From: Candidatus Nanosynbacter lyticus | Lineage (GTDB): Bacteria; Patescibacteriota; Saccharimonadia; Saccharimonadales; Saccharimonadaceae | Assembly: GCF_000803625.1 (NCBI RefSeq) | Contig: NZ_CP007496.1 | Span: 1-32,000, forward strand | Direction: 5' to 3' | DNA length: 32,000 nucleotides | Shown here: in pieces, positions 1 to 32,000 of the stretch | How the letters are laid out: each line of letters opens with the position of its first letter | Position numbering within the stretch: the stretch's first letter is position 1 | Made by a program: the position numbers and the translations under genes | The notes under the pieces: model-generated | Seen by the model: the letters and a program-made list of their open reading frames with translations, nothing else | What the model was told of the DNA's origin: nothing | The model's database searches: none

Positions 1-1356
1 GTGGATAGTCATGCAGTTTGGCAGGGTGTATTAGGTGAAATTGAAGTAACTGTATCGTCATCATCTTTTACGGCGTGGTTTAAAAACACGAAACTAGAAA
101 TAATATCAGATAAAGAAATCTCAATAATTGCCCCAAATATTTTTGCTCGCACTCAACTCGAAAAGCGTTTTCACCCACAAATACTTGAAGCTTTATCTCA
201 TAACGGAATAAATTCTCCATCAATCTCCTACCATGTTGAATCCAGCAATAAAAAGCCTCGTATTAACCGTGAGATTACTAAAACCGAGAGTCAGGAATCG
301 TCAGCGCCGCTCATCTTACCATCAAAAAAATCTCATGCCAGTAATCTAAATCCTCGCTACACATTTGATAATTTCATCGTTGGCTCTAGTAACGACTTGG
401 CTTACGCTGCCTGTCAGGCCGTCGCCTCTCACCCCGGAGAAAAATATAACCCGCTTTATTTGTATGGTGGATCTGGACTTGGTAAAACTCACTTAATGCA
501 AGCGGTTGGTAATGAGATAATTAGAAAACAACCATCCGCCCGCGTACTATATATCACCACAGAAACTTTTGTGAATGAATTTCTTGACTCAATTCGCTTT
601 AAGAAAAAGGGTTTTTCGGATAAGTACCGCAATGTTGACGTCCTAATCGTTGATGATATGCAATTTATCGCCGGCAAAGAAAAAACTCAGGATGAATTCT
701 TCCATACGTTTAATGACCTTCATCAGAACAACAAACAGATAATTATTAGCTCCGATAAACCACCGAAGAGTATTCCAACCTTAACGGATCGTTTACGTAG
801 TCGCTTCGAATGGGGTATGGCAATTGATATTCAGATGCCAGATTATGAGACTCGTTGTGCCATAATCAAAGCGAAGGCTGAGCTCAGTAATACCGAATTA
901 GATTCTGATGTCGTAGAATACTTAGCAACTAACTTTAAAACAAATATTCGCGAATTAGAGGGCGCATTAAACCGGCTCTTAGCATATGCGGAAATGCAAA
1001 ACTTCACTCCAGACCTTATGGCAGCTGAGGGTATTTTAGGCGATATCAAGCGTAGCCGCCCACAACATGTCACCGCCAAGCAAATTATCGATAAGACTGC
1101 TCGCTATTATAATATCGACGTGAAAGATATGTGCTCGTCCAGGCGCGATAAGTTTATTGCCACACCGAGGCAAATTGCTATGTTCCTACTGCGCAGTGAG
1201 CTGAAAATGAGCTTCCCAAAAATTGCCCAAGAGCTTGGACGGAAGGACCACACGACCGCTATGCACTCAATTGAAAAAATTACTAAGGAAAGCCTTACCA
1301 ATGTAAGCATTCATGAACAAATTAATGATATTAAGGATAAATTATATGCTCATTAG
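1..1356 (+). CDS. dnaA: Chromosomal replication initiator protein DnaA
   Basis: 451-aa ORF with a GTG start at window position 1. AAA+ Walker A GGSGLGKTHL and Walker B LIVDDMQF. C-terminal DNA-binding region RQIAMFLLR...GRKDHTTAMHSIEKI is typical of DnaA domain IV. Followed by dnaN. Confidence 0.97.
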   Translation: MDSHAVWQGVLGEIEVTVSSSSFTAWFKNTKLEIISDKEISIIAPNIFARTQLEKRFHPQILEALSHNGINSPSISYHVESSNKKPRINREITKTESQESSAPLILPSKKSHASNLNPRYTFDNFIVGSSNDLAYAACQAVASHPGEKYNPLYLYGGSGLGKTHLMQAVGNEIIRKQPSARVLYITTETFVNEFLDSIRFKKKGFSDKYRNVDVLIVDDMQFIAGKEKTQDEFFHTFNDLHQNNKQIIISSDKPPKSIPTLTDRLRSRFEWGMAIDIQMPDYETRCAIIKAKAELSNTELDSDVVEYLATNFKTNIRELEGALNRLLAYAEMQNFTPDLMAAEGILGDIKRSRPQHVTAKQIIDKTARYYNIDVKDMCSSRRDKFIATPRQIAMFLLRSELKMSFPKIAQELGRKDHTTAMHSIEKITKESLTNVSIHEQINDIKDKLYAH

Positions 1357-1601
1357 TTGTGGAAAAGCTGTGCAGACCCTGTGTTTTTTTGGCGGATTAC
1401 TAACACACAGATATGTGGAAAGAATGAATTACTATGTTAAGCAGTGGAATAGTAGAATAATATCCACCATAAAGCCCACAGCCAATACACAGAGTTTTCC
1501 ACCTATAAAATCAACCAACTACCTCTATCTGAATACATTTTTTACCCAGTTTCCACAATACCTATTACTATTAAGACTAATTAAAAATTAAGGAAAGTAT
1601 A
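1357..1601. promoter_or_regulatory. Candidate oriC segment: cluster of DnaA-box-like 9-mers plus an AT-rich tract in the dnaA-dnaN spacer
   Basis: Five matches to TTATCCACA with 1-2 mismatches, local consensus TTTCCAC(A/C). Sites: 1358-1366 (complement TTTTCCACA), 1414-1422 (complement CTTTCCACA), 1460-1468 ATATCCACC, 1495-1503 TTTTCCACC, 1549-1557 GTTTCCACA. AT-rich stretch at 1560-1600. The dnaN Shine-Dalgarno AAGGAAAG lies just before 1602. Confidence 0.6.
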
Positions 1602-2699
1602 ATGAAAGTATCGGTCACTCAAGAAAAACTTGCAAAAGCTCTTAATCTCATCAAAGACATTGCTTCAAGTCGTAATGAATTACCAATATTAAATAATATT
1701 TTACTATGTACTGATGGAGGCAGATTATTAATCGCTGGAACAAATTTGGAAATTGCCTCTACTCAATATATTGGTGCTAAAATTGATAAGCACGGCTCGA
1801 TTACCATCCCTGCTCGCTTGGTCTCAGAATTTATCTCAAACTTACCAAGCGGTACTGTTGAGCTTGAAGTCAAAAATGAGCATCTTCATATTACATCGGG
1901 TAAATTCTCATCAGTTATCAATGGTGTGGTGGCGGATGAGTATCCGGAATTACCAACAATTGACGAAAAAACTGCCATCCAATATGAAATCGATGTTGAA
2001 GATTTAAAGAAGGCGATAATTCAAACGAAAATTGCGGTTAGTTCTGATGTGACGCGGGCGGTTTTGACTGGTGTGTATTGGCATAATCACGAAGGCTCGT
2101 TATATCTGGCAGCTACTGATGGTTATCGATTGGCGGAAAAAAGACTAGCTAAGTCTAATGATGAAGTATCAGCTATTATCCCTGCTTCGACACTTTCAGA
2201 GGTAAGCAAGAGTGTTGGTGAAGAGAAAAAAATCACCGTTCTCTTTGATGAATCTCAAGTATGCTTCAGAACGGGAGATATGGAAATCGTTAGCCGGTTG
2301 ATTGACGGAAAATTCCCTGATTATCGTCAATTGATTCCGTCAAATTCAGAGACGGAAATCGTGATTAAAAAAGCTGATTTTAGTAGAGTGACAAAGATTG
2401 CAGCATTATTTGCGCGTGAATCTGGTGGCGGAATAACCGTGACCGCCTCAAAGGAAAACTCCCTATTATCTATCCACTCAATCGCATCTGAGCTAGGTGA
2501 AAACACCTCAGAAGCTTCGGCTTCTATATCAGCTGACGGTCAAGTAACACTTAATTCGCGCTATTTAACGGAAGTTCTGAATATTATTGATGCTGACGAA
2601 ATTACATTCTCGTTTAACGGTAAATTATCGCCATGTGTCATCCGAGAGCAGGTAAAAAACCCTGATTATACACACATTATTATGCCACTTAAGAGTTAG
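1602..2699 (+). CDS. dnaN: DNA polymerase III beta sliding clamp
   Basis: 365-aa ORF directly after dnaA. N-terminus MKVSVTQEKLAKALNLI...LPILNNILL. Three-domain length and the ATDGYRLA motif are typical of DnaN. Confidence 0.95.
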   Translation: MKVSVTQEKLAKALNLIKDIASSRNELPILNNILLCTDGGRLLIAGTNLEIASTQYIGAKIDKHGSITIPARLVSEFISNLPSGTVELEVKNEHLHITSGKFSSVINGVVADEYPELPTIDEKTAIQYEIDVEDLKKAIIQTKIAVSSDVTRAVLTGVYWHNHEGSLYLAATDGYRLAEKRLAKSNDEVSAIIPASTLSEVSKSVGEEKKITVLFDESQVCFRTGDMEIVSRLIDGKFPDYRQLIPSNSETEIVIKKADFSRVTKIAALFARESGGGITVTASKENSLLSIHSIASELGENTSEASASISADGQVTLNSRYLTEVLNIIDADEITFSFNGKLSPCVIREQVKNPDYTHIIMPLKS

Positions 2700-3336
2700 T
2701 GGAAAATGGTGATAACCTAGATGCTGCTTCGGATAAAATTTCTTCTGGAATATTTTTAGTATTATAAGTAGTATTGATTATTTGTGGTCTAGTTTTAATT
2801 GTCCATTTATTATTTTCTTTTTTTAATATGACAGTGTAGGCGTCTCCTGAATTTCTATCTATATCCTCTCTTTGATAGGTGGCGGCATACCAATCGATAT
2901 TCTTTCCTAATATAATTTCCTTTTTAAGTATGAAATATGATTTTAATTCTGGGTATTTAGTAAATAATACAGCTGAAATCTCATTTTTGTATTCGGCTAT
3001 TTTATTGGACATAAATTTCTTGCTGTAGCTGGTTTTTATAGATACATCCCTGTCTGATCCTTCGACTGTAAATTCTGTGTAATTTTCATTTATATGTCCA
3101 GACTTAGATGAGGTTTTAATTATATATTTGCCATCTGATAATTTTATTTTAGTATCTCCTGCTAACGATATAATTTCAGTGTTATTTTTTGCATTATTGC
3201 GATATATTTTAGCCGATAAGTCTGGTTTGTCGAAAAATATCGAAATAGTATAGGTTGGTTGAATGAAGAAAAAAGACAATAATAATAGTACGACTATTAT
3301 AGAACTTATTATTATAATAATATTTCTTCGATTCAT
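2689..3336 (-). CDS. Hypothetical bitopic membrane protein (N-terminal TM, PEGA-like beta-rich region, C-terminal globular domain); last gene of the T4SS-like cluster
   Basis: 215-aa ORF. TM helix IIIIISSIIVVLLLLSFFFI. Very AT-rich coding sequence. 3-nt gap to the upstream gene. 3' end overlaps the dnaN 3' end by 11 nt (convergent). Confidence 0.6.
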   Translation of the reverse strand: MNRRNIIIIISSIIVVLLLLSFFFIQPTYTISIFFDKPDLSAKIYRNNAKNNTEIISLAGDTKIKLSDGKYIIKTSSKSGHINENYTEFTVEGSDRDVSIKTSYSKKFMSNKIAEYKNEISAVLFTKYPELKSYFILKKEIILGKNIDWYAATYQREDIDRNSGDAYTVILKKENNKWTIKTRPQIINTTYNTKNIPEEILSEAASRLSPFSTNS

Positions 3337-3339
3337 AAA

Positions 3340-3948
3340 TTACTCCTTAAACACATTGGCATAATTTCTAAAAACAATATTTAGTTTTGATGGATCAAAT
3401 CCTTGTTCTTTAATTTTATTAATAGCAGCATTTCTATATCCTTCTATAGTATCGATCTCTACAATAATACCATTTGGGATATTTGGATCTACTCTATAGC
3501 CTATAGAGTATATTAGATTTTTGATAGGTAATTTTTTAATTATTGGATTTGCATCTTCTAATGCTTTTTGCTCGTCAACAAGTTTGTCTGTTGTAATTTT
3601 GTCTATTTCAGCGCCCCTAGAAGATGATTTTAACTCTTTAGTTGCCTCTTGAGTAATTGGAATAAGTGAAAATACTATCCTTAGTGGTTTATCTTTCTTT
3701 ACTTCTATATGAACGGTTTCGCTCTTAAAGCCATCTCTAGATGCTTTAAAATCATATATTCCTGGTTCTAGATATATAATTTGTGATCCGATAATTTTTT
3801 TATTTTCTACGGTAATTTCTGCTTTATTTGGTGAGACTAATAAAAATACTGGTACCGTATTAATTCTGGATGTATATATGACAATTCCGTAGGTTAATAT
3901 AATAAGTGATGATAAAAATAGTAATATACTAATTGTTCTTTTGTTCAT
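3340..3948 (-). CDS. Hypothetical bitopic membrane protein with PEGA-like domain
   Basis: 202-aa ORF. TM helix ISILLFLSSLIILTYGIVIY. The segment YLEPGIYDFKASRDGFKSETVHIEVKKDKPLRIVFSL resembles the PEGA beta-sandwich motif. Start codon overlaps the stop of the upstream hydrolase gene by 1 nt. Confidence 0.6.
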   Translation of the reverse strand: MNKRTISILLFLSSLIILTYGIVIYTSRINTVPVFLLVSPNKAEITVENKKIIGSQIIYLEPGIYDFKASRDGFKSETVHIEVKKDKPLRIVFSLIPITQEATKELKSSSRGAEIDKITTDKLVDEQKALEDANPIIKKLPIKNLIYSIGYRVDPNIPNGIIVEIDTIEGYRNAAINKIKEQGFDPSKLNIVFRNYANVFKE

Positions 3949-5162
3949 TATTTTTTCCTATACCAAGTTACACTTGGAGAAGTTAAACTTTCACCTCCTG
4001 CTTTTGGTGCATATTCGCATTGTGAAGCAGATGCTATTTTTGAATCAAAACCCTCTATATCGCCAACGTAAACAAAGGTATGTCCTGGGCTGTGTGCGAC
4101 ATCACCGGGTTTAAGATCTGCTATATTTATTGAGTTGCCAGCACCAAGATTTTGCCAGTTCTCTTCAGCCCAAGCACGCTGCGTGGCTGTCGGGCCAGCC
4201 TTACCGTTTTCGCCTCCGTAATTATAGTTCTTATCAAATCCACTGTCATTTAGTATCGTTGTCACAAAGGCACCACAGTCTACACCGCCCCCAAGACAAG
4301 AATCTCCAATGTATCTGTTCTCGCTTTTTGCCTTTTCTATAGCTTTTGCATATTCAGGTTTTTTATCTGTACGTACAGTTTTTTCTGGCCAGGCATAACG
4401 TTTGACATAGTCGATAAAGTCGCCGCCACTTGATGAAGAGCATCCTCCTCCGCTTCCGCCCGTACCATTGAATCTTTCATAAATCTTTTGAGCAGCAGCA
4501 CCACGTATATTTTTGACCTGCTCTTTAGTCATAGCTGATTTTTCAAAATCATCATGCCAAAAAATAGTAGCCTCCTCTACTGTTTTTAAGGTTTTTAGTA
4601 GCTCCCAAGAATTTGACGCAGTACCGAATCCAGAAGCTGTAACCGGTCTTTCCGTTCCTTCTTGAACCAGATACTCTAATTCGAAAATTAATAATTTATC
4701 GTTATCTTCTACAGGAATAGAGTCTATCATTCCTTTTTCGTTGGGTGCGCCACCATATTCTTGACTGTAATATTTTTTTAGATCGGATGGTATTTTATTA
4801 GCTATTAAAGTACGCCTTCCAAATGTCCATTGAGCAAGACCCCATCCTCCGGATTCCCATCCCTGTCCTACTTCATGCCTAGTAGGACTAAATCCTGACT
4901 CTGCTTGAATATTAGCCATCACACCAGCCGTTTGCTCTGCACTTAATCCGACATTACGCAAGTATCCCCAAATCTTTTCTTGATTGTCAGCTCCAGATAT
5001 ACCAGCAGACGAAGAATCGGAACATGTCGTGTCATTTTTATTAAACCATAAGATATTATTATTGATATATGTATTTGGATATCCTGCTGCATAAGAAATC
5101 GGCTGAACAGTAGATATAAATAATACGGCAATACAAATAGCAATGAATATTTTTTTATACAT
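3948..5162 (-). CDS. Secreted two-domain peptidoglycan hydrolase: lysozyme-like (phage-tail-lysozyme type) N-domain plus NlpC/P60-CHAP-like cysteine peptidase C-domain (CwlT-like architecture)
   Basis: Signal-like N-terminus MYKKIFIAICIAVLFISTV. The ATG at 5162 is preferred over the 5186 start given in the ORF track. Muramidase-type motif ANIQAESGFSPTRHE...GGWGLAQWT. G/S linker GTGGSGGGCSSSSGG. Candidate catalytic Cys in GVDCGAFV and His in SPGHTFVYVG. Confidence 0.8.
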   Translation of the reverse strand: MYKKIFIAICIAVLFISTVQPISYAAGYPNTYINNNILWFNKNDTTCSDSSSAGISGADNQEKIWGYLRNVGLSAEQTAGVMANIQAESGFSPTRHEVGQGWESGGWGLAQWTFGRRTLIANKIPSDLKKYYSQEYGGAPNEKGMIDSIPVEDNDKLLIFELEYLVQEGTERPVTASGFGTASNSWELLKTLKTVEEATIFWHDDFEKSAMTKEQVKNIRGAAAQKIYERFNGTGGSGGGCSSSSGGDFIDYVKRYAWPEKTVRTDKKPEYAKAIEKAKSENRYIGDSCLGGGVDCGAFVTTILNDSGFDKNYNYGGENGKAGPTATQRAWAEENWQNLGAGNSINIADLKPGDVAHSPGHTFVYVGDIEGFDSKIASASQCEYAPKAGGESLTSPSVTWYRKK

Positions 5163-5622
5163 CAGTCTGATTCCTCGCATATTCATTAACTATGTCCGTG
5201 GGTACGCCAGCTTGCTTTAGCGAATCTATCGTTTTTTCGCTATTGACTCCTGCAACGACTGTATTATCCTTAAAAATAGCATAAGAATCATAAGTGGAAT
5301 TAGTAATATGGCTAAAAATTGTCATTTTTATTAATTTAAATCCGCCCTGTTCTTTGACTAAGATATATTTTTTTAGTTCACGTTTTCCATACTTACTGGA
5401 AGTGGAATTAAGTAATTCAATGATAATATTCTGCTCAATTGGTTGTTGAGGGCTAGTCTTTTGGGTGGCTGATTTTTTACTGACGGTTTGCTCGGACGAT
5501 AAAATAGTGGTGTACTTACCTTTATCTGGATTTTTCGTGATAAAGAATACAACCAGAATATTTATGAAAAGCACGATAGATAATATTAGTATAGTTTTAT
5601 CTTCCCTATTCATATCAAACAT
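5155..5622 (-). CDS. Hypothetical small bitopic membrane protein (T4SS-cluster member)
   Basis: The ORF track gives 5155..5748, but its first 42 codons overlap the end of the M15 gene. The internal ATGs at 5622 (MFDM) or 5613 (MNRED) straddle the upstream TGA stop at 5617..5615, which suggests coupling. TM helix ILILSIVLFINILVVFFI followed by a domain of about 110 aa. Confidence 0.55.
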   Translation of the reverse strand: MFDMNREDKTILILSIVLFINILVVFFITKNPDKGKYTTILSSEQTVSKKSATQKTSPQQPIEQNIIIELLNSTSSKYGKRELKKYILVKEQGGFKLIKMTIFSHITNSTYDSYAIFKDNTVVAGVNSEKTIDSLKQAGVPTDIVNEYARNQTDV

Positions 5623-8608
5623 TCCTTGCGTACTCCCAATGCCACGGTTCTGGTTTACTGCCACCCGGTTTTGCCCAAGCTGGGTGAACGTAGCCATATT
5701 TATGTGCGTTCGCTTCCAGCCATTTATAGACAGCAGATCCAGTTCCACCGACGTTAATATCTACTGCTAGACCCCAACCGTGATTTGATATGCATGGAGG
5801 AGCTGGTGCTGCCGCCCCGCCCTGGTATCGTGGATTACCTGGAGTGGAGTAAGCAATTTGCGTATCGCAGTCTCTATACGCTTCGTTAATAGTTAAATCA
5901 ACACCAGTCTCGGCTTTATAAGCTTTATTCATTTCTTCCATAGCCTTCGCAGCTTTTTTATGCATTTTATCGCTTGATGAGAATGATAATGCTTGCAATT
6001 CTGAGTCTGGTATTTTACCGTTTTCATGTCCGCCCCAACCTTTCTGTTGCGCCTCTTCTAATTGTGGCTCGCCAATTGCATCGCCATCGTCAGCATTTTG
6101 AGACTTAGCTGAGCTACCTCCGTCATTCTCTTCATCTTCACCGTTAACTGATTGAGCGACTTGGTAGTCAATTAAAAGTACCGACATTGCAGATAATTTT
6201 CTATCACTATAAGTCTTATTTCCATCACCTGTTCCAAATGATTCGTTGGTAATTGCCGAACCGTCGGTTGGGTCAGTAAGATTTTGTTGCTTAATTGTTC
6301 CTGAAGAAGTTGAGCTAGATGGCGCCGTACAGCCGCCACTCTTAAACCAGTATTCTCCGGTACTAGCGTCGCTACAATCGCTAATAAAGTCATGAAGCGG
6401 TGTGTTGCTGACAATATAGCCACTACCTACGAGATCTTCTATAGTCGCATTATCTGGAACGTCCTTACTGTTGTCTATCCACCCTTCTTCCTCAGCGATT
6501 TTTAGTGCTTCTTCAGTAGACATATTAGCCTGGTCTTTAGTGATACCTGTACATGGTAGACCTGCTAAGTTAATTGCCGGATCGTCGGGCGAGCCACTAC
6601 CCATGTTAAAATCTTTAGCGTAGCTACAATATTTTTCTGAATATATACCACTTGCTGCCTTCGTGGTTGATGAATAGGCTAATGCCATTGATGGTAGTCT
6701 AAAAATATTAGAGAGCATTGCTGCTGGAGTTCTATTGTATGTAGCGTTTGCCAGCATCATATTTCCCATATTATGAACTATGCTGCCTAAGAAGGTATAT
6801 TTACTGGAGATGTCAAATGGACTTAATGAGGCGATATCCATATCTTTTTGAAACTTTTCATTGGCTATCTTTATACTATTGAACTCTGCTAGCTGACTTC
6901 GTTTTAGTCCTGGTAGCATTTGCCTCATGGATCCATTTGAAAAGAATGCAGCCGCTCCTACACCAAGCGAATCTCCCAAATCTTTATATCTAGCATTACC
7001 TGGAGTTAAGAGACTTTCTGCTAGTTCTAAAAGTAAACTTTTGACCGCCTCACCAGCAACCCATCCTAATAAAGACGCTGCCACTTGCTTAATTGCAACT
7101 TTACCAACTGCACTCACTAAAAAACCCACTCCACCAGTTGCCCATCCTGCCGCTAATTCTGCTGCTGTAAACGCATACATGGTATATGGACTAAGGATAA
7201 AATCACATGCTGGGGCGGTTTCTTCCTTGAGTTTATTAATAGACTGGATAGCTGGATTAGATATGACTGAATATCCAGGAACATAATTTTTGGCAATAGC
7301 TGGCTTATTACTATTAATGCCCATTGAAGCAAGTAATACTGGTGAATCTAGGGCGGATCCCTCGGTGTTTTCGGAGCCTTTTATTTTTCCTCTTTCCGTT
7401 AACATCGTGCCGATTGTGTCCATCGCCTCTGGTGTAAATCCGCTACCAAAACCTGATGCTTTAGCTTGAGACCCAGGAGACAAGACAACTTCCATAACTA
7501 AGGTAAGCAAAGGTGCTAACTGAATGGCAGTAACCCCCGAAGCAATAATGTTTGGGATTTTTACAACCATACACCCACCGGCAGCAATGCCATAAGCTAG
7601 GCCACCTTTCCCTACTCTTTCACTAAGACCAGTTATGCGATTATTTATATGACCGCTTGCTTTATTACTATCGAATCTTGGTAGTTTTTTCTTAAATTTA
7701 TCAACCCGTTCTTTTATACCAAGCTTTTTATCAATTTTATTGGCGATTCCACCATTTCTCTTTAGGCCCATTTTGTTATACATCTTCTGCATATGCTTTC
7801 CAGTCCAGGCATGGAAACGCATATTAAATAGCCCGGTTCTCCCGTAGACTTTATTCCCTATTTTCCTATTTTCCGGCTTAATCAGCTCATCTTTTAGTCT
7901 AGAGGCTTCAATCGGCTTGCCATTATTAATTCCTTCAACTTTATAATGTGAAGGATTCTTATCTGGGTATCCAGTTTTCTTTAGACTTATTTCACTGCCA
8001 TCCGCATTAACTGGTTTAATCCCTTGTTTTGATAGTTTTGATAGAGCTCTATTTGAGATTCTTCCCATTTTACAGCGCATTCCTTTTTTGCCTTGGCAAA
8101 TTCCTGCATTATCTTCGTTGCTAAAAACTCGATTAAAGTATTTTTTTAGACGGTGTTCCTTTACTGTTGAAGCTGAATCATTAGTCCCCGTCATATTTTC
8201 GACCATACTTGTCAGCATATTTATTGGGCTAGAAATAGTACCAAATATTCCGGCAATTAATCCCAATATTGCAGTGATTACTGCAATCGGTCCACGTTTT
8301 TTCAGTAAGGATTTAAATGTAACTGGACTTTTCTTTTTATGTTTACCAGACGGCTGATAAAAACCGTTATTAGGCACGGAAGATTCTCGCCCATTGACTG
8401 CTTCACTGGCGGAGTCATTTTGGTCGGGGTCAAGTTGATAATCCTTATTATCAAATTGAGACTCAAGGTCGTTTAAGACATCCTTTTCGCGAGCACTTAA
8501 TTCCGAACCGCTATCAAGTCCAGCTGAGATTTGATCGAACCTAGCCTGCTCGGCAGGATTTAATCTACTGTCAGTCTCGGAATCTGTCGTATAGTCAACT
8601 CGCGCCAT
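5615..8608 (-). CDS. 997-aa polytopic membrane protein with C-terminal peptidase M15 (VanY-like D,D-carboxypeptidase/endopeptidase) domain
   Basis: Acidic N-terminal tail, then TM helix GPIAVITAILGLIAGIFGTI and further hydrophobic segments. The C-terminal motifs INEAYRDCDTQ, SNHGWGLAVDI (H-x6-D zinc site) and EPWHWEY match the VanY/M15 signature. Confidence 0.8.
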   Translation of the reverse strand: MARVDYTTDSETDSRLNPAEQARFDQISAGLDSGSELSAREKDVLNDLESQFDNKDYQLDPDQNDSASEAVNGRESSVPNNGFYQPSGKHKKKSPVTFKSLLKKRGPIAVITAILGLIAGIFGTISSPINMLTSMVENMTGTNDSASTVKEHRLKKYFNRVFSNEDNAGICQGKKGMRCKMGRISNRALSKLSKQGIKPVNADGSEISLKKTGYPDKNPSHYKVEGINNGKPIEASRLKDELIKPENRKIGNKVYGRTGLFNMRFHAWTGKHMQKMYNKMGLKRNGGIANKIDKKLGIKERVDKFKKKLPRFDSNKASGHINNRITGLSERVGKGGLAYGIAAGGCMVVKIPNIIASGVTAIQLAPLLTLVMEVVLSPGSQAKASGFGSGFTPEAMDTIGTMLTERGKIKGSENTEGSALDSPVLLASMGINSNKPAIAKNYVPGYSVISNPAIQSINKLKEETAPACDFILSPYTMYAFTAAELAAGWATGGVGFLVSAVGKVAIKQVAASLLGWVAGEAVKSLLLELAESLLTPGNARYKDLGDSLGVGAAAFFSNGSMRQMLPGLKRSQLAEFNSIKIANEKFQKDMDIASLSPFDISSKYTFLGSIVHNMGNMMLANATYNRTPAAMLSNIFRLPSMALAYSSTTKAASGIYSEKYCSYAKDFNMGSGSPDDPAINLAGLPCTGITKDQANMSTEEALKIAEEEGWIDNSKDVPDNATIEDLVGSGYIVSNTPLHDFISDCSDASTGEYWFKSGGCTAPSSSTSSGTIKQQNLTDPTDGSAITNESFGTGDGNKTYSDRKLSAMSVLLIDYQVAQSVNGEDEENDGGSSAKSQNADDGDAIGEPQLEEAQQKGWGGHENGKIPDSELQALSFSSSDKMHKKAAKAMEEMNKAYKAETGVDLTINEAYRDCDTQIAYSTPGNPRYQGGAAAPAPPCISNHGWGLAVDINVGGTGSAVYKWLEANAHKYGYVHPAWAKPGGSKPEPWHWEYARNV

Positions 8609-8611
8609 CTT

Positions 8612-10471
8612 TTATACTTCTCCGTAACCACCAATTGGTGTATCAGACGGCTTTACTTGTTGAGCTACGGGATTGGTGTTAATCAGGTTATACTCAGTGT
8701 CGCTAGCTTGAATTTGGATATGAACGTGATTTTGCCCAGCAAAGAATAAGCCTTGACCAACTGGGAAATTAGATAGTCGTTTTTGTTCTTCATCGGTCAA
8801 TTTAAATACCTGAGCGAGGACATCAACAGCGCTGGTGGATTGTTTTAATAGTAATTGCATTGATGAGTTGGAGACTATGGCGCGACCCATCTTACTACCA
8901 ACGAAATCTTCCACGTCCTGAGTGATAGTGGTTAATCCTAATTGATACTTACGGGCGCGCTTTGCTAGGGAGAATAAGAAATTGGCGGAATCATCATATT
9001 TCATCAATTGCCAGGCCTCGTCCACAATCAGCATGCGCTTTTTCTGGTCAGTGCGTGTAATATTCCAGATGTGGTTCAGGACAATATACATTGCGGTTGG
9101 CCGAAGTTCATCTTCAAGGTCGCGAATATTAAACACTACCATATTATTGTTGATGTCAATATTACTTTGCTGTGAGAAAATACCAGCAAATGTTCCAGAG
9201 GTAAATTTGCGTAGACGCTGTGCCAGGCTTGGTCCAGTGCCACCCATGTGAAGCAAGGTGTCATATAAGTCAGAAATAGTTGGAGGAGTGGAATTGTGAG
9301 TCAGTGGATCGGATGTAATACCGACACGCGCGTAGGTGTCAATGAGTGCTTGATCGATGTCTGCCTCTTCCGCTGGTGTTAATCCCGCTACAACTTGCCC
9401 GCTGGCTGTTGTTTGTGCCCCGCCTAGCATTTGTCGCAATAATCCATGCAGCGTTACTAGGTTTGCTCTTAAAGCGTCGTCCGCCTCCTCGGTATCGATG
9501 ACTCGCGGTAAGTCAAAAGGATTAATCCTTGTATCGCTATTTAGACTTAGTCGAATATAGCTACCGCCAACTGCGTCACAAAGTTTTTGATACTCATTTT
9601 CTGGGTCAATAATCACAATGTCTGACCCAACCATCATACTCCTTAGAGCCTCTAATTTAACAGTAAATGATTTACCGGCACCAGATTTAGCAAACACCAC
9701 CATATTGGCATTTTCCAGGCTAAACCTATCAAAAATCACCAGACCGTTATTGTGCATATTAATTCCATACAGGACGCCCTTATTATCTGTTAGGTCGGCT
9801 GAAGTGAATGGGAAGCTGGTAGAAATTGCGCCTGTATTCATATTGCGGCGAATTTGCAGCTCATCGGCTAACTGTGGGACTGTGCTATTGAGCCCCTGCT
9901 CTTGCTGGCTGGAGGCCACTTTGGAGAAGACTAATTGTTGTCCAAATATTGTTTCAATTTTGTGTTGCACAAAGTTCAATTCATCCATACTATCGGCATA
10001 AATTGTAATGTATAGTCCGTAGCGGAAGAACTTCTCTGCCCCAATCTGTAGCTGATCGCGTAATTCTTCGGCGTCTTGTAAGGCAGCTTCCAGTCCTGGA
10101 TCACGCACGCGTCCCTTTTCCGAATTGATATTCATGCTAGCTTCCAGCTGGGTAACTTTTTTGCGCAGATTATTCAACACAATTTGCGTATCAACCGGAT
10201 AAATAAACATACTAATATCCAGTACTTCATCGATATTAATGACTGAACTGAGCCAGCCGGTGTAGATTTGTCGTGGATAGCCATAGACATACATAGTACG
10301 ACCATATTTTGAACCTAGTCGGAAATGATCGGAATGAAGTTCAATGCTACTTGGTGCAATAAAATCACGCAGTGTACGGACACCGGTTAAAAAGGCTTGC
10401 TCAACTTCAGCTTGTTCGCGCGCTCGTTGTTGTGCGGCGATATCAACAGCGTCTAATTTCTTCTTTGCCAT
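8612..10471 (-). CDS. virB4: VirB4-family type IV secretion ATPase (PrgJ/ConE/TrsE-like)
   Basis: 619 aa. Walker A FAKSGAGKSF and Walker B MLIVDEAWQLM. Downstream motif LTTITQDVEDF. N-terminal segment GSKYGRTMYVYGYPRQIYTGWLSSV is typical of monoderm VirB4 proteins. Start overlaps the upstream stop as TAATG. Confidence 0.9.
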   Translation of the reverse strand: MAKKKLDAVDIAAQQRAREQAEVEQAFLTGVRTLRDFIAPSSIELHSDHFRLGSKYGRTMYVYGYPRQIYTGWLSSVINIDEVLDISMFIYPVDTQIVLNNLRKKVTQLEASMNINSEKGRVRDPGLEAALQDAEELRDQLQIGAEKFFRYGLYITIYADSMDELNFVQHKIETIFGQQLVFSKVASSQQEQGLNSTVPQLADELQIRRNMNTGAISTSFPFTSADLTDNKGVLYGINMHNNGLVIFDRFSLENANMVVFAKSGAGKSFTVKLEALRSMMVGSDIVIIDPENEYQKLCDAVGGSYIRLSLNSDTRINPFDLPRVIDTEEADDALRANLVTLHGLLRQMLGGAQTTASGQVVAGLTPAEEADIDQALIDTYARVGITSDPLTHNSTPPTISDLYDTLLHMGGTGPSLAQRLRKFTSGTFAGIFSQQSNIDINNNMVVFNIRDLEDELRPTAMYIVLNHIWNITRTDQKKRMLIVDEAWQLMKYDDSANFLFSLAKRARKYQLGLTTITQDVEDFVGSKMGRAIVSNSSMQLLLKQSTSAVDVLAQVFKLTDEEQKRLSNFPVGQGLFFAGQNHVHIQIQASDTEYNLINTNPVAQQVKPSDTPIGGYGEV

Positions 10472-11346
10472 TATAGTCTTTCTCCTGTTGGTGCTTGTCC
10501 TGTGCCTTTAGTGACGTAGGTAGTAGTTAGTTCACTCGGGTCGATTTCTGACAGTGATTCACGTGATGATGTGTCGGGATTATATGAAGTGTAGAATAAC
10601 TCACCCAACTGACGGGTGTTTAATTGCCAGCTTTTTACCCCAATTTGGAACAAGCCGCTCATTACTGAATCAATACGATTTTTTATCTCATCCTTTGCTT
10701 TTGTGTATGTAACTTGATCAATTTTTGTTACAGTCGCTTCTTTTTTTCCGCTAAAGAAACTACTGAATAGTCCTTTTGTTTGTTGCTTGAATGCATTAGT
10801 ATCACCATCAGGATAATACGGTACAACTACGTAAAAACTTTTATCCATAATATTTGCTTCTTGCGCTAAAACATCAATAAAGTCCATATAATCATCCATC
10901 AGAACATTGAGCAACATGTTATCTTGATTACGTCGGATATCAGCCAGTCTGTCTAGATAAGGCCCAATGTCTACCCGGCGTGAACGGACCAGAATTTGAA
11001 TTGGAAAATATAGAGAATTGATGAAATTTTGATAGCTGAACTCTATTCCCTCTCTTTCGCGTGAACTCATCAAATCAAAGTTAATTGACTCACATTCGAT
11101 TACTGCTCGGAAACTGCCGTCACTCATAATAATCATATTTTCACGCATTTCAGAAAACAGGAGAGTATTTTGAGTGCTGATTGGTCCACTCTGTTTTTTA
11201 TTTTCTGGTGACTTATCCGGGGTTGGTGTAGTAGCAGATCCTGCTATGGTTGTATTCACGGCGGATTGCTGAGGAATATTAGGAATAGCCGCATTGGTTT
11301 GCGGTAATTGCTGATTCAATTGCTGATTTTGTAACTCTGGTTGCAT
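10471..11346 (-). CDS. Hypothetical T4SS-associated protein, translationally coupled to VirB4 (Q/N/P-rich N-terminus plus globular domain)
   Basis: The ORF track starts at the GTG at 11355. The ATG at 11346 is preceded by the SD-like AGGTGGGG. No TM segment seen. Stop TAA overlaps the virB4 ATG by 1 nt. Confidence 0.6.
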   Translation of the reverse strand: MQPELQNQQLNQQLPQTNAAIPNIPQQSAVNTTIAGSATTPTPDKSPENKKQSGPISTQNTLLFSEMRENMIIMSDGSFRAVIECESINFDLMSSREREGIEFSYQNFINSLYFPIQILVRSRRVDIGPYLDRLADIRRNQDNMLLNVLMDDYMDFIDVLAQEANIMDKSFYVVVPYYPDGDTNAFKQQTKGLFSSFFSGKKEATVTKIDQVTYTKAKDEIKNRIDSVMSGLFQIGVKSWQLNTRQLGELFYTSYNPDTSSRESLSEIDPSELTTTYVTKGTGQAPTGERL

Positions 11347-11355
11347 AAACCCCAC

Positions 11356-12246
11356 CTAACGTAATGAAATCACCACTTCCTCTTCTGCTAATTTATTTTC
11401 TTGCTGAATTCGATTTGCCTCACGTGAAATCGTTTCAATTGAAAGGTCGCTGTGATTATTTGCCAAATCTATTATAGCAGGTGATACGTCGTTTAAGCTA
11501 GTTTGCGGCGTGGCAGTCGGTTGGCTATTAGTAGGTTTATTGTCTGACAGCGGATTGATGGTTGACTGGCGCATTGTTGGGTATGGATTTATCTGAAGGC
11601 GTAAGTCGGACGGTTTTTCTGAGTCGTTATTAGTCTGAGATGGTTGCTCAGATAGTTGACCTGTTTGCATTTTCTCTATTATCTGCTGTCGCCTACGGAC
11701 ATCTGACTGGCTAATTAGATGGTTAATGTTTTGTGCTGTAGTGCTATTTTCATCTAGAATATCATTGGCCGCTTGGCCTTCGTTAAATAAATCGGCGCGC
11801 ATTGAACTATTCGGGTTATTAACTCCACGGATTGACCAACCTTGGCTGTCTACCAGGTTTGCTAAGTATGACAATCGCCGCTGAACCTCGGTTTGATCGT
11901 ATTTATTGCCATATATCTTCTCCTCAGTTTTTGGTGCGACAACTTCTACTAACGTTTCAATACCGTCAGGCTGCCATAGGCGTTTTTTCGGTTTTAACAT
12001 AAAAGAAATAACTGCCGCAAGGTATACTTCCATCGGTTGATCTTTTTTAAGAGGTAAAGCTAAAGCCCCAAAAAACAAAACAACCGGCATTGGAATTAAA
12101 AATAAGGGTAGCAACAATTGGCTCAAAGCATACGCAATACCAATTCCAACAACTGCGGTAATTAAAAACACAAACTGCCGGAAACTAAATGGTCCAAGTA
12201 GCTTATCCTCCGCCTCAACATCCTGAGGAACTTTATATATAGACAT
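11356..12246 (-). CDS. PrgI/VirB3-like two-TM protein with long disordered Q/S/N/P-rich C-terminus
   Basis: N-terminus KVPQDVEAEDKLLGPFSFRQFVFLITAVVGIGIAYALSQLLLPLFLIPMPVVLFFGALALPL, a motif followed by a TM hairpin as in the PrgI/ConD/TcpE class. Located immediately upstream of the VirB4 module. Confidence 0.65.
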   Translation of the reverse strand: MSIYKVPQDVEAEDKLLGPFSFRQFVFLITAVVGIGIAYALSQLLLPLFLIPMPVVLFFGALALPLKKDQPMEVYLAAVISFMLKPKKRLWQPDGIETLVEVVAPKTEEKIYGNKYDQTEVQRRLSYLANLVDSQGWSIRGVNNPNSSMRADLFNEGQAANDILDENSTTAQNINHLISQSDVRRRQQIIEKMQTGQLSEQPSQTNNDSEKPSDLRLQINPYPTMRQSTINPLSDNKPTNSQPTATPQTSLNDVSPAIIDLANNHSDLSIETISREANRIQQENKLAEEEVVISLR

Positions 12247-12255
12247 ACTGCTTAT

Positions 12256-12264
12256 ATTATACCA
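12256..12264 (-). promoter_or_regulatory. Extended -10 element TGgTATAAT, 9 nt upstream of the PrgI-like ATG
   Basis: Minus-strand reading is tttTGGTATAATataagcagtATG. There is no SD between the box and the ATG at 12246. Confidence 0.4.
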
Positions 12265-12276
12265 AAAATACGATGA

Positions 12277-14787
12277 TTATAGCATGTTGCGAAGGTTTTT
12301 GAACTGATCTTTAGCCGCATCAATTACACTCGCTGACAATCTTTCGTCGCTGAGGATTGTATCAATAGTCTCCTTAATAGATGCGCGTTTTTCTTTGCTA
12401 ATTATAGAGGTATTATTAACAGCTTCTATTAATAGTTTAACCCCATCAGCATCAGTGTTAGCCAAAGCTTCCGGTTTATATTTACCACCCTGTAGCCATT
12501 CAGCACAATAATTGAGCAAATCTTGACGGTTATTAATAGTACCCTTAACCATATCGTCAATTAATTTACCACCCATAAAGGAAGCTTTGTTTTTCACGCC
12601 AGATGATGCTAATGCTGCCGCCACAGAAGAATAGAATTCTGGCGGTAATTCGCTAACAAGCTGAGCAACTTCTGTAACGGTCCCATATTTAATCTGCTCT
12701 TCAATTGCAGCTTCACGTACATATATGTTATTGCTATCCAATACCGTTCCATCTGAAAGTGTCACGGAATTGCCTAAAGATATCTTTTGTCTTTGCCCAG
12801 AGCTTAGCTTATAATGCTTCATAATCTGATGAGCTTCATCAACGGACTTGGAGAATTCGCTGCGGTTGGTTGATATGGCAGAGGCTAAGGCGGCATCCGC
12901 GCCAAGTAAATTACCTTTATCATCCACTAAGACATGTCCACCAGCCTTCCCTCGAAGTTCCTTGCTGTTTATCAATTGTTTTGCAAATTCACTGTGCTGC
13001 TGGCGTTGAGCGTTATTCTTAATTAGTCCAGACACTGCAATTTCGGTTTCTAGGTCTTTAATGTCTGATATAAATTGAGCTTGTTGCGCGTCTCGCCAAT
13101 TTGAGTATTTAGTTGACTTAGCTCGTAGAGCACGATCGTACTTTCCATACGTATCAGTTGGTGCGTGACCCAGCGTAGCTTCGGTGTATCGATTGTCATC
13201 TTGTGCGGATAACAGATCTGCACGCCTGGAAGCCTGTCTGGCGTCTAAGTCTGACTTCTTATATCTGGCTGTATTTCTGAATGAGTTTTCGGCATTTTTC
13301 TGTGAAGTTTCCAGATCTTTTTTGCGTAATCTACCACTATGATCTGCCCAACGGCGTAAACGATTTGGGTTGAATCGCGCCATATTGGGGTTAGCCAACT
13401 TCTTGTTTTTAGTGATCTCGCGACGATCTTTAGCCCAGTTTTTAGACTTGTCGTACCAACCTTTATTCTTATCATTAACAAACCCAGCGAACTTACCTAA
13501 TACTCCGCCGCTAAGTTTCAGAATTATAGGTGTTAAGGCTAATGGTATAACTTGAACTGCCATTCCTAAGATTTGCATTATTCCACCATTTGCTCCAGTG
13601 GCGTTTTGGATAATTATTATTCCAGCCAATTGTGCCCCACCGAATATTACAGCGAATGCCGGGAAAAATACTAACATCGTGAGGAATAAGTCTCGCCATT
13701 TCTTAAACCATTTTTCTGTGCCAGGAAGTAAATAGCAAACGAAGGCTAAAGGTGAGATGATAATTAGGATTACAATTAAAGCTTGACGTGCTGCCATAAT
13801 TAGAAGCACTAAGAGAAGCACTAGACCTATTCCTACTAATGCCGATAGTGCTAATGGTAGTAGTTCTGCTCCCATGGCTACTGTTGCGACCACTCCACCA
13901 GCTAAAGCTCCGTTGGACAGTATCATCACAATAACTTCTGACCATGTCCAACCTACGCCCGTATTTTCTCCTACGGTGGATATTGTGTTTTTAATCCCCA
14001 TGAAAGCGTCTTGGAAAGCGTAACCAGTTACGTTTGATAAATCTAATAAAATAGCACAAAACGTAAACGATAAATTGACTAACACCGCCGCAATCACTAA
14101 CCTAGGGAGCATTTTTTTGATACCGTAATTGCTAATTCCTACAGAGGTCAATTGTGAGTAGATAATCACCAAAAACGCCACAATAAACGCCACGTTGCTG
14201 ATGTTGCGCATAATGACCCACGCCAAATAAATTCCACTGTTTTGATTGGTCGTTTCTAATGGCTTAGTTTTTAAGAACTCCTGAAGCGCGCTGTACATAT
14301 AATCTATGCCATCAGCTAACCAATTGGAGAGTGGACAGATAATCCAACCTATTCCCTGTACGTCACAGGAAGTGCTGGTTGAATTTTCTGAGGGAGATTC
14401 AATTGAAATAGTTGAGGTGCTGGTTTGTTCGTAGGTGTTTGGTGGCGCAAATGAATAAACCGCGTAAGTTGCGGAACTTAGTGAAGATATTTCGCTTGAT
14501 GGGAAATAAATAACCTTGGCTTCTTTTTTATTCTTATCTTCATTAACATAAACAAGCGAATTATCAGGTAGGTTAAATTGTTTGATCTTTTTATCATCGC
14601 TTACCTTTGTATATTTTTCTTTATTATAGGTTAAATTACGACCACTCCATTCTGCGTCTACGGCGTAAACAGAAGTTGAATGTGCTAAGGTATTAAGAAA
14701 AATGCCCACCAGCATCCCTGCTATCAGCAACACGAACCACTGCAGCCACTTATTAAGAAGCTGCTTATGGGAAATCAACCACTCCAT
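12277..14787 (-). CDS. VirB6/TrbL-like polytopic channel protein, paralogue A (836 aa)
   Basis: N-terminal TM, an ectodomain of about 130 aa, the CDVQGIGWIICPL motif, then 6 or more TM helices (e.g. VGISNYGIKKMLPRLVIAAVLVNLSFTFCAILLDLSNV). Ends in a hydrophilic C-terminal region of about 380 aa. Clear paralogue of 14861..17449. Confidence 0.7.
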   Translation of the reverse strand: MEWLISHKQLLNKWLQWFVLLIAGMLVGIFLNTLAHSTSVYAVDAEWSGRNLTYNKEKYTKVSDDKKIKQFNLPDNSLVYVNEDKNKKEAKVIYFPSSEISSLSSATYAVYSFAPPNTYEQTSTSTISIESPSENSTSTSCDVQGIGWIICPLSNWLADGIDYMYSALQEFLKTKPLETTNQNSGIYLAWVIMRNISNVAFIVAFLVIIYSQLTSVGISNYGIKKMLPRLVIAAVLVNLSFTFCAILLDLSNVTGYAFQDAFMGIKNTISTVGENTGVGWTWSEVIVMILSNGALAGGVVATVAMGAELLPLALSALVGIGLVLLLVLLIMAARQALIVILIIISPLAFVCYLLPGTEKWFKKWRDLFLTMLVFFPAFAVIFGGAQLAGIIIIQNATGANGGIMQILGMAVQVIPLALTPIILKLSGGVLGKFAGFVNDKNKGWYDKSKNWAKDRREITKNKKLANPNMARFNPNRLRRWADHSGRLRKKDLETSQKNAENSFRNTARYKKSDLDARQASRRADLLSAQDDNRYTEATLGHAPTDTYGKYDRALRAKSTKYSNWRDAQQAQFISDIKDLETEIAVSGLIKNNAQRQQHSEFAKQLINSKELRGKAGGHVLVDDKGNLLGADAALASAISTNRSEFSKSVDEAHQIMKHYKLSSGQRQKISLGNSVTLSDGTVLDSNNIYVREAAIEEQIKYGTVTEVAQLVSELPPEFYSSVAAALASSGVKNKASFMGGKLIDDMVKGTINNRQDLLNYCAEWLQGGKYKPEALANTDADGVKLLIEAVNNTSIISKEKRASIKETIDTILSDERLSASVIDAAKDQFKNLRNML

Positions 14788-14795
14788 CTGAGGTT

Positions 14796-14824
14796 ATATT
14801 AGCATTTTTGATGGAAAAAGTCAA
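14796..14824 (-). promoter_or_regulatory. Sigma70-like promoter TTGACT-17-TGcTAATAT, 8 nt upstream of the VirB6-like A ATG
   Basis: Minus-strand reading is TTGACTttttccatcaaaaatgcTAATATaacctcagATG, in the 73-nt gap between the two VirB6-like genes. No SD. Confidence 0.5.
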
Positions 14825-14860
14825 GAGAAGAAGTTGTGTATGATTTTTTCTTGCTTAATG

Positions 14861-17449
14861 TCATCTGCCGTATTTATTAACCTCTTCGTCAGAGGGAATA
14901 ATTATCCCTCCAGAGCTACTGTTGCTCTGTTGGTTATTTTGTTGAGAATTAGAGGAGGATGTATTCTGTGGTGTATTCTCGGCAACCACTCCGTGAGCAC
15001 TTAACGCCTCATATATTGCTTGATTTATATTTTTTGCAGTATTTGGATTTGATACGGCAACTTCTCCTGCTTTTTTAAATGCAGCCGAAGCTTTTTCATT
15101 CTTACTATCGGCAATAGCTTTAGATAGCCATTTGGTTGCTGCGCCATTTTGTACTAAGTGCTCTGCTTGTAGATTTCCAGACTCGGTATTATTTACTGCC
15201 ATGTTAGATAGATTTTGCATACCATCAATCTTATCGTTGAGAATAGCATCTCCGAATCCGTTTCCTATGATATTATTATCTCCCTTTGCAAATGAACCTT
15301 TAATCGCTCGTTGTTTTATAGAAGTGTCTACACCTTTTAGGCTACTCAGCACCTTCATACGTTCTTCAAAACTACCATTAGCCATAATATGGTCAATAGC
15401 AGCTGCGCGCATAGCTTTTGAGGCAGTTGTGTTTGTGCCGTTGGCTATATTGGCTATATTACCTGATGTCATACCTTGCAACATTGTGGATGCGTTTTCA
15501 ACGTCGCTTTCGAACGCCTTAGCTACAGTTGCGCGGGCGCGTGCTCCACCTTTATCCCAACCCATAAATCGACCGAGTGGACTACTATCCCTCCACGTAG
15601 CAATTTTACCCGTTCGCCTGCTTGCGCGTTTTCTGTCCATGAAGTCTGAATATTTTCTTTTCGTATCACCAATAACAGAATTGTCAACACGTCCTTTTGC
15701 TGTGCCTTTTACGTTTCCAGCGAATCGACTATGCGCATTAGCACCCATTCTACCTATCTTTGCGCCAATGTTGCCCAGCGAATTTAATGAGCTCTGTAGT
15801 ACGAAAGGTGTAGCGCCCAATGGCAATATAGATGCTGCTAGTGCTGCGAACTGCATAGTTTCTTTCGGGTTGTTTGGATCGTCTGTGGCTGACGCTGCTA
15901 ATACAGCTCCCGCTAATTTTCCAGCTCCGTATAGAAGGGATATTACAGGAAATACTATTAATAACCCTCTAAACACTGATACCCATTTTTTGAACAGATT
16001 TTCGGTATTTGGGAGAAGCCATGCTGCAAATGCTAATGGAGATATCGCTATCAATAATATAATGGCAGATTGTCGAACAATTAATATAACCAGCACTACA
16101 AGTAGAGCTAACAGCAGGGCTAAAATAGTAGGTATACTTACAGCAAGGAATATAAACAGACCTACTCCAACTAAGGTTAATCCAGCGGCTATTAAATTAT
16201 AAAAAGATCCAGTTGCTGCTGATTGAGTATCTATTCCTGATGCAGCTCCTTCTAAAACTCCCTTAAGAGAAAAACCGAGTATATTAGATAAGTCTACAGC
16301 TAATTGACATAGGTAAAAAGATAAGTTTACAAGTAAAGCTCCTATTATTAACCTTGGCAGAATTCTCTTAATGCCGTAGTTGCTTATACCGACATTGCTT
16401 ATTTGGGAAAATATTACCCATAAAAATATCAAAGCAAATGTGGCGTTTGCAATGTCGCGAAAGAAATCCCAAGCTTGTTTTAATCCCCCGGATGTAGAAT
16501 CGTTTTTAAAAATTCCTGGGTCAATAGATAGAAACTGTGATATTGCGGAGTAGGAGGCGTCTCCCAAGCTACCAGCAAAACTCATCAATGGACAAACCAA
16601 CCATCCTACACCGTCTACGCCACAGGAATTTTTCTCTTCGTCACTTTCTTCTGGCTTATTAAGAGCATTTTCTGCCTCTTGAGCTTTAGCGTCCATCTCT
16701 TTTTTAATGTCATCCCAGGCTATAGTTGTCATATTTTGTATGACTTGACTCTTATCTATACCTGATCTTGAGCTAACACAGTCGGTGAAGTATTGATCCT
16801 TGGCGCTAGATCCAGTGTCTCCGTATTTACGAGAGGATACAGATTCTTCAGCCGCAGCTATACAAGTCCCTATTAATTTCTTTGCAAGCTTACTTTTTGC
16901 ATTTTGATCACAGCTTATGCTATCACCAATAGTTGCGCATCCAGCTTCGATTTTTTCGCTGTCCGGCAACTCCTTATACCAAGTACTATTTGTAATTGTT
17001 GGTTTTAGAGCTTCCTCTAGCTTGGGCATAGTTACTTGATTAGTGGCAGCATCTATTGAGGCCTTTTTTCTGGCATTTTTAACTTGTTCCTCTTTTGATA
17101 ATTCCACACACCTACCCTGTGAATAGGGTCCTTCCTTAGGTGTTGATCCCTGTACTTCTCGTGATTCAGCTTTATATCCACTATCACATTTAAGTCTGTC
17201 ATAGCTCACTCTATGGTTACTTTTACTACTATAACACCACCACCATCCATCATCTTTACTTTCTTCACCTTGAGGGGTTTTCTTGTAATTACCATATTCA
17301 GTATTACAGATAACGGCACCTCCTTTAATAGGTTTGGAGGTTGCGTCATCCGCATATGCAACTAAAATTGGCTGCAAAATTATAAAAGCTAGCGATGCAA
17401 ATAAAATAATCAGCAGTGGTTTTATAGGATTATAGTAAAAATACCGCAT
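14861..17449 (-). CDS. VirB6/TrbL-like polytopic channel protein, paralogue B (862 aa)
   Basis: N-terminal TM, then a Cys-rich ectodomain of about 270 aa. Motif CGVDGVGWLVCPL. Core VGISNYGIKRILPRLIIGALLVNLSFYLCQLAVDLSNI is nearly identical in pattern to paralogue A. Hydrophilic C-terminal region ends in an S/N/Q low-complexity tail. Confidence 0.7.
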   Translation of the reverse strand: MRYFYYNPIKPLLIILFASLAFIILQPILVAYADDATSKPIKGGAVICNTEYGNYKKTPQGEESKDDGWWWCYSSKSNHRVSYDRLKCDSGYKAESREVQGSTPKEGPYSQGRCVELSKEEQVKNARKKASIDAATNQVTMPKLEEALKPTITNSTWYKELPDSEKIEAGCATIGDSISCDQNAKSKLAKKLIGTCIAAAEESVSSRKYGDTGSSAKDQYFTDCVSSRSGIDKSQVIQNMTTIAWDDIKKEMDAKAQEAENALNKPEESDEEKNSCGVDGVGWLVCPLMSFAGSLGDASYSAISQFLSIDPGIFKNDSTSGGLKQAWDFFRDIANATFALIFLWVIFSQISNVGISNYGIKRILPRLIIGALLVNLSFYLCQLAVDLSNILGFSLKGVLEGAASGIDTQSAATGSFYNLIAAGLTLVGVGLFIFLAVSIPTILALLLALLVVLVILIVRQSAIILLIAISPLAFAAWLLPNTENLFKKWVSVFRGLLIVFPVISLLYGAGKLAGAVLAASATDDPNNPKETMQFAALAASILPLGATPFVLQSSLNSLGNIGAKIGRMGANAHSRFAGNVKGTAKGRVDNSVIGDTKRKYSDFMDRKRASRRTGKIATWRDSSPLGRFMGWDKGGARARATVAKAFESDVENASTMLQGMTSGNIANIANGTNTTASKAMRAAAIDHIMANGSFEERMKVLSSLKGVDTSIKQRAIKGSFAKGDNNIIGNGFGDAILNDKIDGMQNLSNMAVNNTESGNLQAEHLVQNGAATKWLSKAIADSKNEKASAAFKKAGEVAVSNPNTAKNINQAIYEALSAHGVVAENTPQNTSSSNSQQNNQQSNSSSGGIIIPSDEEVNKYGR

Positions 17450-17477
17450 ATGCTTGCATTATAGCATATGCGGTATT
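17440..17477 (-). terminator. Perfect 14-bp inverted repeat (hairpin, intrinsic-terminator-like) spanning the -10 box and the start codon of VirB6-like B
   Basis: Arm 17440-17453 is aataccgcatatgc and arm 17464-17477 is gcatatgcggtatt, with a 10-nt loop. On the minus strand the 3' arm contains ATG CGG TAT and runs into TATTTTTAC. The hairpin lies 22 nt after the lipoprotein stop codon. Confidence 0.5.
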
Positions 17478-17487
17478 GTCATGGTAA
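17458..17487 (-). promoter_or_regulatory. Promoter-like TTACCA-18-TGcTATAAT, 8 nt upstream of the VirB6-like B ATG
   Basis: Minus-strand reading is TTACCAtgacaataccgcatatgcTATAATgcaagcatATG. The -10 box sits in the loop of the 14-bp hairpin. Confidence 0.4.
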
Positions 17488-17498
17488 GATTAGTGACC

Positions 17499-18374
17499 CT
17501 AAGACCACCATGCTTTTTTTTCTACACCGAATGTTATCTCGTTAAGTTCAATCAGATGTTGAATGTTCGACGTATTAACTTCTACGGACATATTAATAGG
17601 ACTGGCTTCGAAGTCCTTATTATTTGATGGCACAGTTATGGTTGCTCCACTTGCCTCAAATCTAACAACTGAATCTTTCGTTCCTTTAGAATTATTGACT
17701 GCGATAGGTTGTTTACTTACTCTCAGTATTTCAGTGTAGTCATAATAAAGCGATCGCTGTTCAACGGTACAGAGTTCCTTTTTGCATGTAGGAGATGTTG
17801 GGTTTGAAGCTGCCCAAAGCTTTCTTATTGCTTCTTTGAATTTTTCTAATTCTTCAGTCTTTTCCGGATTAAACATAGCCGTAGCTAGATTCATTGCCCT
17901 TGTGTAGTTTGCGTCATCAGAATGATCAACACTAAGCATTTGAATTAGTCGGATTATTCTCAATGCACTCCAAGCTGTTTTCTTTGTTACTGGATCAAAA
18001 ACAGGCTCTTCACCGTTATCATAGTTATTTCTAATAAACTGATCTAAAATTCCTACCAAGTCTTCTCTAGAGGCATTCTTGTCGTCTAAGATACTCAGAT
18101 CAATACCTTCGTAATTCCAGTCTTTTAGGGGTTTTAGCATTTCTTCAACATCAGTCTTTCTTGAGGCTGGTGTTTTATCTGGCGACAACTCTGGTGCTGG
18201 ACTCTGAGTTTCTTGCGCTGTAGATGTTGTGATGTCTGGAGTTGGTTCGCTGTGAGTCTCTCTATTACATCCCGCCACTCCAAATGCAAGTGCTGCCGTG
18301 CCAATTAGTGCCATTATTTTTTTTGGTAGTTCTGAACCGCTTGGGTTATTAAGCTTATTGGGACTATAAACCAT
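17499..18374 (-). CDS. Putative lipoprotein, first gene of the T4SS-like cluster
   Basis: 291 aa. Lipobox-like AFGVAGC after a hydrophobic stretch, followed by a P/T/S-rich linker and a globular domain. No recognisable catalytic motif. Confidence 0.6.
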   Translation of the reverse strand: MVYSPNKLNNPSGSELPKKIMALIGTAALAFGVAGCNRETHSEPTPDITTSTAQETQSPAPELSPDKTPASRKTDVEEMLKPLKDWNYEGIDLSILDDKNASREDLVGILDQFIRNNYDNGEEPVFDPVTKKTAWSALRIIRLIQMLSVDHSDDANYTRAMNLATAMFNPEKTEELEKFKEAIRKLWAASNPTSPTCKKELCTVEQRSLYYDYTEILRVSKQPIAVNNSKGTKDSVVRFEASGATITVPSNNKDFEASPINMSVEVNTSNIQHLIELNEITFGVEKKAWWS

Positions 18375-18451
18375 AACGCTTGGGGTCCTTTCTCTGGCAT
18401 TGCCAGGTGTAATTTATAAATCTCCTTAGGTTCATTGACCTAATTGCCGAT

Positions 18452-18480
18452 ATAATAACATAAAAATTAAATAAATGCAA
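18452..18480 (-). promoter_or_regulatory. Promoter-like TTGCAT-17-TATTAT upstream of the lipoprotein gene / T4SS cluster
   Basis: Read on the minus strand, the -35 element is at 18480..18475 and the -10 element at 18457..18452. This implies a leader of about 70 nt that contains the palindrome CTGGCATTGCCAG (18394-18406). Confidence 0.4.
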
Positions 18481-18502
18481 TAGTTATAGCTGGCAATTAT
18501 AA

Positions 18503-18524
18503 TAAAAAACACCCTGTTAGGGTG
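18503..18524 (-). terminator. Rho-independent terminator after tRNA-Asp
   Basis: Minus-strand reading is CACCCTaacAGGGTG followed by TTTTTTATT, immediately 3' of the tRNA. Confidence 0.55.
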
Positions 18525-18534
18525 AAAATATCTG

Positions 18535-18612
18535 TGGCGCGCCCGACCGGATTCGAACCGGCGATCTCCTCCGTGACAGGGAGGCGTGATAGGCCAACTT
18601 CACTACGGGCGC
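18535..18612 (-). tRNA. tRNA-Asp (anticodon GUC), CCA encoded
   Basis: The reverse complement folds as a cloverleaf. Acceptor GCGCCCG/CGGGCGC, anticodon stem CCTCC/GGAGG with loop CTGTCAC, T-arm GCCGGTTCGAATCCGGT, 3' GCCA. Confidence 0.93.
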
Positions 18613-18626
18613 ACATTGCAGTTTAT

Positions 18627-18655
18627 ATACTAACAGACTACCTACATCTTTTCAA
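18627..18655 (-). promoter_or_regulatory. Promoter-like TTGAAA-17-TAGTAT for tRNA-Asp
   Basis: Minus-strand reading is TTGAAAagatgtaggtagtctgtTAGTAT, ending 14 nt before the tRNA 5' end. Divergent from the pilin promoter. Confidence 0.4.
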
Positions 18656-18677
18656 GGAAAATATTTGCTTTTTTCGC

Positions 18678-18706
18678 TTGACTATTTTACAATTTCTGTA
18701 TAAGAG
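18678..18706 (+). promoter_or_regulatory. Candidate promoter of the pilin array (TTGACT-17-TAAGAG, or TATAAG with a 15-nt spacer)
   Basis: Sequence is cgcTTGACTattttacaatttctgtaTAAGAGaaatttttATG. The -35 is good, the -10 is weak, and no clear SD precedes the ATG at 18715. Confidence 0.3.
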
Positions 18707-18714
18707 AAATTTTT

Positions 18715-19086
18715 ATGACAAAAAGAAATATTATAATCAGTATATTTATAGCAACAGTAATCGCAGGAAGTGTTTTTATACCCAGAATAGCTTTGGCTGC
18801 CAACTGTGGTGGCGCGGAAACCTCTGTTATTTCTTGTGAAGGCGAAGGTAGCACGGCAATTATCAACATAATCAAGCAAGTTATCAAGATCTTAACTGCT
18901 GGTGTTGGTGTTGCTGCTTTTGGGGCTGTTGTATATGGTGCATTTTTATATACTACGTCTGAAGGAAGTCCAGATAAAGTAAAAAAAGCCCGAGAAGTTT
19001 GGATGAATACGGTTATTGGGTTGTTGATGTTTGCATTTATGGTGGCTATTACCAACTTTATCATTCCAGGGGGAGTTTTTAACTAA
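18715..19086 (+). CDS. VirB2/TrbC-like T4SS pilin paralogue P1
   Basis: 123 aa. Signal peptide ...IPRIALA/AN, Cys pair NCGGAETSVISC, then two hydrophobic helices separated by the loop YTTSEGSPDKVKKAREVWMNTVIGL. Confidence 0.7.
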   Translation: MTKRNIIISIFIATVIAGSVFIPRIALAANCGGAETSVISCEGEGSTAIINIIKQVIKILTAGVGVAAFGAVVYGAFLYTTSEGSPDKVKKAREVWMNTVIGLLMFAFMVAITNFIIPGGVFN

Positions 19087-19505
19087 TGAAAAATATTATA
19101 ATTGCAGCATCTTTAATTGTAGTTGGTGCTTTTGGTGCTAATATTGTTATATCTGAAACTTCTTCTGCGGCCTGCTCTGATGGTAAGATTATGACTTTAA
19201 AACCTTGGTATGATGGCCTGTTGGATGGTGATTGTAATGTTAAATCCCCTGGCGATAATACAGACTCACAAGCCAATTTTATTTGGAAGATTGTCCTAAA
19301 CATAATAGAAGATCTCTTGCAGGTTGTTGGTTATGCTACAACTGGGTATATTATGTATGGCGGCTTCCTTATAATGACCAGTAATGGCTCTTCTGATAAA
19401 GTAGCTCACGGACGAAAAACAATCATGAATGCAGCGATTGGGTTGGTTGTGGCTTTATCATCAGTGGCAGTTGTTAGTTTTATATCATCAAATATAGGAA
19501 TATAG
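19086..19505 (+). CDS. VirB2/TrbC-like T4SS pilin paralogue P2 (divergent)
   Basis: 139 aa. Start overlaps the P1 stop as TAATG. Signal-like N-terminus and a Cys pair (ACSDG...GDC). Helix-loop-helix with IMTSNGSSDKVAHGRKTIMNAAIGLVV. Confidence 0.65.
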   Translation: MKNIIIAASLIVVGAFGANIVISETSSAACSDGKIMTLKPWYDGLLDGDCNVKSPGDNTDSQANFIWKIVLNIIEDLLQVVGYATTGYIMYGGFLIMTSNGSSDKVAHGRKTIMNAAIGLVVALSSVAVVSFISSNIGI

Positions 19506-19506
19506 T

Positions 19507-19788
19507 ATGAAATATTTAGAATTTTTTGCTGGATTATTAGGTAGCGCTAGCGAAGTCGGAGTACCAGACAATCAAGTTGACATTATGGTTATTGTTAACT
19601 TCATATTCAAAATAGCTGGTATCGTAGCGGTTATTGTTATAGTTATTGCCGGCATAAACTATTCACTGTCTTCTGGTGACCCGGCAAAAACCGCTAGCGC
19701 AAAAAATACAATTTTATATGCCGTTATTGGCCTGGTGATTATCTCTAGTGCTATTGCTATAACAGGTTATATTATAGGAAAGGTTTAG
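19507..19788 (+). CDS. VirB2/TrbC-like pilin paralogue P3 (short, no obvious signal peptide)
   Basis: 93 aa. TAGTATG junction with P2. Conserved core INYSLSSGDPAKTASAKNTILYAVIGLVI. Confidence 0.65.
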   Translation: MKYLEFFAGLLGSASEVGVPDNQVDIMVIVNFIFKIAGIVAVIVIVIAGINYSLSSGDPAKTASAKNTILYAVIGLVIISSAIAITGYIIGKV

Positions 19789-19789
19789 T

Positions 19790-20170
19790 ATGAGAAATAT
19801 TACAAAAATTTTGACCGTCTGCATGGTTATGATTGGAATGTTTAGCGCATTCGCTCCTGTAGTTTCTGCTGGTAACGGTATTGATATTTGTGCAGGTGAT
19901 GGCTCTGGGTCAGTTTACTGTAATAATAAATCTGATGGTGAAGGTAAAGTTAATGGTATCATAGGCAGTATAGTGCAAGTTTTATTAACGGCAGTTGGTG
20001 TAATTTCGGTCATTATGATTGTTATCGGTGGGATTATGTTCGCAACTTCTAGTGGTGATGCTCAGAAAACAGCAAAAGCCAGAAATACTATCTTATATGC
20101 TGTCATTGGTTTGGTTGTTTCAATATTTGCTGCAGCAATTGTTAACTTTGCGTTTAGTAATTTTAAGTAG
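19790..20170 (+). CDS. VirB2/TrbC-like T4SS pilin paralogue P4
   Basis: 126 aa. TAGTATG junction with P3. Signal peptide ...APVVSA/GN and Cys pair ICAGDGSGSVYC. Core GGIMFATSSGDAQKTAKARNTILYAVIGLVV. Confidence 0.75.
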   Translation: MRNITKILTVCMVMIGMFSAFAPVVSAGNGIDICAGDGSGSVYCNNKSDGEGKVNGIIGSIVQVLLTAVGVISVIMIVIGGIMFATSSGDAQKTAKARNTILYAVIGLVVSIFAAAIVNFAFSNFK

Positions 20171-20178
20171 GAGAAAAC

Positions 20179-20559
20179 ATGAAAAAAACAGTATTATCGA
20201 TAGCATTAATGATTTGTATGGTCTTTGGAGTGTCAGCCCTGCTGGCTACTTCCCCTTCTGGTAGTGTTTCTGCTCAAGTGTCAGATGGTATTGACATAGC
20301 TACTACTCCAGAAATGAAAGGCAAGCAAATTGAAGGTAAGGGTGGCTTAATACAAACTGTCGTTAATGTTTTATTGTGGGTTGTAGGTGCCTTATCTGTT
20401 ATTATGATTATTTTTAGCGGTATCCGTTATGTTACTTCAGCTGGTGACGCTGCAAAAACTAAAGCTGCACAGAATTCACTTATTTATGCAGTAGTTGGTC
20501 TGATCGTGGCTATTTTCGCCTGGGCTATCGTTAATATGGTCATCGATAAGTTTGTCTAA
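20179..20559 (+). CDS. VirB2/TrbC-like T4SS pilin paralogue P5
   Basis: 126 aa. SD AGGAG. Signal peptide ...GSVSA/QV. Core SGIRYVTSAGDAAKTKAAQNSLIYAVVGLIV. C-terminus AWAIVNMVIDKF is shared with P6. Confidence 0.75.
   Translation: MKKTVLSIALMICMVFGVSALLATSPSGSVSAQVSDGIDIATTPEMKGKQIEGKGGLIQTVVNVLLWVVGALSVIMIIFSGIRYVTSAGDAAKTKAAQNSLIYAVVGLIVAIFAWAIVNMVIDKFV
20522..20550 (+). repeat. 29-nt exact repeat, copy 1 (3' end of pilin P5)
   Basis: tgggctatcgttaatatggtcatcgataa is identical to 20963-20991. The flanking coding sequence is clearly more divergent by eye. Confidence 0.9.
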
Positions 20560-20572
20560 AAACATAATAGTT

Positions 20573-20601
20573 TTGCAAATAACAGAGAAAAATGTATAAT
20601 A
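20573..20601 (+). promoter_or_regulatory. Internal promoter-like TTTGCA-17-TATAAT ahead of pilin P6
   Basis: Located in the 70-nt P5-P6 gap and followed by the strong SD AAGGAG and the ATG at 20630. Confidence 0.4.
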
Positions 20602-20629
20602 ATAACATCATTAAAGAAGGAGAAATAAC

Positions 20630-21010
20630 ATGAATAAATTGAAAATGATTCTAGCTGGACTGCTAATTGTGCCGACAATCTCTTTGGCGGTAGCTCCAGC
20701 TGCAAATGCTGCTGATTTTACATTAAGGGGTGGAATTGACAGTGCACAAGGAGAGGGTGTAGATAAGGTTAATTCTAGTCCTGAGAGCCTAGTTAAGCAG
20801 TTTGTTAATATATTCCTATTTGCAGTCGGTGCCTTAAGCGTTATTATGCTTATTTGGGGTGGTATTCGTTACACTACTTCAGCTGGTGATAGCAATAAGG
20901 TTACTTCAGCTAAGAATACGGTTCTATACGCTATTGTTGGTCTAGTCGTCTCTATTTTGGCTTGGGCTATCGTTAATATGGTCATCGATAAATTTACTTC
21001 AGGATCATAA
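20630..21010 (+). CDS. VirB2/TrbC-like T4SS pilin paralogue P6
   Basis: 126 aa. SD GAAGGAG. Signal peptide ...APAANA/AD. Core GGIRYTTSAGDSNKVTSAKNTVLYAIVGLVV. C-terminus AWAIVNMVIDKF. Confidence 0.75.
   Translation: MNKLKMILAGLLIVPTISLAVAPAANAADFTLRGGIDSAQGEGVDKVNSSPESLVKQFVNIFLFAVGALSVIMLIWGGIRYTTSAGDSNKVTSAKNTVLYAIVGLVVSILAWAIVNMVIDKFTSGS
20963..20991 (+). repeat. 29-nt exact repeat, copy 2 (3' end of pilin P6)
   Basis: Identical to 20522-20550. Similarity resumes after both stop codons (cataatagttttgcaaa versus cataataagttttgcag). Confidence 0.9.
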
Positions 21011-21026
21011 TAAGTTTTGCAGTTAG

Positions 21027-21058
21027 AAAAAAGAACCTCGCTAATGAGGTTCTTTTTT
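21027..21058 (+). terminator. Rho-independent terminator of the pilin array
   Basis: AAAAAAGAACCTC-gctaat-GAGGTTCTTTTTT, 16 nt after the P6 stop. Confidence 0.8.
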
Positions 21059-21064
21059 CTAATC

Positions 21065-21097
21065 AAAAAATACCGCCAACCTGTGGCGGTATTTTTA
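21065..21097 (-). terminator. Rho-independent terminator of hsp20 (convergent with the pilin terminator)
   Basis: AATACCGCC-aacctgt-GGCGGTATT with a T-run on the minus strand (complement of AAAAAA at 21065-21070). Confidence 0.7.
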
Positions 21098-21108
21098 GCT
21101 AAATAATT

Positions 21109-21600
21109 TTACAGGACCTGAATCTTCTTCGCCTTCTCTTGTTTTATCTTTTCAAAGGTAATTGTCAAAACGCCATCTTTCAACTCCGCCTTTACACCCT
21201 CTTCATTAACGGCTGTAGGCAATGCTAATGTGCGGCTAAATTCGCCCCAGTAACACTCCTGAATGTGCCATTGGCGTACGTCAGCTTCATCACCACTAGA
21301 TAACGTGCCGCTAATAGTTAAGATTCCGTCAGAGATACTTACGTCTAAGTCGTTGCGATCTACTCCAGCAGTACGAGCTTTAATGATTAAGTCGTTCTCT
21401 GTTTCAAAAACGTCAACAGCTAATTGACCCATTAGATCGTCAGCTTCATCCTCCCAGTTGTCTTCAGCTGGTGCTGCTGGAGCTGGACTGCTGTTGCTGT
21501 CATCGTTAAGATTAGGTAGTAGCTGATCTGTATCGTCAATAAACGCTGCAGCCAACTCATCTTCTGTTAGTAATATGTTATCATCTTGTTTTCGGGCCAT
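21109..21600 (-). CDS. Hsp20/alpha-crystallin family small heat-shock protein
   Basis: Alpha-crystallin domain LAVDVFETENDLIIKARTAGVDRNDLDVSISDGILTISG...GEFSRTLALP...AELKDGVLTITFEK. The ATG at 21600 is preceded by GGAGGA. The ORF-track GTG at 21612 lies inside that SD. Confidence 0.88.
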   Translation of the reverse strand: MARKQDDNILLTEDELAAAFIDDTDQLLPNLNDDSNSSPAPAAPAEDNWEDEADDLMGQLAVDVFETENDLIIKARTAGVDRNDLDVSISDGILTISGTLSSGDEADVRQWHIQECYWGEFSRTLALPTAVNEEGVKAELKDGVLTITFEKIKQEKAKKIQVL

Positions 21601-21704
21601 AATTTCCTCCACTTTTATAATAGGCTCATTGACAAAGTCCTTATTAGTATAACTATAATATGCGGTATAATCAACAGTGAAAGGTGTAAAACGTAAAAAT
21701 TACA

Positions 21705-22379
21705 ATGTTTGATGCACTATTATCTATTATTGCTCCGCACTACTGTTATAGATGTCATAAAATAGGTGGTATTTTATGTAAAGATTGTAAAAAATACATC
21801 ATAAGTCAGAAATACGATATTTGTGTATTGTGTGGTCAGTCCTTAAAAAATGGAAACTTGTGCAAAAAGCATAAAATCTCCTGTGATATGATCTGGTGTT
21901 TTACGAAAAGAACTGGCGTGGTGGCTAAGATAATTGATAATTATAAGTTTAACCGGGTACAAGCTGCTGCTGATCTGTTGAGTGAATTTTTGAATAATAT
22001 TCTGCCCCCTCTCCCGAAAGAGACGGTTATTGTGCCAATACCTACAATCTCCCAAAATATTCGTCACCGCGGATTTGGCCATATTGAAAAGATAGCTAAT
22101 AAGCTAGCTAGGAATAGAAAAATAGAGTGTAGACCCCTGCTTCGACGAAGAAATAATGTCACTCAGCACTTTACTAAGTCTTCGCGCCAGAGAAAACGTC
22201 AAGCAAAGGATTTCTTTGAGCTAAGTGGTTCGGTAGATAAAAATCGTCGATATATAATTATTGACGATATTTTTACGACTGGTTCAACCGTGTTGGCGGC
22301 AGCTGAATGCTTAAGAAAAAACGGCGCTGAGCATGTAGAGATTGCTGTCATTGCCAGGCATGGTCGTCCGAAATTATGA
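21705..22379 (+). CDS. comFC: ComF-family phosphoribosyltransferase-domain protein (ComFC-like)
   Basis: N-terminal Cys4 zinc-finger pattern CYRCHK...CKDC...CVLCG...C. C-terminal PRTase motif YIIIDDIFTTGSTVLAAAECL. Confidence 0.8.
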   Translation: MFDALLSIIAPHYCYRCHKIGGILCKDCKKYIISQKYDICVLCGQSLKNGNLCKKHKISCDMIWCFTKRTGVVAKIIDNYKFNRVQAAADLLSEFLNNILPPLPKETVIVPIPTISQNIRHRGFGHIEKIANKLARNRKIECRPLLRRRNNVTQHFTKSSRQRKRQAKDFFELSGSVDKNRRYIIIDDIFTTGSTVLAAAECLRKNGAEHVEIAVIARHGRPKL

Positions 22380-22826
22380 GTGGTGATACTGGCTGCCGCG
22401 ATAGATTTCTTGAGCACGATACAGTTGTTCAGCTAAGATTAGCCGGACTAGCTGATGTGGAAATACTAGATTTGATAGAGACCAGACAACGTTAGATTTT
22501 TGGCGTAAATCATCGTTAACCCCATAAGCCCCTCCAATAATAAAAACAACATGCTTATTTATATGACTGCTAATTAGATTTGATAATTCCGGTGATGATA
22601 AATTTTTACCGCGTTCATCAAGCAGGATAATAAAATCGTCTGAACTAAGACGTGTAAGTATACGCTCTGACTCTTCCTGACGTGCTCTGTCGCCTTCAAA
22701 ATTTGAATGTGGTATAATCACCATCTCAGTGGCAAATGGCGGCCTGAGGCGCTCTAAAAAACGAAAAATGCCTGGCTGAATCCAGGCTTCATGTTTCTTC
22801 CCGATTGTTATAACGGTTATTTTCAT
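22374..22826 (-). CDS. rlmH: 23S rRNA (pseudouridine1915-N3)-methyltransferase RlmH (SPOUT)
   Basis: 150 aa. MKITVITIGKK start, IIGGAYG motif, and C-terminal FPHQLVRLILAEQLYRAQEIYRGSQYH, the typical RlmH/YbeA ending. Confidence 0.88.
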   Translation of the reverse strand: MKITVITIGKKHEAWIQPGIFRFLERLRPPFATEMVIIPHSNFEGDRARQEESERILTRLSSDDFIILLDERGKNLSSPELSNLISSHINKHVVFIIGGAYGVNDDLRQKSNVVWSLSNLVFPHQLVRLILAEQLYRAQEIYRGSQYHHS

Positions 22827-22835
22827 AAATATTTA

Positions 22836-22923
22836 TGGCGGAGAGAGAGGGATTCGAACCCTCGATGAGTTGCCCCATACCGCTTTTCGAGAGCGGCCAG
22901 TTCAACCACTCCTGCACCTCTCC
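22836..22923 (-). tRNA. tRNA-Ser (anticodon CGA), long variable arm, CCA encoded
   Basis: Reverse complement is GGAGAGGTGCAGGAGTGGTTGAA...CCGCT-CTCGAAA-AGCGG...GAGGGTTCGAATCCCTC...GCCA. Confidence 0.9.
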
Positions 22924-22935
22924 ATAAAGCTTAAT

Positions 22936-23012
22936 TGGTACACCCGGCAAGATTCGAACTTACGACCTCTGGCTCCGCAAGCCAGCGCTCTATCCAGCTG
23001 AGCTACGGGTGC
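22936..23012 (-). tRNA. tRNA-Arg (anticodon GCG), CCA encoded
   Basis: Reverse complement is GCACCCGTAGCTCAGCTGGATAGAGCG-CTGGC-TTGCGGA-GCCAG-AGGTC-GTAAGTTCGAATCTTGC-CGGGTGT-ACCA. The anticodon loop reads U-U-G-C-G-G-A. A20 is present in the D-loop. Confidence 0.85.
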
Positions 23013-23090
23013 ATACAGCCTTTCGGAAATCCGATTGGCCATAACAAAAATATAAAGAGCTTTCTCCGCCTGGAAGCGGTGAACTTCTGT

Positions 23091-23119
23091 ATTCTACCAC
23101 ATAAAACATGGCCAATCAA
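23091..23119 (-). promoter_or_regulatory. Promoter-like TTGATT-17-TGgTAGAAT upstream of the tRNA-Arg/tRNA-Ser/rlmH unit
   Basis: Minus-strand reading is cTTGATTggccatgttttatgtggTAGAAT. The upstream arm of a 10-bp inverted repeat (23108-23117, partner arm 23033-23042) overlaps the -35 box. Confidence 0.45.
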
Positions 23120-23120
23120 G

Positions 23121-23639
23121 CTATAGTTTTATTAAGCGAATGAGCTTTTCTAGAGCGTCTGGTTTAATTTCTTGCATTGGTAGGCGTGCACCTAACATAT
23201 CGACTATCTTCTCACCTTCTGCTTCAGAAAAATAGATAGTTAGTCCTGGGGAAAAACGCTTAACTGGCAATAATATGATGGAGTGCTGGTTGTTTTCATT
23301 TGATAATCCAAATGCACGAAATTCACTGAAATCATGTAAAACGTCAGCAATATAAACACCCTTTGGGCTAATTGCATAATTAATAATCTGAGGATTTTTG
23401 TTTGATAGGGTAAATAAGGCCACTGCCATAATAGGTAGCAAGGCAGCAAAGGTCCAGTTCTTAAATACTAGAATAGCTAAAGCTATTAGCCCAACTAGGA
23501 TAATCGCAAATATTATGTACCAAATTTTTCCACGCTGAACTTGCACTCCTTCTGGGGCGTTCCAGGCAATTGGTTCAGTTAGATCAAGTCTATCTGATGA
23601 GGTTGGTTCGAATCCCTGTTGTTCTGGATTATCATTCAT
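23121..23639 (-). CDS. Hypothetical membrane protein (TM hairpin plus C-terminal soluble domain)
   Basis: 172 aa. Two adjacent TM helices WYIIFAIILVGLIALAILVF and FAALLPIMAVALFTL. Promoter-like TTGTTC-17-TATACT (23674..23646) ends 6 nt before the ATG. Confidence 0.6.
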   Translation of the reverse strand: MNDNPEQQGFEPTSSDRLDLTEPIAWNAPEGVQVQRGKIWYIIFAIILVGLIALAILVFKNWTFAALLPIMAVALFTLSNKNPQIINYAISPKGVYIADVLHDFSEFRAFGLSNENNQHSIILLPVKRFSPGLTIYFSEAEGEKIVDMLGARLPMQEIKPDALEKLIRLIKL

Positions 23640-23674
23640 GCTGTTAGTATATCACGGCAAGAATAAGTGAACAA

Positions 23675-24082
23675 TTAAACGTTAGTGGTTGAACCGCCGC
23701 TTAATGCTGCGCCAAGGATAAAGTTAATGATAGCATAAGCAAAAACTGCGACTAGCAGACCAACAATTGCATATAAAATGGTGTTTTTAGCGTTTGTGAC
23801 TGATTCTTTCTTGCCACCAGATATGACATAGCGAAAACCGCCAAAAATTAGCATAACAACACTTAATACGCCGACTGCAAATAGCATAATATTTATGGCA
23901 CGCTTTATGATTGATGAATCGCCATTAACTAGATTGGATGGAGTATTATCCCCCCGGGCTGCACCAATACCAGCCGAAGCACCACCTTCACCAAGAGCAG
24001 ATACCGGTGTGGCTGCTAGGGCTACTCCTAATCCAATCGTAAGTAATGCCGTGACAATCTTAGAAATATATCCTTGTATCAT
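23675..24082 (-). CDS. VirB2/TrbC-like T4SS pilin paralogue P7 (orphan copy)
   Basis: Core GGFRYVISGGKKESVTNAKNTILYAIVGLLV with flanking hydrophobic helices. Signal-like ...ATPVSA/LG. The ATG at 24082 is preferred because the codons between 24100 and 24083 spell GGTATAAT (a -10 box) 6 nt upstream of it. Confidence 0.7.
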   Translation of the reverse strand: MIQGYISKIVTALLTIGLGVALAATPVSALGEGGASAGIGAARGDNTPSNLVNGDSSIIKRAINIMLFAVGVLSVVMLIFGGFRYVISGGKKESVTNAKNTILYAIVGLLVAVFAYAIINFILGAALSGGSTTNV

Positions 24083-24088
24083 AATTAC

Positions 24089-24118
24089 ATTATACCTCAT
24101 TTATCATAAAGCTGTTAA
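24089..24118 (-). promoter_or_regulatory. Promoter-like TTAACA-18-TATAAT, 6 nt upstream of the pilin P7 ATG
   Basis: Minus-strand reading is TTAACAgctttatgataaatgaggTATAATgtaattATG. Confidence 0.4.
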
Positions 24119-24154
24119 TTATTACACTTATATGATACACTAAATAGTGAATTT

Positions 24155-24247
24155 GGAGGAGTACCCAAGTGGCTGAAGGGGACGGTTTGCTAAATCGTTA
24201 GTACGGAGAGATCTGTAGCGGGAGTTCGAATCTCCCCTCCTCCGCCA
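24155..24247 (+). tRNA. tRNA-Ser (anticodon GCU), long variable arm, CCA encoded
   Basis: GGAGGAGTACCCAAGTGGCTGAAGGGG-ACGGT-TTGCTAA-ATCGT-variable arm-GGGAGTTCGAATCTCCC-CTCCTCC-GCCA. Confidence 0.9.
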
Positions 24248-24257
24248 AATCAAACCT

Positions 24258-24347
24258 GGAAGGGTGACCGAGTGGTTGAAGGTACCGGTCTTGAAAACCG
24301 GCGTGCGGTAAAACGTACCGAGGGTTCGAATCCCTCCCCTTCCGCCA
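24258..24347 (+). tRNA. tRNA-Ser (anticodon UGA), long variable arm, CCA encoded
   Basis: GGAAGGGTGACCGAGTGGTTGAAGGTA-CCGGT-CTTGAAA-ACCGG-variable arm-GAGGGTTCGAATCCCTC-CCCTTCC-GCCA. Confidence 0.9.
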
Positions 24348-24365
24348 AGATTGCAAGATGAAATG

Positions 24366-24392
24366 TTCGCCAAAACGAGGCGAATATTTTTA
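24366..24392 (+). terminator. Rho-independent terminator after the tRNA-Ser pair
   Basis: TTCGCC-aaaacga-GGCGAA followed by TATTTTTA. Confidence 0.6.
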
Positions 24393-24481
24393 TGTAGTGA
24401 AATATACTTGACAAAAAACAAATCTTATGCTAGCATAATAACCAGTATTCTAAAAAATAGATACAAAAAAGAAAGAACAAA

Positions 24482-24823
24482 ATGAATTTAGTGCAACAGT
24501 TTTTTACTGCTACAGCTATGCTAGTGAGCTTAAACGTAGCGTTTAGTATATTTATTCATGATACTAACATTGATAAGGCATTTTTATCATCTTGGAAAAT
24601 GTATAGTGTTCATGGTGATGTTGAGAGTGACGGAAAAATGCCGGAAACTAATCCACACACCCATCCAGAACACTCAGATCTGTCTAATGTATTAAAGGAG
24701 AGCTCAGCGCGTCCACGGACCACGCCTCGTAACAACGATAAAAAGCGACTGCGTCAAAAATATGCTGCTCGCGGACAACATACTTTTGATGGATATCACC
24801 TTGATCTTGACGCTGTAAGCTAG
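24482..24823 (+). CDS. Hypothetical small protein (N-terminal hydrophobic segment, basic C-terminus)
   Basis: 113-aa ORF preceded by promoter-like TTGACA(24408-24413)-17-TAGCAT. No recognisable domain. Ends 1 nt before the convergent valS stop. Confidence 0.4.
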   Translation: MNLVQQFFTATAMLVSLNVAFSIFIHDTNIDKAFLSSWKMYSVHGDVESDGKMPETNPHTHPEHSDLSNVLKESSARPRTTPRNNDKKRLRQKYAARGQHTFDGYHLDLDAVS

Positions 24824-24824
24824 A

Positions 24825-27392
24825 CTATTTCAAGCTAATTACTTCTAATTCTGAAACCAGCCGAGCAATGATTTTTTCCTGCTCGGCTAATTGTTCGCGA
24901 GTTTCCTCAACAAGGTGTGTTGGGGCTTTCTCAATGTAAGTTGGGTTGTCTAGTCGTTTCTGTAATCCTGACAATTTTTGGCGTGCTTCTGCTAATCTAA
25001 CCTCAAGATTTTCCTGATGCTGATATAGAGTTTCGCTATCAATATCCAGCCACGCTTCCCTGTTTGCCGCAGCTAAACGAAGGCCACGCGGCTGATCTGT
25101 ATGTTCGACTGACTCGAGGCGCATCAGATGTTTAATAGTGTCCTGGTTATCAGAAATTAGACTGTCGTTACCGTATAATAATCGATATTTTTTATTACCT
25201 GGCAATTCAGCAATCACCCAGCGGCCCTCGGTAACTAGTGTCTTTAACTGTTCGAATTGCTCAGCGGCAATTGGGTCAAATTTTTCTGGAGTCGGCCAAG
25301 TTTCACGCATTAAGATTCCATCGGTATAGTTAAGAGTTTGCCAAATTGTTTCCGTAACAAACGGCGCAAATGGGTGTGCAATTTTTAGAGAAGTCGCCAG
25401 TACCCATGATAATAGTGGGCGGTTAATTGAAGTTTTAGATGATTCGATATACCAGTCGGCTACGTCGTCCCAAATGGTATGGTAAACCGTTTCTGATGCT
25501 TCAGAAAAACGATACTGCTCTAGTCGAATGGCCACGTTATTGGCAGCGTCATTTAATTGACGAATAATCCAGTGGTCGGCCAGAGTTTGTGGCTCCAGCT
25601 CGACAATTTGATGATTATCGCCAATTTGTGCCTCAACAAATCGGGCTATATTCCAGAGTTTATTGCAGAAATTACGTGCAGCAATAACCGAACCTTTATT
25701 AAAGGCCTGATGTTGGGCTGGGGCGCGACCAGCGATAATTCCCATGCGCGTGGCATCTGAGCCAAATTCAGCCACCAACTCCATTGGATTAATAACGTTG
25801 CCTTTGGACTTAGACATTTTTTGGTTATGCTCATCATTAACCATGCCGTGTAGATAAACCTCTTTGAAAGGTAGTTTACCTGTACGATATAGACTCAACA
25901 TAATCATTCGAGATACCCAAGCGCGCATGATGTCCATGCCTGTTTCCATCAGGCTGGTTGGGAAATATTTGGCTAGTTCCCCGTCGCCTAAATAGTCAGT
26001 TACTACATATGGCCATTGACCGGATGAGAACCAGGTGTCGAAGGTGTCTTCTTCTCTAATATATGTTGTGTTATTCACAACAATCTTCTGTTCATTAGTA
26101 CGAGTGTCGAATATCCAATCTTTAGGATTATTTTCATTAACAAATGCTGGAATTGGAATTCCCCACGGGATTTGACGCGAGATATTCCAGTCCTTTAGCT
26201 GTTTGAGATATGAGATAAGCTCGCGGCTTTTAGAGGCGGGATAAAAAGTAACTTCTCCCCTTTCAAGCGCATCAATTGCTGGTTTGGCCAAAGGCTCCAT
26301 TTTAATAAACCATTGCTCCTTAACCATTGGTTCAATAACGCTACCACATTTATAACAATGACCGACAGCATGCTCAATATTGCTTTCACCGCGGCGCAAT
26401 TCCAGTGCGTCTAGGGCTTCTAAAACTCGAGCACGGGCTTCTTCTGGGGTTAACCCTAAGAATTGTGCAGGAACATTTATCATCTTGCCTGCTTGGCTAA
26501 TGATTGACTCTAAAGGCAAATCGTGTCGTTTGGCAATTTCAAAATCGTTCGGATCGTGGGCTGGAGTAATCTTAACCGCGCCAGTGCCATAACTCATATC
26601 AACGTATTCGTCTGCAATAATTGGAATTTCTTTATCAATAATTGGTAATAAAATACGTGTACCAATGAGGTGCTTGTATCTTTCGTCATCTGGGTGGACT
26701 GCTACTGCTACGTCGCCAAGCATAGTTTCGGGGCGAGTGGTAGCCACGATAATCTCGCCAATTTTGTCCAATGTTGGGTAAGCTATTTGCCATAACTTCC
26801 CCTTTTCATTCTTATGTTCTACTTCAATATCAGCGAAACTAGTTTGGTGTTTAGTGCAGTAATTAACGATGCGCTCACCTCTGTAGATTAGATCATCATC
26901 CCACATCTTTTTGAAGGTGTCATATACAGTGCTAATAACTTTATTATCCAAGGTAAACGTTAGATGTTTCCAAGAAGCACTAATACCTAGAGCGCGCAGT
27001 TGTAGTTCCATATTACCGCGCTTTTCTTGGACGAAATTCCAGACTTGGCTATAGAGCTGATCTCGAGAAAAATCAAACCGGCTCTTCCCTTGCTTGGTCA
27101 ATTCCCTCTCATACACTACCCAAGTCTCGAAGCCAGCATGATCGGCACCAGGAATAAATATCGCATCATCACCCTTCATACGGTGATAGCGGATCATAAT
27201 GTCCTTCAAATTCATATCCAAGGCGTGGCCTATATGTAAATTACCATTAGCGTTAGGCGGCGGCATAACTATAGAATATGGCTTACCTAACCCTGTCGGC
27301 TCTAGAGCGCCACTAGTTTCCCACATGGCATAAATGTTTGGTTCGTAATCATTTGGTATGTATTGTTTGGCTAGCTGCATAAGTAATTCCAT
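24825..27392 (-). CDS. valS: Valine--tRNA ligase
   Basis: 855 aa. HIGH motif PPPNANGNLHIGHAL and KMSKS motif QKMSKSKGN. Editing-domain-sized insertion and a C-terminal coiled coil. An alternative ATG lies at 27380. Confidence 0.95.
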   Translation of the reverse strand: MELLMQLAKQYIPNDYEPNIYAMWETSGALEPTGLGKPYSIVMPPPNANGNLHIGHALDMNLKDIMIRYHRMKGDDAIFIPGADHAGFETWVVYERELTKQGKSRFDFSRDQLYSQVWNFVQEKRGNMELQLRALGISASWKHLTFTLDNKVISTVYDTFKKMWDDDLIYRGERIVNYCTKHQTSFADIEVEHKNEKGKLWQIAYPTLDKIGEIIVATTRPETMLGDVAVAVHPDDERYKHLIGTRILLPIIDKEIPIIADEYVDMSYGTGAVKITPAHDPNDFEIAKRHDLPLESIISQAGKMINVPAQFLGLTPEEARARVLEALDALELRRGESNIEHAVGHCYKCGSVIEPMVKEQWFIKMEPLAKPAIDALERGEVTFYPASKSRELISYLKQLKDWNISRQIPWGIPIPAFVNENNPKDWIFDTRTNEQKIVVNNTTYIREEDTFDTWFSSGQWPYVVTDYLGDGELAKYFPTSLMETGMDIMRAWVSRMIMLSLYRTGKLPFKEVYLHGMVNDEHNQKMSKSKGNVINPMELVAEFGSDATRMGIIAGRAPAQHQAFNKGSVIAARNFCNKLWNIARFVEAQIGDNHQIVELEPQTLADHWIIRQLNDAANNVAIRLEQYRFSEASETVYHTIWDDVADWYIESSKTSINRPLLSWVLATSLKIAHPFAPFVTETIWQTLNYTDGILMRETWPTPEKFDPIAAEQFEQLKTLVTEGRWVIAELPGNKKYRLLYGNDSLISDNQDTIKHLMRLESVEHTDQPRGLRLAAANREAWLDIDSETLYQHQENLEVRLAEARQKLSGLQKRLDNPTYIEKAPTHLVEETREQLAEQEKIIARLVSELEVISLK

Positions 27393-27544
27393 GGTTTTTT
27401 CATGTGAAAAAAAGACAAAAGTAAATACAAGTACTTTTCACGTGTAAAAGCTTGCATTTATAGTATCCTTAATTTTCTCCATATGTTTATATTACATCTC
27501 AATTATATCACATATTTTATGTGGCACAGCCAAGTAGGATGGGG

Positions 27545-28471
27545 CTATTTTTTAATGGTTTGGTAAGCTCTATATAACCAATATTGAAGCGGTTTTAATG
27601 GCAACTCCCAAGTTGCACCGGAATAGATGTCTTCGCCGCCAAACGATCGCTTAAACTTTGTAAAGCCAGCCCAGGGGTGATTTTTTGGCGCACTTTCTGG
27701 GGTGATTCCATATAAATCAACCTGATCCATCTGGCGATGTTTTGCGTCGATAATAGCTTCGGTAAGCAGGGCAGTGCTGGCATTAAGTTTGCGATATTCT
27801 GGCGTAGAGTCTGCCGCCGCATGTGCATAAATTCGAGTTGTTTTTGAGTCAAAAAACAGGGCAGTAGCAATTATTTTATCGTTACACTTTGCGTACCAAA
27901 ACGAAGCGTCTTTGGATGGTAATAGGGAACTGGCTTGTTTATGGAAATATGAATCTGGATGTGGCGACATGCCGGTTCTTTTGGCAACTTCATGGATTAG
28001 TTCAAGAAAATATTTGATATCTTCTGGATTTTGAGATTGGTGAATGGTAACGCCCTTTTTGTGATAATTTCGATAGCAATTTCTGACAGGTTGCGCCATG
28101 TTAGCTATAATCTCGTCTTCTGACTGATGGAGATCAATAACATGAGTATGTTCTGGCTGTAGATGAACGTAAGTGGCTTTTTTCCATGATTCATTATGTA
28201 GTGTCGTAGTGAAATTTGGATTAATTGGCCCAATTCTAAGAAATGTCACGCTGAGTTTTTTACCTAGGCTGGTGAGGTCTTGCAGGGCTAATTGTAATTT
28301 TTCTTCATTGATGGCAGTTGGACCAAAAGGGCAATATAATCTAGAATTGCCCGTGCCATGTTCTAATATAGCAAAATACTCCCAACCATCACCTCTGTTG
28401 TGAAAGACTTTTCGACCGAGTGATTTTTGGAATTGCTCCCAGGCTGTTGATTGTAAAAAATGTTGATTCAT
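27545..28471 (-). CDS. FemAB-family peptidoglycan interpeptide-bridge aminoacyltransferase (FemX-like)
   Basis: 308 aa. N-terminus FLQSTAWEQFQKSLGRK and overall length are typical of lipid II:aminoacyl transferases of the FemABX family. The aminoacyl substrate is not inferable from sequence. Confidence 0.7.
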   Translation of the reverse strand: MNQHFLQSTAWEQFQKSLGRKVFHNRGDGWEYFAILEHGTGNSRLYCPFGPTAINEEKLQLALQDLTSLGKKLSVTFLRIGPINPNFTTTLHNESWKKATYVHLQPEHTHVIDLHQSEDEIIANMAQPVRNCYRNYHKKGVTIHQSQNPEDIKYFLELIHEVAKRTGMSPHPDSYFHKQASSLLPSKDASFWYAKCNDKIIATALFFDSKTTRIYAHAAADSTPEYRKLNASTALLTEAIIDAKHRQMDQVDLYGITPESAPKNHPWAGFTKFKRSFGGEDIYSGATWELPLKPLQYWLYRAYQTIKK

Positions 28472-28489
28472 GTTGTAATCCTCACAACG

Positions 28490-29560
28490 TTATACTACTG
28501 TCATTGATAAACTTGGCTGTACTTCCAGGTCGTACGGGTTAGCGGGCTGGTCAATTTGAGCACGGTAATAGCCGAGCGTAGCGATCATGGCGGCGTTATC
28601 GGTGCAGAGCTGAATAGGGGTGTATTCGATTTCAATTGGTAGAGATTCGCGTAGCTGGCGACGTAGTTCTTGATTAGCGGCAACACCACCAGCAATGACG
28701 ACGGAAGCTGGCTGAAAATTGTCAAAAGCTTTTTTGGTTTTGTCTATGAGAGTTTTGATGGCGGTGTATTGGAAGCTGGCTGCCATATTATGCCTTAATT
28801 CATCGTCTACAAGCCCTGGAAGCTCGTGTGAAGGAAAAGTAAAGTCTTTTCCAACTTCTCGCTGAACGGCTCTTAAAACGGCTGTCTTAAGGCCAGAGAA
28901 GGAAAAGTCGTATTCGCCTGATAATTTCGCAATAGGTAGCTGAAAAGCATGTGGATCTCCGAGTTCGGCCGCTTTAGCAATAGCTGGGCCACCAGGATAA
29001 GGTAAACCAATGATTTTAGCGACTTTATCAAAAGCCTCGCCGATGGCGTCGTCTTGAGTTTGACCGATGAGTTGATAATCGCCATGATTCTTAAAGAGAA
29101 CAAGTTGCGAATGCCCGCCAGAGACAATCAATGAGAGCAGGGGGAATAACGGTTGTTTTTTTGGTAATGATAGGGATAAGTCTCCAGATTGTTGATTGAT
29201 AAAATTAGCGTATACATGAGCCTCAACGTGGTGTATTTTATAAAGCGGTTTATGGTGGATAATAGCGAGAGTGCGGGCAGCGAGCGTGCCGATCAGTAAC
29301 GAACCAATGAGCCCCGGTGCATAAGTAACAGCGATGGCGTCAATATCATCCCAGGTGCAATTTGCGTCAGACAAAGCTTTTTTAATGACAGGATTTATGA
29401 CTTCCAAATGACTACGTGCGGCAATTTCTGGAATAACTCCGCCGTATTCGGCATGAATATCGATTTGTGAATTGACGACGTTTGAAAGCAAACGTTCGCC
29501 ATCTTCAACTATTGACGCCGCTGTTTCGTCGCAACTGGATTCGATTCCCAAAATCCTCAT
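28490..29560 (-). CDS. tsaD: tRNA N6-adenosine threonylcarbamoyltransferase TsaD
   Basis: MRILGIESSCDETAASIV start. HxxxH metal site IHHVEAHVY. GGVAAN motif near the C-terminus. Confidence 0.93.
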   Translation of the reverse strand: MRILGIESSCDETAASIVEDGERLLSNVVNSQIDIHAEYGGVIPEIAARSHLEVINPVIKKALSDANCTWDDIDAIAVTYAPGLIGSLLIGTLAARTLAIIHHKPLYKIHHVEAHVYANFINQQSGDLSLSLPKKQPLFPLLSLIVSGGHSQLVLFKNHGDYQLIGQTQDDAIGEAFDKVAKIIGLPYPGGPAIAKAAELGDPHAFQLPIAKLSGEYDFSFSGLKTAVLRAVQREVGKDFTFPSHELPGLVDDELRHNMAASFQYTAIKTLIDKTKKAFDNFQPASVVIAGGVAANQELRRQLRESLPIEIEYTPIQLCTDNAAMIATLGYYRAQIDQPANPYDLEVQPSLSMTVV

Positions 29561-29592
29561 TTGTTTTTATTATAGCAAATATAAGTGGTAAA

Positions 29593-30900
29593 ATGGGTAT
29601 TATGAAAAACGAGTTGGTAAAAATTGCTAGAAAAACGCTACCTCAAGGAGCTTTGGAAAAAACAGAAAATGCCTATCGGATTGCGCGGACGAAGATGATT
29701 AGCCTAAGATATGGCAATCCAGCTCGTGGCTTGAGAATTATTGCAGTAACAGGGACGAACGGGAAAACTACGACTGCTTGTTATATTAATGAAATTTTGA
29801 AAGAGGCTGGCTTTAAGACGGCATTGTTTACGACGGCAGTGATTGAAATTGCTGGTGAAGAGAAGATAAATGATTTGAATGCAACTGTCCCAACTGTAGC
29901 GAGGCTGTTTAGTTTTTTCCAGACAGCTCAGCGTGAAGGTGTCGAATACGTGATTTTAGAGGCGACTAGCCATGCATTATCTCAGCATAAGTTTGATGGC
30001 GTGCCAATTGAGGCGGCGGTGATGACTAACTTGACTCAAGATCACCTGGATTACCATAAAACAATGGAAGAGTATGCAGAGGCAAAGGCTAAATTATTTG
30101 AAAAGCAGCCAAAATATATCGTGTTAAATCGCGATGATAAGTGGTTTGAATATTTCAATAAGTTTAATGCTTCTGGCGAAAAGATGACGTACGGTGTGAG
30201 TCCGGAGGCCGAGGCTCGGATAACACACATTAAGCTTTATAAAAAGGGCACTGAAGCAAGTTTGCTCATTGACCATCAGACCCATTTGGAGTTGGCGACT
30301 AATTTACCTGGTGAATTTAATGTACTTAATATGTCAGCGGCAGTGTCTTTGGCGTATTTGCTCGGTATAAAGCTAGAAGATATTCAAGAAGGCGTGGCAA
30401 ATCTGGAGACGATTCCAGGGCGTTTTGAGCGAGTGGATAATAAGCGCGGAATTGATATTATCGTGGATTATGCGCACACGCCAGATGCATTGGAGAAATT
30501 GTTAAAAACGACACGGAGAATTGCTAAAGGGAGATTATTCTTAGTCTTCGGCGCGTGTGGTGACCGAGATAAAACAAAGCGACCAATTATGGGAGAGCTG
30601 GCGGCTAATTTGGCGGATAGAATTTTTCTAACAGACGAAGAGAGCTATAGTGAGAATCCAGATGATATTCGGGCAATGATTCGACAGGGAATTGAGCGAA
30701 CAAAGAAGGTTCATAAGATGACGGAAATTGCTGATCGAAAACAAGCGATTTATCAGGCACTAAAATCAGCCGTACGTGGCGATACGGTTCTAATTACCGG
30801 TATGGGTCATGAGCAGTATCGAATTGTTAACGGTAAGCGAATTCCGTGGAATGATAAGACGGTTGTAAAAGAAGTTCTCGGGATAGAGAAAAATAAATAA
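29593..30900 (+). CDS. murE: Mur ligase, MurE-like (UDP-MurNAc-L-Ala-D-Glu:amino acid ligase)
   Basis: P-loop VTGTNGKTTT. EATSHALSQHKF, TNLTQDHLDYH and AEAKAKLF (carbamyl-Lys region) motifs. The ATG at 29593 (or 29602) is preferred because the ORF-track start at 29482 overlaps tsaD. Confidence 0.85.
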   Translation: MGIMKNELVKIARKTLPQGALEKTENAYRIARTKMISLRYGNPARGLRIIAVTGTNGKTTTACYINEILKEAGFKTALFTTAVIEIAGEEKINDLNATVPTVARLFSFFQTAQREGVEYVILEATSHALSQHKFDGVPIEAAVMTNLTQDHLDYHKTMEEYAEAKAKLFEKQPKYIVLNRDDKWFEYFNKFNASGEKMTYGVSPEAEARITHIKLYKKGTEASLLIDHQTHLELATNLPGEFNVLNMSAAVSLAYLLGIKLEDIQEGVANLETIPGRFERVDNKRGIDIIVDYAHTPDALEKLLKTTRRIAKGRLFLVFGACGDRDKTKRPIMGELAANLADRIFLTDEESYSENPDDIRAMIRQGIERTKKVHKMTEIADRKQAIYQALKSAVRGDTVLITGMGHEQYRIVNGKRIPWNDKTVVKEVLGIEKNK

Positions 30901-30981
30901 TTCGGCCAACTATTTATCAAGCTTTTATGAACAGTTAATGATATCTGTCGGTCTATCGATTGGATAGTGAATTAATTAAAA

Positions 30982-32000
30982 CTAATAAGGTTGATCGAAA
31001 AATTGCTGTTTCTTTTTAAGCCAGGTTTCTGATTGGCGGACAAGTTTTTGGCTGTCAGCGGGGTTATTGAGCAGTGGTTTAATAGTTTCCTCGAGATATA
31101 TGCCGCCCTGTGAGCCCTTGAAAAGGATTGTCGTGTCTTTAATTCCTTTACTCTTTAAGAACTCTCCAGCTTCTGGTGATTTGTCAAATGACAAAACCTT
31201 GCAACCATTTTTTTCAGCAATTGGTGCAAGGTGTTTTTTAGCTAATTTACCGACGGTAATCAGTAGGTCTAATTGCTTGGGGTCACACAGTCTACCAATT
31301 TTTTCATGCTCCAGCTTAGAGGAATCGCCAAGCTCATTCATGTCGCCTAAAACCGCAATTTTACGACTTGCTTCCAGAGAGTAAAGTGTTTTTAGGGAAT
31401 TTTCCATAGCAACGGGACTGGCGTTATAGGTGTCGTCTAGTAGGGTGCATCCTTGCGTGCCGCGTAGAATATTCATCCTACCGGAGACAGGTTTAATTTT
31501 CGTTAAGGCTGCTGCGACTTCGTCAATATTCATGCCGCAAGCTAGACCTGCTGCTGCCGCGCCAGTGATAGAGCGGATGTTGTGCTTGCCTAATACGGAG
31601 ATATTGATGTTGCGAGACTCTTCTTGATTGTGCCGTAAAGTTGCAATGTAGCCGTCGCTAGTAGTTTCTTTAATTTGCAAGAGAACATCGGCAGATTCAT
31701 CGCCGTAGCTTATTTTTTTGCCAATTATAAGTGAGTGATATTTTTTATCAATATCGTGAAAATTGAAGATGGTTTTTTTAGCAACTTGACTAATGGACAA
31801 TTCTTCGCGCGCCACCACGTCAATTGTTTTAAAAAACTCCATATGTTCTGGTGCGACAGAGGTGATTATAGCGATATCAGGCTGAATGTAGCGCATAAAT
31901 GTTGCCATTTCACCCGGACAATCAATGCCACATTCTTGGATAATGATGTCAGGCGATTGCGGATTTTTAATACTAGAACGGGCAGCGGAGAAGACTTTTA
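30982..32000 (-). CDS. murF: UDP-MurNAc-tripeptide--D-Ala-D-Ala ligase MurF (5'-truncated by the window edge)
   Basis: The reading frame stays open upstream of the ORF-track Met at 31908 through to position 32000 (...IQECGIDCPGEMATFMRYIQPDIAIITSVAPEHMEFF), as in the central Mur ligase region. C-terminal domain contains LDDTYNASP. Confidence 0.85.
   Translation of the reverse strand, partial: KVFSAARSSIKNPQSPDIIIQECGIDCPGEMATFMRYIQPDIAIITSVAPEHMEFFKTIDVVAREELSISQVAKKTIFNFHDIDKKYHSLIIGKKISYGDESADVLLQIKETTSDGYIATLRHNQEESRNINISVLGKHNIRSITGAAAAGLACGMNIDEVAAALTKIKPVSGRMNILRGTQGCTLLDDTYNASPVAMENSLKTLYSLEASRKIAVLGDMNELGDSSKLEHEKIGRLCDPKQLDLLITVGKLAKKHLAPIAEKNGCKVLSFDKSPEAGEFLKSKGIKDTTILFKGSQGGIYLEETIKPLLNNPADSQKLVRQSETWLKKKQQFFDQPY

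Follow-up and report, generated by a model that had tools for sequence, protein, structure and literature searches.

Next to dnaA and dnaN on the chromosome of the oral Saccharibacterium Candidatus Nanosynbacter lyticus lies a dense block of genes whose products resemble parts of a conjugation machine. What does this locus encode, and is it a mobile element or a resident system with a task other than self-transfer? We approached these questions in a window of 32,000 nucleotides (the whole stretch of DNA that was analyzed).

A Compact Secretion Gene Cluster beside dnaA and dnaN

The cluster at 2689-18374 encodes a Gram-positive-style type IV secretion system (T4SS). It comprises a PrgI/VirB3 protein, a split VirB4 and a pair of extended VirB6 paralogues, together with two cell-wall hydrolases, bitopic proteins of the PEGA-like type, a further small bitopic protein and a lipoprotein. 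Six VirB2-like pilin genes come next, in a divergent array. The features discussed below are:

1-2699, plus strand: dnaA and dnaN; a DnaA box of the lineage type, TTTTCCACA, lies at 1358-1366
2689-3336, minus strand: g01, bitopic protein of 215 aa, TM helix at residues 6-24, PEGA/prealbumin-like family
3340-3948, minus strand: g02, bitopic PEGA-like protein of 202 aa, TM helix at residues 6-24
3948-5186, minus strand: g03, secreted cell-wall hydrolase with lysozyme and NlpC/P60-like domains, CwlT-like architecture
5155-5622, minus strand: g04, small bitopic protein of 155 aa with a TM helix
5615-8608, minus strand: g05, membrane-anchored scaffold of 997 aa, TM helix at residues 108-126, C-terminal VanY/M15 peptidase
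8612-10471, minus strand: VirB4 ATPase module (positions 166-751 of the CD1110-family model)
10471-11355, minus strand: TrsD/TraC-like protein, homologue of the VirB4 N-terminal domain
11356-12246, minus strand: PrgI/VirB3-like TM-hairpin protein with a long Q/P/S-rich tail
12277-14787, minus strand: VirB6-like protein b (polytopic, 836 aa), an "extended VirB6" whose C-terminal hydrophilic domain is large
14861-17449, minus strand: VirB6-like polytopic protein a, 862 aa, N-terminal ectodomain strongly variable between strains
17440-17477, minus strand: perfect 15-bp hairpin in the gap between the lipoprotein and VirB6a genes
17499-18374, minus strand: g11, lipoprotein of 291 aa with a VAGC lipobox, first gene of the operon
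18510-18612, minus strand: tRNA-Asp (18535-18612) with its own terminator-like hairpin (18524-18510)
18715-21010, plus strand: six VirB2-like T4SS pilin paralogues (PF18895), divergent array
21023-21096, no strand assigned: two perfect hairpins (17 and 13 bp) in the gap where pilin-6 and hsp20 converge
21705-22379: comF-like gene
23675-24100, minus strand: seventh, detached VirB2-like pilin gene (PF18895, 6.6e-9)

An earlier note had described eleven co-directional ORFs with gaps of 0-73 nt and overlaps of 1-8 nt, and all eleven are present, tightly packed on the minus strand, at every coordinate that it gave. When the longest-ORF starts are used, the successive spacings are 3, -1, -32, -134, 3, -1, 0, 30, 73 and 49 nt. 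The two large overlaps vanish when g03 and g04 are begun at the starts used by gene callers and homologues (5162, giving 404 aa, which is likely the true start of g03, and 5622, giving 155 aa), each overlap then being 8 nt, in agreement with the packing originally described. The convergent overlap of 11 nt between dnaN and g01 was likewise found, at 2689-2699. The G+C content of the cluster is similar to that of its flanks, with a low value of 0.283 in the region of g02.

The replication origin, marked by dnaA-dnaN, appears to lie just to the left of the window. A trio of TTTTCCACA DnaA boxes is conserved directly upstream of dnaA in related loci, and the per-gene GC3 skew changes sign near dnaA. 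Both observations lend moderate support to the proposal that the cluster is transcribed head-on to the rightward replication fork.

A Monoderm-Type Core with a Two-Gene VirB4

The protein encoded at 8612-10471 is a VirB4 ATPase, as had been proposed: it carries both the GAGKS and the IVDEAW motifs and matched NCBIfam NF045971 (CD1110 family) at 2.5e-114 with 383 bits, above the cut-off of 325. It also matched the F-type TraC model TIGR02746 (5.9e-54) and, weakly, the CedB and CedD models, and it is the only ATPase in the locus. The gene next to it, previously credited only with a coupled protein of about 291 aa, can now be assigned as well. Its product matched positions 96-233 of the VirB4_plasma model (4.3e-5) and TrsD (3.3e-4), and its precomputed annotation is PF26593, TraC-like. 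The gene overlaps virB4 at a TAATG stop/start junction preceded by a GGAG motif and was found in 79 of 80 related loci. Because a homologue of the N-terminal domain is thus encoded by a separate gene, VirB4 is here a split, two-gene protein. The adjacent PrgI/VirB3-like protein has two TM helices and matched PF12666 over residues 5-90 (3.6e-14), as expected from its earlier description.

The two giant proteins had been called VirB6/TrbL-like. They are indeed polytopic paralogues, 35% identical over a 342-aa polytopic core (E=1e-57), with seven hydrophobic segments in VirB6b, and their link to VirB6 profiles is sub-threshold. VirB6a matched PF04610 (TrbL) at 1.3e-3 over its full length and 1.6e-4 over the core, TrbL matches occurred in 25 of 63 members of the family (best 8.6e-7), and the family profile had a single match in the PDB, TrwI/VirB6 of R388 (E=0.037). 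We therefore assign them as VirB6-like by way of these sub-threshold matches. No VirB8-like component was identified in the cluster.

Hydrolases and Surface Proteins

The 997-aa protein was correctly recognized as ending in an M15/VanY peptidase (8.3e-16, residues 881-994), and members of its family carry swappable C-terminal enzymes. For g03, read earlier as a CwlT-like lysozyme plus NlpC/P60 hydrolase, the lysozyme half is secure (PF18013, 1.9e-24; family profile to phi29 gp13 lysozyme in the PDB, 1.4e-22), and the C-terminal half matched the NlpC/P60 enzymes MepS/Spr weakly (3e-3 to 5e-3). The two proteins described as PEGA-like are bitopic, and the PEGA assignment holds for the family: PEGA or CarboxypepD_reg matches were found in 12-14 of the 34 members of the pooled g01 and g02 families, the window's own proteins reaching E=0.015 at best (CarboxypepD_reg, g02). 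A similar small gene occupies the position of g04 in many loci (73 homologue protein clusters, called at 152-169 aa). The AF2 model of its ectodomain (pLDDT of about 90) comprises one helix, a four-stranded sheet and two short helices, a predicted fold that had no significant match in the PDB.

The lipoprotein of the earlier parts list is g11. Its homologues have a common signal, lipobox and T/P-rich linker followed by at least three unrelated C-terminal parts; thus its N-terminus is constant and its C-terminal cassette varies by strain, that of the window being present in just 4 of 80 loci. The AF2 model was too poor for a fold to be assigned.

Hairpins and Operon Boundaries

The start codon of VirB6a lies within the 3' arm of the hairpin at 17440-17477, which is followed by a U-rich tract and has a minimum free energy of -26.4 kcal/mol (z=-6.3). 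Related loci have hairpins at the same site that are unrelated in sequence, the structure being kept and the sequence variable, and of the perfect hairpins whose stem is 12 bp or longer and which terminate at a gene start, all 21 were at VirB6 genes. This hairpin may serve as a terminator or attenuator, as a gate on translation, or as both. On its upstream side the T4SS operon is bounded at 18510-18612, since tRNA-Asp stands there with its terminator-like hairpin, and the paired hairpins at 21023-21096 probably act as terminators closing the pilin operon.

The Divergent Array: Pilins or Cargo?

The pilin array that had been reported beside the cluster consists of six proteins scoring 29-49 bits against PF18895, all above the gathering score of 26.6. 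A different view of these proteins is that they, or other Sec-exported proteins, are cargo pushed out by a T4SS lacking a coupling protein (T4CP), manipulating the host in the manner of the toxin-secreting Ptl system of Bordetella. McLean et al. (2020) drew this parallel for TM7x, Wang et al. suggest that the system "may instead export proteins," and Ptl too has no T4CP. Set against cargo status are the PF18895 scores of all six proteins, the additional weak TrbC/VirB2 matches of several, their uniform VirB2 layout of a signal peptide and two TM helices, and the failure to find toxin-like domains in any of the six. We consider Ptl-like secretion a minority candidate; it is a sub-variant of the explanation that we prefer, in which the array encodes pilins, and not its contradiction.

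A Fixed Chromosomal Locus

Is the cluster an integrated conjugative element (ICE), with relaxase, T4CP and integrase genes beyond the edges of the window? Such a reading is favored by the descent of its parts from conjugation machines and by the tRNA-Asp gene that adjoins it. The nearest VirB4 proteins on plasmids share 29-38% identity with that of the window, and among the 5000 plasmid records that matched best, 3993 are predicted to be conjugative. The earlier note had seen no coupling protein, relaxase, integrase or flanking direct repeat, and this was borne out. None of the window ORFs scanned with profiles has a T4CP, relaxase or integrase domain, and no direct repeats bound the cluster, including none of the 3' end of tRNA-Asp. 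The VirD4, relaxase and MobC that accompany VirB4 on a CD1110-type plasmid were used as tblastn queries and had no match in the window or among 80 related loci. Nor did any of these 80 loci have an integrase, relaxase or T4CP at a distance of up to 10 kb from virB4. The G+C content, being like that of the flanks, also speaks against an ICE.

Conservation bears on the same point. VirB4 shares 96-99% identity with its counterparts in Ca. Saccharibacteria/Nanosynbacter MAGs and 83-89% with those found across Saccharimonadales (the comparison set being 80 Saccharimonadales loci at 83-99% identity), and relatives are encoded in 566 of 600 candidate stretches. It evolves more slowly than DnaA, its conservation exceeding that of DnaA in 43 of 43 loci and that of DnaN in 52 of 52. 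The same position beside dnaA-dnaN and the same gene order recur in more than 50 species-level genomes across the order. In distant loci the order runs dnaA-dnaN, accessory genes, the ~1000-aa hydrolase, VirB4, TrsD, PrgI, VirB6, pilins, hsp20 and comF, and the gene table of Southlakia epibionticum (SEML1_0001-0021) matches it. The retention of this order across Saccharimonadales and the conservation of VirB4 above DnaA exclude an ICE; we accord that reading practically no credence.

The exposed, surface parts are by comparison hypervariable: strains with 96-99% identical VirB4 proteins have VirB6a proteins that are only 34-80% identical and align over part of their length. This combination fits the pattern of an indispensable motor coupled to host-facing surfaces.

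Relation to Known Systems

The window shows gene-for-gene synteny with SEML1_0004-0019 of S. epibionticum ML1 and with the T4SS region of N. lyticus TM7x. Common to them are dnaA, dnaN, two small exported beta-sandwich proteins (SEML1_0004, listed as prealbumin-like in published table S2, being the positional counterpart of g01, and SEML1_0005, a PEGA domain protein in the published table, that of g02), the lysozyme/Cys-peptidase protein, a ~1000-aa protein ending in a DD-peptidase fold (SEML1_0007, counterpart of g05), VirB4, a ~290-aa TrsD-like protein, PrgI, two VirB6-like proteins of ~850-1090 aa and then the divergent six-pilin array, hsp20 and comF. Neither those clusters nor that of the window has a relaxase or T4CP. 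Unlike SEML1/TM7x, the window has no recF between dnaN and the cluster, hence the convergent overlap with g01; its g03 protein has 404-412 aa and one lysozyme domain, whereas the counterpart has 643 aa and two; and it has the separate bitopic gene g04. Here the lipoprotein gene precedes the two VirB6 genes; in S. epibionticum and in loci L045, L052, L067 and L079 it stands between them.

The T4SS of the window is therefore not a new discovery: it is the chromosomal system described for Saccharibacteria (TM7) since 2020, which these ultra-small cells require for life on their bacterial hosts, and the sequence description was right. Monoderm ancestry, the missing relaxase, the pilin array and proximity to dnaA have all been published (McLean 2020; Wang 2023; Quinonero-Coronel 2025). 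The system has been reported as essential, with essential pilins, as resembling Gram-positive conjugative systems without recognizable coupling and relaxase proteins, and as an MPF-FATA-related clade with TrsD, PrgI, VirB6 and VirB2 arrays, no relaxase and a location near dnaA. Four details were not found in the two main T4SS publications: the conservation of VirB4 above DnaA/DnaN together with hypervariable surface parts, the swappable C-terminal enzymes on the ~1000-aa protein after VirB4, the hairpin over the start codon of the VirB6 gene after the lipoprotein gene, and the GC3 skew and DnaA boxes backing the head-on orientation.

A monoderm-style parts list, rather than VirB1-11, had been inferred earlier by comparison with ICEBs1 and pCF10, and the CD1110-type VirB4, PrgI and TrsD-like protein corroborate it. 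We compared the window with the MPF-FATA systems of monoderms (CD1110/CTn2-type, pGO1 with TrsC/TrsD/TrsE, and pCF10 with PrgH-L). The VirB4 of the window passes the curated CD1110-family cut-off, a TrsD-like protein is common to the window and pGO1, and a Brevibacillus plasmid, whose VirB4 is 33% identical, has the same local order of PrgI, VirB4 and a large wall hydrolase. The window differs from these conjugative systems in lacking VirD4, a relaxase and MobC, in dividing between two genes what is a single 804-aa chain in the Brevibacillus plasmid, in having two extended VirB6 paralogues, and in being chromosomal, beside the origin and vertically inherited. Nor is the g05 scaffold homologous to the 817-aa NlpC/P60 protein of that plasmid (hhalign probability 0.2). 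VirB2-like pilins, present here, are absent from Gram-positive systems according to published work.

ICEBs1 (ConD/ConE/ConG/CwlT) has VirB3-like, VirB4 and VirB6-like proteins and a two-domain muramidase/NlpC/P60 hydrolase. The window follows the same logic of parts, the likeness being one of parts lists, and differs in having pilins and no ConQ (T4CP), NicK relaxase, integrase or att sites. F-type pili are not known to need VirB11 and are assembled by TraC (VirB4) alone, just as the window's VirB4 is the sole ATPase beside VirB2-like pilins; F systems, in contrast, belong to diderms, are conjugative and have both TraD (T4CP) and a relaxase. Bordetella Ptl, Brucella VirB and Helicobacter ComB function, like the system of the window, without a coupling protein, but are diderm VirB1-11-type machines with outer-membrane core complexes.

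A Proposed Host-Contact Machine

Natural competence of the ComB type had been put forward as one possible role. It would accord with the absence of a T4CP and relaxase and with the comF-like gene nearby. Published S. epibionticum genetics largely refute it: a comEC deletion is viable but non-competent, type IV pili are credited with competence and the T4SS, by contrast, is essential, and comF is non-essential (SEML1_0021 scored NE). ComB, moreover, depends on ComEC, which is dispensable in Saccharibacteria. DNA uptake is thus disfavored, and we hold it to be very improbable.

A further candidate is a reversed T4SS that imports host cytoplasmic RNA, nucleotides and other nutrients into the epibiont. 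Saccharibacteria are reported to lack de novo nucleotide, amino-acid and fatty-acid synthesis; a FEMS review that discusses the pilus as a conduit speculates on uptake through it; and a 2026 preprint describes host RNA acquisition and tubular structures at the parasite-host interface that may be T4SS pili. ComB and archaeal Ced are precedents for import without a T4CP, and the weak CedB and CedD matches of VirB4 were noted above. Against this, ComEC-dependent DNA uptake is not the essential function, and import through any Patescibacterial T4SS is hypothetical. We rate import, like Ptl-like export, as possible rather than probable.

We conclude that the locus is very probably a core chromosomal Saccharibacteria T4SS of monoderm conjugation descent (MPF-FATA, CD1110-type VirB4) that does not transfer itself and would form a filament and channel at host contact. 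The earlier proposal of a domesticated chromosomal T4SS with a pilin array, serving an episymbiont in a role other than self-transfer, is thus upheld by our tests and agrees with the Saccharibacteria literature. Its parts, their order, their conservation and the absence of a T4CP and relaxase from the neighborhood were shown here, and the essentiality of the orthologues comes from published Tn-seq, in which SEML1_0004-0011 and 0013-0019 (0014-0019 being the essential pilin array) were essential or growth-defective and 0012 was not. S. epibionticum has a non-essential T4CP homologue elsewhere in its genome, and by analogy N. lyticus may have one too.

From these data we infer pilus assembly, host-directed action and a substrate, as follows. 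PrgI/VirB3, the two-gene VirB4 (TrsD/TraC-like N-domain and ATPase) and the two extended VirB6 paralogues would form a translocon in the cytoplasmic membrane. Peptidoglycan would be opened by the two wall hydrolases, the lysozyme plus NlpC/P60 protein and the 997-aa membrane scaffold ending in a VanY peptidase, and the small bitopic beta-sandwich proteins, the 155-aa bitopic protein and the variable lipoprotein would supply wall-spanning and surface parts. The divergent operon would provide six Sec-exported VirB2-like pilins, which the VirB4 motor, with no VirD4 or VirB11 partner, would polymerize into a pilus or tube. The essential job of the system would then be to build a filament and channel at the site of contact between epibiont and host, through which macromolecules or nutrients, rather than conjugating DNA, may move across the interface, by either export of effectors or import of host material.

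Layout of the Locus

The eleven ORFs of the cluster are all read from the minus strand, and the features that frame them are as follows (strands of dnaA and dnaN as assigned in the earlier part).

1-1356, plus strand: dnaA, at the left end of the window
1602-2699, plus strand: dnaN, adjoining the cluster
2689-18374, minus strand: T4SS cluster, eleven ORFs, from ORF calls
18524-18510, minus strand: terminator-like hairpin belonging to the tRNA-Asp gene
18535-18612, minus strand: tRNA-Asp, upstream of the first cluster gene
18715-21010, plus strand, opposite to the cluster: six small genes (pilin array)

The tRNA-Asp gene and its own terminator-like hairpin lie upstream of g11, the first gene of the cluster, and thus mark the 5' boundary of the T4SS operon. 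When the longest-ORF starts are used, two neighboring pairs of genes overlap by 32 and 134 nt. The starts favored by homologues and by public gene callers place g03 (a lysozyme gene) at 5162 (404 aa) and g04 (a small bitopic protein) at 5622 (155 aa), so that both overlaps become 8 nt, and the remaining spacings are -1 to 73 nt. With this correction the tight packing described in the earlier note holds, as does the 11-nt convergent overlap (2689-2699) that it reported between dnaN and g01, the last gene of the cluster. In many environmental relatives (among them L052, L067, L069, and L075) and in Southlakia epibionticum, recF is located between dnaN and the cluster; its absence from that site in the window strain and in Nanosynbacter-like relatives leaves dnaN and g01 in convergent overlap. 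The region of g01 and g02 (2689-3948) has a G+C content of 0.283 as compared to 0.37-0.45 elsewhere in the window, and some sister strains (L007, L009, and L013) have at this site a different, 241-aa protein that is 28-29% identical to g02, with no detectable homologue of g01. An Rfam scan of the window returned five tRNAs only, and PADLOC gave no relevant result.

The Translocon Core

The product of 8612-10471, previously recognized as a VirB4 ATPase by its GAGKS and IVDEAW motifs, both of which are present, scores 383 bits against the NCBIfam model "VirB4-like conjugal transfer ATPase, CD1110 family" (cut-off 325), in a match that spans model positions 166-751 only. The preceding gene, 10471-11355, matches the N-terminal part of VirB4 models (VirB4_plasma N-terminal region, 4.3e-5) as well as TrsD (3.3e-4), and carries the precomputed Pfam label PF26593 (TraC-like). 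Since the VirB4 gene is without the corresponding part, what had been described as a coupled protein of about 291 aa is the N-terminal domain of a split VirB4. The two genes overlap at a TAATG, upstream of which is a GGAG motif. Next in order, 11356-12246 matches PrgI (3.6e-14), in keeping with its proposed assignment as a PrgI/VirB3-like protein.

The two giant proteins, VirB6a (14861-17449, 862 aa) and VirB6b (12277-14787, 836 aa), had been called VirB6/TrbL-like. That they are paralogous is well borne out (over a polytopic core of 342 aa they are 35% identical, E=1e-57); their link to VirB6 appears to be real but weak and comes through sub-threshold matches to TrbL and TrwI. The TrbL profile reached 1.3e-3 for one of the two, TrbL matches were obtained for 25 of 63 members of the family (best, 8.6e-7), and the sole match of the family profile in the PDB was TrwI, the VirB6 of R388 (E=0.037). 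Among the proteins that the earlier note had singled out for checking against T4SS profiles, then, VirB4 and PrgI match and the VirB6-like proteins do so weakly. A plus-strand ORF of 356 aa (15132-16202) inside the VirB6a gene is treated as a shadow ORF.

Wall Hydrolases and Accessory Proteins

Two products are candidate wall hydrolases. The 997-aa protein encoded by g05 (5615-8608) ends, as had been noticed, in a domain that matches VanY/M15 peptidases (8e-16). The g03 product (3948-5186), described before as a lysozyme joined to an NlpC/P60 hydrolase, contains a lysozyme domain of the phage-tail type (1.9e-24; 1.4e-22 for the profile match to phi29 gp13). The NlpC/P60 half of that description, at the C-terminus, is weaker, being traced to matches of 3e-3 to 5e-3 with the NlpC/P60 enzymes MepS/Spr. 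AlphaFold2 gave a good model for the ectodomain of g04, and a Foldseek search of the PDB yielded no match at E<0.001 (TM-scores <0.3), and so lent no support to a likeness to the VirB8-like (NTF2-fold) bitopic proteins of conjugative systems, such as PrgL, TraM, or ConB. The bitopic products of the last two genes, g01 and g02, belong to a pool of 34 homologues in which 12-14 match PEGA or CarboxypepD_reg.

The Pilins

The divergent pilin array of the earlier note was confirmed for its six genes, and its kind can now be specified: the products of the six genes and of a seventh at 23675-24100 all score above the gathering threshold of PF18895, and are VirB2-like T4SS pilins, not type IV pilins. 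The seventh gene is detached from the others, lies on the minus strand, and is followed by a 172-aa ORF with two TM segments and no family match; the pair (23121-24100) sits among four tRNA genes. The detached pilin gene in the S. epibionticum table, SEML1_0024, was scored as non-essential (Wang et al. 2023). Between the convergent pilin-6 and hsp20 genes are two perfect hairpins of 17 and 13 bp, back to back (21023-21062 and 21066-21096), which are probably a pair of terminators.

A Chromosomally Fixed System

The possession of a VirB4, a VirB3-like protein, a VirB6-like protein, and a wall hydrolase, which is the core of conjugative MPF-FATA systems, raises the possibility that the cluster is a conjugation machine. 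Domain scans, however, revealed no T4CP, relaxase, VirB11, or integrase domain in any ORF of the window. We also searched by tblastn with three proteins that accompany the closest type of VirB4 on a Brevibacillus plasmid, namely its VirD4 (CD1115 family), relaxase, and MobC, and found in the window and 80 related loci (10-kb flanks of virB4) no match to these proteins, only VirB4 itself. A T4CP of the VirD4/TcpA family and a MOB relaxase are therefore both missing over this range, and conjugation is unlikely. Nor were direct repeats found that bound the cluster or that repeat the end of tRNA-Asp. The absences recorded in the earlier note for the 32 kb (coupling protein, relaxase, VirB11, integrase, and flanking direct repeats) thus stand. 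The G+C content of the cluster is like that of its flanks, except for the 0.283 over the two PEGA-like genes.

The features of the chromosomal T4SS of the Patescibacteria clade are present: a VirB4 of that lineage (as judged by 83-99% identity to the VirB4 of 80 Saccharimonadales genomes and by the CD1110 score), an adjacent TrsD-like gene, PrgI together with VirB6, a pilin array, and a location near dnaA and dnaN with no relaxase or T4CP at the cluster. The dnaA-dnaN adjacency is seen in more than 50 loci. When one genome was scanned for each species, the relatives obtained were Saccharibacteria, in which VirB4 is 96-99% identical to that of the window for Nanosynbacter-like oral MAGs and 83-89% identical across the Saccharimonadales. 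Even distant loci share one arrangement: dnaA-dnaN, recF in some of them, accessory genes, the hydrolase of about 1000 aa, VirB4, TrsD, PrgI, and the VirB6 genes, followed by the divergent pilin array, hsp20, and comF. In every locus that allowed the comparison, conservation is higher for VirB4 than for DnaA (43 of 43) or DnaN (52 of 52), in a set of loci chosen by VirB4 similarity (identities to the window in L001-L080: VirB4, 83-99%; DnaA, 60-95%; DnaN, 42-94%). Of the features expected of an ICE, an integrase and flanking att direct repeats were not found in the window, and in place of a presence that varies among related genomes, both the locus and its position are conserved across the order. 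This agrees with the earlier view of a domesticated chromosomal T4SS; the cluster is a vertically inherited core locus and not an ICE.

Diversification of the Surface Parts

The motor and the surface parts have diverged to very different extents. In strains whose DnaA is 94-95% and VirB4 96-98% identical to those of the window, the identity is 65-77% for g05, 45-79% for g04, and 34-80%, with partial coverage, for VirB6a. Pilins 2-6 are 38-78% identical, one near-identical strain excepted, and the lipoprotein is usually replaced.

Members of the g05 family, encoded right after virB4 and about 1000 aa in length, consist of a conserved scaffold of about 780 aa and a swappable C-terminal enzyme, which may be VanY, M23, C39-like, NlpC/P60, or CHAP (for example, L020, 11886-14912; L022, 5692-8652; L028, 11861-14893; L046, 11942-16456; and L047, ending at 15416). 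An inserted endonuclease/exonuclease/phosphatase (EEP) domain is often present, and one member has a GH43 domain. Three different enzyme types are found in the clade with VirB4 identities of 91% or more to that of the window. A profile of the family matched PDB entries in the C-terminal peptidase domains only, and hhalign detected no homology between the family and the 817-aa NlpC/P60 protein encoded after VirB4 on the Brevibacillus plasmid. Such swapping suggests an activity directed at the host, and the family resembles a polymorphic "warhead" whose target may be the host envelope.

The lipoprotein varies in a similar fashion. Its gene, g11 (17499-18374), is the first of the operon, as had been proposed, and its product has a VAGC lipobox. 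Among homologues (P0001-P0113) the N-terminus is constant, with a signal peptide, the lipobox, and a T/P-rich linker, and the C-terminal part is one of at least three unrelated cassettes that replace one another in closely related strains; the cassette of the window is found in only four of the 80 loci. An AlphaFold2 model built with 20 homologues had a mean pLDDT of 43.8, too low for fold assignment.

A Hairpin at the Start Codon of VirB6a

Between the genes for the lipoprotein and VirB6a there is a perfect 15-bp hairpin (17440-17477, minus strand; -26.4 kcal/mol, z=-6.3), with the start codon of VirB6a within its 3' arm and a U-rich tract after it. Perfect hairpins of 13-16 bp likewise cover the start codon of the VirB6 gene after the lipoprotein gene, or abut it, in related loci (L012, 2644-2683; L020, 5193-5228; L045, 4782-4820; L069, 5442-5477; L075, 5166-5204; and L079, 5477-5510). 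The stem sequences are unrelated between lineages, and so it is the structure and not the sequence that is conserved. In 1.33 Mb of loci we found 51 perfect hairpins with a stem of at least 12 bp; 21 of these end between -20 and +5 nt of a gene start, and every one of the 21 is at a VirB6-family gene. The hairpin may terminate or attenuate transcription behind the lipoprotein gene, gate translation, or do both. Given that its loop in the window is TATAAT, with TTACCA 18 nt upstream, it could possibly also contain a promoter for a near-leaderless VirB6 mRNA.

Replication Origin and Orientation

Matches to the DnaA box of the E. coli type, TTATCCACA, number 13 in the window as compared to 9.7 expected, which is no enrichment. 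The box of this lineage appears to be TTTTCCACA, which we derived from related loci. In about 30 of these it occurs as a conserved trio immediately upstream of dnaA, in the orientation +,+,- and with spacings of 54 and 33 nt (e.g., L012, 20562-20657). A single such box is present in the dnaA-dnaN gap of the window (1358-1366).

To the left, we took 10 kb upstream of dnaA from a metagenomic contig of the same species (L083, 1-10000; 98.65% identical to the window in the overlap). Bulk GC skew is negative from -10 kb to +18 kb, with a cumulative minimum at about 18 kb, which would put the origin between the T4SS and pilin operons. We rejected this position, as the per-gene GC3 skew is better fitted by a switch near dnaA/dnaN (SSE 889-1049) than by one at 18.5 kb (1221). 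The bulk minimum reflects purine loading of the coding strand. Left of dnaA, GC3 skew is +0.17 to +0.50 for minus-strand genes (one short ORF, about -0.03) and -0.19 to -0.30 for plus-strand genes, and the signs are reversed right of 27 kb. The switch places the origin next to dnaA and supports the earlier inference that the cluster is read head-on to replication. In the first 32 kb the lagging-strand template carries about three quarters of all coding sequence, and head-on orientation is thus not special to the T4SS operon in this region. The T4SS genes have an unusually weak GC3 skew (mean about -0.05) as compared to neighboring lagging-strand genes (-0.2 to -0.4).

Discussion

The system is already known, and every element of the earlier interpretation is in print. 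A T4SS region with VirB4, VirB6, PrgI, and a secreted array of four to six genes was described in TM7x and across Saccharibacteria (McLean et al. 2020). Wang et al. [quoted passage not shown] Quinonero-Coronel et al. (2025) placed VirB4 next to MPF-FATA and catalogued TrsD, PrgI, VirB6, and VirB2 arrays. In their work relaxases were almost absent, and they remarked that the locus is close to dnaA and dnaN. A 2025 FEMS review summarizes these findings and calls this the first T4SS reported to be essential for its own bacterium.

How might such a machine work? PrgI, the split VirB4, and the two VirB6 proteins would form a membrane translocon, and the two hydrolases would open the peptidoglycan. 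Sec-exported VirB2-like proteins, polymerized by VirB4 alone, would build a filament or tube at the site of host contact, and macromolecules or nutrients would then cross the epibiont-host interface. Observed here are the parts list, the gene order, the conservation, and the absences, and published work adds the essentiality of the orthologues; the working of the machine is inferred. The machine could export, in the manner of Ptl, or it could import RNA or nutrients. Uptake of DNA by a ComB-like competence system, which the earlier note had offered as an option, is unlikely, because a comEC deletion of S. epibionticum is viable while the T4SS is essential, and competence has been attributed to type IV pili (2025 FEMS review).

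A more specific reading, which we advance tentatively and consider somewhat doubtful as a whole, is that the machine is a conduit that breaches the host envelope. Its exposed parts (the C-terminal enzyme of g05, the cassette-swapping lipoprotein, the VirB6a ectodomain, and the pilin paralogues) would be diversifying determinants of host specificity. Its enzymes (VanY, M23, C39-like, NlpC/P60, and CHAP, with EEP nuclease/phosphatase and GH43 as options) would attack the wall or membrane of the host and not the cell's own wall, and the hairpin, by hiding the VirB6 start codon, would act as a gate on how the VirB6-VirB4 core is expressed.

This T4SS occurs widely in a very large radiation of uncultivated bacteria, and its importance is already on record in the literature; the window adds another strain, not a discovery. 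The two main papers on the Saccharibacteria T4SS do not mention the split in conservation between motor and surface parts, and describe neither the swappable g05 enzymes and g11 cassettes nor the hairpin at the VirB6 start codon. The extreme conservation split, the g05 "warhead," the hypervariable lipoprotein, and the conserved VirB6 hairpin may all be useful to specialists, and they bear on host range and regulation.

Follow-up and report, generated by a model that had tools for sequence, protein, structure and literature searches.

A conserved array of VirB2-like pilin paralogues beside the origin-proximal type IV secretion system of Candidatus Nanosynbacter lyticus

Why would a chromosomal type IV secretion system (T4SS) be accompanied by a whole set of different pilin-like proteins? 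An initial annotation of the stretch of DNA analysed here (32,000 nucleotides; "the window") reported six such genes in a row, and offered major/minor pilin assembly, antigenic or host-range diversification, or alternative filaments as explanations. We recovered all of its coordinates and junction types in the sequence: six small tandem ORFs occupy 18715-21010 of the plus strand, and a distal seventh paralogue sits 3 kb from them.

18715-19086, plus strand: P1, 123 aa; signal-like segment, ALA/A at residue 28; two-TM PF18895 domain
19086-19505, plus strand: P2, 139 aa; signal-like segment, SSA/A at residue 28; long head
19507-19788, plus strand: P3, 93 aa; short paralogue lacking a signal peptide; two-TM hairpin
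19790-20170, plus strand: P4, 126 aa; signal-like segment, VSA/G at residue 27; two-TM domain
20179-20559, plus strand: P5, 126 aa; signal-like segment, VSA/Q at residue 32; Cys-free head; AGGAG Shine-Dalgarno (SD) site
20630-21010, plus strand: P6, 126 aa; signal-like segment, ANA/A at residue 27; Cys-free head; two-TM domain
23675-24082, minus strand: P7, distal seventh paralogue, 135 aa from Met7; ORF reaches 24100

P7 probably starts at Met7 (24082), the position at which its orthologues begin. Within the array, the P2 start overlaps the P1 stop (TAATG), the P2/P3 and P3/P4 junctions both read TAGTATG, P5 follows an 8-nt gap with AGGAG, and P6 follows a 70-nt gap with AAGGAG. P5 and P6 have SD sites of their own, as annotated, but they are not alone in this: SD-like AGGA or GGAG lies inside the preceding gene for P2, P3 and P4, leaving only P1 without such a motif.

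We searched the seven proteins against pilin families. All score above the gathering cut-off of PF18895 (T4SS_pilin; 26.6 bits), at 30.4 (P1), 29.1 (P2), 47.7 (P3), 40.9 (P4), 46.0 (P5), 49.0 (P6) and 36.2 bits (P7), with E-values from 4e-7 to 6e-13 (P1, 4.3e-7). The same family is matched by 147/147 orthologues (E<=0.01) and by all 1037 homologues of P6, which carry the NCBI name "pilin". The claim of T4SS pilin-family membership is thus upheld. No protein in the window reaches the 27.9-bit cut-off of PF04956 (TrbC/VirB2), the best being P3 (19.1) and P4 (19.4). PF04956 is the second commonest Pfam match among the orthologues (46/147 at E<=0.01, best E 1.3e-5), and judged by these profiles the likeness of the array proteins to TrbC/VirB2 is remote and sub-threshold only. 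Among NCBIfam models, each of the seven proteins has as its best match NF045849 ("Mbov_0395 family pilin-like conjugal transfer protein"; cut-off 40 bits), with E-values between 4e-11 and 5e-4; P4 passes it with 42.5 bits, and P6 (38.0), P5 (34.6), P3 (33.6), P2 (25.1), P7 (21.5) and P1 (19.7) fall below.

Hydropathy analysis bore out the annotated common architecture: a hydrophobic, signal-like N-terminus bearing an AxA-type site, a paralogue-specific head, and the C-terminal two-helix hairpin typical of PF18895, in which TM1 and TM2 flank a short conserved loop (TSxGDxxKxxxA(K/R)N; net charge +1 or +2). P3 alone among P1-P7 lacks the signal-like segment, as had been noted; it has only two hydrophobic segments, its orthologues and its counterparts in divergent arrays lack a signal segment too, and its hairpin follows an acidic N-terminus of 26 aa (net charge -3). 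Identity to P1 is 24-31% within the window, and the heads differ wholly between copies. The cysteine pairs described in P1, P2 and P4 are present: Cys31/Cys41 in a disulfide-type loop of the P1 head (NCGGAETSVISC), Cys30/Cys50 in the P2 head, which also carries a TLKPWYDGL motif and precedes a less hydrophobic TM1, and Cys34/Cys44 in P4 (head ICAGDGSGSVYC). The mature parts of P5, P6 and P7 are Cys-free. AlphaFold 2 models predict hairpins for P3 (helices 26-53 and 59-92, pLDDT 82-88) and P6 (helices 51-83 and 88-124), with pLDDT 70-88 across the two. Foldseek searches with these two models returned generic helical hairpins only (E>1), and profile searches of the PDB with the pilin family found no solved pilin.

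Divergent from the array lies a dnaA-proximal, MPF_FATA-like T4SS core cluster (2689-18374, minus strand), which includes three unknown ORFs in addition to the following genes.

17499-18374, minus strand: putative lipoprotein, lipobox-like VAGC
14861-17449, minus strand: VirB6-like; weak match to TrbL/VirB6 PF04610 (19 bits, cut-off 25.9)
12277-14787, minus strand: unknown, 836 aa
11356-12246, minus strand: PrgI/VirB3-like; PrgI PF12666, 53.5 bits
10471-11355, minus strand: TrsD/VirB4 N-terminal-like; weak matches
8612-10471, minus strand: VirB4, CD1110 family; NF045971, 383 bits (cut-off 325)
5615-8608, minus strand: 997-aa protein with a VanY C-terminus
3948-5186, minus strand: phage-tail-lysozyme-like hydrolase

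A Gram-positive-style core beside the pilins is therefore correct: VirB4 exceeds its cut-off, the CD1110-type VirB4 has PrgI/VirB3-like and TrsD-like partners as in MPF_FATA systems, VirB6 is weakly matched, and cell-wall hydrolases are present. The VirB4 and VirB6-like genes lie within 10 kb of the array on the opposite strand, virB4 at 8 kb. Six tandem genes, low mutual identity (24-31% to P1) and this nearby virB4 are the features by which CPR VirB2 arrays are recognised. We found neither a relaxase nor a VirD4-type coupling protein among the ORFs of the 32-kb window, in agreement with reports on related loci (Wang 2023, PMC10633639; Quinonero-Coronel 2025, PMC12102498).

The flanks and spacers of the array carry the following elements.

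18535-18612, minus strand: tRNA-Asp(GTC), found by ARAGORN, between core cluster and array
18678-18704, plus strand: promoter-like element for the array, read from the sequence; TTGACT (18678-18683), 15-nt spacer, TATAAG (18699-18704)
20572-20600, plus strand: internal promoter-like element, TTTGCA-17-TATAAT with TG extension, 10/12 consensus match
20617-20622, plus strand: AAGGAG SD site of P6
21027-21059, plus strand: intrinsic terminator closing the array, read from the sequence; stem GAACCTC/GAGGTTC, loop GCTAAT, T-run

The first promoter-like element, whose role is predicted, ends only 10 nt before the ATG of P1, which has no SD site; this suggests that the P1 message is leaderless or near-leaderless. 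An upstream alignment of 21 species shows hardly any change in the ~70 nt before P1 and variation farther upstream; the 3' region of the tRNA-Asp gene, at its left end, is conserved. The separate promoter-like element claimed for P6 is present, in a P5-P6 spacer that is essentially invariant throughout in the 21 species. The terminator was not listed by a consensus scan; its hairpin persists in the 21 species, where changes in one arm of the stem are compensated in the other (GAGCCTC/GAGGCTC, GGACCTC/GAGGTCC).

The annotation considered the pairing of several pilins with such a core unusual. The observation stands but had been made before: a VirB2-like array beside the chromosomal T4SS of Saccharibacteria (TM7) has been published for TM7x, for Southlakia epibionticum ML1 and for about 380 CPR assemblies. 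The supposition that monoderm T4SSs generally lack pilins finds no support either: VirB2-like proteins, among them PrgF of pCF10, are now reported from most Gram-positive conjugative plasmids (ter Beek 2025 preprint), and P4 passes NF045849. In S. epibionticum the array encodes predicted pilins that were called essential (Wang 2023, PMC10633639). There SEML1_0014-0019 each scored GD/ES/ES and the distal SEML1_0024 scored NE (non-essential), in transposon data with only 11-16 insertion sites per array gene; in so tightly coupled an operon, polar effects might account for part of the essentiality seen for upstream genes.

To what extent are the copies distinct? All 21 related species genomes carry the 6+1 gene set in the same order, with no change in copy number, and the array recurs in dozens of metagenome contigs; together with the PF18895 scores, this argues that the array is not a chance resemblance. 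In 147/147 proteins (seven paralogues, 21 species) the best match is the positional orthologue, and orthologues are 70-89% identical (P1, 89%; P5, 70%; P7, 89%), against 26-54% for paralogues. P3 orthologues are 93-94 aa long in 21/21 species. The heads are conserved within each orthologue group. Estimated as a crude Nei-Gojobori ratio, and with synonymous divergence high (pS 0.27-0.63), pN/pS is 0.12-0.42 in the heads and 0.04-0.26 in the domains. P7 forms the most conserved group (domain pN/pS 0.04). By these ratios, even the "variable" heads are under purifying selection.

The same arrangement extends to divergent arrays in which P6 is only 42-58% identical. Most long contigs keep the order P1-like, P2-like, signal-less P3-like and P4/5/6-like, and a distal P7-like copy is present where the contig flank is long enough. 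Two contigs with S. epibionticum-like gene sizes (L071 and L080) carry P1-, P2-, P3-, P4- and P6-like genes in this order plus a P7-like gene, their P6 counterparts being about 46% identical to P6. Most first-position genes of divergent arrays retain the P1 head motif C-G-G-x-x-T-[SA]-[IV]-I-x-C, most second-position genes retain the P2 motif in the form [FL]P[AP]W[YF].GL...C.[IL]K.P, and the third-position gene again has no signal segment.

Because the copies form separate conserved orthologue groups, and because six of them score as essential in S. epibionticum, we favour, with moderate confidence, the view that the seven specialised, VirB2-like paralogues of the origin-proximal T4SS contribute non-redundantly to a single structure, a probably heteromeric pilus or conduit. 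Of the three suggestions made initially, major/minor pilin assembly is the most plausible. In the model that follows, what is said of filament formation, of a heteromeric make-up, of the roles of the subunits and of the cargo is all proposed. Six paralogues would probably be made with cleavable Sec signal peptides, and P3 would probably insert without one. All would sit in the cytoplasmic membrane as two-helix hairpins with both termini outside and the short net-positive loop (TSxGDxxKxxxAKN) inside. By analogy with VirB2/TraA and the model of PrgF on PrgH, the VirB4 ATPase and the VirB6-like platform would extract the hairpins. These would stack to form a tube resembling a pilus, its lumen lined by the conserved loop and its outer surface bearing the paralogue-specific heads. 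P1-P3 would likely be low-copy initiator, tip or adaptor subunits, as they are tightly coupled and have deeply conserved heads with Cys loops in P1 and P2. P4-P6 would likely be shaft subunits, the separately promoted P6 being the candidate major subunit on account of its own promoter and strongest SD site; P7 would likely be accessory. The structure would most likely serve host-bacterium contact, or transport to or from the host, in epibiotic growth. More tentatively, six indispensable subunits and the accessory seventh may co-assemble in fixed positions, with P1-P3 as initiator, tip or host-recognition subunits and P4-P6 as shaft, and may constitute the tube seen by cryo-electron tomography to link Saccharibacteria with their hosts, through which material would be taken up or exchanged. 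We know of no conjugative pilus that is other than a homopolymer of one VirB2, so a heteromeric shaft would be without precedent.

Instead of an extended pilus, the hairpins might make up a short stalk or conduit of the T4SS that crosses the thin CPR envelope, different paralogues lying in different layers. Seven fixed paralogues would suit such a layered structure of defined stoichiometry, and neither Saccharibacteria nor Gram-positive T4SS donors have been seen to bear a pilus (FEMS review; ter Beek 2025 preprint); indeed, we found no report of a T4SS pilus seen in, or assigned to, any Saccharibacterium, a Saccharibacterial pilus being discussed as a possibility in the FEMS review, and ter Beek et al. 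propose that pili of Gram-positive systems may hardly protrude from the wall. Sequence does not tell a short assembly from a long one; the architecture, however, is that of filament-forming VirB2 proteins, and a tube of 8.6 nm x 61 nm, not linked to the array genes, joins the Saccharibacterium Mycosynbacter to its host. We consider a short conduit rather unlikely.

An antigenic or host-range role has been proposed for the VirB2 paralogues of Bartonella and Anaplasma. Low identity to P1 (24-31%), completely different heads and a separate promoter-like element for P6 might likewise point to interchangeable pilins, used one copy or a subset at a time for such variation, an idea raised for CPR by Quinonero-Coronel et al. 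(PMC12102498). The alignments argue against this part of the initial annotation: positional orthologues are conserved in 147/147 cases, copy number is constant in 21 species, the heads are conserved between species under purifying selection, and their motifs persist at great divergence. Moreover, all six array genes score as essential in S. epibionticum, and P1-P5 are translationally coupled and hence co-expressed. Interchangeable use is accordingly improbable. Least probable is the reading of McLean 2020 (PMC7427843) that small signal-peptide proteins flanked by T4SS genes are Sec-exported effector or toxin subunits released through the T4SS, as in the published ptx/ptl (pertussis toxin) analogy, because all copies have two C-terminal TM helices and match the PF18895 pilin family rather than soluble toxin folds, the reported identity to Ptx S1 is only 11%, and P3 has no signal peptide.

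Few envelope machines have been shown to be essential when a Saccharibacterium grows as an epibiont; the T4SS with its pilin array is one of them, which makes the locus biologically important. To this our analysis adds fixed positional orthologue groups, purifying selection on the heads, deep head motifs, a signal-less third gene and a conserved promoter-like element before P6. Since the copies are ancient, fixed in place and not interchangeable, experiments are better aimed at a defined multi-subunit structure than at antigenic variation. Specific targets are, in P1 and P2, the conserved heads with their Cys loops; P3, which has no signal peptide; and P6, which has a promoter-like element of its own. 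Should the fuller model prove true, the structure would be the first conjugative-type pilus built as a heteropolymer, and also the first to have an essential role outside conjugation.

Several known systems resemble the array in part. VirB2, TrbC and TraA share the signal peptide, two hydrophobic helices, short basic loop and sub-threshold profile similarity, but these diderm systems each use one pilin plus a VirB5 tip and span an outer membrane. The Mycoplasma ICE Mbov_0395 family is likewise from a monoderm and encoded near VirB4; unlike the array, its profile (NF045849) covers an 80-residue hairpin only, and it is a single-copy component of a mobile element used for conjugation. PrgF of pCF10, a VirB2-like protein that speaks for a VirB6-based pilus in a Gram-positive T4SS (ter Beek 2025 preprint), is also small and essential, a two-TM hairpin whose short loop is charged, and is encoded beside the VirB6, VirB3 and VirB4 of a CD1110-type core. 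It differs in being a single-copy protein of 75 aa lacking signal peptide and head, and in working in conjugation with a relaxase and coupling protein, neither of which we found in this window; hhalign placed it in register with the pilin family at a probability of only 5%, so that relatedness is not demonstrable by sequence.

Closer still are the Saccharibacterial loci. McLean 2020 (PMC7427843) described the same six-gene array in N. lyticus TM7x, where it lies next to VirB4/VirB6, and called its products "six small Sec-secreted proteins". The clade is the same, the loci related to the one analysed here being from Nanosynbacter spp. and TM7 HOT-352. In that paper the proteins were taken as possible secreted effectors, and assignment to a pilin family came later. 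The S. epibionticum ML1 locus also has six tandem PF18895 genes divergent from a VirB6-like gene (a counterpart assigned by structure; Wang 2023, PMC10633639) and close to dnaA, followed by hsp20 (minus strand), a comF-like gene (plus strand) and a distal seventh pilin (minus strand). Its third gene is the shortest, as here (103 aa against 93 aa). P2 is smaller here (139 aa against 185 aa), a putative lipoprotein gene and tRNA-Asp separate VirB6 from the array, and the lineage is Nanosynbacter-type, the essentiality data being those of S. epibionticum. Across CPR, Quinonero-Coronel 2025 (PMC12102498) catalogued 441 arrays of 2-11 pilins with a mean identity of ~25% within an array, in which tandem PF18895/PF04956-type genes likewise lie near an MPF_FATA-related virB4 and often near dnaA; that study stresses variability and suggests adaptation to host strains, whereas the copies described here form fixed, conserved orthologue groups.

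An ORF scan of the window recovered six tandem pilin paralogues (P1-P6), all on the + strand and all where the initial annotation had placed them, together with a distal seventh copy (P7) on the - strand:

18715-19086, +, P1
19086-19505, +, P2
19507-19788, +, P3
19790-20170, +, P4
20179-20559, +, P5
20630-21010, +, P6
23675-24100, -, P7, the seventh paralogue; its orthologues begin at the Met7 position

The junctions in the raw sequence also read as first described: TAATG, TAGTATG, TAGTATG, an 8-nt gap with AGGAG, and a 70-nt gap with AAGGAG. Alignment and a hydropathy scan bore out a common architecture, in which a signal-like hydrophobic N-terminus with an AxA-type site (predicted cleavage after residues 28, 28, 27, 32, 27, and 29 in the six copies that have it) is followed by a head segment, a first transmembrane helix (TM1), a loop, and a second helix (TM2); P3 is the only paralogue without the N-terminal signal-like segment. 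The loop is conserved as TSxGDxxKxxxAKN, with a net charge of +1/+2. The heads are unlike one another among the copies, and head cysteine pairs are restricted to P1, P2, and P4. The array is real, and the original observation was accurate.

All seven proteins score above the Pfam gathering cut-off (26.6 bits) for PF18895 T4SS_pilin, at 29-49 bits. All seven also match NF045849, the NCBIfam model "Mbov_0395 family pilin-like conjugal transfer protein" from Mycoplasma ICEs, whose cut-off P4 exceeds, and P6 orthologues carry the NCBI name "pilin". The window proteins fall below threshold for TrbC/VirB2 (PF04956), at 19 bits, and 46 of the 147 orthologues match this family at E<=0.01. The pilin assignment is supported at the level of PF18895; for TrbC/VirB2 proper, the scores stay under the threshold. 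The helical hairpin expected of such pilins is present in the AF2 models. Neither fold searches nor PDB sequence profiles set it apart from other hairpins, so a "VirB2 fold" rests on profile similarity and architecture rather than on a structural match. PDB profile searches with the 7 pilins and with the 147 pilins returned no matches. An hhalign comparison with PrgF of pCF10 placed TM1-loop-TM2 in register, but with a probability of 5% (E 0.007). A tblastn search for plasmid relatives of P6 among 72,556 plasmids gave one weak Priestia match, which we judged not meaningful.

The array is divergent from a T4SS core cluster (2689-18374, - strand), with the following features on this side:

1-1356, dnaA, at the start of the window
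1602-2699, dnaN, with the T4SS cluster directly after
3948-5186, -, Phage_lysozyme2 protein (wall-hydrolase type)
5615-8608, -, 997-aa protein (wall-hydrolase type) that ends in a VanY D-Ala-D-Ala carboxypeptidase domain
8612-10471, -, VirB4, above the cut-off of the Gram-positive CD1110 family
10471-11355, -, TrsD-like protein, 294 aa
within the core cluster, -, PrgI/VirB3
within the core cluster, -, 836-aa protein without assigned identity
14861-17449, -, VirB6-like protein with a weak VirB6 match
17499-18374, -, putative lipoprotein, 291 aa, with a lipobox-like VAGC and no Pfam match, between the VirB6-like gene and the array
between the core cluster and the array, tRNA-Asp

By its profile matches, VirB4 appears to be split over 10471-11355 and 8612-10471 (- strand). 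The 294-aa product has weak matches to TrsD and to the N-terminal portion of Mycoplasma-type VirB4, whereas its 619-aa neighbor aligns with the CD1110 VirB4 model over positions 166-751. At 5155-5748 (- strand), the longest ORF shares 134 nt with the end of the 997-aa gene; translation of this ORF probably starts at a codon further inside it. Only 20 loci have homologues of the putative lipoprotein, which is therefore lineage-restricted. We found no relaxase or coupling protein in the window. The cluster adjoins dnaA/dnaN, an origin-proximal T4SS siting that is on record for CPR (Quinonero-Coronel 2025, PMC12102498). To the right of the array lie hsp20, a comF-like gene, rlmH, tRNAs, P7, valS, and wall-synthesis genes, and the locus is chromosomal DNA. 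The nearer of these neighbors are:

21109-21612, -, hsp20, directly after the array
21705-22379, +, comF-like phosphoribosyltransferase gene, directly after the array
22836-23012, -, tRNA-Ser(CGA) and tRNA-Arg(GCG), flanking P7
23121-23639, -, ORF of 172 aa, hydrophobic in its central part and without a Pfam match, immediately 3' of P7 and co-oriented with it
24155-24347, +, tRNA-Ser(GCT) and tRNA-Ser(TGA), flanking P7

Homologues of hsp20 and the comF-like gene occur in 92 and 81, respectively, of about 105 related loci, very divergent ones included; their adjacency to the array was examined in loci L029, L030, and L047 only. The S. epibionticum hsp20 counterpart was scored essential (Wang 2023, PMC10633639). 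The 172-aa ORF, a possible partner of P7, has a homologue in 56 related loci (36-98% identity), adjoining the P7-like gene in all three loci with positions examined (again L029, L030, and L047). A 93-aa TTG ORF at 24140-24421 overlaps tRNA-Ser(GCT) and tRNA-Ser(TGA) and is probably spurious.

Most likely, the pilins are inserted into the membrane, extracted, and stacked into a pilus-like tube. Six paralogues would be inserted by Sec, with the acidic-headed P3 lacking a signal peptide, and the hairpins would rest in the membrane, their basic loop on the cytoplasmic side. Extraction would then be powered by VirB4 and stacking would take place on the VirB6-like platform, giving a tube with the conserved loop on the luminal side and the paralogue-specific heads outside; this geometry is common to all solved conjugative pili and to the PrgF model (ter Beek preprint). 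In such a structure, P1-P3 would have minor, initiator, or tip positions, P4-P6 would make up the shaft, P6 being expressed most strongly, and P7 would be an accessory subunit. Filament formation, heteromeric composition, and cargo we infer, and a short intramural conduit instead of a long pilus is a plausible alternative. Conjugative pili are roughly 8-10 nm in diameter. By cryo-ET, a tube of 8.6 nm x 61 nm, not assigned to these genes, joins Mycosynbacter to its host; its calibre fits that of a conjugative pilus. The question of interest is whether the seven conserved pilins are subunits of a pilus that is heteromeric, essential, and not used for conjugation.

The initial annotation had raised antigenic or host-range diversification, and adaptation to different host strains has been suggested for such arrays (Quinonero-Coronel 2025, PMC12102498); the pilins would then be interchangeable variants. 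Conservation across relatives contradicts this. A search anchored on the VirB6-like protein returned 25 loci with identity up to 81%. Every one belongs to Candidatus Saccharibacteria, the taxa being Nanosynbacter spp., Minimicrobia vallesae, and TM7 HOT-352. Using an HMM of the seven paralogues, we found exactly 6+1 pilin genes, with order and sizes kept, in 21 of 21 related species loci (those with enough flank), and the positional counterpart is the best hit for 147 of 147 proteins. Orthologues share 70-89% identity, versus 26-54% for paralogues. The heads, though unlike between copies, are conserved across species, with pN/pS of 0.12-0.42 (0.04-0.26 for the hairpin domains; crude Nei-Gojobori estimates); on these values and the conserved motifs, we rejected diversifying selection in the heads. 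A metagenome scan extended the family to arrays whose P6 is only 42-58% identical, and most long contigs keep the order P1-like, P2-like, short P3-like, then two to four P4/5/6-like genes, many with a distal P7-like gene on the opposite strand. Most of the divergent contigs keep the head motifs of P1 (C-G-G-x-x-T-[SA]-[IV]-I-x-C) and P2 ([FL]P[AP]W[YF].GL...C.[IL]K.P), and the third gene has no signal peptide in the 18 arrays checked, those where it is P3-like. The six array genes, moreover, score as essential in S. epibionticum (Wang 2023, PMC10633639). Fixed orthology, purifying selection, and this essentiality argue for non-redundant roles in one structure.

Regulatory DNA is also conserved in the 21 species. 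TTGACT-15-TATAAG ends 10 nt upstream of the P1 start, which has no SD, suggesting a leaderless-type P1 message. Upstream of P6 lie an invariant extended -10 promoter-like element and AAGGAG, and a terminator 3' of P6 shows compensatory stem changes. The two predicted promoters map to about 18705-18712 and about 20606.

The sole sign of decaying copies among relatives is Minimicrobia vallesae IHU2 (L022, CP076459, 6410-8331), where one inserted base splits P6; the gene is conserved apart from this, and the split is hence probably a sequencing error. The P2 and P4 ORFs are shortened there and neighboring genes are intact; the broken ORFs probably reflect sequencing errors rather than decay. Metagenome contig L029 holds two different complete arrays, convergent at 7086-9381 (+) and 15451-17777 (-), both accompanied by separate hsp20 and comF-like genes; the array at 15451-17777 is of the L047 type. 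We rejected a second system, since the contig has the appearance of an inverted junction of two different genomes' regions, and two Saccharibacteria were probably joined here in a chimeric assembly.

The pilin array system is already known. McLean 2020 (PMC7427843) described in TM7x an "array of six small Sec-secreted proteins" beside VirB4/VirB6 and likened it to ptx/ptl; given the two TM helices and the pilin-family scores, we rejected ptx-like secreted effector or toxin subunits. Quinonero-Coronel 2025 (PMC12102498) surveyed CPR genomes and listed 441 arrays, each of 2-11 pilins with ~25% within-array identity, from 383 assemblies, and a 2025 FEMS review discussed a possible pilus. In S. 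epibionticum ML1, the array genes were recognized as essential and as encoding predicted pilins, which is unusual in a T4SS of Gram-positive type (Wang 2023, PMC10633639). There, SEML1_0014-0019 (132/185/103/126/127/138 aa, all PF18895, each GD/ES/ES) have hsp20 and a comF-like gene after them, and then the distal pilin gene SEML1_0024 with an NE score (Wang 2023, PMC10633639); the gene order SEML1_0014-0024 matches the synteny of the window. The premise that monoderm systems lack VirB2 pilins is outdated: a December 2025 preprint (ter Beek) shows that PrgF of pCF10 is VirB2-like and essential and models it as a pilus resting on the VirB6 pentamer; about 95% of the representative Gram-positive conjugative plasmids examined there encode a protein of this kind. 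In pCF10, the VirB4-like ATPase PrgJ, whose gene follows prgI, has the same CD1110 family name as the window VirB4, and the gene annotated 'phage tail tip lysozyme' (known as prgK) is a case comparable to the window wall hydrolases.
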